Source of the DNA: Carpediemonas membranifera BICM
Taxonomy: Eukaryota > Protista > Fornicata
Length of the DNA stretch: 64,000 bases
Direction: 5' to 3'
Assembly (NCBI GenBank): GCA_019828565.1
Contig: JAHDYR010000011.1
Location: forward strand, 6,972 to 70,971
Below, piece by piece: positions 1 to 64,000 of the stretch. The notes below the pieces were generated by a model that was not told the DNA's origin, did no database searches, and was given only the letters and a program-made list of their open reading frames with translations. Made by a program: the position numbers and the translations under genes. Every line of letters begins with the position of its first letter. Within the stretch, counting starts at the first letter, position 1.

Positions 1-244
1 CATCCGCCTTTCGTTTTTCGTTGGCTAAGACCAGGTCCTCTTCCGTCTCCCTCCCTGCTAGTGCGTAGTCAAGGTCCATGAAGCAATGAACCCTCGTATT
101 CGCCGTTCTCCATGTCTCTTGTATGAGTACTGCCTCTATGTCCTTCAACCTTAGCTGAATCGCCGTTGCCATAGACGCCGTGAAGTCCTTTCCTCTTCCT
201 ATGTGTCCCTCTGTGTTCAGACTAAGTATCTTGTAGGTTACCAT
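1..244 (-). CDS. LINE ORF2 N-terminus (APE endonuclease domain), runs off the left window edge
   Basis: Manual translation from ATG at 244 (not in the ORF track): MVTYKILSLNTEG...IEAVLIQETW, matching APE/EEP motifs I (xxxxN.xG) and II (xxxQET). Confidence 0.8.
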   Translation of the reverse strand, partial: MVTYKILSLNTEGHIGRGKDFTASMATAIQLRLKDIEAVLIQETWRTANTRVHCFMDLDYALAGRETEEDLVLANEKRKAD

Positions 245-575
245 TGCCTTTGTCCTGTTTCCTTATCCTGCGAATTCCCAGAATTTGGGAGCCCCAGCTT
301 CCCGCTCCTCTCCTGCTATCCTTGTCCTAACAAGGGGCCTAGATGCCGGTCTCGGTGACCCTTGTCAGGCCAACCTTGTTACCACCTGGTGACCTTCCAT
401 TCTTCGGGCAGGGTACTTAGGAGGGGGACGATATGACGTGACCCCCCTTTGGCTGCCGCTACAGCCTACCGGCAGTGCATTTCAGCTAATGCCGGGCCCT
501 GGGTGGGAGCCAGGGCTTGTGAATTATAAAGAAAATGTTGCTTGTTCCTTGAAAGAATACTGCTTTACCATGTCC

Positions 576-3500
576 TTACTCCTCCTCCGTGGACTCCCCA
601 CTGCTGCTGCAGCTGTCCTCGGCCTGACTCACTTGCTGTCCTTGTAGACTCTGCATTACCGTGATGAACTGGGTCATCAGGTCCATGGGTGAGATCTGCT
701 TGGCCTTCTTAGCCTTCTTGTGCTTGTGCCGGGGGATCGTGGGCTTCTCCTTGCTGGGCTTAGTCGCGACGCCGGAGAGCACCAACCTTCCGTGGCCTTG
801 CTCTTGCATGAGTCGGGCAGCCTTGAGCGCTGAGATCTCTTGTTGCGCCTCTGCCAACTGCTTTCGGAGCCGCAGCTTCTCCGAGTCCATGCCGGTTGCC
901 TGTCTGCTTCCAGACTCCCAGTCCATGTCCTCTTCGTGCCTGCTTCTCTTTCCGCTGTCCGAGTCCATGGTCCTACTCGTGCTGCCCTCCTTGCGCTTGA
1001 GCGTCGTGGAGGAAGAGTGATCCTTGCTGTTGTCCATGCCTCCCTCTGAGCCTCTACCGGCCCAGGTGTTCCCGCTGAACGAGCCTCTCATCTGCGTTCC
1101 CGTGTTGTCCTGTCTCTCCCTGTCGTCTCCTCCGTGGTTACGATCCGAGGTCCTGTTCATGTTACCAGCTCTGTCGCCGGTTCTGTCGTCAGCTCTGACA
1201 CCAGCTCTACCGCCGGCTCCGTGTCCTACCCTTCTGTCCTCTTCCCTGTCTCCATGCTGGTCGTGATGTCCTTGATCCGCGTCCTGGCCGAAGTGCCTGC
1301 CCACCATCCTGGTGCTAATCCGCCTCGCCTTTTCCTCCAGGCCGTTGTCGAAGAACCTACTTTGGTATGGCTGTTCGGACTTTCCGTCGATGGTGGGGAC
1401 ATACGTGATGCCTGGGACATTGACTGTGTTGGCTCTGGGCTCGTCCTGGATAGCTGCCGAGACTAGTCTGGCCCCTTCCTTGCGCATGCGGCTTAGGATG
1501 GTCCCAGCCTCGCTGACCCTGACCATGCCCCAGTCTCTCGGGATGAAGCTCGCCCCTAGGGTGATCCTACCCCTGTTCCTGGGGGGCCTTGACGTTGACT
1601 ATGACCTTCTCATAGTCCCTGAGGCTCTCTGCTAGGTCGTCGCAGCCCCAGACTCCTTGATGAGCCGTAGCCTCCTTCGAGGGCCACCACTCGTATAGCA
1701 TGGCCATGGTTATGATGTCCTCCTCCCTTGCTGCCCCTAGGCCCTTCCTGACGCGTACCATGCGGAGCTGGTTAGCCGTGGCTCTTTCCATGATGGTCCA
1801 TAGCGGGCTTCTCTCCAGTACACCTTCGTTGTCCATGATTGTGAGGGGGCCAGTAAGATGCCCTTCATGCCCAACAGAACCTCCCCGAACCCGAAGCCGA
1901 TGCCGAAGCGGTGTCCGTTGTCCGGGACTACGAGGATCCTGTCGCCGACTTCCCCTGCTGACGTCCCTTGCGTCCCCGATCGGGTACGTGCCGAAGATCT
2001 CAAAGGTGTCCCTCCTTGTCGCGAATTCCGGGCCTCCCATGATATCCATGCCCGGCTCCGCCTTCCCGACTGCTTCCATGGTCTTGTCGAGTGCCTTACC
2101 CATGTAGTGGTAGACGTCTGGGGTGCTCATCCTCTCCCTTGCATAGGGCCCTGATCCTGGCTGTGAAGACTACTGTATCCGCCAACCCACAGTGGTAGCA
2201 ACCCGCGGTGTGTCTGTGGTACGGACAGACTCCCTTGGGCTCGCTCCTGTTCTGCCATCCATTTGACCATGTTGTTACTGCTTCCAGGTAGTTGGCCTTG
2301 TCGAGGTTGTCCCTGAGGTTTTGGCCAGCCTCCTCCTTGCCGTTGTTCTCCAGGATCTCTGGTAGCTTCTTCTCGTCCACCAGCCTAGCTTGGAAGAATT
2401 CCCTGGTTCCTTGCTCCAGTCCATTTGTGGGGTTCGTGAGGAGGAAGCTTTCCATCTCCACCCCCTTTGCATACATGATTATCTTCCAACCCTCCGACCT
2501 TTCGATCCTTGCCAGCTGAGCCGCCAGGCGGTTGGCCCAGTCCCTGAAAGTATGTATGTGCTTCTCATACTCGATCGGCGGCCGCCCCGTCCCGACCTCC
2601 ACGAAGGTGGCCGGCGGCAGCCCCGTCACTGCCCATGCCGTGTACCTCGCTTGGTCCATGCTTGCTGCCGGTATGTCCTGGTAATACAGGCCATGCCCGT
2701 GTCCAAGAATGTCCCCAGTGCTGAGGTCAAAGAGTACGATCCCGCCCTCAACCGGGATGGCAGGGATCCCTGCCTTCTTGACGCCAGGGTCTGCGCACTC
2801 GAAGTCGATGGCTCCGATCACCAGTCGTTTCTCCTTGTCCTTTCTAGGCATCCTCGGCGGCTGGCTGCTGACCTTGTTTGAGTCGACCTCCTCGTCCTGG
2901 TCGATCTTGCCTTGGTTGGCCCCGACCATGTCCTTGTTCACTTCCAGGAGGCTGTCGTCGAGGCTTCTTCTGCCGGGCATGGTGGCCTGCTGGCGTCGTT
3001 CCTCCTTGTCCTTGACATGTTGCTCCTCGTCTCCGTCGATGACCGTGCTAGCGGACGACCTGTCCAGATCGGCATGTTCGTCCCTATTGCTGCGGACCGA
3101 GGTGGCCTTGAGCACTTCCAGCCTCACCTTCCGGAACGGCGGCTCGTTGCTAAGGGGGTCTCCTCCCCTTCGCCCAGGATATTGGTTCTGCCCTTCAGGT
3201 AGATCCCTGACTTGTTCCATGCTGCCTGCCATATGGCCGGGGCCTCCGGTGCCTGAAGCCTGAGGATGTCCCTAGCCTCCTCCATGAAGCGGCTGATGGA
3301 CCATGCTGACGTGTCGCTTAGCTCTAGGATGACCCTGTACTTGCCGTCCTCTTGCTCGTAGGCCACTCTGGTGACCGGGCCTTGGTTTGCCGGATCCCAT
3401 ACCTTGTCGTAAGGCACGCCTTCTACGGCCTCGTCTCCATGAGCCCCTGATACCAGTATGAACGACCCTTCGGCCTTCTTGACGCTGTCCCTGTCTACAT

Positions 3501-4080
3501 CCCATTCGATGGGCCCATCTTCCTTCGGCTTGAGGATCGCCGTCTCGATGTCCTTCTCAGATGGCCATCTTGCCATGCCAGTGAAGCCCGCTTTCAGCGT
3601 CTTGGGCTCCAGTGCCTGTGCCATGTCCTTTGCTTCCTCGTCTCTGGGGTTGAGCGCCTCTGTGAGCATGTAGAAAAGGTCGCGGAGGCCGTGGATGCCG
3701 CATGGGTTCCTGAGGATGATGTCCTTGTTGTCAGTGACGCCGGTTGCGAAGAGGATGCGTCTGGCGTTCATGATTACTTCCTTGCGTCCTTTGGAGTTCG
3801 CATTGAGCGACTTTCCTGTGAACTTGCCTGTTCTACGAAGAAGTAGAGTCCTTGAATCGTTCCTTTCAGCGAGAAAGCTGTCCAGTAGTTCCCTGATGTC
3901 CTCCCACTGCTTCTGCGTGGAATCCCTGATCCTTGTCGGTATTTCTACCTGCATTGTTGAGTGCAAAATTTCTCCCCTTTTCCTAGTCCATAAACTGGGT
4001 CGGAATTTTTGGGTCCGAAAGTCGGGCCACATGTACATATCCGGGTGAGGTCTCCGTCCAGGCCTTCCAGTTTCTCCCAT
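576..4080 (-). CDS. Putative LINE ORF1 region, broken into 4 ORFs (3124-4080, 2096-3232, 1567-2130, 576-1526); contains a DEDDh/MAEL-like nuclease domain and a C-terminal coiled coil
   Basis: The ORFs overlap or abut in different frames. Motifs IDFEC, IPVE, TGLP, YAKGVEMESFL, CPYH, HCGLAD; coiled coil EKLRLRKQLAEAQQEISALKA. Confidence 0.55.
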
Positions 4081-4696
4081 TGTCCATGCTCCGTACTATA
4101 TAGGCCATTCTTTCAAAAAGGCGCGGTCCTAAAAATGCGTCGCCCTTTTCTGAGTAGCGGGGCCTTTCTGTGTAGTTGTTGTTGCTTTGTTCGTAGTCTC
4201 CTTTTAGCCTCTATCGACGGCCCCTGTTTCCCTTTTGTGCTGCCCTTCCTTCCTTGTGGTCTTGACAAAACCATGTAGCCGCCGGTGCTAGCACTGGCCC
4301 TCGACGGTTGTTTTCCTTTTCCTTGTAAACATACGTTCCATGAAGACACTTTGATTCCTTGGTATGGGCGTGGAGCTCCCACTCGCGCCCAGCGGTATGC
4401 CCTGATAGCAACCCTTGAATGTTCAGACAGGAGGCCAAGGCCGCTCCTTCTGAGCTCCATGGGGCACTGCCCTATCCATATAGGCCAGGCCTGTTGGTCC
4501 TTGTCCATCCATGATCGAAGTGTTTCCACTTTGCTGAAATCATTGGTGAACTGACCGTCGCTCCCCTGGGAGGTTTATACCGATGCGAGTGATTACGGGA
4601 TTGCCCGGCTGCGCGAGTCTGCTGGTGCGATCGACGAAGAATACATTCTGTTGGCTGCCTTACCCTGCCTTTTACAGGTACGTATAAGTGGTAGGC

Positions 4697-7600
4697 TTAT
4701 GCTTTTCCGAGAAATATATCTAACGCTTCGCAGTCCTTGACGTTCTCGTAAGGCTCCCAAGTGTCCTCGCATGGCTCATACCCTTTCCAGTGCACGTGGA
4801 ACTTCCTATTCTTGATCGACTTCTCATTGGATGAATCGTAAATGCACTCGACAACGTACTCGGCATCAGTGGTCGCTGCCAGGGCCTGTGCTGAGTCGCG
4901 TGACAAGTCACCCTCGAAAGACCTCACGCGCTCGGATGCTACCCTGAACTCCTTACCCGAGTTCACGTCTCTCACATTGTATGCTACCGGTAAGTTGTCG
5001 ACGATAACCGGGCTCACTAGCTGCATTGGGCCTCGCCAACCTGCCGCAAGCTTGGAAGGTGGCTTAGTCGGATACTTCACCAGCACCCACTCTGAATCAA
5101 TAACCGGCGGGGACCCAACCCGGTTGCGCGCGTCCTCTTGCATGGCTCGGATGCGTGCCGCGGCCATCTGTCTCGCGAGTTTCACCGCCTCGCCATTATC
5201 TGCCGGATAGTCCGCGCTGTCATCTTGGCTCGTGAAGACAATCTCACTCGGCACTCGCATGTCGCTTCCAAAGATAATCTCAGCCGGCGTGAGGTGATGG
5301 GCCGCTCTGGGTGTTGAATTAACAATAAATTGTGCCACTGGTAAACAGTCGACCCAATCCTCGGTCTGGAGCTCATACTTCCTGGAGCGCAAGATTCGTT
5401 CGATTCGAGAGTTCGCCCGCTCTACAATCCCATTGGACTGCGGGTGATACGGAGTTGTGATATGGGTCGAGAACCCGACTCGACCAGCAAGATCCTCGAA
5501 CAAACGGTTTGCAAACTGGCGCCCTCCGTCTGACTGGAGAACTCTAGGCGCCCCGTACCGTAGTAGCCACGTATTCGTAAATGCTCTTACTGCTTCAAGG
5601 GCCTTCGTAGTCCGTAGGGGTACCAGCTCTGTCCACCTTGAGGCCGTGTCAACCATTACCAAGATATAGCTGAAACCGTTGACCTCTGGTAGCGGGCCAA
5701 TCGTGTCAATCGCTACCTTATCAAACGGAGTTACACTCGCTGTGTGCAAGTACGACCGCTTGGCGTCCTCTGGCTTCGCCGTGAGCTGACAGACTGGGCA
5801 CTTGTTAATTACCTCTGCGACTTGGTCAATGGGGGCTCGCTTCCCTCTCGCCTTCAACAGCTCGACTGTCGTATAAAGGGGGAGATGGGCTTGACCGTGG
5901 AGGTGAGCGTCATGGATCTCATTCTCTGTCGCGGTCGGGGTCTTGGACGCAGCAAAGACTCTGCTCAATCCATCCGCTGCTCCATTATCTACTCCAGGGA
6001 CGTGTCGTATTGTGAAGGGGAGGTCTGCGATCGATTCATACCACCTTTGGACCTTAGCGTTTGATGAACGGGCCATATAAATGAGATTACGGTGGTCGGT
6101 CAGCAGCGTGAAAGGGGTCCAGACCAGGAAACGGCGCCAGCGTTGAAGCGCAGAGACGATAGCATATGCCTCCTGTTCTATCGTGCTCCATCTTGTCTGT
6201 ACATCTGTGAACGCCTTCGACATATAACTGACCGGCTTTCCATCCTGCAGGAGGACACCTCCGATCCCTACGTCCGACGCGTCGGTCATCACCACGTGGC
6301 GCTTTGTCACGTCGAAGTGTTGTAAGATGGGTGCGGAACACAGTAGATCCTTCACCAGGGCCAAGGCTTTGGTCTGCTCTGGGGTGCCTAGCCCAATCTT
6401 ACCGGCTGCCGCGAGTGCCAATGGTCGCGTGACCATGGAAAAGTGTGGCACGAAGTCACGGACGAAGTTCAGAAATCCCATGAGTGCCTGGGCCGCCTTT
6501 CGGGACTTGGGTAGTTTGAGCTCTTGGATGTCATGTACCCGGTCGGCAGCAATACCGTAGCCCTCACCTGAAACTGTCCAGCCAAGGAACTCGACTGTAG
6601 ACTGGCCGAAATGTGACTTCTCGGCATTGAGGCGAAGATTCAGTTCATCCGCTCGCTTGAGGACCTTCGTCAGGTTGACGATATACTCTGCCTCTGTTCT
6701 TCCGAAGACTACGATGTCATCGATATAAATCAGGCAACTGGCTCCTAGTAAATCTGCGAACGCCCGCTCCATCGAGTACTGAAAGTGAGCACCCGCGTTC
6801 TTCAAACCAAACGGCATGCCCGTATACTGGAACTTGCCCCTCGGCGTATTGAACGCCGTGTACTGGCGCGAACGTTCGGACATCTGAATCTGGTGGTACC
6901 CTGCCGATAAATCTAGGGTGGCGAACACCTTGGATGCGCCTAACTTCGCTAAACACGTCTGTATCTCCGGGATAGGGTACTCGAACGGCTCCGTCTCGTC
7001 GTTGATCTTACGGAAATCTACGACCATGCGTGTCTTGTCCGGACCCTTCGGAACCAGGAGCACCGGCGAAGCATATGGGCTGAAAGACTGCTCGACGTAC
7101 TTCTTCTCGATTAGCTCGGCGAGATGTTGGTCGAATAAGTGCTCGCGCTGGTATGGGACGTAGTTAGACCGTGACGCGATCACCCTGTCCGACTTGAGCA
7201 CAAGGTCATATGGTTCTAGATTGCTGAAACCTTGCCGGTCGTGGAAACAGTGGTCATAGCGGGCCAATATCCGACTCTGCTTATCGTTCATATCCGCTCG
7301 CAAACTGTAGAGTCGTCTCTCAAGACGCTCGAGTGTCGATGGGAGCTGGGCGTCCTCTTCGATCGACGAGTCGCTCGACCTAGCTCCAACATGTGGAAGA
7401 ATGCCCCAGTCCACCATGACTGCATAGTTCAAGAGCATGTCATACTCCATCTCAACTGCATACGCGGTCACCGTCGCCTCGACGCCCTTCGGGGTCATCG
7501 GCGACTTGTCCATGATTACTGGGACCTCATAGGTCGTGTCTGTCTGGATTCTGCCTCCGGGTGACTTGATGTGTATCGGGCTGGCTAGCTTCGTCGCGTT

Positions 7601-8686
7601 CAGTCCCGCTTCCTGAGCTGAGGCGGGGTTAACGAGCGGGATGTCCGCACCACAATCGAATAGTATGCGTCCCCATGCGCAGCCGTCCACTGCACCCGAT
7701 ACCACAGGCAATGATGGAGTTGTCTCGCCAGCCATAGTCCAAACGCGCGCCGGTGTCGAGTAATTGGTGTACTTACGGTCGTTTACAGGAACTGGGCCTG
7801 TCGACCGGCAGAACTTGGCCATGTGGCCCAGCTTTCCACACTTTGCGCACTTGATCTTATCTCTCTTACAGTCCCGGGCGAAGTGACCTTGCTTGCCGCA
7901 GTTCTGACACTGCTTACTGGCTCTGTCGGGCCGTCTCGTATCAGGCTGGAAACTGGAGTGGTTGTACGCGTGCGGTGGCTCAGGAGCTTGGCGTTGGAGG
8001 GGAGGCTGGTCAGGTCTTGCCTGTTGACGTTCTTGGCGGCCCGGACGGGCTCTGCTAGACTTGACGCGGCTTCCAGGATGTGTTAACGACACTGGATGGA
8101 GGGATGCGTATGATTCAGAGATGAGACGAGCTTCCTCGAGCTTCTTGCAGATCATAAGAGAGGTAATGAAGGTCTCATCGAGCGACATTCCTACTACGGC
8201 GTCTTTGACCTCCTCGCGGAGGAACTCGTCCAGGATTCCGTTCAGGAACATCTGGCGGATCGTAGCAGGCGCCAGATCAGGCTTGATGATGCGGTACCTT
8301 GTACGGAACTTGTCCAAGTACTGTGTGAAGCGCCCCGAATGGACGCCCTTCACAGAGAGCTGGAATAGTTGGCGCTGTAGGATAGCTGATTGAGGTTTGA
8401 TGGCGTCAACGACGGCCTGGAAAGCTAGGTCTTCCGCTCCGGACTTTTTCATACGGACTTGCGGTGCGCGAAAAATAAGGGAGGATGATGTCTTCTGTCT
8501 CCTCGCGCGGCGGTACACCTGCTTAACATCAACACCCGATGAACTGCAGAATGTTAGAACTGCAGGGCCTAAGCGCTTAATGAGGCGGCGCTTTCCACCG
8601 GCCTGAACATGTCTCGTTAGCTTTTCGTGAAATGCCAGAATGGCACTAATGCTTGGCTCGTTCACTGACGGGCCGTTTTCAGTCAT
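4697..8686 (-). CDS. Ty3/Gypsy chromovirus gag-pol polyprotein, uninterrupted 1329 aa (Gypsy A)
   Basis: Two CCHC knuckles, protease LFDCGA, RT (LDLSAGYHQ, MPFGL, YIDD), RNase H (TDAS, EQEAYA, TDH, ADGLSR), integrase H-H-C-C and D-D-E, GP(Y/M) motif, chromodomain (YVVE...VHWKGY..DTWEP). Confidence 0.97.
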   Translation of the reverse strand: MTENGPSVNEPSISAILAFHEKLTRHVQAGGKRRLIKRLGPAVLTFCSSSGVDVKQVYRRARRQKTSSSLIFRAPQVRMKKSGAEDLAFQAVVDAIKPQSAILQRQLFQLSVKGVHSGRFTQYLDKFRTRYRIIKPDLAPATIRQMFLNGILDEFLREEVKDAVVGMSLDETFITSLMICKKLEEARLISESYASLHPVSLTHPGSRVKSSRARPGRQERQQARPDQPPLQRQAPEPPHAYNHSSFQPDTRRPDRASKQCQNCGKQGHFARDCKRDKIKCAKCGKLGHMAKFCRSTGPVPVNDRKYTNYSTPARVWTMAGETTPSLPVVSGAVDGCAWGRILFDCGADIPLVNPASAQEAGLNATKLASPIHIKSPGGRIQTDTTYEVPVIMDKSPMTPKGVEATVTAYAVEMEYDMLLNYAVMVDWGILPHVGARSSDSSIEEDAQLPSTLERLERRLYSLRADMNDKQSRILARYDHCFHDRQGFSNLEPYDLVLKSDRVIASRSNYVPYQREHLFDQHLAELIEKKYVEQSFSPYASPVLLVPKGPDKTRMVVDFRKINDETEPFEYPIPEIQTCLAKLGASKVFATLDLSAGYHQIQMSERSRQYTAFNTPRGKFQYTGMPFGLKNAGAHFQYSMERAFADLLGASCLIYIDDIVVFGRTEAEYIVNLTKVLKRADELNLRLNAEKSHFGQSTVEFLGWTVSGEGYGIAADRVHDIQELKLPKSRKAAQALMGFLNFVRDFVPHFSMVTRPLALAAAGKIGLGTPEQTKALALVKDLLCSAPILQHFDVTKRHVVMTDASDVGIGGVLLQDGKPVSYMSKAFTDVQTRWSTIEQEAYAIVSALQRWRRFLVWTPFTLLTDHRNLIYMARSSNAKVQRWYESIADLPFTIRHVPGVDNGAADGLSRVFAASKTPTATENEIHDAHLHGQAHLPLYTTVELLKARGKRAPIDQVAEVINKCPVCQLTAKPEDAKRSYLHTASVTPFDKVAIDTIGPLPEVNGFSYILVMVDTASRWTELVPLRTTKALEAVRAFTNTWLLRYGAPRVLQSDGGRQFANRLFEDLAGRVGFSTHITTPYHPQSNGIVERANSRIERILRSRKYELQTEDWVDCLPVAQFIVNSTPRAAHHLTPAEIIFGSDMRVPSEIVFTSQDDSADYPADNGEAVKLARQMAAARIRAMQEDARNRVGSPPVIDSEWVLVKYPTKPPSKLAAGWRGPMQLVSPVIVDNLPVAYNVRDVNSGKEFRVASERVRSFEGDLSRDSAQALAATTDAEYVVECIYDSSNEKSIKNRKFHVHWKGYEPCEDTWEPYENVKDCEALDIFLGKA

Positions 8687-8690
8687 TTGA

Positions 8691-8702
8691 AGTAATATTA
8701 CT
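8691..8702 (-). other. 12-bp perfect palindrome AGTAATATTACT at the PBS position of Gypsy A
   Basis: Overlaps the last base of the LTR (...CCACA) and ends 4 nt before the gag ATG; no TGG-type PBS. Confidence 0.8.
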
Positions 8703-8797
8703 GTGGTTTGACTATACCTGTTTTACTGGGAGAATAGACTTCGACACAGGGGTGTCGAAGTCAATCCATAAATGTTCTTAAATTGTACTGACTGACA
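8702..8797 (-). repeat. Putative 5' LTR of Gypsy A (~96 bp, TG...CA)
   Basis: Minus strand TGTCAG...AAACCACA directly upstream of gag; abuts an unrelated integrase fragment. The partner 3' LTR is not found in the window. Confidence 0.6.
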
Positions 8798-10260
8798 CCT
8801 TCACTCGCCAGTGGGTCGAAGAGTGCCCCATATGCCAGAAGGCACGGGAACCGGGGCGTACGAGAGTCCCCTGGAACTCCACGCAGCACAGGCAGCCATT
8901 CGAGGTGGTGCAGCTTGATACTATCGGGCCCCTCCCCCAATCACCGCACGGCAACCAGTACGTTGTCGTAGTCATTGATGCGTTCTCGAAGTACGTGGAC
9001 GTCTACCCGGTGAAGAGCACCGACGCCCAGGGGGCGGCCGAGGTGGTCGCCCGCGTGTGTGGTCGATGGGGAGTACCACAGACGATCCAGACTGACCAAG
9101 GCTCGCAGTTCCGAAATGAACTCGTCAACCAAGTCACGACTCGACTGACCCTCAACCATCGATTCTCCACCGCATATCATCCTGCTAGTAATGGCATAGT
9201 GGAGAGAGCCAATGGCACGTTGGTCCGAGCTCTACGCAAGCTGTTGTTGGAGGCGGAAGACGACCAGTGGGAGCACTGGCTCCCCGGTCGCGCAGCTGGT
9301 GATTAACAGCGCGCCACACAGCACGCTAGGGGGCATGAGCCCACTCCAATGCCTCTTCGGCATCTCACCCGCCGTTCTTAAGTCGGCCGAGCAGTTGGCA
9401 CCGATGGCGGAGGCTGTCGGGGCCCCGGCGGATCTGGCAGAGTGGGCACGGGCTCGGCAGGGCTTCAGAGCGGCAGCGGAACAAGCGGTGGGTGAGTATG
9501 AACGCCGCCAGGCTGCGAAACAGCCGGCTGAGTCTCAGTCTAAGGTACGGACTGGCGACCTCTATTTTGTGAGGTGGGCAACGAGACAGACGAAGTTGAC
9601 TGCTAAGGCCCGTGGACCGATGCAGGCCGTCGGGCAAGGGGAAAGCCCGAACACCTGGCGCATGAAGGACTTAATCTCGCACAAGGTGGTACTGATCCAT
9701 GAGGAACGGATAAGCGTGGCTAAGGTCTCGATGGAGCAAGCGGTGCGCTTAGCGGCACGGGATCATCAGGAATTCGTTGTCGAAAGGATCGTAGGCCACA
9801 AGCTCGGTGGTAGGAAGAATCGTTCGGCCATCTTGATCGAATGGGCCGGTTTTGAACCAGATGAAGCCACTTGGGAACCGTTGAACGCGGCGAATGCGCA
9901 GCTAAGAGCTCTGGACGACTATTTGGACACTTTGACATCAGTAAGTAGGAAAAGGCTGGAAGGAACCATCCCGAAGCGCCATTAGGGAAATGTCGACGAC
10001 GAACTTCGTTGTTGCGGACTCCTCGACGATTTATCGACTCCTGGACTATCCGCCGACTTCTGGACGATTACGTCAAGGGTCAGAGATTTGCCCTGGATTT
10101 TTTTTTTCTCAGGAGTGAGGATTTATTTTTTTGGGTGGGGAGGGGGTAGTGTGATATATATACATATAATATATATACATATAATTACCCTCTACATATA
10201 ATCCCCTGATCTCGATACGGTCAATGGCCGTCTCGAATCGACACAATTGGTGTCGCCACA
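8798..10260 (+). mobile_element. 3' fragment of a Ty3/Gypsy chromovirus (Gypsy B): integrase-chromodomain with one frameshift (~9290), PPT and 3' LTR
   Basis: ECPICQ, LDTIGP, IDAFSKY, TDQGSQF, SNGIVERAN; chromodomain EFVVERI...IEWAGFEPDEATWEP; PPT GGGTGGGGAGGGGGTAG 10133-10149. Confidence 0.9.
10150..10260 (+). repeat. 3' LTR of Gypsy B (TGTG...CACA, 111 bp)
   Basis: Begins immediately after the PPT with TGTG and ends in CGCCACA; AT-rich 5' half. Confidence 0.65.
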
Positions 10261-13200
10261 TAAAGCAGTGCACCCTTCACAAGGGGGTTGCCGTCCCGGA
10301 CACCGGACCACGCATGTCCGAGTAGCTGGCTCTGGCCATACCAGCAATTCGATCAAAGAATAGGAATGTTGCCTATACGCGCACAGGAGGCGGAACCCTG
10401 GCCTCCTGATGTTCCAGGACTCTCTGGAGAAGCCAATTCTGTACGTTTTTCCCTCCTTAGACAGCTCATTGCCGCCGTAGTATCGAAACATGAACAGCGC
10501 GTACCAAGAGGCAAGAAACAATACGTGAACAACTGTAAGACCTTCTTTTACACGGTAACAAGCATCCCCACGCTAAGATCCATCACATGTGTTTCTGGCC
10601 CAACCATAACCGTTCGCTTTTGGTGCGACCTCATTTCGGAGTTCGCCATCCTGTTGCATTGCCACTACAACACTTCCAGCATCAAAAAACATGCCAAGAA
10701 CATTGATACTGCATGCCCACTCATCCACGCTGTCTTCAAGCAGCTCTTCGTCGATCGCGTCGACATCATCGACGCATTTGATCCCGACACACTTGACTTT
10801 GTCGTCGATGATGCCCCCTCCACCACGCAACTACCGTCCCCTGAGATCCAACCGCCCAGCAGTCCTGTCCCCATGCTCTCGCCTGCCCCAACATCTCAAC
10901 CGAGCATCGCAACCCCTGCGCCGCACCTTGCTGTCCTCCATAACGCCACGACCGACCGTCCCACGCATTCCCACGGTCCTCTTAGTGCCAAAGAAGCCCT
11001 GGCTGTTGGCAAACGCAAACCTGCTAAGCAGGCTCAAGTACGTTTTGCCGATGAGTTTATCGCCCTTCTCAACAGCTACAACGATTCCGAAGAGGACTGC
11101 CGAGCAGGTAAGCTGCAAATGATCCTCAGCTACACACTGACGCTGCACACTCCTACTGCCACCAAAATGCCAACAACAGCAGCCGTTTCCGCGTCCAAGC
11201 AGGCCCTCATCATGTGCCAGCGCGGTTTCTACGCAAAGGCCCTGCAGTGCCTTACCGCCACGCGCGTAGCGCTTGCCGATGACGAAATCGACGCCGCGTT
11301 CGCCCGCCTCCTCCCCGTGCCCGCCACCCCGCTCCACCCTCTGACCGACATTGGTGCGTCACCGACGACGCCCCTGCGCCACATCGAGGTGTCCGCCAAC
11401 GCCATCAGCACAGTTATCCACCGCACCCGCTTCGACTCAGCGCCCGGGCCCTCTGGTCTCTCCTTCCTACACCTTAAGACAATGCTGCGCGCCCGCGGCA
11501 AGCTCTCCGGATCCCTTGTCCCCCTAATCCAAGATATTGTCAACGGCGAGCCTTGGACGGCCGCCCTCGCCCACGCCATACTTGTCCCCGTGCCCAAGAA
11601 TTCCGCAACAGACATCCGCCCCATCGCGATTGGCGAGTCCCTCCGCCGCATCGCTGGCCGCATACTTGCCAAGGCCGTCCGCGACCGCCTGGTGAAGGAC
11701 AAGATTTTCGTTGACCAATATGGCCTCGGTGAGAAATGTGGCGCCGAGCTCATGATCGCCAAAATGCGCGCCCTCCGCGCCAAAGGACAAACAATCGCTG
11801 CCTTTGACCTCACCAACGCATACGGCACGGTTTCGCGCCCCTATCTCCTCAGAGTTGTTGAAGAATATGCCCCTGTTGCCTCTGGCTATCTCCACACCAT
11901 GTACGAGAATGGTAACCTACACGCCACCACTGGAAGCACCTTCTCCTCCGACGAAGGCATCCAACAAGGCTGTCCCGTCTCTCCACTCGCCTTCTCACTG
12001 GCCATGATGCCGATCCTGGCCCAACTACGCCGTAAGTTCCCTCCCATCACCTGGCTCGCCTACCAGGACGACCTATACGCAATAGGCACCGATTTACCAA
12101 GCACTCTGGAGCCCGCTGTTGCCACCGCGGTCGCAGCAGCGGGAATGACCCTGAACAGCGCCAAGACCATCTGGTCTGGCCCCAGCGAAGACGCCTACCC
12201 ACTCAAGATCCCCCTGGGTGCAGACAGCTTCATCCAGGCCAAGTGGCAGGTCCTAGCCAGCAAGGTCAGCAACCGCCTTGCCGCCCTTGATGCCTGGCTG
12301 GATGCTGAAGGCCCAAACTCCGCACCATACGGCTTTATCATCCTCCGCACGTGTATTCTGCCCATGCTGAACCACTTCATGCGGGCTGTTCCGCCCTCCC
12401 ATGCCCATCTAGCCGACACTTTCGAGACCAACCACATATGGCCCACCCTGTCTCGCATCATCGCCGCCCCGGACGAGGCCAGAGCGCACGTCATGTGGCG
12501 CGCCGGCCTCGACAGTCACGCAGGCCTCGGCCTCGCACTCCCAAGCGCAGTATGGCACTCCGCCTACCTCGGCAGCTGCGCTTGCAGACCAAACTGCCAA
12601 TGAGATAGACCCCTCCGCCTTCGCTGTCCAGTGCAAGGACTGGCCCAAATCAGTCAAAGAGGTCAAGGACAAGCCCAACCCCCAGCACTACTTAACCAAA
12701 CTTCTGCGGCAGCAAGCCGCGGCTCAGCTGGGGGAGCAGCCACTCCCCGACCTTCACCCCCTCATCTTCACGATCCCCTACCCCCTCCATGCCGATGCGG
12801 AAGCCGAACTCCCACCTGGTGCCACCTTCCAGGCCCTTGCCAAGCGCCAGGTCGGCCTGCCTGCCTTCAACACCGGCGACCTGCCCCAATGCCCCATGTG
12901 TAGCAAGCCCCACCCTGATACTGAGCATCTGCTCGGCTGCCAGAACCTCCCGAACGGTCTCCGCAAGCGCCGCCACGACGACATGCGCGATGCCGCTCTC
13001 ACCCTCCTCCGCCGCGAAGGCGTCCCCGTCCACAAAGAGCAAAACCTCCGGCTCTTCCCGGCTGTCGAGCTTGTCGACGCACCCATCAACCCGAACGCCG
13101 ATATCCCTGCCGACCTGCTCATCACCCCGCCAAACGCCATGCCCACCGTCGTCGACCTGCGCGTCACCAACTACCGGTCGAGTGCGTACTCGGACAAGAC

Positions 13201-13596
13201 ACGCCATTACCGTGACTACCGCGTGACGGTCCTCCCAGCCATCTCGTCAATCTACGGCGAGACGGCCGTTACGAAGACCAGCGGCGCGAAGAAGGAGCGC
13301 CCCTGCTGGATCGCATCGCTCGCCGGCATCTGCGGCCTGTCCGAAGGCGCGACCGCCACCCTTCGCCGCGATGTCGCCCTCGCCCACTGGAACGGCAACG
13401 TTGCAGTCTGGGCCTCGATTCCCTTCCCACGCTCATAACCGACACTGGCTCCAACTCCGATCGGGTTTCACACTGCACCACCCAGCCACACACTGCCCGC
13501 GCCCAAGCCCGCCACACACGCGTCACCTGACGCCGAGAGTGGTTCCGAATTCTCGCGCCAGGGCGCTCGGATTCTCCCCCACCGTCCCATGTAAAT
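10261..13596 (+). mobile_element. CRE-like RLE non-LTR retrotransposon abutting the 5' end of tRNA-Asp
   Basis: RT+RLE ORF followed by a ~160 bp 3' UTR ending GTAAAT exactly before tRNA +1; 5' end cut by the Gypsy B LTR. Confidence 0.88.
10288..13438 (+). pseudogene. RT / CCHC / restriction-like endonuclease ORF, frameshifted near 12600-12900
   Basis: APGPSG, RPIAIGESLRR, DLTNAY, GIQQGCPVSP, YQDD; CPMC..HLLGC, RRHD, PADL...VVDLRV...K...Y. Confidence 0.88.
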
Positions 13597-13669
13597 TCGA
13601 TCATAGTATAGGTGGTTAGTATATCGCGCTGTCACCGCGGAGACCCGGGTTCAAGTCCCGGTGATCGAG
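13597..13669 (+). tRNA. tRNA-Asp(GTC)
   Basis: Acceptor stem TCGATCA/TGATCGA plus G73; anticodon arm TCGCG-CTGTCAC-CGCGG; T arm CCGGG-TTCAAGT-CCCGG; TTTT terminator directly downstream. Confidence 0.96.
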
Positions 13670-13933
13670 CTTTTACAACAAAATGTTTGCCGCTAGCTCT
13701 CCTAGCCGCCAGCTAGCTGTCCTAGCCTCTAGACATACTTGCTCTACCCAACGGGGATATCCCACCGGCAACGAGCATAGTGGAATGGCTTGCAGGCACG
13801 CTTGCGAGCCCAAACCGACCGTCTCCTCGAGAGACCGCGTCAAAGAATGTCTGTTGTGGCTTACATCTGCCGTTGTAACGCGTGTCAGCCCCACCCTACC
13901 TAGCTCTCCCAGCCACTAGCTCCCGTCAGAGAT

Positions 13934-15238
13934 TTAAAGTGGTGGTTGGAGAAGGATGGAGGCCAGGTGTCCCTGGACCCCCGGGTGTGTGCGGACCCCG
14001 TTGCCCATATATCTCAGCATGCTTTTCGTGGAGGCCCACGTCCCCATGGACAGGAGGACTTCGGTACTCGTGTGGGCTACCGCCAACTCCGTGGTGGCGC
14101 CCTTGCGGAATGAGTGCCACGAAATGTCGGTGCCGTACGCCTGGTGGATCCAGTGGCGAAGGGTTGACGCCGGTAGCGGCTTCGATAGTGAAATACCACC
14201 GGTTGAGGTGATCGCCCGCCAGATGAGGTCGTCGTCGCGGCGCGTTGCCGTGGGGACCCATGCCTTCAGGGCCCTTGCTGGGTTAAAGCGGGCCCACGAT
14301 TGGTTTGGTACCAGCTTGCGGACGCCTGTGGCAGTCTTAGTTCTCGCGAACAGAAGGAGGGCATTGCCATCAGCGTCGAACTCGACGTCTCTTCGTCTGA
14401 GCCCAAAGATCTCTGCGCCTCTACTCACGGTGATAAAGCAGAGAGCAGAAAAGAGGGCGGCCTGGAAGGCTTGGGGTGACTTCCGATGTCTGTCTATGAC
14501 CTTGCGGACTCTCGCGGACGTGACAGGCTTCGCACCCCCGGTCAGGCCTTCTACAGAGGCGACGTTCCGGGCGGCGGCGATTATCTGCTTGGCAGCGGTC
14601 GGGGGGCGCCAGTCAGACACGAGTGGGGCGGCCTCGCAAATCCAGTAGCCTTTCCTGTGTATCGACTGTGGGCCCGACGTGGTACCCTCGGTCAGAAGGA
14701 ACTCTTTGAGCTGTTGCGCGTGTGAGTGGCTCGCGTTGCGGGATTGGAGGAATTTGGCGACCCAGCCCGCTGCTGTGCGGCGCGACGATTCGTTTCTGAA
14801 ATGTGATAGTCGGTCGTCAGCGAGGAGGGCTTGGAACGGGTCCTCAGGATAAGCGCCACGAAGCGGATCTTGCCCTTGTCTGTCGCTGTCCAGGCTAGCT
14901 CGGACTGCAGGAGGTGTTTCGCCTGGACTCTGAGGTACAACTTGAGGGGTGTCAAACGTTTGATGGCTCGGACCTCGGGCGAGTTGAGGTCCGGGCACAG
15001 GACTATCGCCGCTGATCTCCAGTGTCGAGGGTTCCCAGTCTGGGTCGAGGCGCGTATTGTCTGGAGGCGACGACACGTCACTCCAAGAAGGGCTATAGGA
15101 GGAGCTATATAAATCCTGACTCCCCTCCAGTCCATCTGGAAGCCGTTGTCGTGGATTGACCAGGCTATTTCTGCAAAGCCTGGTAAGGCCAGAACCTTGT
15201 CGGGGCGTGCTGTGACGTCGATCTCGACCGGCCCCCAC
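13934..15238 (-). CDS. Tyrosine recombinase of DIRS-like element #1
   Basis: Catalytic motifs SRGAEI (R), RTKT (K), HSFRKG (HxxR), GTW...MLRY (W/Y). True start uncertain. Confidence 0.9.
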   Translation of the reverse strand: MGAGRDRRHSTPRQGSGLTRLCRNSLVNPRQRLPDGLEGSQDLYSSSYSPSWSDVSSPPDNTRLDPDWEPSTLEISGDSPVPGPQLARGPSHQTFDTPQVVPQSPGETPPAVRASLDSDRQGQDPLRGAYPEDPFQALLADDRLSHFRNESSRRTAAGWVAKFLQSRNASHSHAQQLKEFLLTEGTTSGPQSIHRKGYWICEAAPLVSDWRPPTAAKQIIAAARNVASVEGLTGGAKPVTSARVRKVIDRHRKSPQAFQAALFSALCFITVSRGAEIFGLRRRDVEFDADGNALLLFARTKTATGVRKLVPNQSWARFNPARALKAWVPTATRRDDDLIWRAITSTGGISLSKPLPASTLRHWIHQAYGTDISWHSFRKGATTELAVAHTSTEVLLSMGTWASTKSMLRYMGNGVRTHPGVQGHLASILLQPPL

Positions 15239-16710
15239 TTGCGCATGATGGTTTCCAAGACTTCTCGGGGTGACGACCAGTCGAGCTTGGCGAACCTGGA
15301 GAGCCTGTCCGCCTGGACATTCAGGTGTCCGGCAATATGGAAGCAGTGGACGTCGAGGCGCTTGGTTTCTGCCGTGTTGTAGATGTCCTGTAGGATCTGG
15401 TGTGCGGCTGGGGGAGGTTCGGCGATCCCCGTCTGTTTACCCAGCTGATGGCAGCTGAGTTGTCGGCAAAGACTGTGAGAGAGGAGCGTGACTCCTGCTG
15501 GGGCACGAGATTGATCGCCTGAGCGATCGCGAAGAGCTCCTTGACGCCAATGTGTTCCCCCTTGAGATGAGGGGGGGAAGGCACCCTGTGATGCCGCTCC
15601 CTTCTCCCCATTGAACAGGCATGCTCCCCAGCCGGACGTTGATGCGTCTGAGGTGACAGAAATCTGGAGCGTATCGCGTATTTCCCAGTCCGCTCTTGCT
15701 TCGGCGAACCTCTTGGGTGGGCGATCGCGGAGGAGGACTTGCCACGCCGCCAGCTGCCTGCGGATTTGGCTGGAGAGGTGGACGGTCTCCGTCGTAGGGG
15801 TGGCCTGCAGTGGTCTGAGTGCGAGGCGGGCGAACTGTGTGGTCCCTGCGAAGAATGACAGACGGCCTAGGAGCTTCTGCCAGTCTGAAGCTGTGATGGA
15901 CCCGACCCGGAGGGCCTTGGAGATCGTGGCCGTGTAGGCCTCGGCCTTGTCTTTTGAGATTCTTAGGGACTCGCTTGCGGTGTCTATGTGGACACCTAGG
16001 TAGTCTACCTGCTAGGTCGGCGTGAGGACGCACTTGTTGAGGCCCGGTATCGCCCCCAGCGATAGCATGAGGTCGATGATCTGCGGGGTGACCGAAGCTA
16101 GGTACGATGGGGAGGCATGGGACACTAAGAAGTCGTCGAGATAGACCGCGATGGTCACCCCGAACCTGTGTGCGATGATCTTTGCAAGCTGTATGGTCGT
16201 GCTCTGGAACACGTACGGCGCCGCTGTCCATCCGAAGCCGAGTGTGTTGTACCTGAATGCGCGGCCGTCCGGTAGGACCACGCCTAGGAGGGGGGAGTCT
16301 CGCGAGGCGACGCCAAGTTGGTGGTATCCCGATGCTAGGTCTATCTTGATCATGTAGTCGTTCTTGTGCAGATTGCGGACCGCCCGTCTGATGCCGAACA
16401 GACGAAACACCCTCAGCTCTGCTGTCAACTCGTTCAGGGCTCGGAGGTCGTGCACGGGGCGGACATCGTCTTTGCCCTTCGACACCGCGAACAGGGGTGC
16501 GCTGTGACGCAGTTCGTCTATCGGGCACGGGGAGAGGACGCCCTTGGCGACTAGCTCTTCGATCTTCGGGAGTAGGCGGGGGTCCACTCGCCTTTGCGGT
16601 TCTGGTGGAGGGGGCGCAGAGGTGAGGTGGATAGGGACGCCATCCCGCAGCCAGCTTACTACCTCGGGGGAGGCACCGAGTCTTGCCCACACCGGCCACT
16701 TTTTGTTCAT
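14692..16710 (-). pseudogene. RT-RNase H-methyltransferase-like pol of DIRS-like element #1 (stop at 16012, further frameshifts)
   Basis: IDLASGYHQ, LGFGWTAAP, YLDD; SDAS.SGWGA, KELFAI, FADNS, HIAGHLNVQADRLSR; WGPVEIDVTA...W...YIAPP. Confidence 0.88.
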
Positions 16711-16719
16711 TGACGGGAA

Positions 16720-17266
16720 CTGAACATCTGTGGCAAGGGCTACTTCTTGTGCTTCTTGTGAAACCCCCCTTTGTTCTGGGGCTGGTCCTTTCTCTTACCC
16801 TTGGCTCTGGCTTTGGCTGCGCAGTAGGAGATGGCACGGGGGTTTTGGTCTGGGACGTGTTGAACAAGTCGAGAAACAGTTCGCAGGTTGCGTCCGACCA
16901 GTTGTCGTCCTTGAGGTCCAGAAGGGTACGGCGTGCTTGGAGTTCCACCAGGAGTCTTGCTTTGAGCGGCTCGTCGTCGAGGGCGTTGACGATCACCATC
17001 ACGCGGCGAAGCCACTTTGCTTCCGCCTTAAGTGGTCTCTTTGTCGGAAGCTCGCCGTATGCATCCATCTCTGCCAGTGTTTGGTCAATATCCGCTTCAT
17101 CTTGTTCAGGGAAGAAATCAATTTGAGATTCCTTCGGCGGCTCGGTCTCGGGCGGCGGAGGAGGCGGATTAAGCTTTGCAAGCTGTTGCGAGATGGTAGC
17201 GATTGAGGCTTCTAGGTTATTGAGCCTCGTTGCCGTCGGATCTGGATGTTCCGAATTTTCTACCAT
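16720..17266 (-). CDS. gag-like ORF of DIRS-like element #1
   Basis: First ORF of the element with an N-terminal coiled coil; homologous to the gag of element #2 (ELP.K....EAK.LR..M). The frame stays open to 15437; the end given is approximate. Confidence 0.65.
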
Positions 17267-17389
17267 TCTGCCCGCATAAACTGCGCGGCTCGCCTGGTCG
17301 GCGCATCACCATGCCGGAGCGAGGCGATCTCATTGCCCTCCGCTCACGGCCCGTTACCCGAGGTAACCTGTCAGCGCGATGTAACGCCA

Positions 17390-17698
17390 GGCTAGCTATC
17401 CTAGCCTCATGACATTCTTTTCATTAACCGGGGGCGCTTAATTTACACAATGTTAACGAGGAAGCTAGTGTAAGTTAAACGTGAAGTCCTCTCCGCTTAC
17501 CGAGGGAGAAGGAGTATACCAGTCGTAACTGGTACCGTGCCGTCGGATCCGGCGGATCCGAACCTTGCGCCATTCTGTCCGCATAAACTGCGTGACTCGC
17601 CTGACCGGCGAAACACCTTTTGCCCGGAGTGAGGCTATCGCATCGCCCTCCGCTCCGGGCCCGTTACCCGAGGTAACCTTACTGACGATGTAGCGCCA
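17390..17698 (-). mobile_element. Mini (non-autonomous) YR-element unit B, head-to-tail upstream of DIRS #1
   Basis: Leader and first gag codons homologous to 17231-17389, then two hairpins and a CCCCC...ATGTC..AGGCTAGG end. Confidence 0.75.
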
Positions 17699-18048
17699 CC
17701 ATATTTGCCATATTTCATGGCCAACTAACATGTGTTCTTAATCCAAAGGTGCTCACTCACTCCAGAAGCGTTCGGAAACCTTTTTTCATCATCTGATTAG
17801 GCATCGGGAGTGCGGCCACAAACTCAAGTGACGGAACGAATTCGGTTGGAGTACTCAGATAATAGGTCCAAAATCAACAATAACAGCTCCCAAAACGGCT
17901 TCGTTCAGGAGTTATGGCGAATTCTTTCAGAACGAGTCCTTCGTCGTTAGAACTTCGTGGATCATGGCATCAGCGGCTCTAGCCTGCTTCGATGAACGCA
18001 ATTTTAGTAGTTGTATGTCTTTTCACGGCGAATCACTCGCCTCGTGGG

Positions 18049-18318
18049 CTATTGAAGTAGTCGCTCGGTGGTGCGACGAACAAAGGTTACATCTGTCCTT
18101 ATCGCCTGTCCGATGTAAGCGCGGAGACTCCGGACCTCCCGCCATGTCCCCATGGCAAGAAGAGCCACAAGGGGTGTACCAGAGACTGCAAGCTCGGACG
18201 CAGCGCCCTTTCGAAAGGAGTGCCATCCTGACCCTCGACCAAAGACCTGCTGAACATCGCGGAGTAGTCCCGTGGCAGAGCGCTCGCGCTTCCTGCTGTA
18301 CGCTCGGCTGCTAATCAC
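18049..18318 (-). pseudogene. 3' fragment of a third DIRS-like tyrosine recombinase
   Basis: WHSFRKGAASELAVSGTPLVALLAMGTWREVRSLRAYIG, similar to both full YR ORFs. Confidence 0.85.
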
Positions 18319-18327
18319 CTCTCTCCA

Positions 18328-20120
18328 AAGACGGAACGTCTACTCCAGCTCGCGAGGTACCCAGCAATGCTGGACACCTTTGTCGCCTCCTCTCGCCGTC
18401 CCCCTAGGTCCGCCCCCAACCGGGCCCGCACCCGCAGGAGCAAGCGTGCACTACTTCAAGCCAAGAGTGGCTACTTGGCAAGAGCAGTCAATACGCTCAT
18501 GTGCCCTGAGCAGTCCAATTCGGACGAGGAGGTCGACCGCGAGTTGGCGGAGCTGCAAGCACACCCCTCCCCTGATGGCCTCGAGGCTTTCTCTTGGTCA
18601 GACGTGCCAGCGGCCCCGTTATCGTCTATCACCATCTCCCGAAAGACCCTCAAGAAGAAAGCTCTTGGGTCCCTCCCCGCCGACAAGGCTCCCGGACCCA
18701 CCGGCCTGAGCTTCCTCCACCTGAGGGTAGCCTACAAGATCATGCGCAAGGAGCTCGTCGCAGCTCTCTTGCCGATCGTGCAGGCGATCATCGATGGTGA
18801 CAATAACTACGCAATCTTCAGCCACAGCATCTTAGTACCCATCCCGAAGAAGAACGGCAAGCTCCGTCCGGTAGCAATGGGAGAAGCCCTGCGCCGCATC
18901 GCGGCCAAGGCTGCTGCCGAAACTGTCCTGCCGAAGCTCCGCGAGGAGGTCTTCGTTGACCAGTTTGGGTTGGGAGAGAGCTGTGGTCTGGAGCGCATGG
19001 TCGCCATCACCAGCCGTCACTTCGACGACGGTGGTACGGTCCTATCCCTGGACCTGTCGAACGCGTACAATACCCTGAGCCGGGACTTCCTGCTGAGATG
19101 TGTCAGCACCTACTGTCCCGCCCTGGTTGACTACGTGAAGGGGCAGTACTCTTCGTCGCTGCTCCTCTCCACGTCGGGAGTCGTCCTTCGTTCAGAGGAA
19201 GGGGTTCAGCAGGGTGACCCGCTGTCTCCGCTTGCTGCCTTCGTGTCCGCGACTAAGTTCTGTCCAATCTGTGCCCTGAAGTCAGTAACCAATGCGGCAT
19301 CAGGCCAGTTGAACGTCGGAGCTGACCCCCGCCACGTGTTGGCCACCCCAGAGCATATGGTAACATGCAAATGCCTTCACGGAGGAGCCAAGACCACCGC
19401 CAGGCACGACACGATCGTCGAGAGTCTCTTCTCGGAGCTCTCAAACAACGGTGTCCCTGCCAGGAAGGAGTTCTGGCTCCGCCACTCCTCCCGTTACACG
19501 AAAGACCCCGACACAACGCACAGAGACGCCCGAGTTGACGTCTTCGCGTTCAACGACCGCGGCACGAACCCTACTGCCATCGATGTTGTGGTCTCGAACG
19601 AGTACCACGACACGGCTCGGAAGAAGCGTGAGCGGTACGCCCCGTGGAATGTTGATGTGATCCCGGCCGTAGTGTCCCTCGATGGGCGCTGCGGTAGGCG
19701 CTCAGAGATGGGCGGCCACGTGGTGACGGCAAACGGTTGGATGAAGGAGTTCACCGCTTTGATGAGCGGCAAGAACGCAACACGTGTTCATGAACGTGTT
19801 TTCGCAGCAATTTGGAGAGGAAACTGCCTCGTTGCCCGTGATTGGACTGAAGAAGCACGGCACGCGGTCGCTGTGCTTGCATCGCATGGCTACAACGCCT
19901 TTTGCGATGACTAATTGATATTGATTTCTTTTTCAGCGCTACTTTCCGTATTCGTTGCTTTCTAAGCGAAATTCCCGCATTCGGTGTCGAAGTGCCGAAA
20001 ATCTGCAACGCGCACTTTTAGGCCCAACGCCTCGTATCGCCCCCACACCACCCCGAGCGTGCCCACGAGCGACCACGACGTCGAACGAGCCCTCCGTGTG
20101 CTTCTCCGTAACGCTGACCG
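18328..20120 (+). mobile_element. 5'-truncated, internally deleted copy of the tRNA-Leu-associated RLE element
   Basis: Near-identical to 24777-27520 except for an in-frame 951-bp deletion (25680-26630) removing YQDD; same 3' end CTGACCG. Confidence 0.93.
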
Positions 20121-20191
20121 GAGCACCACTCGAGCCCATTGGCACCCGGGGTGCTGAGACGCCCGAGAGGGCGCACGGAAACGTGCAGTTT

Positions 20192-20764
20192 ATGGCATCA
20201 GAATTTCGAATGCCCGAAGGCACATCGGGCACGTCCGCAGAACCTCCTGTATCCCAGGAAGAGTTCCGAAAGTTTACCAACAACGTAACTGCCACATTGG
20301 AGTTCATGAAAACGAAGATGGAGAACATCGAGGAAAGATCCATCCAGAGGGAGGTAGAACAAGAAGAGTACGAGCTAGAAACCGATGAGCAAGCAACCCA
20401 GGGAACCTTCCAAGGCTTTCCGTCCTTCTTGTTCGATTTGGAGCTCCCCAAGAGGTACGGGCCCCGCGACGAAGCCAAGTTCCTACGCGAGATCATGCGT
20501 CTCCTGACGACCGCGGACCCGCACTCACTCGACGTGAACGATCTACTGCTCCGTCTCCTGAGCCGGTTCAAGGTCCTTCTCCTCAAGGACGACTACGACG
20601 ACAACGTCTGTGACTACGCCACTGCAGCCCTGCGAGCCACGCCCCCGAAGTCTGAGATGGAGATCGAGACGATCCTCGCTAAGGCCAAGACTAAGGGCAA
20701 GCGTAAGCGTCGGAATTTTCAGGAGCAGGGCTCCAGCAGCGTCGGCCGCCGGGCCCGCTCCTAA
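20192..20764 (+). CDS. gag-like ORF of DIRS-like element #2
   Basis: ATG within GCAGTTTATG, a motif shared with the element #1 leader; coiled coil; homology to the #1 gag. Confidence 0.7.
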   Translation: MASEFRMPEGTSGTSAEPPVSQEEFRKFTNNVTATLEFMKTKMENIEERSIQREVEQEEYELETDEQATQGTFQGFPSFLFDLELPKRYGPRDEAKFLREIMRLLTTADPHSLDVNDLLLRLLSRFKVLLLKDDYDDNVCDYATAALRATPPKSEMEIETILAKAKTKGKRKRRNFQEQGSSSVGRRARS

Positions 20765-20793
20765 TATTCCCATCAACCCGTTCGCGATGGCGG

Positions 20794-22695
20794 GTGTGGG
20801 AACAATTCAGGGTAGCTCCAGCAGTAGTAGCGCGGGTACGAGACGGAATCCCCGTCGAGATCACAGCGCCTCCACCACCGGCAGCCCCACAGAGGACCAT
20901 CGACCCGAGGATACTTCCGAAGCTCGAATCAATGACACAACAAGGAATCATCGAGCCGACGCCCCTCAGTCAGCTCAAGCACAGCGCCCCGCTGTTTGCT
21001 GTCCCCAAGGGGGAAGACATAAGAGTGATCCACGACCTGAGGCGGCTGAACACGGTCACACGCGAACGCCGCTCCTTCCGTCTGTTCGGCATACGTCGTG
21101 CCATCAACACACTCTCCAGCCAGGCCTGGATGGCCAAGATAGACCTAAGATCCGGCTACTCACAGCTGGCCATCAGAGACTCGGACAAACCGCTCCTGGG
21201 CATCGCTCTGCCCGACGGTCGGGCGTTCCAATACCGCACGCTAGGCTTCGGTTGGACCGCCGCGCCTTATTTCTTCCAGTCCGCTATGGTCCAGGTAGCA
21301 AAGGTCATCGCCCTCCGCCACAAGGTAATCGTCAACGTCTACCTCGACGACTTCTTACTGTCAGCCGACAGCAGAGACCACCTCAGCAAGGAAATACCCA
21401 AGATCATCAAGACGATGGAGGCACTGGGCCTCATCCCGTCGCTGGAGAAGTGCATCTTAACACCGTGCCAGTGCATAGAATTCCTTGGCCTGCTCCTGAA
21501 CACCACGTCCAACACCATCCGTCTCCCCGCCGACAAGGCCAAGAGGTACGCAGAGGCCCTATCAGAAGCACTCGTCAAGAAGCGCATCCGCGCGAAAGAC
21601 TGGGCGAAGATCGTAGGCAAGCTCTCCTTCTTCGCCACCTCTGCAAGACGGGCTACCCTGAAGCTCCGCACGCTCCCCTCTGCCACGGAGAACTGGGTCG
21701 ACATCCACCCCTACACAGCAGACCTCAAGGAGTGGCTGCAGCTCCTGGCCGTCCGACCAACCCGCTCCTTCGCCGAGTTGAAGAACCTATGGTCTCAGGA
21801 CCAGCAACTAGAGCTGATTATTTCCACAGATGCGTCGGGCACAGGCTGGGGAGCCCAGTGGACCAACACGTCCGCGAACTCCCACGGTTCTTTCAAGGGC
21901 GCACTGGCGGAACAATCTATCAACGTGAAGGAGCTCGCCGCAGTCCTCTTTGGCTCACGCATCATACCAGCACAGGACTCAGAGCGCAATCTCACGGTCT
22001 TCTCAGACAACAGCTCGTGCGTCGCCTGGATCAACAAGGAGGGCAGCTCAAAGGCCCCCCCGATGGCGCTACAGACACTCAGGATACTCTACAAGGAGAT
22101 GGAACGCAAGAAGCTCCTCATACACGCTCGACACACCCCAGGCCACCTCAATCTCGCCGCAGACCGACTGTCACGCGGGTTGTCCACCCCACCCCACGTG
22201 CTGGAGACAATTCTCGAGACTTGGGGCCCCGTCGACGTGGACGCTACAGCACACCCAGACCGCACTCTACGCCTCCCAGGGTTTACCATCGAACACTGGC
22301 CGGACGGCCTGTTCAGGGACTGGCGCGGACACCGCGTTTATGCCGCGCCACACCCGTCCCCGATGACCTTGGGACGGACATGGCAGACCCTCCTACCGAT
22401 CTTAACGACCCCGACTACATCCCCTCCGAACTCGTGGACCTCAGCATGCTTCCTCGTCGTGCCAGACATTACGAGCCCCGAACTCCAACAACTCAAGGCG
22501 CACGCGACATGCAAGATTCCCTTCTCAGTACCGAAAGACGACTTCGCATCAGAGGACCAACAACTCCTAGACCGTCTCTCCAGGCCAAACGGGACCATCC
22601 GCTTCATAGCTCTCGCCTTCAGGACACGTTCTCCAGAATCCTGCAGCACCCAATACTGTCTCACATGCGCCGAGACGAGTCCAAGCGCTCAGTAG
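20794..22695 (+). CDS. RT-RNase H-MT-like pol of DIRS-like element #2 (uninterrupted, no early ATG)
   Basis: IDLRSGYSQ, LGFGWTAAP, YLDD, STDASGTGWGA, INVKELAAV, SDNSS, HTPGHLNLAADRLSR, WGPVDVDATA...YAAP. Confidence 0.93.
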   Translation: MWEQFRVAPAVVARVRDGIPVEITAPPPPAAPQRTIDPRILPKLESMTQQGIIEPTPLSQLKHSAPLFAVPKGEDIRVIHDLRRLNTVTRERRSFRLFGIRRAINTLSSQAWMAKIDLRSGYSQLAIRDSDKPLLGIALPDGRAFQYRTLGFGWTAAPYFFQSAMVQVAKVIALRHKVIVNVYLDDFLLSADSRDHLSKEIPKIIKTMEALGLIPSLEKCILTPCQCIEFLGLLLNTTSNTIRLPADKAKRYAEALSEALVKKRIRAKDWAKIVGKLSFFATSARRATLKLRTLPSATENWVDIHPYTADLKEWLQLLAVRPTRSFAELKNLWSQDQQLELIISTDASGTGWGAQWTNTSANSHGSFKGALAEQSINVKELAAVLFGSRIIPAQDSERNLTVFSDNSSCVAWINKEGSSKAPPMALQTLRILYKEMERKKLLIHARHTPGHLNLAADRLSRGLSTPPHVLETILETWGPVDVDATAHPDRTLRLPGFTIEHWPDGLFRDWRGHRVYAAPHPSPMTLGRTWQTLLPILTTPTTSPPNSWTSACFLVVPDITSPELQQLKAHATCKIPFSVPKDDFASEDQQLLDRLSRPNGTIRFIALAFRTRSPESCSTQYCLTCAETSPSAQ

Positions 22696-23524
22696 CCGGA
22701 TGGATTACAGCATTCCTTGAGTACCGCGACCCACACGAGGACGACACCGATGAGTACCGAGCCTTCCTGGAGGACGAGGCCGAGTATAATGCACCAGCCA
22801 CGGTCGATCGAAAGGGATACTGGATCGAGAAGGCCGCCCCACTCTTTTCCGACTGGACCCCCAGCACCTACTGTCCACAAATCAGAAGAGGCATAGCAGA
22901 CAACGCCAACACCACCGGCATGACAGGCGGGTCAGCCCCAGTCACAAGGGAGGACATGATCAGGGCCATCAAGTCCAGGAACAGCGACATCGCGACGTAC
23001 CAAGCGACACTATTCGCCGCGATTGCTTACCTGACCGTGAGCCGCGGAGCTGAAATCTTCAACCTGACGAGCGCTGACATCGTGTTCAAGACAAACGGGC
23101 CCAGCTGCTCCTTGGTCGCACAAAGACGCTTGCAAAGGTCACTAAGTCACTACCCAACACCCTACTAGGCCCATTCAACCCAGCGCTGGCCCTGAAGAGA
23201 TGGGTACGAGGCTTGAACCTTCCACCGGACGCCTGCATCTGGCGCGCGATCACATCCTCATCGAAGGTCAGCCGTAAGACCCCGTGCACAATGCGACGTA
23301 TGCGAGAGGAGCTACGCACAGTCTTCCACGACAACAGGATTGGCCTACACAGCTTCCGCAAGGGAGCGGCTTCCGAACTGGCACTAGCAGGCACACCGAT
23401 AGAGACCTTACTCCAACTCGGAACCTGGGCTAACGGCAACTCTCTCCGGCCTTACATCGGGGAGGCTATCCGCAACCACCCTCGTCAAACCCGACAAACT
23501 GCAAACACCCTGTTCCCATTCTAA
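22380..23524 (+). pseudogene. Tyrosine recombinase of DIRS-like element #2 (frameshift near 23100)
   Basis: SRGAEIF in ORF 20610-23168; HSFRKG...LGTW...RPY in ORF 23213-23524. Confidence 0.88.
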
Positions 23525-23710
23525 CACCATAAACCATCGCACCGGAGGCCGTCAAGGAGACGCCCGGTCCAGCCGAAAGCAGCAAGGAGCTGCTGGCACT
23601 TGAGGCAGGCATGGAGCCGCCATACTCCACTGTAATTACTCTACTTACCTCAGATCTGCGGACGGTGTTCCCCTTTGGGAGTATGAGTTAGGTGGCTAGC
23701 CTAGTCTAGC

Positions 23711-23739
23711 ATTCGTCAATAAACATATGTGCGAAGTGG
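23711..23739 (+). repeat. 29-bp target-site duplication, left copy (tRNA-Leu 3' end plus trailer)
   Basis: ATTCGTCAATAAACATATGTGCGAAGTGG, identical to 27521-27549. Confidence 0.95.
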
Positions 23740-26700
23740 ATTAACGGAACATCACGATGGAAGGCAATTCGGGCGGCAATGAGCTTCCCAATCCGCCTCC
23801 AGACGATTCTAGATCCGTTCATCGTCGTTATTTGGCTTTCCTCGCAGAGGCCAACACGATTCAGAGAGAATACCACGGAATGATTCCAACAACCTTCCTA
23901 CAGACCTGGTTTGCCGAAGAGGGCGTTTTACACGTCCTTAGAGACAATGAACTGCTACGTAAGATCCTTCAGACGCCCAAGAAGAAGATCAAGACATCTG
24001 ACTTCTATGCGATTCTCTGCAGGTTGGCGACGGCTGCTCTAGGGCAGCTACCAGCTCGTTGGCCGAAGATCCAAAGTGTCAAGACGATCGATAGAGTTCA
24101 GCGCTACGCGAAGAGGCTGATCTCGCTTACTGACCACGAGTTCGTCTTCGTCAGGGATCCAGAGGGCGCCTTGCCAAGGCCGCAGCATCCGTTGGCGTCC
24201 CCCACCCCCTCTCTAACTGATGTAGGGACTACTGGCCCGCTTCCCTCGCCTCTCCACGAGGGCAACATTGGCACGCCATCCCTCTCGCCCCTGCCTCAGC
24301 ATCGCCATCATTCTGCCTCCATCGTCGACGCGGCTCGAGTAACGCAAGCCGAGCCAGCTCCGGAGCCACAGGCAGTATCGGTGATAGACTGCTTCAGTGT
24401 CGGATCTGACGCGGAGCAACCCAACCCCAGAGACCGAGTCTCAATTGAGGGCACACAGCCGCAGAGCCCTCTCTCCGCCACCCACATGCCTGGTGCGCCC
24501 CCTCTTGTCGCGCAGGGTGGCTCCCAGACTCATGTCTCGCCAGCCGCCGACCTGGGCTCACAGCTCGAGTCATCCCTCGCCACTCCACTCCCTCCTCCCC
24601 CCGCCATCATGTTCACGTGCCGTCACGACGGTGCGAACAGGCGGCCGGAGTGGCTCCCGTCTCCGAAAGTAGCCCTATCACTGGGTCGCATGAAGCCCTC
24701 AACCCGGAAGGCGACCGCCTGGTCACGCGGTCTTGTCGACCGGTTGACAGATGTCGCTTCGGCCCAGCCTGCCACGAAGACGGAACGTCTACTCCAGCTC
24801 GCGAGGTACCCAGCAACGCTGGACACCTTTGTCGCCTCCTCTCGCCGTCCCCCTAGGTCCGCCCCCAACCGGGCCCGCACCCGCAGGAGCAAGCGTGCAC
24901 TACTTCAAGCCAAGAGTGGCTACTTGGCAAGAGCAGTCAATACGCTCATGTGCCCTGAGCAGTCCAAGTCGGACGAGGAGGTCGACCGCGAGTTGGCGGA
25001 GCTGCAAGCACACCCCTCCCCTGATGGCCTCGAGGCTTTCTCTTGGTCAGACGTGCCAGCGGCCCCGTTATCGTCTATCACCATCTCCCGAAAGACCCTC
25101 AAGAAGAAAGCTCTTGGGTCCCTCCCCGCCGACAAGGCTCCCGGACCCACCGGCCTGAGCTTCCTCCACCTGAGGGTAGCCTACAAGATCATGCGCAAGG
25201 AGCTCGTCGCAGCTCTCTTGCCGATCGTGCAGGCGATCATCGATGGTGACAATAACTACGCAATCTTCAGCCACAGCATCTTAGTACCCATCCCGAAGAA
25301 GAACGGCAAGCTCCGTCCGGTAGCAATGGGAGAAGCCCTGCGCCGCATCGCGGCCAAGGCTGCTGCCGAAACTGTCCTGCCGAAGCTCCGCGAGGAGGTC
25401 TTCGTTGACCAGTTCGGGTTGGGAGAGAGTTGTGGTCTGGAGCGCATGGTCGCCATCACCAGGCGTCACTTCGACGACGGTGGTACGGTCCTATCCCTGG
25501 ACCTGTCGAACGCGTACAATACCCTGAGCCGGGACTTCCTGCTGAGATGTGTCAGCACCTACTGTCCCGCCCTGGTTGACTACGTGAAGGGGCAGTACTC
25601 TTCGTCGCTGCTCCTCTCCACGTCGGGAGTCGTCCTTCGTTCAGAGGAAGGGGTTCAGCAGGGTGACCCGCTGTCTCCGCTTCTATTCTCCCTTGGGATG
25701 AAGCCCGTCTTGGATCGTCTACGCAGCATCTACAACGTCCGTGTAGTCGCGTACCAGGACGACACGTACATCCTGACCGACCGGGCATCGGCTGATGAGA
25801 TCGCGAAAACCGCTAAGCAGCTCTTCTCCCAAGTGGGGATGAGCCTCAACCTGTCCAAGTGCGTCGCGCTCATCCAAGGTGCCGGGCATGACACCAACCT
25901 GGATCGCCCCGACCATGTCCGTAGAGTGGGGGCCCATGTGATCACCGGTGTTCCCGTCGGTCCGGAGTCGTTCGTCCGGGGAGAAGTGCAGAGAGTTGTT
26001 GACAAGGCTGCCCTGACCCTCAAGGCCATCGCCGACTTCAGCGAGGATGTCGGTGCGGAGGGTGTTGGCCCAGCCCTGTCGATGATCAAGTTCTGTGTCC
26101 TCCCCAAGATTGCACACTTGATGCGTAATGTCGATCCCACCCCCGAGGTGCTCACTCCCGCAGAGACCTTCTGCCAGTCCACCCTATCCGACGTCGTTGG
26201 GAAGGTGCTTGGCCGCACCCTGTCGCCAGACATCAGTCAGGCCTTGGGGCTGCCGGCAAAGCATGGTGGCCTGGGCTTCGCGATGCCCACTATCGTCTGG
26301 CCGTGTGCCAGGATTGGTGCCCTGCGCCAACTTGCACGGTACGGGGAGAAGCATGGCCTTCCTGCCACCCTTTCCACAATCAGCGAAGGTTTCCAGCACC
26401 TCACAACTGGTTGGCCAGTCACCGAAGCCCAGCTGCTGGCCCTGCCTGAGAAGACACAGGCACACTTGGTTGACAAGATAACTACCAACATGACCAAGGA
26501 AGCTCGTGTCGACACAGCGCAGCCCAGTGTGCTAAGCCGCGCGCTGACTGCCGACCCCCTTCGCAGTCACGATCACACAACGAGCCTTACAGGTGTCCCG
26601 CTGCAGGCGGCCCTCAGAAAGCACCTCGGGCTTGCTGCCTTCGTGTCCGCGACTAAGTTCTGTCCAATCTGTGCCCTGAAGTCAGTAACCAATGCGGCAT

Positions 26701-27520
26701 CAGGCCAGTTGAACGTCGGAGCTGACCCCCGACACGTGTTGGCCACCCCAGAGCATATGGTGACATGCAAATGCCTTCACGGAGGAGCCAAGACCACCGC
26801 CAGGCACGACACGATCGTCGAGAGTCTCTTCTCGGAGCTCTCAAACAACGGTGTCCCTGCCAGGAAGGAGTTCTGGCTCCGCCACTCCTCCCGTTACACG
26901 AAAGACCCCGACACAACGCACAGAGACGCCCGAGTTGACGTCTTCGCGTTCAACGACCGCGGCACGAACCCTACGGCCATCGATGTTGTGGTCTCGAACG
27001 AGTACCACGACACGGCTCGGAAGAAGCGTGAGCGGTACGCCCCGTGGAATGTTGATGTGATCCCGGCCGTAGTGTCCCTCGATGGGCGCTGCGGTAGGCG
27101 CTCAGAGATGGGCGGCCACGTGGTGACGGCAAACGGTTGGATGAAGGAGTTCACCGCTTTGATGAGCGGCAAGAACGCAACACGTGTTCATGAACGTGTT
27201 TTCGCAGCAATTTGGAGAGGAAACTGCCTCGTTGCCCGTGATTGGACTGAAGAAGCACGGCACGCGGTCGCTGTGCTTGCATCGCATGGCTACAACGCCT
27301 TTTGCGATGACTAATTGATATTGATTTCTTTTTCAGCGCTACTTTCCGTATTCGTTGCTTTCTAAGCGAAATTCCCGCATTCGGTGTCGAAGTGCCGAAA
27401 ATCTGCAACGCGCACTTTTAGGCCCAACGCCTCGTATCGCCCCCACACCACCCCGAGCGTGCCCACGAGCGACCACGACGTCGAACGAGCCCTCCGTGTG
27501 CTTCTCCGTAGCGCTGACCG
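23740..27520 (+). mobile_element. Full-length CRE-like RLE non-LTR retrotransposon inserted at the tRNA-Leu 3' end, antisense
   Basis: Single intact ORF, 29-bp TSD, no poly(A). Confidence 0.95.
23757..27314 (+). CDS. RT / CCHC / RLE polyprotein, 1185 aa
   Basis: APGPTG, RPVAMGEALRR, DLSNAYN, GVQQGDPLSP, YQDD; CPIC...HMVTC, RHD, RVDV...AIDVVV...KKRERY. Confidence 0.95.
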   Translation: MEGNSGGNELPNPPPDDSRSVHRRYLAFLAEANTIQREYHGMIPTTFLQTWFAEEGVLHVLRDNELLRKILQTPKKKIKTSDFYAILCRLATAALGQLPARWPKIQSVKTIDRVQRYAKRLISLTDHEFVFVRDPEGALPRPQHPLASPTPSLTDVGTTGPLPSPLHEGNIGTPSLSPLPQHRHHSASIVDAARVTQAEPAPEPQAVSVIDCFSVGSDAEQPNPRDRVSIEGTQPQSPLSATHMPGAPPLVAQGGSQTHVSPAADLGSQLESSLATPLPPPPAIMFTCRHDGANRRPEWLPSPKVALSLGRMKPSTRKATAWSRGLVDRLTDVASAQPATKTERLLQLARYPATLDTFVASSRRPPRSAPNRARTRRSKRALLQAKSGYLARAVNTLMCPEQSKSDEEVDRELAELQAHPSPDGLEAFSWSDVPAAPLSSITISRKTLKKKALGSLPADKAPGPTGLSFLHLRVAYKIMRKELVAALLPIVQAIIDGDNNYAIFSHSILVPIPKKNGKLRPVAMGEALRRIAAKAAAETVLPKLREEVFVDQFGLGESCGLERMVAITRRHFDDGGTVLSLDLSNAYNTLSRDFLLRCVSTYCPALVDYVKGQYSSSLLLSTSGVVLRSEEGVQQGDPLSPLLFSLGMKPVLDRLRSIYNVRVVAYQDDTYILTDRASADEIAKTAKQLFSQVGMSLNLSKCVALIQGAGHDTNLDRPDHVRRVGAHVITGVPVGPESFVRGEVQRVVDKAALTLKAIADFSEDVGAEGVGPALSMIKFCVLPKIAHLMRNVDPTPEVLTPAETFCQSTLSDVVGKVLGRTLSPDISQALGLPAKHGGLGFAMPTIVWPCARIGALRQLARYGEKHGLPATLSTISEGFQHLTTGWPVTEAQLLALPEKTQAHLVDKITTNMTKEARVDTAQPSVLSRALTADPLRSHDHTTSLTGVPLQAALRKHLGLAAFVSATKFCPICALKSVTNAASGQLNVGADPRHVLATPEHMVTCKCLHGGAKTTARHDTIVESLFSELSNNGVPARKEFWLRHSSRYTKDPDTTHRDARVDVFAFNDRGTNPTAIDVVVSNEYHDTARKKRERYAPWNVDVIPAVVSLDGRCGRRSEMGGHVVTANGWMKEFTALMSGKNATRVHERVFAAIWRGNCLVARDWTEEARHAVAVLASHGYNAFCDD

Positions 27521-27549
27521 ATTCGTCAATAAACATATGTGCGAAGTGG
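27521..27549 (+). repeat. 29-bp target-site duplication, right copy
   Basis: Identical to 23711-23739; overlaps the last 12 nt of tRNA-Leu. Confidence 0.95.
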
Positions 27550-27619
27550 GATTCGAACCCACGCCCCCGAAGAGACTGGTGCCTTAAACCAGCGCCTTAG
27601 ACCACTCGGCCATCCGCAC
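27538..27619 (-). tRNA. tRNA-Leu(AAG)
   Basis: Acceptor GTGCGGA/TTCGCAC plus A73; D loop GCCGAGTGGTCTAAGGC; anticodon arm CTGGT-TTAAGGC-ACCAG; long variable arm; GTGGG-TTCGAAT-CCCAC. Confidence 0.97.
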
Positions 27620-27699
27620 ATTTTCGCAGGGCAGCGGAGCCCACACCAACTCGGAGAATGTGGCTGACGGTAATTCGGTGCGATTCGATCGTGCGAAGC

Positions 27700-27919
27700 G
27701 CAAGGAGGAAATCGTATCAAGCCCTCAGAAGGCTAGAGAGCATGGGAGATCGTAACAACGACAACGATGAGGTTCGGCAGCCCGAAGCCGACCTCCAATC
27801 CGCCAGCTGGCGTGATCCGGTCTCCGCTGTAGGGGAGATTGGAGCCGAGACATTTACGTTTACACAGACAGGATAACGCCCAAAACGATAAATATCTCGC
27901 CCCCCCATTAGGTTAGTAC
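27700..27919 (+). mobile_element. Possible divergent mini YR-element unit D, cut by the Gypsy C LTR
   Basis: Short ORF with hairpins, then CGTTTACAC..AT-rich..CGCCCCCC as in units B and C. Confidence 0.35.
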
Positions 27920-28309
27920 TGTGTAGTCTCCCTAGCCGTCTGCCCAGTCAGACGGAGTTGACTCCGGAGGGTGACTCAGACAAGAAAGAAAGAAATTTAC
28001 GGTGCTTGGATTCTGACCCTGGACTGAGCTTGGATCCCGTTGTCTTGGAGCTGAGTGCCCCGGGGTACTGCCTTGTCCCTGCAACAAGCTAGTCAGCTGC
28101 GCTTGCCTTGGGCTTCGGTGCTACTGTCGCCGCGGAAAGCCGATTCCAATCGCCCCAGAGGCCCTGCGGCCATCTCCTTGCAAACATGCTTTCCTGTCTC
28201 CCTGAAAGTCCGGCTGTCGCATCTAATGAGTAATTCAAATAAATCGAGTTCAGCACGACAGTGATCACTGTCCGAGAAAGCACCGCGAGCAAGAAATGAC
28301 AATTGCCGC

Positions 28310-28428
28310 TGTGGTGAGGCGCAGTTTAAGGTTTTGGTTTTTGACCATTTTCACCACTGCGGTTTCCAGGAGTAAATCAGTTCTCATCCATTAATTGGAA
28401 AGTTCCCTTCAAGGCCAAACCAAGCACA
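28310..28428 (+). repeat. 5' LTR of Gypsy D
   Basis: TGTGGTGAGG...CAAGCACA, identical to 32016-32134. Confidence 0.97.
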
Positions 28429-28439
28429 GTATCGATACT
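28428..28439 (+). other. 12-bp perfect palindrome AGTATCGATACT at the PBS position of Gypsy D
   Basis: Starts on the last LTR base; gag ATG at 28442. Confidence 0.85.
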
Positions 28440-28441
28440 AC

Positions 28442-31400
28442 ATGCAGTCTTTTGGCATCACCATCCCGTATTTGCGATCGCTTACGCGTTCTGCCTTCTT
28501 CACCTTCCAGGACGACGTCGATCACTACCAAGTTCAAGCGAGAGCCCTCAATCTCCAACTACCTCCCCTTGCAACCTTCCTTAGCCCATCTGTCACGCGC
28601 CTCGTGCGCCTCCGCGTCCCTATCGACGATATCCCCGACGGCGACCTCTTCGACACTATCGCGACCGAGTTCTTCAAGTTTCATACACAAGTTGAAGCTT
28701 ACCAGTCTATCCAGCGCCTCCGCCTGCGCTCCCTCGAGCCGCCGGCCCTCTTAGCCCACATAGACACTTACCATAAGACCCTCGCGCTATGTGATGATAA
28801 CACTCGCCCCATCGATCAACAGACGCGGAAGCTCTTCACTGCCTCGCTCCCCTCGGCCCTCAAGACTCGCCTCAAGATCGTTAGCCCCGAGACCTTCGCT
28901 GAGGCCTGTGAGGCGGCCATCACAGAGCTCGATGACATAGTCTCCATCCGCGCGCAGAGCGAATCTTTCCGCGACGAGCCCCGCCTCGACATGCCGCCCC
29001 GGCGCCCTCCGCCCATCAAGGCCAAGGCTGAGCCGACCGCCCCTACCGTCGATCGCCGGCCGAAGTCGGAGCTCATCTGCCACGGTTGTGGCCTCACAGG
29101 TCATGTACGGCCCGAGTGCCCTCACCGGGATCACCCCGGCTTCTTCGCGCATGGCATCCGTCGCCAAGCGCTCAACCTCACTGCTAAGTTGGCCGCCCAC
29201 ACCAACAACAGCAGCCCTCATGTGAGCCTCCATTTCTCTGACCACGTCCCTCGCACCGCCTTGCTTGATACCGGTGCCAGCCTTAACTTCATCCCTCCAG
29301 CGCTTGCCGAGGAGATGCACCTGCGTCTCTTCGAGGCCCACGTCCCGCTCGAGACGGCCAACGGCACTATTACCGCGGAGTATACGACCCGTCCCGTGAC
29401 TATCACACTGCAGCTCGAGCGCCCAGTGGAGGTCACGGCGGAGTTCTTCGTCCTCCCTTCCGCCGGAGAGCTAATCATCGGCGTGCCCACGATACGCGCC
29501 GTGGGTTTGTTGCCCGACCTGCTCGCCCCGCGCGCCGAGGCAGAGTTCGTTGAGGCCACCCCGGTGCCCCCTGCCTGACGATCGTGCACCAGCCGAGATC
29601 GCTCATCCGCTGATCCAGGACTACCCGGACCTGTTCGCTTCTGAACTGCCTGGTGTCATCGGTGTTGAGCCTTTCCACATTGACCTATCCGACACCGACG
29701 TCGCCCCGTTTCCACCGCGCCGTATGTCGCCCGCCCTAGCTGAGGCCGTCAAGGCAGAGGTAGATGGGCTCCTCGCCAGAGGCATTATCCAACCCTCGAC
29801 CTCGCCTTTCGCCTCCCCCGCCTTCACAGTGCCGAAGCGCGGGGGCAAGCGTCGCATGGTAATTGACTACCGGCGCCTGAACGAGAAAACGGTCCCCCTG
29901 CAGTACCCGCTAAGCAACCCGGCTGAGCTGCATCGTAGGCTCGCCGGCCATAACTACTACACGACGATTGACCTGGTCAGCGGATATCACCAGGTTCCGG
30001 TGGACCCGGCCTCCCGTCCTCTCACGGCATTCGCGACGCCCGCTGGCCTGTTTGAGTTCTGCCGTCTCCCTTTCGGTCTACGTTGTGCCCCTGCCTTTTT
30101 CCAACGTATGATGATGTCTGTGCTCAACGGACTCGTCGGTCGCATCTGTGAGGTATACCTAGACGACGTGATCATCCATGGGGACACCCAGGAAGAGCTG
30201 GATCGCAACACGCGCGCCGTATTCGACCGCCTCCAGCAACACCAGTTCCGTCTGGGTCGTGACAAGTGCCAGTTCGCGAAGACCGAGGTAGAGTACGTGG
30301 GACACCTCATCTCGAAGAAAGGCATCCGCACATCACCGGAGCGCGTCGCTGCTATCGTCGCGATGAAGCCCCCTTCGCCGGTTGCGGCGGTGTTCTCCTG
30401 CAGGAGAAGGACGGTGAGGAACAAGTCATCGCCTACACCTCCCACCGTTTCACTGAGGCCGAGCAACGCTGGAGCACCATCGAACAGGAGCTCTTTGGCG
30501 TGTTCCATGCCATCATCAGCTTCGAGCATTTCATCCTAGGGCACCCCTTCGTTGTCGAGACGGACCATCGGAATTTGACCTATCTTGAGTCCACCACTAC
30601 GCCTAAGCTCGTCCGCTGGCGCCTTCGCCTCTCCGAATACGACTTCACGGTCCGTCACATCGCCGGAGTCAACAACGAGGTGGCCGATTGCCTTTCCAGA
30701 TGCCTGACGATTCGCTCACAGCGCGTGGCATCCCCGGTGGACATTACCGACCAGGTACGGCAGCTTTTTGGCAAGTGCCACAACGCCCGTGTTGGACACA
30801 TGGGCACCCGCATCACGACGGATCGGATCGCCGCCCAGCTACCTTCGTTTGCCCGCAAGGCGATCGAGAAACACGTCAAGCCCCTAGTCCGTACATGCCC
30901 GGTGTGCCAGCTCACGCGACAGCGCGCCAAGGTCAGTGTAGACCTCCCTCGCCAGCCCACAATGGCACCGTACCCCCATGCACACCTGGGCCGTGGACTT
31001 TATTGGCCCGTTCCCGGAAGAACACGGTTTCCGTCACATCCTAGCCGCCGTTGACTGCTTCTCCCGGTTCGTGGAGCTAGTTCCCACGCCCGATTGCACC
31101 GCGCAGTCAGCGGTCACGGCCATCATGCAACTGGTGGGCCGCTACGGATGCCCGGCACACATTCGCTCTGATCAGGGCCCCCACTTTACCGCCCACCTGT
31201 TTGCTCAGCTCTCGCGCATCCTGAACATTCAGCACGACTTCACGCTCCCGTACCATCACCAGTATAACGGCATCATCGAGCGCCGCAACAAGGAAGTGAA
31301 CCGCCACCTCCGCGCCGCCATGAACGAGCTGACCGATGATTTAGCCGACTGGTTTGCCTGTCTCCCGCTTGTACAGCGCACTCTGAACTGCACGCCGTGT

Positions 31401-32003
31401 GCAGCCACCGGCAACATACCCCCGGCCAACATCATGTTCGGTAACCTCACCGACACGGACCGAGTACTGCTACACAACCCGGTGGAGGGGGTGGGCGACG
31501 TCGCATTGTACTACGACAACCTGCTTGAGGCACAGAGACAGCTTGTCAAGGCCGTGCCAGTTCCTAAGCCACGTCCGGTCACCCAGACCACTTTCACTGT
31601 CGGCCAAGCTGTTGTGGTCACCAGGCCCGACAATGCCCGTGGCCCCTCTCGTCTGAGCCCCATCTATATGGGCCCCTACACCGTAGCCTCCCTCGACGGC
31701 ACACTCGCCACCCTCACGAATCTTCGAACTCGTGCCGAAGAGACGTATGATCTCCGCCGCCTCGTTCCCTTCCTCGGCGACTACACCCCCGACGACCTCA
31801 CCGCCTTCGCTGCCGCCGGTGAGCAAGAATACACCGTCGAAGACATCATCGACCACCGCTCTGGTCGTACCAAGACCCGTTTCCGTTTCCGTGTCCGCTG
31901 GGCCGGCTACGGTCCCGATGACGACACCTGGCTTCCCTATGCCGAGGTCCGTGACCTCGAAGCCCTCGACCGGTACTTGTCGAAGACCGGCATTCAGCTG
32001 TAA
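28442..32003 (+). pseudogene. Gypsy D gag-PR-RT-RH-IN-chromo, broken by frameshifts and an internal deletion (~30370)
   Basis: CHGCGLTGHVRPEC, LLDTGA, YLDD, EQELFG/TDHRNL/ADCLSR, VDFIGP/SDQGP/ERRN, chromodomain YTVEDI...VRWAGY...DTW. Confidence 0.92.
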
Positions 32004-32015
32004 TAGAGAGGGTAG

Positions 32016-32134
32016 TGTGGTGAGGCGCAGTTTAAGGTTTTGGTTTTTGACCATTTTCACCACTGCGGTTTCCAGGAGTAAATCAGTTCTCATCCATTAA
32101 TTGGAAAGTTCCCTTCAAGGCCAAACCAAGCACA
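32016..32134 (+). repeat. 3' LTR of Gypsy D
   Basis: Identical to 28310-28428. Confidence 0.97.
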
Positions 32135-32299
32135 CCGCGGGAACTCTCATGGTCTTCTTAGGCCAAGACGCCATCGATGAGATCCGCGTGGTGTTCATCC
32201 CTACAAGACGGTTCCCGACTGTGATAGATAGTTGATTTTAACTCAATCGACTCAGGACTTTTAAAGACACCCAAATTGTTTCTCTGCTAAGTGTTGCCA

Positions 32300-32311
32300 C
32301 AGTAATTACTG
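32300..32311 (+). other. 12-bp perfect palindrome CAGTAATTACTG at the PBS position of Gypsy C
   Basis: Overlaps the ...CCACA LTR end; gag ATG at 32314. Confidence 0.8.
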
Positions 32312-32313
32312 AC

Positions 32314-34668
32314 ATGTCTAACACGATGAGAATTAATCTACCGCCTTTCCTGTCCAAGTCCTCGCCGGATGCATGGCAAAAGTTCCGCGATGAATACGTG
32401 GCCTATTCCGCCCGAGAAAAGGATGATCCTATCGCCATTTACGACCTTATCGCCACGCCGGTGATGGAGGTGTTCGGTATCCGCATGCCTATGATTCGCT
32501 CCTTCCTTGACGCGGTGAATGGCGTCGACGACACTGATGTCGACGACGAAGAAGAAGAGCAAGACTCCGACGCCAACGAGGAAGAAGAAGAGCAAGAAGA
32601 GCAGCCACGTGACGACGAGAACGAGGAAGATGACCACCAGCTCGAAGTAGGTAAGCGCACTGACCGCGACCTCAGCGGTGATTTCATCAACCTCGTAGAC
32701 GAGATATTCCAGCCCCTCGACGAGCTGGATGCGCTCGAGCGTTTCCAGGCCATCACCTGCCCAGATAAGGGAGACCTCCTGGAGAACATGAGCGAGTACG
32801 TCGTTAGCTACAAGAAGCAGCTGCGCAACTGTGCAGGCGTGACACCCGAATCCAAGCAACTGATAGACCAGTTCGTCGCTGGCATCAAGAACGAGTCGCT
32901 GAAGGCGCGTGTTAAGGCGGCCAAGAAGAGCCGTGATCTCGACAGGACGTTCGTGGTGGCCTGCGACCAGGCTAAGGAAGCGGAGCGAGGCAGACGGGAG
33001 ATGAAGCGTCAGAGGGAGGAGAAACCCCAGGCCGAGGAGACTAAGAACACCAAGTCGAAGCCCACTTGCAACTACTGCCACCGAAAGGGGCACCTCGAAA
33101 AAGACTGCTTCTTTAAGAAGAAGGACGAGGAACGTAGTGTAAAGGCTAAGAAGTGTTTGTCTCTGGGGGTGGATCCGACCGTTGGGTTAATGCGGTTCGG
33201 TCAGACGATGAGGCTGAACGCGCTTACGATGCGCTCGGACGAGCACGATGCCCGACCTAGGGGGCGATGCAAGATTTCGGACGCGGAGCTGAAGTTCCTG
33301 TACGACACGGGAGCGACGGCCGATTTTATTGACAAGACAGTAGTAGACAGACTGCAGTTTGTTGAATGCCAACGTTCCGTCAAGCTAGCGACGAGAACGA
33401 TACACACATGCAAGGGATACGTGGAAGCCACCGTAAGTTTCGGCATATTAGAGCTCACCGGAAGACATACCGAAGGACAGCTGCGGCTGTGGGTGCTGGA
33501 AGGCATGATTCCACGACTAACGATCGGGATCAGGACCCTCAATGCTTTGGGCCTGGTTCACATAAGAGGGACGCGCTGGGAACAGGACAAGTCCGGTGAG
33601 GACGCCGTGTTTGGCGAACTCGCAGAGGATGACGTCGATGAGGCGATCTTCGCGCTCGACGACGACGGGCAGCATGAGCCAGAGCTGTGTGGCTTGGCCA
33701 AGGAGACGCAGATGATACTGAAGATGTTCCCCGAGCTCTTTGGACCTATCACTGAGCCGGCAGACGTGAGACCGTTCGAACTCACGCTGACAGACAGGCG
33801 TGTCGTCAACATACCACCGTACAACCACAGCCCAGCCGAGAGGGAAGACATGGTTGCTCAGATGGAGAAGCTTGAGGACCTGAACGTCATCGAGAAGTCG
33901 ACCAGTGCGTACAACAACCCGACTGTCCTGGTTTGGAAGCGCGACCGGACCCGCAGGATATGTCTGGATTTCAGAAAGTTGAACGAGATCACTGAAGACT
34001 ACCAACACCCGCTACCGATTATTGAAGACCTGGTTGCCCGCCTCGAGGGGAAGGTAAGGTTCGCCAGCCTCGACCTGAGCAAAGCTTTTCACCAAATCCC
34101 GCTGAACGAGGACTCCAGGCCATTGACAGCATTCACGGTAGCAAAGAAGAAATATCAATACGCGAGGATGGCCTTTGGCCTCAAGGGAGCCGCAGCCTAT
34201 TTCCAACAGACGCTGGAGCCTGTGCTGGGCGATGCGCTCTGGACTAGGTGCCTTGTTTACATAGACGACATTGTCGTCTTCGGCGATGACGACGAAGAGT
34301 ACCTAGACAATCTTGCGTACGTTTTCGGCAAGCTGGATGCCGTAGGCCTCCGGCTGAATGCCGCGAAGACCTCGCTGGGCGCGACAAGGATCGATTACCT
34401 CGGGTATGAGGTCGACGGGGAGGGCAAGAGGATATCCCCGAGTCGCATGGACGCCATCGAGGAGCTCAGAGCTCCCACGGGAATCTCCGGGGTGAGAACT
34501 CTGCTCGGGCTGACTAACTACTTCAACCAGTACGTTAGCAGGTATGCCGACACAGTCAGACCAATCCAGGATCTGACGAAGAAAGGCACAACATTGCTGT
34601 CGAGCACACTTATTCAAGCTCTTCGGCATCATGCCTGCCGTCCTTCAGTCCAGTCGCCGCTAATCTAA
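32314..34668 (+). pseudogene. Gypsy C gag-PR-RT, truncated near 34592
   Basis: CNYCHRKGHLEKDC, LYDTGA, LDLSKAFHQ, MAFGL, YIDD; no RNase H or integrase follows. Confidence 0.92.
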
Positions 34669-34817
34669 CTACAATGCTCGATCGTGTCCTGCAAATGCTT
34701 CATGGCCAGACCTCGACCTGTTTGAGGGACGTCGCCTCATCATGCTTACTGCCCAAGCTCAGCTAAATGTCGCATTTACTATACAATGGGCCGTTACATA
34801 AGGTACATATATACACA

Positions 34818-37800
34818 CTATTCCTCCCCTTCCTCTTGAAGCAGCTCAGACAGATACGTCATCAACAGAGACTTAGCCCCCATCCCGTCTCTCGGGATCA
34901 TCTTCAGCAGGCCATGGACCATCTCCTCGTCATGCTGCAGAGCCTTAAATATTCTTCTAAAGACAAATCTGTAAGCGAGCACGAGAATGATCAAAATTCC
35001 AGCAACAAGAGGCAGATTCGACATCTGATGAATGAGCGCTGCCAGCGTTATGAACTGGTAATACGAGTCGAGCTCGGCCCACAACACAGTCGCCATTGGG
35101 CGATGGAGTTCCAACATTGTCTGGAATCCAATGTTATCAAAGCCACCGGGAGCGATGCATGAAGAGCCACCAGCATCGGGCGATAGGGTGTTTGCTGTGT
35201 CAACGAACAGAGCAATCATTGAGTCAAGACTTGTGTCCGACACGTAGGTGCAGTTGTCACAGTTGTCAGCGGAGGTAGAGGCACGAAGCATGTTTGTCAA
35301 GTGAAGGAGGGGGTCGTTGGTAGAGTCAAGGTCGTCGTGTAAGGCCTGGAAGTCGGCCACGGAAGCTTCAAATATTGTAAAGAAGCGGGCGGCGTGCTGG
35401 GCCTCAGATGCGATGGGAACGACCACGCTCATCGCTGAGAAGAAGTCGATGAGTCTCTGAGCACTCTGGGCGATCGTCTCGGACTGGTGGACGATAAAGT
35501 AGCCGGCACTTGACTCGATCGTGAGGAGACCGAAGAGAGCTCCGATCACCAAGAGAGAGAGCGTCGCGATGCGGTAATACCTGTTAGTTCGAGCCATGTT
35601 GGCACGCTGCTTGATGATGTTCGGCCGGCCAGGTGGCTTGGGCGCCGCGATCCGGACAGTCGTCAGGAATATCATCGCAAGCACAAGGGCCGCGGCTGAA
35701 GTAGAGGCGGCGACACCAGCGGCGACGAGGTAGAGGCGGTAGAGCTCGTCGTCGATGACCCCGGAGTAGTACGTTGTTGTCGCCGCTTGAACCGTGCCGA
35801 GTGAAGCATCGAATTTTTTCACGAGATAATCAAAATATTCGTCAAATATGATATATCTCGAGATCTTCTGCTGCTCATCAGATGAGAGGCCGGCGTCGGC
35901 AGCAGGCGTGGAGTACAAATGGGGCCGGTCATACGTGGCCGTTGGCATCTCAGCCTCATCATCATCAAAGCTGTAATCATACCCGTGGAGATTCGCCACT
36001 ATCGAATCAGATACGTCCCAGGCCCATAGCCCAAGCTGCAGACTGACCTGCTGGATGTGCTGCATGGCGTAGAACACGTCGTAAGCAGCCTGAGCGGCCT
36101 CCACAGCAACCCCCACCTCTCGTGTCTTAACCACCAGGTTCTCTGGAGCTGAACATGCGCCGAGTTCTGTGCTGTACTGGAAAGCGTAAATGATGGAGCC
36201 GAACTGAGAGAACACGCGGGCGTCCCTGAGTAGCTCGCGGTGGTGCTGGGAAAGGCAAGAGACGAGCCCGAGGATCGCGTCGCGGCTGTCGTTTGTGGTG
36301 GAAATAGTCATGGTTTCGGCGAGCAGGCCGACTGCGAACGTGATAGCCGCGCCTGTCGCAGCGAGCACGACTGCGAGAAGGACAGCGAGCACGGAAAACC
36401 CGAGAATCGCGGGCTTACGAGCTTCTTTCTTCCTCGCGGGCGACGAGTTCGGACTCATGTCACTTAGGATCGACCCCACCTGGGACGCCGACGGTCCAAG
36501 TGTATCTGCGGAGGTCGTAATAGATGCGTCGCCAGTCGGGTCGCTGATGACAGGTCTCTGGGTCAAGTGGGGAAAGGCGAAGTCGGCAATGGTGTGGCCC
36601 TGAGAGCAAGTAAATATATGTTGCTGGACTGTAAGTCTGTACGAGTCGATGATCCGGAGAGTGTACTCGAGAAGGAGGGCTACACCCGCCGCGACGACTA
36701 GGAGAGCGACAGCGCAGATAAAGCAGAGGAGGCTGATAGCCGCGCCGAGGCCGACGTACAGCTGGGTGGATTCTAGACTACTTGCGTCAGAGATGCCGTC
36801 AGAAGAGAGGGTGTCGCGCATATCAGTCATCGCATCCTGGGCGGCCGTCTTCTGGTCCCAATACGACGGGTCAGACATGATGACTCGAGCCAGAGTCAAC
36901 ATGGTGTCAGGTGACAAAGCACTGTCATTTGCGGTCGAAGTGTACATCCCGTGTAAGAACTGGTCCGTGCTCCTCTGACTCTCGTACTCGGCGACCTCGA
37001 GAGGGTACCTCGTCTCAGTGGAGTAGTCGTACTGGAAGCCGACAGACTGGCATTGTACGGCGCTGGTCAGGTCGGACGAGGCCATGTCGACCAGCTTGAG
37101 GGCTACTCGCTCCTGGTATGCAATCTGGTCGATTGTAGTCTTCGACTGGGCGATTGTTTGGAGTGCGAACGTGGGAAGGCCGTATTCCGAGAGTTCGATG
37201 ACGACATCATCCTTCATTCTCCCGTCGACGACTGAATAGTATTCGTCGAACGCAGAAATGTCAGCGGTGTGAGCAAACGTGAAAGCCGCCCACGTCTGGG
37301 TGTCGCAGAGTGCAACGAAGTCGTCTAGGGCCAGCCTGGTGGTAGCTACCTCCTCGTAAGTCTCAGTTATGGTTGGGGTAAGTATCACGTAAATACCGAG
37401 CAGCACGAGTGTTCCAAGCAGCGTGAGGGCGGCAGACACAGTGGCGCCGATGATGACGACCCACATGTACTGAAGCTTAACCCTTCTGCTGAGATACGCT
37501 GCCTGCAACTTCCTCGCCTCACCCTCCAGGGCAAGAATGAAGTCGGCCTCCGCGCTGTTCGGCTCAATACGGCTATCCCTGGTCCGGCTCGACGTGTCGG
37601 GCGTGCTCACCGCGAGCCGTTCGACTGAGTCAATCAGCTTGGCCTGGAACATGTTGGTGTCAGCAACCTCTTCCGAGTCAGTGTCCTCGGTGTTGTCTGA
37701 CACTGAAGCATCGTCCTCGTCGGCAAAACGGGTGCGCTGCTTCTGGGTGGGCAAGTCGTCGAGTTCCGTGGTCTCTGAGGCGAAGTGGGAGTCATCAACG

Positions 37801-40532
37801 TGCTCGCTGAACGTGATGGCGCGGCGTTGCGGCATTTGGATTCGGCGTACTTTCTTGCCTTTGCTGACCGTTACACGCACCATCTGATCCACAACAGCAC
37901 GCGATATGTGCAAAAAGAGGTTGATATTCTCAGTCTGCTTGCGGATTACAGTCCTGAACGCACGACGCAGCAGGAAGAACTGGAGAGAGATAATGATGAC
38001 AATTACAATCACCAGCAGCGCCGCATCCATCCCAAGCGAGAGCTTGGCGATAAAGTCCAGCGATCCTCTCGCTTGCCGGGCAGAGAACAACGCCGCCGCC
38101 AGGAAGTTTGTGACCGAGTTATCTCTGATGTACGCCAAGTCGGTGTCAGTGGCAGCGTTGTTCTTCATCCGTTCAAATCGGACAGCCATACTGGATAAAT
38201 ACTCGGCCAAGCTGGTCGTGCTTTGAGTGGGAACCAGCGGCGTGTCGGCACCGTACTCCGTGCTGAAGCTTGCTCGGGAATGCATGACTGTGTAGATGGA
38301 GTCAAACATGGTGGACATGATCACATTGCTCGTAGCAGTCTTGATGTCATCTGAGTCTGAGCGAAGTGTTGATACAATGGAGGCAAACTCGTCACTTAGT
38401 TCAGTGCTACTGTATCTTGCCCATTCTGAGACAATCTCGGGGTGGGTCGACTGCATCTCAATCAGTGTGGCAAGTGAAGATCCTTCGACCGCTCCAGCTC
38501 CAGTAGTACACGCGAGATACGTCAAATCAATCAACTCGCCAAGTAAAAACGACCTAGCCTGGAAGATGGCTGTGGACGAAATAAACACGAGACCCAGGAT
38601 CACCAGCAGAATCTGGACCGATACCCTGAGTCTCATGATGGTCGAGTGATTCTGCATCGATCCTGATGATCTCAACGCTGTTAGAATGGACGTCTCGCCA
38701 AGCTGCACCGACGCGAGTGAGGATTGGCGCGACTTGGAGCCTGAGGACTCAGAGGCATCGCTCGACTCATCCTTTCGTTTCCTCTGGACAATTTCATCCG
38801 CGATGTTGTAAAGCACCTTGGCCCTCGCTCCGTCCTGGCGTACGTTCTCAATGAACTCAGCGTATGTTCGAATCAGGGAGTCACGCTCGGGGAATGATTT
38901 GATCAAATGGACGTAGAGCTCGTCGGCCTGGCCCACGTGTCGGAAAATCTCGTTGCTGATCGAAAGAAGGCTGTTCACATCGGGGTTGGGGCAGTCGAGC
39001 GCCTGCCAGAAGCGGTGGATGGCGCGCTTGGCATGCTGCGTCTCCTCACGCGCCCGCTGCTGCTTCTTGTTCAGTCCGGCAAGAGTCTCGGAGTCGATCC
39101 CGGAGTCATGACGACGGCGGATGTTGTTCAGATCGGCTTGGACCGCTTGGAAGAGAGAAGCAGTGATTGGACCAAGCGGTTGAATCATATCTCGCTCAAT
39201 CATGGTGTGGATCCTAATAGATTCGCGTACGGCCACCTCGATATTCGCGGCGACCGACATTGCGAATTGGACCAAAACCAGCCGATCTCTGGCTGTCAGG
39301 TACTTCTCAGAACAAAGGAAGCGCATCGTGCTGCTGATAGATGAGAGTAGCGCGAAGTTATGCTCGAACTTTGCCTCGTTCTTGTTCTCTAACGAGAGCA
39401 TTTCCAGCCTGTCAGACGAATGGCGCATGGAAGCAGAGTACAGCTTACGGAGGGCTACAGCGGAAAATACGTAGAGATAGAAGTCCAGGGCCGCGGTTCG
39501 TGGCACCAGAACTGGCGGGGTTGTCTCTGAGATATTCAAATCAGCTCTTGACTTCAGGATCGACTTGGTAGTGTTTGCTGGGGTGCCGGCCTCCTCAGTG
39601 TCGTCGAGAGCAGAAGCGTTGACGAGCACAGCGCGGAGGCGGAGGTGGAGCATGGCTAGCTTGGCCAGACAGAAAGCAGCCGAGCAGAATACGGCGACTA
39701 GGATGACTGGGACCACGAGGACGGTGCTGTGGATGGGGACCAGGGCAAGCACGCCGGCCACTAGGTACATGGTTACGTGGGTAGCCCATACGGTGGGGTG
39801 GCCGTGCGATGGGGCGACGAAGTGGATGATGCCCATGGCAAGAGCGAAGCCTGCCACAATGAGGCGGGCCATAATCGCAACAAATGGGGTAGAGCTGGAC
39901 ATGAGGCTGAAGCAGCGTGTCGTAGCGAGTATGGTGAATGATACAAGGATGATTGGCTCAGCGACGACCCAGTGTGTTGGGAGTTGGAGGCGAAGGATGC
40001 TGAGATCAGTCACCCCGAAAGAAAAGTGGGTGAGGGCGTCCAATACAGCGAGGGCGACTATGCCGGCCAGGAGCATGCCGCAGAATATGCGGAATACAAC
40101 AACCGTGGTTACTGAGTAGCCAAGAGAGTCGAGGACGTTTGCAAGGTCGGACCCGCTGCTTGGATCGTCGAGGATGAAGACCGCGGAGAGTATCTGGACA
40201 ATGGGGATGATGAGGATGCCGCAGAAGTACCGCATGGCGATGGATAGGACGGTTAGGCGGCTGTGGTGTTGGATGGAACGAAGCACTACAAACTCCAGAA
40301 AAACGTCGGCTAGGATCACGAGAGTGCAACAGATCGCAACAACCAGGGCTATTTCGATCATTGTATCGGAAAGAAAAACGCCATAGCCACTGGGAAGCAG
40401 GTAACGGCTCGTGGTGTCGGGTAACGCAACCGAGATAAGCTGAAGGGAAATGAGAAGTAGGCTGAAGGGGAAATTTGCGTACTTGGATGCGGATAACCTA
40501 GTAGAACCGATGAAAAACGAAAGCTTCTCCAT
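34818..40532 (-). CDS. TmcB/TmcC-like multi-pass membrane protein, 1904 aa
   Basis: N-terminal multi-TM block; TPR-like segment (AIHRFWQAL...LIKSFP...LIRTYAEFIENV) and a Ser-rich linker typical of the Dictyostelium TmcB/C family; paired TM helices flanking extracellular loops. Confidence 0.75.
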   Translation of the reverse strand: MEKLSFFIGSTRLSASKYANFPFSLLLISLQLISVALPDTTSRYLLPSGYGVFLSDTMIEIALVVAICCTLVILADVFLEFVVLRSIQHHSRLTVLSIAMRYFCGILIIPIVQILSAVFILDDPSSGSDLANVLDSLGYSVTTVVVFRIFCGMLLAGIVALAVLDALTHFSFGVTDLSILRLQLPTHWVVAEPIILVSFTILATTRCFSLMSSSTPFVAIMARLIVAGFALAMGIIHFVAPSHGHPTVWATHVTMYLVAGVLALVPIHSTVLVVPVILVAVFCSAAFCLAKLAMLHLRLRAVLVNASALDDTEEAGTPANTTKSILKSRADLNISETTPPVLVPRTAALDFYLYVFSAVALRKLYSASMRHSSDRLEMLSLENKNEAKFEHNFALLSSISSTMRFLCSEKYLTARDRLVLVQFAMSVAANIEVAVRESIRIHTMIERDMIQPLGPITASLFQAVQADLNNIRRRHDSGIDSETLAGLNKKQQRAREETQHAKRAIHRFWQALDCPNPDVNSLLSISNEIFRHVGQADELYVHLIKSFPERDSLIRTYAEFIENVRQDGARAKVLYNIADEIVQRKRKDESSDASESSGSKSRQSSLASVQLGETSILTALRSSGSMQNHSTIMRLRVSVQILLVILGLVFISSTAIFQARSFLLGELIDLTYLACTTGAGAVEGSSLATLIEMQSTHPEIVSEWARYSSTELSDEFASIVSTLRSDSDDIKTATSNVIMSTMFDSIYTVMHSRASFSTEYGADTPLVPTQSTTSLAEYLSSMAVRFERMKNNAATDTDLAYIRDNSVTNFLAAALFSARQARGSLDFIAKLSLGMDAALLVIVIVIIISLQFFLLRRAFRTVIRKQTENINLFLHISRAVVDQMVRVTVSKGKKVRRIQMPQRRAITFSEHVDDSHFASETTELDDLPTQKQRTRFADEDDASVSDNTEDTDSEEVADTNMFQAKLIDSVERLAVSTPDTSSRTRDSRIEPNSAEADFILALEGEARKLQAAYLSRRVKLQYMWVVIIGATVSAALTLLGTLVLLGIYVILTPTITETYEEVATTRLALDDFVALCDTQTWAAFTFAHTADISAFDEYYSVVDGRMKDDVVIELSEYGLPTFALQTIAQSKTTIDQIAYQERVALKLVDMASSDLTSAVQCQSVGFQYDYSTETRYPLEVAEYESQRSTDQFLHGMYTSTANDSALSPDTMLTLARVIMSDPSYWDQKTAAQDAMTDMRDTLSSDGISDASSLESTQLYVGLGAAISLLCFICAVALLVVAAGVALLLEYTLRIIDSYRLTVQQHIFTCSQGHTIADFAFPHLTQRPVISDPTGDASITTSADTLGPSASQVGSILSDMSPNSSPARKKEARKPAILGFSVLAVLLAVVLAATGAAITFAVGLLAETMTISTTNDSRDAILGLVSCLSQHHRELLRDARVFSQFGSIIYAFQYSTELGACSAPENLVVKTREVGVAVEAAQAAYDVFYAMQHIQQVSLQLGLWAWDVSDSIVANLHGYDYSFDDDEAEMPTATYDRPHLYSTPAADAGLSSDEQQKISRYIIFDEYFDYLVKKFDASLGTVQAATTTYYSGVIDDELYRLYLVAAGVAASTSAAALVLAMIFLTTVRIAAPKPPGRPNIIKQRANMARTNRYYRIATLSLLVIGALFGLLTIESSAGYFIVHQSETIAQSAQRLIDFFSAMSVVVPIASEAQHAARFFTIFEASVADFQALHDDLDSTNDPLLHLTNMLRASTSADNCDNCTYVSDTSLDSMIALFVDTANTLSPDAGGSSCIAPGGFDNIGFQTMLELHRPMATVLWAELDSYYQFITLAALIHQMSNLPLVAGILIILVLAYRFVFRRIFKALQHDEEMVHGLLKMIPRDGMGAKSLLMTYLSELLQEEGEE

Positions 40533-40927
40533 CGGCTAGCCCACTTGCGTTAACACTAAAATGCGAAAAGTGTGAAACCTGCCGTACATCGTCGGTTCAC
40601 AGATGCCTGATGGCCAGTGATTGCAGTAGGTCGTCTGAACGCTGTGCAGCACAAAAATTGGGCCAGGCACATTATCGAGATTTCTGCCCAATGCCCACCG
40701 AATCGGAGAAGAAAATGGCGACTTTTGTGACGCTGTGTACTCTGCCGTTCTCTGCCGCTGCTGCTTGTATTTATGGCGGCCATTCTCGAACGTTGTACAG
40801 ATCACGAGATTAGCCAACCAAGCCTTCAGTTGTCGAAACCTCGGTCCAAGACAACCCTTCTCTTCATAAATACTTGCCGCTGTCAAGCACGAATCCTTTA
40901 TAGTTCTCTCCGAACCTTTATACTCAC

Positions 40928-41363
40928 TTAAGCGCGCTTGGTCTGCTTCTTGGAAGCCTTGGCCTCAGCGGCGGCGTGGGCCTTAGCCTGAGCCTTGGCA
41001 ACGCGAGCCTCCTCGCACAGGAAAGCACGGACGATGCGGTCGCGGACGGCACGGTGAGAAAGGTGGCCACCATAGACACGGGTAACGGTCTTGCTGCTCT
41101 TGGAAGCGGTGTGGAGCTGAGCGGGGCGCATGACGGGGAGCTAGATAAGTAGAAGTGTGTAGAAGACGTACGCCGTTAAGGATCATGCCAGTGACGGGGC
41201 AACGAGTGGCACGGGTGTGCTTCTTAAGGTGGCCAGCAACATAACGGCCACCGGGGGTGCGGCGAACACGGATCTTGTTGCCTTTGGTGTTATAGCTGCA
41301 CTGGCGTCTAAATAAGCATCATTTGAAGGCTACAAACCTGTAGACAACACGCGCGTCGGACAT
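40928..41363 (-). CDS. RPL34: 60S ribosomal protein L34 (eL34), introns 41308-41337 and 41141-41171
   Basis: Spliced product MSDARVVYRRQCSYNTKGNKIRVRRTPGGR...KTVTRVYGGHL...RIVRAFLCEE. Confidence 0.95.
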
Positions 41364-41381
41364 CGGGCTCGGCTTCACAAA

Positions 41382-41408
41382 TTCGACACAAGGGTGTCGA
41401 AATCAATC
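41382..41408 (-). promoter_or_regulatory. Palindromic element TTCGACAC-N4-GTGTCGAA upstream of RPL34, shared with the Gypsy A LTR
   Basis: 19-45 bp upstream of the ATG; 25/27 identical to 8740-8766. Confidence 0.55.
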
Positions 41409-42964
41409 AAATTTGATTGGCCCTCTGGCTAGACAATAATAGGGGATATATCCGGGGTGGCCCCTGATAGTTGCCGACAGTCTATATGCATTATCTCGCT
41501 TTCGAGTGTTTTGGAAGCACGCGGCTGGAATAAATGAGAGAGAAGACATGGGTCATGCCATCACTCATCATCGGACAAAACGCCCACACAAGGATATATA
41601 TGGCGCAAAGTTGGTTTATGCGACGCTCAACTCATCGTAGTCTCGTCATTCGCCTTGCGATGATCGCCCAAAAGATGCATGGTAGGTGTCTGCTAAGGCA
41701 AGATGAGGCACGTTACGGCGTTTAGAACACTCAATTTATACTTCTGAGACCTGTACAACAGGAAAAGACGAACATCTACTCGTCATCCACGAGTTCCGAC
41801 TCGAGAGCAGTCGAGTCGCATTAGACAGGTTCGCCATTGAGAGCTAACCTCGCCATTCTCCTACCAGGTCCAAACTTAATGCAATATGCCTTAAACAGTC
41901 TCCATGGATACTTTTGTGCATAGGATGATAGTTCAGCGCAGACTGGGGTGAGTGCGTCTTGTCCAGAGTGAAAGTTGGGCTGGGTAAAGATTTGAGCATC
42001 TCAATTATCTCTTTGGTCGAGTAGTCGAGCGTAGTGTGAATCAATCAGTTCATTGAAATGGTCGGCTTGGTTCGTCAAGGTCACGGGCCTGCCTGTCTCG
42101 CAGCCTCGACCGCAGATCGGTCTGAAGATCCTGGGCCTTAGAACAGAGCCCCAGTAACTCGCAGACCATCCCATGCACGGTGATCTGCTCCCCGCCCAGA
42201 ACCCGGTGCACTATATTCTGTCCAGGCCGACGGGCTTCGGGCTGGACATGTTTGATACGGGCCTCCGGGACAAGGGGTTTGAGAAATAACATTCTCTGCT
42301 GTTTGGTTGGCCACGTCTCACAGTTAAGGTAGCCAGAGATCGAGAAGCACCTCGACAGATTGATGCCTCAGCTCCTGGACTTGGATAATTGTACTACATC
42401 AAACTGCACTTCGATACAAGGTGTATGTAAATTTCTACGGATCTGTAGGTGATGAAGGGCCGAAGAAACTGGGGATTTCTTCTCGGCCTCAAAGTAGGCC
42501 TTCAATAATCAATCAAACGTAGCTCAAACAACGAGACCGCACTTATGTGGGACAGGAAATGCTATGAACACACTCTCGTGCTCCTTATCTCATAGTATTG
42601 CCGGACGCGATTCTTCAGTCATCGTGAGTCAGTGCAGTTTTAAGAAATCATCATCATCTGCGCCCTACTCAGCCAAAGATTGCGTTAGTACACGCGGCAG
42701 GCAATCAAAGTCATGGTATGAACCCAGTTCGACTTCGCCCCAGGTATTGCCCCTGAGGGTTTGAGGCGCCAACTCGAGTTCAATTTCGACCGGGTCTAGC
42801 ATGGTATTAGGTGTAACTAGAGTCTGGGGATGTACATGAACATACTGCTAGCGTGTCCTGACTGTTTATGGCATTCTTACACTGGTCGGGGTGAGCTGGG
42901 CATGGAGAGGTGGAAGGGTGTGGGGAGTCCGGTGGTCTTTCTGATTCTCGGGACGAGTTTCGAG

Positions 42965-43279
42965 TCATAAACTTATCATATGCCATACTCGGCATATTCG
43001 TGGGCGTGGGAGACGCTTTACAAGTGTGCACTTTAGATGGCGCTGGGCCTCAATGAGGTCGCCATCTTTAATTCCCAGTTCATAGGCGAATCGATCGCCA
43101 TAAAGCGTGAAAGTGGTGTTCTTGTTAGTGTTGGTCTTCTTGCAGAATGCATCAATTACTTTCTTCACGGGAGCGCTTTCGCGAATATTGAAGTGCAGTT
43201 CGTTGTCTGTTAGTCCGCGAACCCTAACCTGAATCTTCTTGCCATCCTTGGCAGCAGAATCCTGTCGGTTTTCTTCCAT
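42965..43279 (-). CDS. SUMO-like ubiquitin-fold protein lacking the terminal di-Gly
   Basis: KIQVRVRG...ELHFNIRESAPVKKVIDAFC...LYGDR...ELGIKDGDLIEA resembles SUMO/Rad60-SLD. Confidence 0.6.
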   Translation of the reverse strand: MEENRQDSAAKDGKKIQVRVRGLTDNELHFNIRESAPVKKVIDAFCKKTNTNKNTTFTLYGDRFAYELGIKDGDLIEAQRHLKCTLVKRLPRPRICRVWHMISL

Positions 43280-43526
43280 CAAAATTCTTGTTCCTGCATG
43301 GAGTCAGTGCAGTTTTAACTGTTCCATTTATGAGCCAACTCACGAAAAGGGTAAGGAGCGGGTTGGGTGCAGTTTCAACCAACCATTTACATTCATGACT
43401 CTTTTAAGCATATCAGTTTAACGCGCTCATATGAGCAAACCTCGAAATGCTGCACACAAGTCCTTTCCATGCACTCAACCGCCATGCAGCACGGAACATC
43501 ATATTTAAAACAACAACAGCAGTACT

Positions 43527-44445
43527 CTAGCACACGCAGGTCGACGTGTGGATGCCAAAGTAGTGAGTGTGGCAGTGTACTGCAAACTCAGGGTGCTTGA
43601 GCCAGTTGGCCTTCGTGTTGCTGCAGGTCGGGTCCTCGCCAGATCCATCGCATGTCCGGAAGTCAGTAAAGGCCTCATTGTACCAGATCTCACGGGGTGA
43701 GTGGTGGTAGTGCCCGACCATGTGCTTCTCAGCAGGTACGTGGCTATGTAAATGAAGGATTGAGTAGTACAAACGGGACAAGGTCAGCGTAGTGGACAAC
43801 GCGGTAGTGGTAGTCGACTGTCCGGTCAACTAGGTTCTTGAAGGCGCTATCGCCCACACGAGGCTCGCCGAACGTGTAAGTACCGAGGGGAAGGGAGTGG
43901 CTCACGACGCCTGACGTGCGGAGGTCCACAGCGCACAGAGTAGCCATCGCACCGCCAAGGGAGTGGCCGGTGACGTGCACGTTGGTGATGCCGCCCTTGT
44001 GGATGAGCTGGGAGACCTCCTGGTGGATCTCGTTTCGGACTGATTTGTATGCCTTGGCAAATCCGCGGTGCACCTTAGTGTCAGGCCACTCGTGGTACGT
44101 CTCCTGCCAGGCCTCGAAGTTCTCTACCCAGTTAATCGTGTCCTCAGTGCCGCGGAAGGCAATGTGGAGCGTCTTGCCGTTGGCAGTGGACTCCGTGAGA
44201 ATGGCAAGGAAGATGTCGGTGTGCTTGTTCACGATGTAGTGATGGTAATCGATATCATGCAGTCTCTTGCACGTAGGGCAAGTCCAGTTGTCGATCTCAG
44301 ATGCCTTCCCGCAATATGCGACGCATGAAAGCTCCATTGAGTGGCGCGCAAGCTCAGGAGAGTAGGAAGCATCAAGGTCACTGGAATTGATGTTGTAAGC
44401 GAATGCAAGTGCTGCGAAAAGAGTCAAAACAGCTAAAACACGCAT
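43527..44445 (-). CDS. Secreted class 3 lipase, intron 43744-43774
   Basis: Signal peptide, AFRGT, VHRGF, TGHSLGGA, TFGEPRVG, RVVHYADLVP|H, GEDPTCS, H..YFG. Confidence 0.93.
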
Positions 44446-44915
44446 CGGAAGGTGGAGAATATCGTTGGCAAACTATCTGACAACTGAGGAAAGTAGGACT
44501 GAGCAATCTGCAGAATCCAAAATCTGATAGCGTAGTTACGAGATTGTATCTGAGAAGACATAGTCAATGACCACTATGACCTTCATGTGCTCATATCCGG
44601 ACCCATTCGGCCCAGGTCCTGATCAAATATTGCGGGGTCTGCTGCATGCGACCCTGGATAGAATATTGGCATAGTGGTTGACTCAGATATATTGCTCGCA
44701 CTGATCCCTTCACTGCTATCTGTCTCAAGCAGTTGTTGATTGTAAGTAGTAAGTAGTTGGTTCGGATGGACGGAAGGGAATACTCGCCTCAGCGCCATGG
44801 AAAAGTGCAATTGCTGGCCGCTTGCCAAGGCAGACGCTGCTTGACCCAAGCCGTGCTCGCGACTCGGCGACTGACGGAACGAATTGACTGCGCATCACAA
44901 CGAAGGCATTCAGGG

Positions 44916-46673
44916 ATGCCTGTGACGTTTTCCGATCCCAAATGCATAGAACAGTCCATTGTTGTTGCATATCAGTTCTCGTTGGTTGCATCGGCTCATA
45001 TTCCCGACGATATCAGCTCTTTGCTTCTCCAAGCGTACTCCGAGCACTTTGATGAGTACATGCCCACTTTTCCTGATATGGCAGGACCTATAGCTGATTC
45101 TCCCGAGGAATCACGTCGGCATCTTCTTTCCTTGCTCGCTAAAATTCCAGCGCTCCATCGCTCAGGCCAAGAGTGCATCGACTGCGCCCGTTCAATCCTC
45201 GCGGAGCTGCCACAGCCCAGGAAGAGCGTCGAGCCCGTGGAAAATGAGTCTATTCCGCTGGCACTGCACACCCTCCTCCAGGGAACGCTGTGGGCCGTGA
45301 TGATGGCGGGCGGCGCCAACCCAGACCTCGCTGTCGACGATGAGAACGACGTTTCCTCTGAATACTCCGAGGATTGGTCCGACATCTCCCACTCTAACGC
45401 TGACTACGGCCACGGCCACGATGACCCTGCCTCCACCGACCAGCGGGACATACCCACACCCGAGCCTGCCGATGTCCAGGTGGATGGGGCCGTCACAGAG
45501 CCCAGCACATACGAGGAGGCTGTATTCCGGCTCCCCCTGCCCGACACCCGTCCCTGGTGGTTCCTCTGCAAACAAGTGTTCCAGTCCCTCGAGGCGGCTG
45601 AGGCTGAGGGTGACGTGCTACTTACAGAGGACGAGCAGCTTTGTGTCTGCCGCACATTTCGCCAGCGGTCTTTTATCCACCTCGCTGACGAGGCCGACCC
45701 AGTTTTTTATTTCTTGCGGGTTCCCCCGGTGGACAGAGTTTTCTCAGTCACCGGCATGACATTTATAATTGTAACTCTCGCGGGTACATACGGGGTTGGG
45801 GCTAATGAGGTCGACGAGCTTGGCATGACTGGCGATTTCATCCCAAACCCAACCCGCCTCACCTTCCCCGCCTGCCCCATGGTCGCCGAGCACGAGGCCA
45901 GCCTGCCCCCCTGGGAGAAACATCGGCTAGTGGCCACGGTGGCGCTCTCAGAATACTGTACTTTCATCCTCACTCCTGTATGTCTGATCGTCGCCGGGGC
46001 CGACATTCAATGGTACACGGGTCCGGTAGAAGACGACTGCGTCTTCAACCCCGTGCCAATTCCACTTAACTCAAAGATTGAGTCAATCGTATCTCGAGAT
46101 TTCCTGTTGATGCTTTCAATTTTGCGAATGAGTTCGAAAGGACACCCTCACCATCGAATACTGATCAGTGGTGACAACGAACATGGCCAGCTGGCGCTAG
46201 GACACCAGAATGAGATGACTGGCCTCGTCATGCTGCCGTTCAGGGCCCAAACTGTGATAGCTCAGGCCGAGTTCAATGTATTTGTTACATCCAGACATGT
46301 AATGTTCTCCGGACTAGTACCAGAGTTTATTGAGCGGTCCGGCTTCCTTCCCGGCCATCCTGCCGGTACTGTTTGCTCAACAGCCACTCCGCTAACCTTC
46401 CCCGTCCAAATTCGGGGATTTATGTGTTATGGCGAGTATATGTGCCTTATAACTGATGCCGAGACTACCCTATGTATTGAGCGTGGTACACAGCGGTACA
46501 CACTCCCCTTTGAGGCAATTGCCGCCTCATTCACCACTGGTCGGTTCTTCAGGAACATGTCGGGCGGATGGTTCGTTATCGTTGGGGTAGAGGACGGTGA
46601 GCCGTTGCTGGAACCGTGCCGCCGGCCTCCCTTTGCTTGTGCGGTCGTTCCTGTCGTCACGGAGGCCGGGTAA
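44916..46673 (+). CDS. RCC1-like repeat protein
   Basis: SGDNEHGQLALGH and YGVGANEVDELG repeat-like motifs; start set at the first ATG in frame. Confidence 0.65.
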   Translation: MPVTFSDPKCIEQSIVVAYQFSLVASAHIPDDISSLLLQAYSEHFDEYMPTFPDMAGPIADSPEESRRHLLSLLAKIPALHRSGQECIDCARSILAELPQPRKSVEPVENESIPLALHTLLQGTLWAVMMAGGANPDLAVDDENDVSSEYSEDWSDISHSNADYGHGHDDPASTDQRDIPTPEPADVQVDGAVTEPSTYEEAVFRLPLPDTRPWWFLCKQVFQSLEAAEAEGDVLLTEDEQLCVCRTFRQRSFIHLADEADPVFYFLRVPPVDRVFSVTGMTFIIVTLAGTYGVGANEVDELGMTGDFIPNPTRLTFPACPMVAEHEASLPPWEKHRLVATVALSEYCTFILTPVCLIVAGADIQWYTGPVEDDCVFNPVPIPLNSKIESIVSRDFLLMLSILRMSSKGHPHHRILISGDNEHGQLALGHQNEMTGLVMLPFRAQTVIAQAEFNVFVTSRHVMFSGLVPEFIERSGFLPGHPAGTVCSTATPLTFPVQIRGFMCYGEYMCLITDAETTLCIERGTQRYTLPFEAIAASFTTGRFFRNMSGGWFVIVGVEDGEPLLEPCRRPPFACAVVPVVTEAG

Positions 46674-46853
46674 ACTGCTCATGGGCCTTGAACCTTGGAT
46701 ATAGGCTCAGTCAGACTGGGAGTTGAAGGAATGGCTTAAGCCTCTATTTATGCCGTTGGTTGGTGTCAAAGATGGTCAACGGGGGTCAATTTTTCTCAAA
46801 ATTGGCATTTTCGACAAGTAGGCTCCACGATCTGACAGTGAAGATTCGGCAAG

Positions 46854-47657
46854 ATGCAGCCAAAACCACGAACAACGGCAGAATTAGCATTATTTCTGTC
46901 GCAAAATCACACTGCATCCGAGATTGCTGGAATGCTTTCGATGCGGAAGCGGGATGTCAAACAGCTTCTCCGATGTGCACAACAGGAGGAAAATATCCAG
47001 TATCTGAACGTAGTGATCCCTCAACCAGCTCTTGTGGATAAGAAGAAGCGTCCTCCAGCAAAAGTGGCTCCTATAGTATCTTTTGAGAATGCGCCAGAAT
47101 ACCGCAACAGATACGGCGTGCTGATTGACTCTGCGCGGAGTCAGCTGACACACGATGAGTCTCTGCAGATCCTAGACGAGCTCGAGTCCATCCCGCCCTC
47201 TGCAGAGAACAGCTTCGTTGCTTACTCGCACCGCACCCCGCGCGGTGGCTCTTTCGCTCCGGCCATTAACGAAGGGGCTGGGTCTCAGTCGTTCTCGGAG
47301 TATGCAGACGACGAGTACTCGGACAAGGGGTCGATCTCCGCCTCGTCTGATGAGGAGAGTGCCAGTGAGTTTGACAGGGACAGCCGCAGAAGACAAGACT
47401 CGCCCGAGTCGTCCTTTGACATGTCCAAGGTCACTTTCGAGCACGTTGAGGCTGCCCCGTCGATGCTGTTGACTGTTCCAGAGTCTAACAATGACCGTAG
47501 CCGCGCTAGCACTGGGCGATCGGCAGGTAAGACTGTCACCCTCAACGGGGTCTGGTCGGTCAAGCAGATTCCGACGTGGCGGTGGGATCTTCGGATACGA
47601 GCGAAGATCAACAGATTCGTGAAGAAAGTAGTTGACAAGCTGCTCGGATTGGACTAG
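46854..47657 (+). CDS. Hypothetical protein with a possible N-terminal helix-turn-helix
   Basis: 267-aa ORF; HTASEIAGMLSMRKRDVKQLL. Confidence 0.55.
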   Translation: MQPKPRTTAELALFLSQNHTASEIAGMLSMRKRDVKQLLRCAQQEENIQYLNVVIPQPALVDKKKRPPAKVAPIVSFENAPEYRNRYGVLIDSARSQLTHDESLQILDELESIPPSAENSFVAYSHRTPRGGSFAPAINEGAGSQSFSEYADDEYSDKGSISASSDEESASEFDRDSRRRQDSPESSFDMSKVTFEHVEAAPSMLLTVPESNNDRSRASTGRSAGKTVTLNGVWSVKQIPTWRWDLRIRAKINRFVKKVVDKLLGLD

Positions 47658-47743
47658 GCCCTGCCCCATTGTTTGCTTAGCTTCTTATTCGTCTGTTGGA
47701 CGACGATATGTGTCATAAAGACCGAAACACTGTTTATTCTTGC

Positions 47744-50700
47744 CTACAACAGAACGATCTTCACAAGCTTGGCAACATCGATGCCAACACCGAACACATT
47801 CTCTGATTCAACATCGTCAATGAGGTCGATAACGTCATCAGCAATGTCGACACCGTGGATGACAATCTTGACAAGCTTCTCCCACCATGACAGTGAGGCG
47901 CCTGAGATCTCGGCAGCGAGCTTGAGAATCAACTCAGCAATCTCCTCGACGTCGCAGTCGCTGATGAGCTTCTCCATCTGATCCATCGCCTGTGCGAGGT
48001 CGTGGACGCAGTCCTTGTAGCCATGGCTCCTGAGTGCTCTGTACGCTTCCATAAAGTCGTTCCAGACAACCTCGCCGTCGTGCTTGCACTGGTGGACGTT
48101 GGGCAGGATCATGTTGAGGCCCTGGACGGCGCCGCTGAGGAGGAGGCACCACTTATCGTCCTCGCAGTGGGTGTCGAGGTCGGACTTGACAATAGACATG
48201 ATCGAGCCGAGGGTCTGGCCGAAGGCGGCGTAGTCACCAGACTTGAAGCTGGTGGAGGCAAGTTGGAGGTCCTCGAAGATGTTGATGCCAGCGACGAGGA
48301 TCTTGAGGTCACCAGTGATACCTTCAGTCTTGCCGAGCTTGAAGAGCTTGGCGAAGTTGTTGAGGTCGTCCTCGAGGTGGGGGATGAGGCAGGTCTTGGT
48401 GGCGGAGGCGACGTCCTCGAGGCCGAGGTTGAATGCCTTGAAGGCGGCGTCCCACTTCTCTTCCTCGATGTACTTGACGCCCTGCTCGAACGCGGTCATG
48501 GCCTGCTCGAGGGTCGAGGCGCAGGGAGCGAAGTCAATGATAGCCTCGCTGACCGCAGAGAGAATTCCCTCAGCGAACTTGCAGCCGCGGGAGGTGCAGC
48601 CGATGGAACGGAGAGCAGAGACGACGTTGCCGATGTTCTTGCCCATGTCAGTGATGTCGCCCTTCTCGTACGACTTGTAGGCGTCGTCGATGTCGTCAAA
48701 GAGGTCGAGGCCGCCAACGAGGATCTTGACGATGCCCTCAGCCTCGGAGACCTTGGAGCCCTTGATGTGAGAGGCCTCCTGGTCGAAGAGCTCGGCGAGC
48801 TGGGTCAGGTGGCAGGCAGAGACGCCCTGGGAGATCTCATGGAGGCCGTTGCCGAAGTCATCGATGGTGCGGGACCAGTGGCCGGCCTTGGCAGAGGCGA
48901 TACCGTCCTCAAAGGCGTTGAATGCGGAGTCGAAGTCAGACTCGCACGTCTCGAGGTCGGGCAGGACGATGTTGAGGGCCTGGAGGAGGCCGACGACGAG
49001 CTGGCAGCCCTCGGACTTGCAGGAGGCTCCGCGGATCTGGGAGAGGAAGTCACCGATAGCCAGACCGGCACCGGCGAAGTCGTGGTTGGCGAGGTCCTCA
49101 GAGGCCTTGTAGACATCGTCGTAGATGTCGACGCCCTTGACAATGAGCTTGGCGTACTTGCCGATGCCAGAGACGTCCGCCTTGGTGAGGTGGGACGCCT
49201 CTGTCTGGATCAGCTGGGCGAGCTCGGGCAGTTCGCAGTCCTGGACGGCAGCACCGAACTTGTCGAGGCCGGTGGCGACGTCCTGGATGCCAGTAGCGAT
49301 GTGGCCGCCAGTGATGGTGGTGAAGCCGGTCTTGATGTCGTCGTAGCCGTCCTCGAGGTCCTTAGAGCACTTGGATAGGTCGGGGAAAAAGATGTTGGCG
49401 CCCTCGAGGATACCCTCGATGACGATGCAAGCCTCGGAAGTGCAAGAAGAGGCGCGGAGCTCAGCAACGATTGTACCGCAAAGAGTGCCGAACTTGACGT
49501 AGTCGTGTGCATCAAGGGCCTTGACAGCGTCGTAGATGTAGTTAGCAAGGTCGACATCGTTGACAATAACCTTGACGTCGTCGGAGAGCACGTGAATGTC
49601 AGCGCCAAAGATCTGCTGGGCCTCAGTGACGATGAGCTTGGACAGATCGATGAAACCGCAGTCGTTGGCAGCGTTGCCGAGGGTACGGAGGCCCGTGCCG
49701 AACGCGGAGACGGCCTCCTGGTACTGGGAGCGGTCCCAGAGGGCGGCGGCGTTGTGGAGCTGGGTGCCGGCCTTCTCGATGTCGCCAACGCACGGGGTGA
49801 GGTCCTTAGCGATAAAGTCGAGCACGCGGAGGACACCGGCGGCGGTCTGGCAGGCGGTAGTGGAGCACTTGATGAGGGGCAGGAGGTATCCGACAAGGGT
49901 GGCGACGTCGGAGGCAAAGGCGTCAGTGGCGCCGGCCTCCCAGTCCTGGTGCATCTTCTCGAGGGTATGGGCGATGTTCTGGCCGTCAATGTAGAGCTCG
50001 ACGCCCTTGTTGACGTCAACAGAGGCAGTCTTGAGGAGAGCGGCGAACTGGGTGAAGACCTGGTCGAGATCGCCCAGATCACAGTCAGAGATGCCGGTGG
50101 CGATCTCGTCGAAGGCCGTGGCGAGGTACTTGGCGGCGTTCTCGTAGTCGTGCTTCTTCCAGGCAGCCGAGAAGGTCTCAAACTGCTTGTAAATGGTCAG
50201 GCCGTCGTTGAGGCATGTCTCAACCTCAGCAGCGGTAGCGGCGGTCTCCTGGACGATCTTGTTGAGGGTCTTCAGGACGTCCTGGACCTGCTTGCAGGTG
50301 TTGTTGGTGCAAGTGATGAGCTGGAGGAGGTAGCCGGTCAGGGTGGAGAAGTCGGCGGCAAAGTCCTTGATGTCGTCGTTAGTCCAATCCTGCTCGAGCT
50401 TCTCGACCACGGCGAAAATGTTCTTGCCGTCCACATAGATGGCAACGCCCTCCTTGAGGTCAACGGAAGCAGTCTTGAGGACAGCAGCGATCTGAGTGAA
50501 GATCTGATCAACGTCCTTGAGGTCGCAGTCGGAGATGGTCGTGGAAAGGGTGGTGAACACGTGAGCGAGGTCGGTGGCGGCGTTCTGGTAGTCCTTGGAC
50601 TTCCAGGCATCAGCGAAGGTTACGAAATGATCGTAGACATTGTCAATGTCCTGAACGCATGTCTTGATCGACTCGGAAGCACCAAAGTCGGTCAGAACCT

Positions 50701-50830
50701 TCTCGAGAGCCGCCGTGATCTTGTCGGCATCGATAGCACCGATCCTGCCGGTGTCAATGCCAGATTTCTGGGCGAATACGTTAACAACGAGAACTGCTGC
50801 CAAAATAAACAAGGCAAACGCGATTCTCAT
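47744..50830 (-). CDS. Secreted alpha-helical repeat protein (~7 x 140 aa with conserved Cys)
   Basis: Signal peptide; recurring C..D / DC.L / I.V.G.(D/N)I pattern; strong C-ending codon bias. Confidence 0.85.
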   Translation of the reverse strand: MRIAFALFILAAVLVVNVFAQKSGIDTGRIGAIDADKITAALEKVLTDFGASESIKTCVQDIDNVYDHFVTFADAWKSKDYQNAATDLAHVFTTLSTTISDCDLKDVDQIFTQIAAVLKTASVDLKEGVAIYVDGKNIFAVVEKLEQDWTNDDIKDFAADFSTLTGYLLQLITCTNNTCKQVQDVLKTLNKIVQETAATAAEVETCLNDGLTIYKQFETFSAAWKKHDYENAAKYLATAFDEIATGISDCDLGDLDQVFTQFAALLKTASVDVNKGVELYIDGQNIAHTLEKMHQDWEAGATDAFASDVATLVGYLLPLIKCSTTACQTAAGVLRVLDFIAKDLTPCVGDIEKAGTQLHNAAALWDRSQYQEAVSAFGTGLRTLGNAANDCGFIDLSKLIVTEAQQIFGADIHVLSDDVKVIVNDVDLANYIYDAVKALDAHDYVKFGTLCGTIVAELRASSCTSEACIVIEGILEGANIFFPDLSKCSKDLEDGYDDIKTGFTTITGGHIATGIQDVATGLDKFGAAVQDCELPELAQLIQTEASHLTKADVSGIGKYAKLIVKGVDIYDDVYKASEDLANHDFAGAGLAIGDFLSQIRGASCKSEGCQLVVGLLQALNIVLPDLETCESDFDSAFNAFEDGIASAKAGHWSRTIDDFGNGLHEISQGVSACHLTQLAELFDQEASHIKGSKVSEAEGIVKILVGGLDLFDDIDDAYKSYEKGDITDMGKNIGNVVSALRSIGCTSRGCKFAEGILSAVSEAIIDFAPCASTLEQAMTAFEQGVKYIEEEKWDAAFKAFNLGLEDVASATKTCLIPHLEDDLNNFAKLFKLGKTEGITGDLKILVAGINIFEDLQLASTSFKSGDYAAFGQTLGSIMSIVKSDLDTHCEDDKWCLLLSGAVQGLNMILPNVHQCKHDGEVVWNDFMEAYRALRSHGYKDCVHDLAQAMDQMEKLISDCDVEEIAELILKLAAEISGASLSWWEKLVKIVIHGVDIADDVIDLIDDVESENVFGVGIDVAKLVKIVLL

Positions 50831-51011
50831 TGTAATATCGTCGGAAAGATTGTGGATAGGATAAACTGCGAAAGAAATAATTTGACTCGATCAAACAGAC
50901 CCGATGCAGAAACGACCCGCCTATACTAGAGGCGGACCCTGAAAGTCATCCCAAGTTTTGATTTTATTTCGATCTCCTCATCGAATGATCAAATAATTAC
51001 GACCGAGTTGA

Positions 51012-52514
51012 TCACATGACGCTCATGGACGCCGTATACGGGTCTAGCATCAGCCCGCCCCTGGTCCTGACGTTGAAGAACGACTTGAGGTCCTTCTTCG
51101 GCGCCTTTCTCAGCCCCGCCCCCAGGTCTAGGGGCAGGCTGTCCGGGGTCATCATCCGGGGCTGCTTCTGGGCCCCAAACAGCGACCAGACCCTGATAGT
51201 CCCGTCACTGCTGCCCGAGGCGACCCTCTTGCCGTCAGACCCGAGGAACATGACCCGACCCCCGTGGGTGGCGACCACCCCCACCTGCTTGATGGCCGAT
51301 GGGCCCTGGAATATGTCGAACTCCCATCGAGTCACGCTGTTCGACGAGAAACCGTGGCCGACACACAGAGCGTTCGTCCGCTCGGACCAGGCGATGGAGC
51401 AGAGCTGGGAGCGGGTGGCGACCTCGGCCAGCATCGCTCCAGTCCGGACGTCCCAGATCCGCAGCTTGCCGTCAGACGACCCGCCGCCTGTGGCAAGGTA
51501 GTGGGGCGAAGCATGTGACCATGCAAAGGCCTTCACCGCAGCCTTGTGGCCGACCAGCTTGACCGGCTCGGCCTGGGGCGTGACGTGGGGCGACCTCCAC
51601 ACAAACACTCGGGCGTCGTTCCCCCCCGTGGCCAGATAGGACCCGTCCTCCGACCACCGGACGCCACACACCTCGGCGTCGTGTGCGCGGGCCTCGTGAA
51701 GGAGGATATCCGAAGTCATCAGGTCGCTGGCGTTCACTAGACGCTTGGTCATGCGGGCGGCTAGGACAATCATGCGATTAACATTGAACGTAAATACAAC
51801 TCCTCGACGGGTGCCCACCGAGAGGACCTTGGAGCACGGTCTGAAGCTGAGCGAGGGGATGCGGCCGCAATTGAGCTGGGTGCGGAAGAGGAGTGTGTGG
51901 GTCGACACGCTGAGCAGGCATAGGGTCGACAGGGACGTCGCCACGGCAATGTACTGGCCGTCCTTGCTCGCTGCGACTGCCGTGACTGCCTCGAGTCGCC
52001 TGTGGTGGGGCGGGGGGACGCTGGGGAGGAGGCGGATGGCGACCTTGCTCAGCCCGTCCTCAGACAGCACGGTGACGCACTGGTCGTGGCCGATGACGAA
52101 GTTGCCCGCCGCCCAGTCGACGACGTTCAAGTAGTAGTCATCCACAATCGTCAGGTTCCTGAACGTGCTCGTCGCCGTCACGTTGTCTGCGCCCTGGGCG
52201 GCCATGCCCACCGTGGTGAGTGGGTGGCGGGGGTTCTGGGGGACTTGCAGCGTCCTTGCTCGTATGGTTGTGTTAAGAGAAGTAGGGCTGTTGGCGTCTT
52301 CGAGGCCGGCGATTGATTGGATGAGCGAGGCTTCATAGGAAGGAAGCTCGGCGCCGTCAGTTTCTTCATTGCGTGCAAAGGAAGCTATTGGAGTGTAAGA
52401 TTGGCGAATCGTCTTTGTTAATGGCGCTCGAGGAGAATTAAAGGATGAGAGGTTTGATATCATGAGTTTGGATGGGCGCTGCGATTGAGAAAACCTTAAG
52501 CTAGCATGGAACAT
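51012..52514 (-). CDS. CDC20: Cdc20/Fizzy-family WD40 protein
   Basis: DDYYLNVVDW, H..EVCGVRWS.DG.YLATGGND, GHKAAVKA.AW, LATGGG.SDG, SQLCSI.WS, GHGFS.N, H.GRV. Confidence 0.85.
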   Translation of the reverse strand: MFHASLRFSQSQRPSKLMISNLSSFNSPRAPLTKTIRQSYTPIASFARNEETDGAELPSYEASLIQSIAGLEDANSPTSLNTTIRARTLQVPQNPRHPLTTVGMAAQGADNVTATSTFRNLTIVDDYYLNVVDWAAGNFVIGHDQCVTVLSEDGLSKVAIRLLPSVPPPHHRRLEAVTAVAASKDGQYIAVATSLSTLCLLSVSTHTLLFRTQLNCGRIPSLSFRPCSKVLSVGTRRGVVFTFNVNRMIVLAARMTKRLVNASDLMTSDILLHEARAHDAEVCGVRWSEDGSYLATGGNDARVFVWRSPHVTPQAEPVKLVGHKAAVKAFAWSHASPHYLATGGGSSDGKLRIWDVRTGAMLAEVATRSQLCSIAWSERTNALCVGHGFSSNSVTRWEFDIFQGPSAIKQVGVVATHGGRVMFLGSDGKRVASGSSDGTIRVWSLFGAQKQPRMMTPDSLPLDLGAGLRKAPKKDLKSFFNVRTRGGLMLDPYTASMSVM

Positions 52515-52907
52515 TGCTTACAGCGCATGGACGAAATTGTTCAAGATCAGCGAAGAAAGAAAGTCTGGCCAAATATCCGAGATATGACGGAATCCAGGGT
52601 CGACTCCAGCAAGGCTGGGGGCGCTGAGCCTGACAATCACATACTGAAGCTTTCGCTACCCTCGGATCCTCCGTTTGTGCGCTTTGACCAATCAGGAAGT
52701 GCAGCTTATGTCACGACTTGCTCATCGTCTGTTCGTGGCTCAACAGCAACATACCCATGGCATATGGCTCTAGAGATGCCATGGGGGTGTGCTATTCCTG
52801 GCATGTCATGAGCCCTCGTGCTATTTTTCAACACGAAATTCGCAGCCAAAAATAAATTATTGCCAGCCTCAACCTCTATATAATGTTTATGACGTGAAAT
52901 ATACAGT

Positions 52908-55904
52908 CTACAGCTTGGGCAGACCCGACTTGCCCAGGGACGGCGGCAGCACCGGCTTCTGGATTGGCGGCAGCACGAGCTTCCCGGACCCCTCACCGGT
53001 CGTGGAATGAACCGGGGGCGGCCGCACAACCACGTCGGAGGGCACTGGGACGTTCAACACAGGCCGCTCGATGAACTCGGACCTGTCCTCAGAAATGTCC
53101 AGAGGCACAGTGTGCATGTTAAGGTCAAGGTCATCGGCGGTGAGGAGGTCGGCGTTACCGTCAGCCTCGGCCCCAGCGTCAGTGTCGGCCTCGGCATCGT
53201 TGGGGATCAGAGGCATCTTGACGACCATAGCACGCTGCTTCTTCTGCTTTGCATCACCCTCCGTCGGCTTCTTCTTCTTCTTGGTCTTGCGATCGATGAA
53301 TCTCGCGGCACAGCAGGTGGAGAGGCAGTGGGCCATGCTCATCAGCGCCAGGCCGACCAGCAGCAGGAACAAGACGTTGCTCCAGCCGCGGCTCGTCTCG
53401 CACAGGCCATCGCTGACGATTCCGGCGACGTCGCCAACAACTGAGCATTCTGAGGCCTGGTCAGCGGCGACAGAGACATTGGACATGCGAATGGTGATGA
53501 CGCCCAGCGCCGTCTCGAGGTTGTTGGTAATGACGTCGGACATGCCCTGGGTGTCAATGACTTCAAGCGAGTTGTTGAGCTCGGCGATGGCGTCAATGAG
53601 GTCGGGCCGGAGGTTGTCGTTGACATCGTTGATCTGATTGTCAAGAGAAGTCAAAGTGGTCAACATATCAACGAGAATAGCGTCGATATCAATCTGAACT
53701 TGGTCGATCAGTCCTCTGATATCACTAAGATCTTTGAGTCCATCAACTCCGTTTCGCAGGTTAGTCGTATCCGGCGGTGCAGTGCTGCCCTCGATACAAG
53801 CAACGTACGCCTCTGAATACGCCAGGTTAGTCAGTTCATCGTCAGCCCAACTCAGCGCGAAGGAATCGTAGTCTGATTTCTCAGCGGAGCAAGCTGTACA
53901 GAAGTCTTCCGCGTTACAGTTGTCAGAGTAGTAAGCGGCCACCAGAGTCTGGAAGTCAGAGATTGCATCATTAGCTGAGCCAGCTGGGGTGTCCCATCCG
54001 AAGTTCGTGGGATCTGCAACATCGGTCCGTGATCCTGTAACATTTGCTTGGACCGTAGATATGTCTAGACCGCTAGAGCTCATGTCAATGCTCGTTTGGG
54101 AGGTCGCGTCCGACTGCATGTTCTGGATATCAGTCACGACCTCGTCGATTGACGCGTTCAGCTGCTTGACGATCTCTGCGTTGACCCCGAAAGATTCGAG
54201 GAACTGCGTCTCGTTGAAGGTCCGGAAGTAGTCGGCGAATGTCGCGCTGTCCGCGAGAGAAGGAATCGTGCCGCTGGTCGAAATAAAGTCGGACAGCAAG
54301 TCGGTGATCTTCTGCTCAACGTTAACAGTCGAGAGGTACGCCGGGTTGAAGATGGTCGAGACGGACGCGTCGCTGCAAGTCATCATGTCGGCAATCTTGA
54401 CCGCGTCGATAGAAATCGTCGTATCTATGCCGGCGTACTCGTTGATGAGGTCAGACAGGCCCTGCATGCCGATCAGGCCGGAGAAGAGGTCGGCCGTCCA
54501 CATCTTGCCGTTGTTGCAAGTCAGCGAGGCCACCTTCAGCGCAGGGACGGAGCCGGCGACAGCGATAATGAGCACGCCCGTTATGAGGAAGACGCAGCAC
54601 GACTGTATGTTCATGCACCACGTGCACTTGCAGCCGCCGAGCAGCCCGCCCGAGCAGCAGGCGGAGATGCAGCAGACGGCCGCCAGCAGGAGGATGCCGA
54701 GGACGACCGCGGTCACGACGATGCCAGGCCCAGTCACCGCCTCGGGCGTCCCGAAGATAGTAAGCGTGGCATCGACAACGAACGAAGGGACTCCGAGGCC
54801 GACAAGTTGCTGACCCAGTCCGGCTGGCGTCTCAGTCGCGAGCCACGCCAGCGAACCGAGCGTGTTCGTCGTGCGGTTGAGCGCGGTGCCGAGGCCGAGC
54901 GAGATGAGGACGCTGGCCGCCTCGATGTGTCGGATCTTGCTCTTCTCCTCGACGACGTCGGTGACGTTCTGCCGGACTGTCGTCAGGTCGAGCGAGTTGA
55001 TGGTGTCATAGACAGTGTTCAGTGGCGCGTGCAGGTCGGTGCCGATGCCGGGTGAGTAAACTGGCGAGTCGAAGCCGGTCGACGTGATTGCGGCCACGTC
55101 CGTCTTGAAAGTATCGATAGTGTTAGACAGCTCGGTCAGGTTCGTCTCGAGATAGACGATGGTGTCGTTGAGGTCGACTACGGCGGTCGACACGCCAGTC
55201 AGGTTCGAGGCAACATAGTCCATGCACTGGAACTGAGGGGCGAGCACGTTGATGGCGTCGGTCGGTTTGATGTACCGAAGCGCGTCGGACGCCTCAGGCA
55301 GCAGCTGGATCGTGCGCACCATGCCGTCGATGTTGTCGAGCACCGAGCTCTTGGCCGACACAGCGACACCGTACGGGCGCGTTGAGAGAGCGTACTGCGT
55401 GCTCGCCACGAGCCACAGCAGGGTGCCGGCGATAATTATCATGCAGGCACCGACAGCGCAGCCCGAACAGCACTGGCACTGCCAGATGAGGGCGAGGACC
55501 GGGTTGGGGAAGCGGGGACGGGGCAACTTGGGGAGCGTGAAGCACTCGATGCAGCACGCCGCGCAGCACAAGATGAAGATCAATGCGATGGCAATGAGGA
55601 GGCAGACAGCCAGCCAGACGGCGAAGGAGGGCACGTTGTTCAGGTCCGAGAGCGAGGTCTCGGGTCTGGGGCTGTAGAGGAACGAGGTGGAGTCCGTGAC
55701 GGTGTAGTCCGGGATCTTAGAGTACACGGTAGAGTTAGTGAGGTTGAAGGCGTTATCCAAGAACCATCCCTTCAGGTCGTAGCTCAACAAATTGATATTT
55801 TGCATCGAAGAAAAGAGCGTGTCGTCCAATAATGTGTTCAGTGATGAGAACACACTATCAGCGCTCACGGCAGCAACAAGAACTGCCAGTATTGCAAGCC
55901 ACAT
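52908..55904 (-). CDS. Prominin-like five-TM Cys-rich membrane protein
   Basis: Signal peptide, 5 TM helices with Cys clusters after TM1, TM3 and TM5, two large helical extracellular loops, cytoplasmic tail. Confidence 0.6.
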   Translation of the reverse strand: MWLAILAVLVAAVSADSVFSSLNTLLDDTLFSSMQNINLLSYDLKGWFLDNAFNLTNSTVYSKIPDYTVTDSTSFLYSPRPETSLSDLNNVPSFAVWLAVCLLIAIALIFILCCAACCIECFTLPKLPRPRFPNPVLALIWQCQCCSGCAVGACMIIIAGTLLWLVASTQYALSTRPYGVAVSAKSSVLDNIDGMVRTIQLLPEASDALRYIKPTDAINVLAPQFQCMDYVASNLTGVSTAVVDLNDTIVYLETNLTELSNTIDTFKTDVAAITSTGFDSPVYSPGIGTDLHAPLNTVYDTINSLDLTTVRQNVTDVVEEKSKIRHIEAASVLISLGLGTALNRTTNTLGSLAWLATETPAGLGQQLVGLGVPSFVVDATLTIFGTPEAVTGPGIVVTAVVLGILLLAAVCCISACCSGGLLGGCKCTWCMNIQSCCVFLITGVLIIAVAGSVPALKVASLTCNNGKMWTADLFSGLIGMQGLSDLINEYAGIDTTISIDAVKIADMMTCSDASVSTIFNPAYLSTVNVEQKITDLLSDFISTSGTIPSLADSATFADYFRTFNETQFLESFGVNAEIVKQLNASIDEVVTDIQNMQSDATSQTSIDMSSSGLDISTVQANVTGSRTDVADPTNFGWDTPAGSANDAISDFQTLVAAYYSDNCNAEDFCTACSAEKSDYDSFALSWADDELTNLAYSEAYVACIEGSTAPPDTTNLRNGVDGLKDLSDIRGLIDQVQIDIDAILVDMLTTLTSLDNQINDVNDNLRPDLIDAIAELNNSLEVIDTQGMSDVITNNLETALGVITIRMSNVSVAADQASECSVVGDVAGIVSDGLCETSRGWSNVLFLLLVGLALMSMAHCLSTCCAARFIDRKTKKKKKPTEGDAKQKKQRAMVVKMPLIPNDAEADTDAGAEADGNADLLTADDLDLNMHTVPLDISEDRSEFIERPVLNVPVPSDVVVRPPPVHSTTGEGSGKLVLPPIQKPVLPPSLGKSGLPKL

Positions 55905-56163
55905 GGTTCAAATTTTTGACGGTGACGTTCTTACCGACTCTTAGAGAGATACGCGGCCAAATATATATTTCGGTGTGTTGTGATGATTCGAGCGTATATG
56001 ACCTGTTGCGTGGCTCTAAGGTCAGAAACACAGCACTTTCACCACTGGTCAATTGTTTTCATAACTGAGACAACGGAGCAGGCCCCACTGAAATACCACC
56101 TTTCCAGTCATTGAAGCGGTATTTAAGATGCTCAGACGGCGTCAGCACTAGCGCAGGGTTATC

Positions 56164-57075
56164 ATGCTCGAGTCGAAAAGTGAACCTGAGAAGATGCGAG
56201 TGGTATGATCGCAGCCGCTATTTGTTACACAGGCATTCGCCTTGTTGGAAAAGAAGCTGAATTCTTCTCTCTATCGCCGCTTGGAAGAATATGCTGCCTC
56301 CACTGATAATCTTTCGACAGCTCCCTTCTCGGCCGACGAATCCGAGCCCAAATTCGATGTGATAGTGCAAAAGGTCAGCGATTGGATAGCTCGTGGAGAA
56401 GATGACCGCGTTTCAGCTGTGAAGAACCGCGCTATCCGCGACAAAGCCCCCATCATCGACCCCATCTCGACGAGCGAGACCATGATGTCCAGAGCAACCG
56501 TAGCGCGCCTAGTCGACCAAGCACTCGACCACTGTGCAGTGAAGGCACCAGAGTGGCGCCTGGTCGAGACAGAGGCCGACCGCGATGCCCTTTCCGACTC
56601 AGTGCGGTGGATCCTCAAGCCCGAGCTGGCCTGTGGCCTGGACAACAGCCACACGCTCTACATCACACAGAAGGGCGACCGTACGGCGATCAACTCTGCC
56701 CCACTGCCGTTCATCGCCCAGCGCATGGTAGCCCACAGAAACGCTGTCCACAAGGTCTACTACATCCAGGGCCACTGGTCCGAGTCCGCTCGGTCATCAA
56801 TTGATGGGATGAATGGATCATTCGACAGCCAGGCCCATGCCAGGAGCAGCGAGGCTGTGTCCACCGAGGCCCTGCCCGCTGAGGCCATACAGGCCGCGGG
56901 CGACTCGCTTTCGAAGACGCTTGGGCTATCGCTCTTCGGGTTTGATGTCCTGGTGGACGCTGTCGACTCTAGGCTGTACGTGGTGGACGTGAACTACTTT
57001 CCGTCGTTCAGTAACATGCCCGACTTCCCGGAGAGGTTTTTCAACATGTGCCGGATGAGATTGGACGAGAAGTAA
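56164..57075 (+). CDS. ITPK1: Inositol-tetrakisphosphate 1-kinase (ATP-grasp), intron 56203-56232
   Basis: MRV|AFALLEKK, ILKP..ACG...SH, Q..V.H...HKVY, GLSLFGFDV, YVVDVNYFPSF. The start may be 56194. Confidence 0.9.
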
Positions 57076-57658
57076 GAGGTTGGTTTGCTGTGGGACGCTT
57101 TGATCATAGCCAGAGCTTGAATGACGGGAGAAACCAAGGAAAGATGGTACGCCTCATGATCTGGCAGACCCAGCCGACCGCTGAAAGTGTTGGGACGAGC
57201 GAGGTCGACGAATTAGTGGCAGTGATGTTGTAAAGTGACACAACTATGCAATATTATGTGCTGCTAGACAACAGTAGTTGAGTGTTGATTGATCGTACTG
57301 ATGCTCTATGGGGATGCCAACAGCATCCCTTCTAACCCTGCTTGTAGGTAAAACCAATGGGGGGTAGAACATTTACTGGTCGTTTGAGGCTCAAACTGAT
57401 CGAATGTTCGCCCGGTTCGGGTTTGGACCGGGCCGTGCTGGTACGCACGAAGTAAACTCGTGTTTTCGAGCTTCTGTTCTCCTTGACTCCGAGCCAAAAT
57501 CGAGCGACCGAATTTTACGTCCGCGCTTCTCGCGCCGGAGTCGTGTCGGCGCAACTACGCGCCCTCTCACTCGCAGAGTACTCCTCGCTGACTACAGGCA
57601 GCTCGTGTCACCTCGGCGTGACGGCCGAAATATTTACACAGCTCAAAATATATGATAC

Positions 57659-57948
57659 TGGCACCACATCAGGTGTCTGAGATTTATCACCTCGGGTGAT
57701 GGGTTTTGGCGCAATGTGCAGGATAAGGACAATGCCAGAAGAGTTGTCGCTAGCAGCGACGGCGCCAGGACCGACGCTGGTCAAGGCCAGTGTACCTGCT
57801 CGTCAGGTAAGGCGAGCCAGTTCGACTTACCCAGAGAATGCCAGGTGGCGGTAAGTCCCGAATATTTACATAGCAAACCAGGGGTTTCTTGTAAATATTC
57901 TTCCCCCGTTGGAAAGACGTCGTATGTCATAAGGCTTGGTTATCAAGC
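57659..57948 (+). mobile_element. Mini YR-element unit E
   Basis: TGGC-N3-ACATC start, ATCACC-TCG-GGTGAT hairpin, CAAG-loop and GGTAAG-loop hairpins, CCCCCGTTGG..GTATGTC, terminal GCTTG-N5-CAAGC. Confidence 0.6.
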
Positions 57949-57989
57949 GATCCTGATCCGGTCCCGGCAGGTCGTGTAATCAAATCAGG

Positions 57990-58293
57990 ATGGCCAGTTC
58001 GAATGGCCGACGAGACTTCGGACGCGGGGCGCCTACCTCATTCTCAGATCGCGGCCGGAAACCGCCTCGCTCCGGCATGGTGATGCGCCGACCAGGCGAG
58101 CCGCGCAGTTTATGCGGGCAGAATGGTAGAAAATTCGGAACATCCAGATCCAACGGCACGATACTGGTCAAGACCGGTATATCCGCCCAGTAGGTAAGCT
58201 GGCCGGAGTCCCCTGATCGTTTACACTAGCTCTCTTCTTTAATAAACGATCGCCCCCCCCGTTGGGTAGAGCAAGTATGTCTAGAGGCTAGGA
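57990..58293 (+). mobile_element. Mini YR-element unit C, a non-autonomous relative of DIRS #1
   Basis: 58063-58158 is the reverse complement of 17231-17326 (1 mismatch); 58257-58293 is the reverse complement of 13720-13756 (identical). Left boundary approximate. Confidence 0.85.
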
Positions 58294-58344
58294 CTGGGTT
58301 AACCTGCGCGCAGGATAAGGAAAGCGATGCTTATACGTAAAATT

Positions 58345-58417
58345 CTCGGCCACCGGGACTCGAACCCGGGTCTTAAGAGTGAGAGTCTTATGTTCTAACC
58401 AGCTATACCATGGCCGA
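58345..58417 (-). tRNA. tRNA-Glu(CTC)
   Basis: Acceptor TCGGCCA/TGGCCGA plus G73; anticodon arm TAAGA-CTCTCAC-TCTTA; CCGGG-TTCGAGT-CCCGG; TTTT downstream. Confidence 0.96.
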
Positions 58418-61400
58418 ATTTACTTTCCCAGGTTGTCCGAACAACACGCGACTCCGCGGAACTTGGGGTAACCACTCTCGCGCAGGGGCAGGGGATGCGT
58501 TATGCGATGCGGCGATGGGGCGGGAGGCGCAGGGGGGCTCGGGGACGACGCAGCCTAGAGTGGCCGAGTCAGCCGAGTCGCGACTCCGGCACATTTCTGG
58601 TGAGGCGATTAGGGGCGAAGTTCGGCCCAGCGGGCCTTGCACTGAGTGACGTAGTCGCTCCAGACGGTCATGTTGCCCTCCCAAGTCTTGAGGAAGACCA
58701 GGTCGCGCATGGTTCCCGCCAGGTGCGGCCGTGCGATGGCGTCGCAAAACTGCACCGCCCAGTCCGCGGTCAGGCGGGACTCCGTGGCGCCGCCGACGGT
58801 GGTGGCGGCGACCAGGAAGGTGACGTCCCAGTTGGCGTACTCCTTGGTCTTCTCGAGCTCGGCGTCGCGGGGGTGCAGCCCGCAGTAGAAGTCCACGTAT
58901 ACATCATCGTGTACCGCGTTTCCGACCACGTCGCGCTCGCCCCAGACCTTGAGGTCGGCCCGCTTGTGTGTGGGCGCTGCGGCGTTGGTGACACGGAACT
59001 GTGGGTGTGTGTCGCGGAGGTCGACCTCTGGACGGCAACGGGGAATGGGCCGCCCGCGTAGGTCGTCCTGGGCTACCAGGTCGTGCACAGCCATCTTAAC
59101 GTGGTCGTGGCGTGCGGTAATGGCGCCTTCCTTGAGGTGGGCGCACCCTAAGGCGTGGCGCCACGTGACATCCTGCTGGCCACAAAGGGGACATGTGACC
59201 GGCATTTCGCGGAATGGGGCGACATTCAGGTGTGCCCGGGCGATTGGGACGAACGCGCTGTCGCATGAGACGTGCTCGAGGTCCAGGGGGCTCAGGCTGG
59301 CCTCCTTCCTGAGGATTCCGGCGGCGGGTGCGGTGAGGGAGCTGCAGTCGGTGAGGCCCTGGGAGACCTCCTCGGGGTCTAGACTGAAGTCGTGGGGTGT
59401 CTTGGGGCGGTAATTGGCCGTCCAGGTCTCTGCCAACATCGTTGTGAGGTTCTTCTGTGGCTTTTCAGCCTCGATGTCGAACAGGTCCTGGGTGGTCTTG
59501 GGCCACCTCTGGCACCCATTGGGAGCGAATAGCTCCTCCTCCATGGCCCTTGTGATGCCTAGGGCGTGCAGCTGGTGCGCTGCTCCTAAAAACGCACATT
59601 GCCAAATGAGAGAGGGAAGTGGAATCCGAAGCCCGTAGTCATCATAATCAAGTGCAAGGCGCTCTTTTGGGATATTTGAAACGTCCGTTTCTTGAAGTAT
59701 GCGGCCGATAACGGTTCTCAGCGTGTGTTCGAGCCTTTTGGTTCGGCATTCGTGCCCGATCGGGCTCACGTTGCGAAATACTGCTGAAGCCATCGGTAGA
59801 ACGCATGACCTGATCATGTTGATCGCTACGGCGGCTGCTTTTGGCCCCACGGTCTCCGTCATTTCTGCGACGCGTTCGAGCGCCTCCTCCATGCGCGTGA
59901 AGATATCATCCACTGCCTGGGAGATGCCGGCGTCGTCTCCTACGGGGATTCCCAACGCGCGTCCGCTCCGTCTGCCAAGTGATCCGGCCTTCGTCAGGAT
60001 GAGGCACTTCTGCCTGTTGACGCGCATACCAACGGCCTTGCATGCTGCTTCCACTCGCACGTAGAACGTCTCTATCGAGCGTTGGTCCGCGTGGGCGGGC
60101 AAGAGACCGTACAAGTCATCTTGGTACCCGAGAATGGTGGCGCTCGGGAGCTGAGACCGGAGGCTCTTCAGGATGGGCATCATTGCCAGCGTGAAGAGTG
60201 CGGGCGAGAGCGGGTCACCCTGGTGGATGCCCTCGCGGCTGTCAATGACCTTGCCAGTCGGCGTTAGCAGCTTGCCCTCTCTGTACATCGTAGTGAAGTA
60301 TGGGAGTGCGGCTGGGGCATAGGCCTGCAGTACTGCATGAAGGTGAGCCCGGGACACTGTGCCATACGCATTGGACATGTCCACAGCACAGACCTTGTGG
60401 CCCGACTCGTAGGCCTCGGCGATCTTGTTGGTCATGATGTCCAGGCCGCAGCTCTCACCCAGCCCATACTGCTCTGGGCAGACCCCATCGTCCCGGAGGC
60501 GGGCCGAGACGGCTGAGGCAAGGACCTTCGCGGCAAGGCGTCGGAGAGACTCGCCCATAGCGATGGGTCTGACGCGATCTTGGCCCTTTGGTAGCGCGAT
60601 GAGCCGTGCGTGCGCGAGGATGCTTGTGTACTCCTCTCCTGCGATGATATCTCTCACGAGAGGTAGCAGCGCCTGGACAAGCTTGCCTTTCCGCAGTCTG
60701 TGGGCCAGTTTGAGATGCAAGAAGCTCAGCCCGGATGGGCCCGGTGCCGAGTCCGCCCTCATCCTTCCTAGGGCTTCGTCAACCGCCTCGAACGTGATCT
60801 CAAAGGACGTCAGTGCGTCGGTGTGGGGTGTGAGTGCCGGTGTCTGGGGATCGTGAAGTGGGGTGGCCTGCATTTCCTCCAGCTTCTGGTCGATCTCTCC
60901 CGGTGTCAGTGTCATTTCCGCCGAAAGCAGGACCTTCATGGCGCTTGAATAGTACCCTGCGGCGGCCTTCGAGTATGCAGCTCGCTCCGGAGAGCGGGCC
61001 CGGAGAGAAAACGCCCTTCTTCCCAGGGCGGTATACGGTCCGCGCGTGCCGAAGGACGGCGGCTAGCGCCTCTCGCTTCCGACTCTCCGGGGCGTTGGCA
61101 AGGGCCACGAGCAGCTGGATCAGCCCGTTCACAAACCTGGCTGCCGCCTTTCGCGAGGGCTTTGATCGGCCGATACGGCCGGCTTCAGCTGGATGGGGAA
61201 GGAACGCCAGTTCGAGGGGCAGGTCGCCTGCGATGGGGTCAGTTGGTGGCATGGGGAGGAGTGCGGCTCTCGGTCTCCGCTGGGTCAGACTGGGTCTGGT
61301 GTGCGGTGGACCACCGGTTGTGGGGTCCTGCCGGAGTCCGCAGGCCTCCCTCATGAAGTAGACCAACCTTGGTGTGAACTCGCGGAACCCTTTCGGGAAG

Positions 61401-62804
61401 CTGTAGGGTGGCCGCCTGTCCGGCTCGTCAGCGAAAATGCCTTCCAGAAGCTGTGTCCAGCGTTCGCGTGACATCCTGTGGACGCCATTCTGCCCGCCGG
61501 ACACTTCTCCGACCCGGACTGCTGTCGTGAGTGTGGACCTTACCTGCTCGGCCGAGCCCCAATGAGACTCGACCAGGTGGGTCGGGATGTTTGCGGTGAA
61601 CCTATGCCGGAGTCGATCCAGCTTGGCAGGCTCAGCCACCCCTGGGTAGGCGTGGATGATGCTGGCCCAGGGTGCGCCTCCGTGATCTGGTTAAGAGCGC
61701 CAGGAGGGCCTGTGTACACAAATGTACGTGGTTCAGGGCCTTGGCTTGCCTGCGGCGGCGGGCGAAGGGGAGGGTTGGCTGAGTCACCACGGGCTTCGTG
61801 CCCGGTCTCTGACTCAGCTCTCTCCCCTTCCCCGTCTTCGACGCCCGCCAGGGAGAGGAACTCGGACACTGCGGTGTCGTCGATGTTCCTCTCCTCTGGC
61901 TGGGTGGGGGCAACCTGGGCGGGGGTCTGGCGCGTGGGCCTGTCACCCTGCGGGGCGGTTGCGGGCTGCGGCCCAGTTAGGGCGGCAGCGGAGTCGGTGG
62001 GGGCAGCCTGGGCAGGGGTGGTGTCGGTAGACCGGTCACCCTGCGGGGCGGTTGCGGGCTGCGGCCCAGTTAGGGCGGCAGCGGAGTCGGTGGGGGCAGC
62101 CTGGGCAGGGGTGGGGCTCGGGGGCCTATCACCCTGCTGTTGACGGTCTGCGCGGCCAGCAGCTACGCGACACGCGTATGCTTCTGCCTCGAGGAAGGCA
62201 GTGCGGTCTCGCGCAGGGCTTGCCGGGCGGGCCTCCTCGACACGGCTGATCAGTTGGGCGTATGACTGACGCCCGGTCTTGGCGCGGCGAGCGGCGATCT
62301 CGGACGGGCGGAGCGGACGAGGGTGCTCCCTCATGAGCTGCTCATCGGTCCTTCTGCCCCGTATCACGCGCTCGAGGGCCTCGTTGGCACGATCAATCGA
62401 GATCGTAGCAGTGAACACCTGGTTGGTGGCTGCGGCGTGAAGAAGTGAAGTGGCATTGGCGATGTGGTCATCACGGCGGGATGCCTTCGGCTTATGGCCT
62501 GGCCCGAAGCGGTTTGTGGCCGCATGAACGTAGTCCGTGATCAAAGAAAGGTTGTTGATCGTGAAGAAGCGTTTGTTGTCCGTCACAAGGCGCAATAAAC
62601 GATCTTTGTTCATACAAACCTCGATGAAGGCCTCAGCGTTCTTCGGCCACGAGCCTTTCGGGCAGTGCTGACGAATTTCGTCCATTACGCGCAGGAGCGC
62701 AGCGAACAGCGCTAGTTTCTGGTAATTCGTGTCACCTGGTCCTTCATCGGATGTATGGCAGGATTCTTCGCCTTGCGGCGGCGAATCGAGCAACTTTCCT
62801 CTGG
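58418..62804 (-). mobile_element. CRE-like RLE retrotransposon (Glu-A) inserted at the tRNA-Glu 5' end
   Basis: 3' end GTAAAT abuts tRNA +1; the 5' end is preceded by a copy of tRNA nt 1-13. Confidence 0.92.
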
Positions 62805-62811
62805 ATACCAT
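58609..62811 (-). pseudogene. Glu-A polyprotein split by two frameshifts (ORFs 61540-62847, 60800-61639, 58609-60939)
   Basis: APGPSG, RPIAMGESLRR, DMSNAY, GIHQGDPLSP, YQDD, CPLC..HALGC, RHD, RADL...YVD...K..EY. Confidence 0.88.
61905..62137 (-). repeat. 93-bp (31-aa) tandem repeat, about 2.5 copies, in the Glu-A linker
   Basis: QGDR....TPAQAAPTDSAAALTGPQPATAP repeated. Confidence 0.9.
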
Positions 62812-62817
62812 GGCCGA
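62805..62817 (-). repeat. Duplication of tRNA-Glu nt 1-13 (TCGGCCATGGTAT) between tandem elements
   Basis: Identical to 58405-58417. Confidence 0.92.
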
Positions 62818-64000
62818 ATTTACTTTCCCAGGTTGTCCGAACGACACGCGACTCCGCGGAACTTAGGGTAACCACTCTCGCGCAGGGGCAGGGGATGCGT
62901 TATGCGATGCGGCGATGGGGCGGGAGGCGCAGGGGGGCTCGGGGACGACGCAGCCTAGAGTGGCCAAGTCAGCCGAGTCGCGACTCCAGATTTCTGTGCA
63001 GGGACCTGGTTATAGGTTGAGCTCGGCCCAGCGGGCCTTGCACTGGCTGACATAGTCACTCCAGATGCTGAGGTTGCCCTCCCAGGCCTTCAGGAAGGCC
63101 GTGTCGCGCATGGTTCCCGCCAGGTGCGGCCGTGCAATGGCGTCGCAAAACTGCACCGCCCAGTCCGCGGTCAGGCGGGACTCCCGTGGCGCCGCCGACG
63201 GTGGTGGCGGCGACCAGGAAGGTGACGTCCCAGTTGGCGTACTCCCGGGTCTTCTCGGTCTCGGCGTCGCGGGGGTGAAGACCGCAGTAGAAGTCGACGT
63301 AGACGTCGTCGTGGACGACGTTTCCGACCACGTCGCGCTCGCCCCAGACCTTGAGGTCAGCCCGCTTGTGTGTGGGGGCGTCGGCGCTCGTGACGCGGAA
63401 CCTAGGGTGGGTGTCGAGCAGATCGAACTCGGGCTTGCAGTGGGGGATGGGGCGCCCGCGGAGGTCGTCCTGGGTCACGAGATCGTGCACAGCCATCTTG
63501 ATGCTGTCGTGGCGTGCGTTGGTCGCGCCATCCTTCAGGTAGGAGCAGCCGAGGGCGTGGCGCCACGTGATGTCTTGCTGGCCACAGAGGGGCAGGTGAC
63601 CGGCATCTCGCGGAATGGGGCGATGTTGAGGTGCGCCCGGGTGACGGGGACGAACACGCTGTCGCAGGAGGTCTGCTCGAGGTCGAGGGGGCTCAGCGCG
63701 GCTTCTTTGCGGAGGAGTCCGGCGGCGGGGGCCTCGAGGGAGCTGCAGTCAGAGAGGCCCTGGGAGACCTCCCTCGGGGTCTAGGCCGAAGTCGGCGGGT
63801 GTCTTGGGGCGGTACTTGGCCGTCCAGGCTTTTGCAAGCATCGTAGTGAGTGTCTTCTGCGGCTTTTCAGCCTCGATGCTAAACAGTTCCTGGATGGTTT
63901 TGGGCCACTCCTGGCACTCTTCTGGAGAGAACAGCGCCGCCTCCATGTCCCGGGTGATGCCTAGGGCGTGCAGCTGGTGGGCTGCGCCCAAAAATGCACA
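62818..64000 (-). mobile_element. Second CRE-like RLE element (Glu-B), 3' part, in tandem with Glu-A
   Basis: RLE coding region clearly diverged from Glu-A and frameshifted; 3' UTR nearly identical; ends GTAAAT plus tRNA nt 1-13. Confidence 0.92.

Follow-up and report, generated by a model that had tools for sequence, protein, structure and literature searches.

Why tyrosine recombinase (YR) retrotransposons should end just past the 3' ends of tRNA genes, each time facing the gene, is the question raised by this stretch of Carpediemonas membranifera DNA (64,000 nt, hereafter the window). Three tRNA genes, for Asp, Leu and Glu, were identified in the window with Rfam and ARAGORN (Table 1), and all three have a convergent end of a YR retrotransposon or of a non-autonomous mini element beside them, with the elements antisense to the tRNA. 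Between the discriminator base and the element end lie 22 nt at tRNA-Asp, 17 nt at tRNA-Leu and at most 50 nt at tRNA-Glu. Including an independent locus (L004), the pattern holds at four of four informative sites, with gaps of 17 to ≤50 nt and tRNAs for Asp, Leu, Glu and Asn. The first-pass annotation had proposed tRNA 3' flanks as landing pads for this group of elements. The three window sites and L004 support this proposal, and Pol III-directed integration is a plausible step beyond them. The constant head-on orientation that it described ("always convergent") covers three sites in the window and one elsewhere, with a weak mini-like candidate on the 5' side of tRNA-Leu. Its three sites and their head-on orientation were likewise recovered from the strands, and its inventory lacked the DIRS#3 remnant, another mini and the head-to-tail stacking described below.

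Table 1. Positions and strands of the tRNA genes, YR elements, mini units and non-LTR (RLE) elements in the window.
Feature	Position	Strand	Description
tRNA-Asp(GTC)	13597-13669	+	3' trailer with oligo-T terminator anchors stack 1
DIRS#1	13692-17389	-	gag-like ORF, RT-RH-MT, overlapping YR ORF; next to tRNA-Asp
miniB	17390-17700	-	non-autonomous; DIRS#1-like left end (~80% identical), hairpin linker, right-end block
DIRS#3 remnant	17706-18333	-	YR 3' part and right end; head-to-tail before miniB
RLE-A	18328-20120	+	non-LTR element, 5'-truncated, internally deleted; 3' end abuts DIRS#2 left end
DIRS#2	20121-23710	+	gag-like ORF, open RT-RH ORF, overlapping YR ORF, terminal hairpin
Duplicated target	23711-23739	-	last 12 nt of tRNA-Leu and 17-nt trailer; target duplication of RLE-B
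RLE-B	23740-27520	+	full-length non-LTR element separating DIRS#2 from tRNA-Leu
tRNA-Leu(AAG)	27538-27619	-	Rfam, ARAGORN
candE	27850-27956	+	weak mini-like right end, 5' side of tRNA-Leu; antisense to tRNA
miniD	57690-57947	+	non-autonomous, right end complete; precedes miniC head-to-tail; approximate left boundary
miniC	57948-58294	+	DIRS#1-like 5' region, hairpin linker, 38-nt right-end block
tRNA-Glu(CTC)	58345-58417	-	anchors stack 3; Rfam, ARAGORN

The possession of RT-RH and of a YR in place of an integrase places the elements in the order DIRS (RVT_1 matches at E 2e-17 and 6e-20, Phage_integrase match at E 2e-6). The YR profile hits Cre at 7e-11, which is the nearest to this YR among solved structures, and the residues R129, K157, H231, R234, W257 and Y266 are invariant in eight YR sequences. 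A Dam-like methyltransferase (MT) domain after RH, as in DIRS1-like and PAT-like elements, was matched weakly in DIRS#1 (E 0.003) and in 5/5 close relatives (E 7e-3 to 3e-7); DIRS#2 gave no MT match at E up to 1, though the region aligns. The YR ORF overlaps pol as in DIRS1-like elements (20562-23168 over 20707-22695 in DIRS#2, 13934-15436 over 14692-16011 in DIRS#1). These ORFs justify the earlier label "DIRS-like"; the termini do not, as they lack inverted terminal repeats. When left and right ends were compared, 227/300 shuffles for DIRS#1 and 119/300 for DIRS#2 scored as high, which is background, and the result was marginal (12/300) for L005, a related circular contig; DIRS1-like elements have inverted terminal repeats of 66-316 bp. 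When an internal complementary region matching both ends was looked for, the right end of L004 had a partial inverted match (6/300 shuffles), DIRS#1 and DIRS#2 gave matches of only 8-10 nt, and one of ten inverted end-versus-internal tests was at ≤15/300. The split direct repeats of PAT-like elements (A1...B1 A2 B2) were not found: DIRS#1 has one 22-nt direct B1/B2-like match (2/300), there is none in DIRS#2, DIRS#3, L004 or L005, and an A2 copy was seen in 0/5 elements tested. Nor do the elements fit the Ngaro-like type (no MT domain, usually non-overlapping ORFs, split direct repeats).

Compared with DIRS1-like and PAT-like elements as described in PMC3266345, PMC7192593 and PMC6681497, the window elements are alike in their gag, RT-RH-MT and overlapping YR ORFs, the absence of a target duplication, a hairpin at the 3' end and a possible short crossover core; they differ in having no inverted terminal repeats, no clear internal complementary region or split direct repeats, a compact length of about 3.6-3.7 kb, an RT clade of their own (seven rows in the tree, support 100/97) and a position in tRNA 3' flanks. 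Neither Gag nor YR showed a targeting domain, and an atlas search with the DIRS#2 Gag gave a best score of 0.78 and no lead.

Two of the three window sites are head-to-tail stacks, namely DIRS#3 remnant-miniB-DIRS#1 at tRNA-Asp and miniD-miniC at tRNA-Glu. DIRS#1, with miniB head-to-tail before it, ends at 13692, which leaves the 22 nt to the discriminator base that the first-pass annotation gave. Its RT-RH-MT ORF is interrupted by a TAG (16012-16014) and by a frame break in RH. Its YR retains R/K/HxxR/W/Y. The right end of DIRS#1 carries a C-tract block and two terminal hairpins, and a 38-nt block within it (13719-13756) is 100% identical to 58257-58294 in miniC, which also has 96 nt that are 99% identical to the DIRS#1 5' region. 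This shared block lies 49 nt from tRNA-Asp and 50 nt from tRNA-Glu; the values of 50 and 51 reported before are the same distances expressed as coordinate differences. The terminal hairpin of miniC is without its 3' arm, and some of the 50 nt look like a left end; the true gap at tRNA-Glu is therefore perhaps nearer 30 nt.

Across families the conserved right end consists of a C-tract block and a 5-bp hairpin whose arms co-vary. Folding predicted the terminal hairpin in 8/8 complete right ends folded, and whole-segment z-scores were mostly weak (-2.8 to +1.2). The right-end profile found six ends in the window, all within the three tRNA-anchored groups; its one other match in the window was weak (E 3.5), and it gave none in the host-gene region. 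An alternative boundary would place the element end at the C-tract, with the 38-50-nt block opening the next unit. It fits the last mini of L004 and one 10-nt internal match; DIRS#2 and L005 terminate with the full block, and this boundary, though conceivable, was not adopted. A derivation of the minis from tRNA, as SINEs, was ruled out by the lack of T-arm/B-box motifs and Rfam matches in them.

Since the units stack head-to-tail, part of the pattern can be explained by self-targeting. The YR would recognise the palindrome at its own right end, a lox-like site in which a spacer of 5-6 nt separates two arms of 5-6 bp, and elements would enter earlier copies, with tRNA flanks holding only founders that arrived by weak preference or survived there. 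Stacks occur also in the related loci L003 and L004, similar hairpin sites with GAxAG spacers flank DIRS#1, an extra hairpin lies between DIRS#1 and the trailer, and the proximity of the YR to Cre suits such a site; DIRS-1 itself inserts into itself, according to the available portion of PMC5006619. However, arms and spacers differ between adjoining units, and the 3' hairpin of DIRS-1 is also described as a possible RT primer in the accessible text of PMC7192593. Self-targeting moreover does not account for a tRNA lying 17-50 nt from the end of every stack, with four tRNA types and different element families, and we regard it as unlikely to be the main explanation.

The tRNA-Leu site is composite. 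The 29 nt at 23711-23739 are repeated without change at 27521-27549, on the far side of RLE-B, and DIRS#2 ends at 23710, directly before the duplicated 17-nt trailer, which bears out the earlier claim of a 17-nt distance to the duplicated tRNA 3' end. It had also been noted that a second, unrelated mechanism makes use of each tRNA, and this role of the RLE non-LTR elements is real. The YR ORF of DIRS#2 has one frame break near 23100. Both DIRS#2 junctions, as provisionally placed, share AGCA and not the NTT trinucleotide that DIRS1-like elements have at both ends; AGCA is in line with the trinucleotide crossover model in the available part of PMC3266345. Because DIRS#2 touches a 12-nt tRNA fragment at an RLE junction, its link to the working tRNA depends on the order of events that we infer, and the site could be a retrotransposon junction instead of a tRNA-targeted one. 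Alternatively, tRNA-specific RLEs might make or mark the site for YR elements to follow, or cut at YR ends, with the tRNA link being secondary. The placement of DIRS#2, which directly adjoins an RLE 3' end on one side and the duplicated target on the other, is consistent with this, as is L005, in which one YR element is joined to a related RLE (38% protein identity). Yet no RLE lies between stack and tRNA at Asp, Glu or L004, and any RLEs observed there occupy the 5' side, which makes a dependence on RLEs decidedly improbable. The match of the L005 YR/RLE junction to a 12-nt tRNA end was not significant (126/2500 background segments scored as high), its candidate tRNA-end letters also fit the start codon context of the RLE, and pattern scans for a natural tRNA with this end returned two matches, neither a tRNA.

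Five related loci were obtained from another assembly. In three of them the sequence stops before a flank, and a fourth is ambiguous. L004 is the only informative site elsewhere, and it ends at a tRNA like the window elements (1/5). Its terminal mini unit is separated by 18-22 nt from the 3' half of a tRNA-Asn (Rfam E 6e-4), which is on the opposite strand, and its element belongs to a different family, with only ~68-74% identity to the window elements over short stretches. Among viral contigs the RT profile found one distant locus (L001, 27%) without a tRNA and the YR profile 0/30 candidates; relatives in prokaryote genomes numbered 0/44.

The pattern was also weighed against chance. Three convergent ends within ≤50 nt have a probability of 4e-7 even with only 6 kb open to insertion, or 4e-6 when five units are allowed, both rough and post hoc for the window; at least one L004-like case in five loci at the window tRNA density has a rough probability of 0.012. 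A further explanation needs no active targeting: transposable elements would survive only in tRNA-adjacent islands of a gene-dense genome, and ends near tRNAs would result from pile-up. Gypsy and RLE elements crowd these regions too, and candE, whose pairwise score was reached by 0/150 shuffles yet whose profile E is 0.59, may be an exception to 3'-flank placement; together with candF (57375, - strand, profile E 5.7) it may represent units away from any tRNA 3' flank. Against pile-up, one element type with one end at one narrow distance recurs at 4/4 sites (p about 5e-4, rough, with assumed frequencies), and we consider it quite unlikely.

The four trailers, all with a T-rich terminator, have only the 4-mer TTTA in common. 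Because the flanks share the terminator only, targeting is likely positional and linked to Pol III, with a short crossover core. The T-rich terminators and the short distance would also suit a YR that reads the terminator or the T-arm/acceptor palindrome directly, without a Pol III factor. Such integrases are known from bacterial islands, where they read the tRNA gene directly, recombine inside it and restore it. The window elements, in contrast, neither carry, duplicate nor regenerate tRNA sequence and leave the gene intact, and with nothing shared beyond TTTA direct recognition appears very improbable.

Our preferred reading, which we hold to be rather probable, is that a DIRS/PAT-type YR lineage and its minis integrate by position, some 17-22 nt downstream of the tRNA 3' end, and not by tRNA sequence. 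The element RNA would be reverse-transcribed into a circle, perhaps with the terminal hairpin serving as its own primer, as has been proposed for DIRS-1. YR or Gag may be held at the tRNA gene by its Pol III machinery, either TFIIIC or the terminating polymerase. The YR would then recombine the circle junction with a core of 3-4 nt in the trailer; the insertion would lie directly past the oligo-T terminator, with the element right end toward the tRNA. Repeated events at one spot would push older units outward into head-to-tail stacks with the newest beside the tRNA, and the minis would be mobilised in trans. In favour of this order, DIRS#3 is both the most disrupted unit of stack 1 and the farthest from tRNA-Asp; against it, the unit nearest the tRNA is truncated, and not the most intact, at tRNA-Glu and in L004.

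A tRNA-downstream habit has so far been described for other kinds of elements. Our literature search found no YR retrotransposon targeted downstream of tRNA genes, and the word tRNA is absent from the main text of PMC3266345, PMC6681497, PMC3783388, PMC6387122, PMC8547959 and PMC12477816. In dictyostelids, Skipper-2 (Ty3/gypsy) and TRE3 (L1-type) insert downstream of tRNA genes, Dd Skipper-2 at 8-23 bp and TRE3 at 40-150 bp in the same orientation as the tRNA (PMC5006619 and PMC5911963). The compact protist host, the insertion just downstream, the narrow distance and the several tRNA types are shared with the window elements, whose distances match the Skipper-2 range; Skipper-2 and TRE3 integrate by a DDE integrase or by target-primed reverse transcription, whereas the window elements use a YR, are antisense and are stacked with minis. 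TATE of Leishmania braziliensis, as presented in the accessible sections of PMC6681497, is likewise a YR retrotransposon; it forms tandem clusters and occupies a fixed position in a target present in many copies, but this target is the telomeric hexamer sequence and not a tRNA gene whose flanks lack common sequence beyond the terminator. Dada DNA transposons also use tRNA genes as safe sites, but by sequence-directed insertion of a DDE transposon inside the gene, which the window retrotransposons leave untouched (available text of PMC3706591 and PMC8869645). The specificity of DIRS YRs had not been studied experimentally as of 2020, according to the accessible part of PMC7192593. With the landmark, distance and orientation fixed, an integration assay would have a defined target, and the crossover core could be read from filled and empty alleles. 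If the preferred reading is true, a further element class has come to use the tRNA 3' flank as a safe site, and has done so in a lineage distant from yeast and Dictyostelium, and a compact recombinase that makes whole, oriented insertions without target duplication beside a multicopy gene would be of interest for gene delivery.

Ordered cassette stacks are built by a YR in integrons, and bacterial tRNA-targeting integrases use tRNA genes as safe sites. Rather speculatively, the window elements may form a eukaryotic integron-like system, in which a Cre-like retrotransposon recombinase docks on tRNA genes, a hairpin attachment site past the terminator renews itself, and elements and small non-coding cassettes are added serially in fixed orientation. 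Each tRNA 3' flank would then preserve the order in which units were inserted.

ARAGORN and Rfam agreed on exactly three tRNA genes in the window, and in the 3' trailer of each a T-rich terminator is followed by the right end of a tyrosine-recombinase (YR) retrotransposon unit on the opposite strand. Counted from the discriminator base, the gap was 22 nt between tRNA-Asp and the long copy DIRS#1, 17 nt between tRNA-Leu and the second long copy DIRS#2 (measured on the 29-nt duplicated target, which includes the gene's final 12 nt), and 50 nt between tRNA-Glu and the non-autonomous mini unit miniC, which has a 38-nt block in common with DIRS#1 at 100% identity; the distances and the shared block reported in the first-pass annotation were thereby confirmed. 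The terminal hairpin of miniC has no 3' arm, and by eye the 20 nt that follow look like a left end, so the true gap at tRNA-Glu may be about 30 nt.

A right-end profile gave six matches in the window and none under an E-value of 0.78 against the reversed sequence; miniC was matched (E-value 3.5e-5) though it was outside the tight training set. A third YR remnant, DIRS#3, was absent from the first-pass annotation. The six right ends form three groups, one per tRNA, with head-to-tail order inside the groups (Table). The 14-kb interval from tRNA-Asp to tRNA-Leu holds the Asp and Leu groups back to back, meeting at about 18328 via a short microhomology, plus non-LTR (RLE) elements. All complete right ends share three parts: a C-tract, a block of 25-30 nt and, at the terminus, a hairpin (5-bp arms, 5-6 nt between), the arms of which co-vary across families (GCTAG/CTAGC, GCTGG/CCAGC, GCCAT/ATGGC, GCTTG/CAAGC). 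In mini units a hairpin linker connects a left end, which extends as far as the first codons of gag, to a right end; no B box was found in them.

Table. Coordinates of features in the window and, where a locus is named, in metagenome loci from another assembly.
Feature	Position	Strand	Remarks
tRNA-Asp	13597-13669	+	Group (right-end profile): DIRS#3 - miniB - DIRS#1, toward tRNA
tRNA-Leu	27538-27619	-	Group (right-end profile): DIRS#2, toward tRNA
tRNA-Glu	58345-58417	-	Group (right-end profile): miniD - miniC, toward tRNA
DIRS#3	18333-18046	-	By tblastn
candE	27889	+	270 nt upstream of tRNA-Leu
candF	57375	-	
Inverted 10-nt match to tRNA-Glu 3' trailer (terminator region)	57507-57520		Just left of miniD-miniC; may be chance
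Host genes	about 34.8-57.1 kb		Cdc20-like, APC5-like, ITPK, TmcB-like; TE-rich blocks on either side
RLE elements 5' of tRNA-Glu	58405-64000		Tandem
Copy of first 13 nt of tRNA-Glu	about 62805-62817		Within tandem RLE region
RLE element 5' of tRNA-Asp	10264-13596		
YR/RLE alternation	18328-27549		In L005, whole contig
Chromodomain gypsy elements	4697-8722, 8782-10150, 28310-34668		In L005, 347-4886
27-nt near-palindrome, copy 1	8740-8766		Between two gypsy elements
27-nt near-palindrome, copy 2	41382-41408		Just upstream of host gene
YR element right end, L004	3639		
B-box-like motifs, L002	3550-3590, 3690-3710		YR element 3' region; both orientations; Rfam tRNA match absent

In both long copies a short gag-like ORF is accompanied by an RT-RH region bearing a degenerate Dam-like MT and by an overlapping YR ORF in which the residues R, K, HxxR, W and Y are all retained; among solved structures Cre is nearest to the YR. 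DIRS#1 is interrupted by a stop in RT and by a frame break in RH, DIRS#2 by a frame break in YR. In a 36-row RT tree, which took in 26 of 41 search matches and no named DIRS reference, the RTs of both copies and five relatives formed one clade (100/97). Neither ITRs nor convincing split direct repeats were found in elements of this type, only ICR traces; they are therefore members of the order DIRS, DIRS/PAT-type by their ORFs but by neither terminal-repeat test. Annotation assigns the nearest named YR relatives to Carpediemonas membranifera, and a window fragment was 100% identical across 34 aa to one such protein; the source organism is therefore probably that species or a near relative of it. 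The clade also includes eight or more other divergent YR proteins (within P0047-P0058), annotated in C. membranifera as hypothetical or mis-named; the lineage is thus diverse in that species' genome.

Scanning metagenomes with the YR alignment confirmed five loci out of 40 candidate stretches, all in one other assembly; by ARAGORN, none of the five contains a complete tRNA. The geometry was positive in one locus (L004), where the 3' half of a tRNA (anticodon GTT) lies at the very end on the opposite strand to the YR element (Rfam E-value 6e-4). Beyond the right end of this element comes a short truncated mini in head-to-tail order, its end 18-22 nt away from the tRNA discriminator; L004 repeats the geometry of the window with another element family and a fourth type of tRNA. 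Three loci (L002, L003, L006) stop no more than about 330 nt from the YR match, short of any flank; at the left of L003, two right ends of minis form a stack. The fifth, L005, is a circular contig with a YR element and then an RLE related to RLE-B, the non-LTR element between DIRS#2 and tRNA-Leu, and the score of a possible tRNA end at their junction was not significant.

Placement of YR units at tRNA 3' flanks is real and recurs in a second genome, the evidence being four sites. By chance, the three window sites would have a probability of 4e-7 if only 6 kb were open to insertion (rough, post hoc), all four about 5e-4 under a pile-up null (rough, with assumed frequencies), and the out-of-sample case L004 0.012 (rough) at the window's own tRNA density, which is probably high. 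That YR units truly prefer these flanks is, in our judgement, likely.

Because the four trailers have only TTTA in common and the YR units leave no duplicate of tRNA sequence, recognition of tRNA sequence is unlikely; the fixed distance and orientation suggest tethering by the Pol III machinery, which has been demonstrated for TRE5-A and Ty3 (excerpts of PMC5911963). Integration of a YR unit would accordingly be positional, tethered at the tRNA gene, with a circle junction recombined by the YR with a short core in the trailer. The route proposed for DIRS elements is recombination between a circle junction and a trinucleotide that matches it (excerpts of PMC3266345 and PMC7192593), and AGCA, present at both DIRS#2 junctions, fits a crossover core of this kind. 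The conserved terminal hairpin may, on one reading, be an RT primer, as proposed for the 3' hairpin of DIRS-1 (excerpts of PMC7192593); on another it is a lox-like site. We infer tethering, circle and core alike, and hold the positional model as stated to be moderately probable.

Five occurrences of the mini-type motif TAAA-N4-9-C5 were counted in the window, where 0.5 would be expected, and three of the five are known minis. The other two, the mini-like candidates candE and candF, lie away from any 3' flank; as a profile trained without them gave weak E-values (0.59 and 5.7, respectively), they are possible rather than established exceptions to the placement. A further point against is that DIRS#2 precisely fills the space from an RLE 3' end to the duplicated tRNA-Leu target, for which the simplest reading is arrival in the order RLE-A (a second non-LTR element), DIRS#2, RLE-B, each landing beside tRNA-Leu. 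A general rule of newest next to the tRNA fits poorly, because the tRNA-proximal units at tRNA-Glu and in L004 are truncated.

In the searched portions of the full-text literature (Repbase Reports and subscription journals lying outside), targeting downstream of tRNA genes was found only for Skipper-2 and TRE3, and the site preferences described for YR retrotransposons were limited to self-insertion (DIRS-1), telomeric repeats (TATE) and virophage DNA (Cafeteria Ngaro). According to excerpts of Spaller et al., tRNA association was examined across dictyostelid retrotransposons, DIRS-1 included, and DIRS-1 is centromeric and self-targeting. What appears new here is the pairing of an established element order with an established way of targeting, plus the stacks and minis.

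The host is an intron-poor eukaryote. RLE elements also adjoin the 5' sides of tRNA-Glu and tRNA-Asp, both directly preceded by GTAAAT, and at RLE-B the last 12 nt of tRNA-Leu are duplicated in antisense. The pattern suggests RLE families with a cut site 12-13 nt in from a tRNA end, perhaps through recognition of the quasi-palindromic acceptor stem. Both genomes show direct alternation of YR and RLE elements (RLE 3' end, YR element, RLE 5' end), the L005 RLE having 38% protein identity to RLE-B. The several chromodomain gypsy elements have very short LTRs, of 119 nt (window) and 73 nt (L005), and one interrupts gag of the L005 YR element. The two near-palindrome copies are 93% identical, and the host gene downstream of the second presumably resembles ribosomal protein L34.
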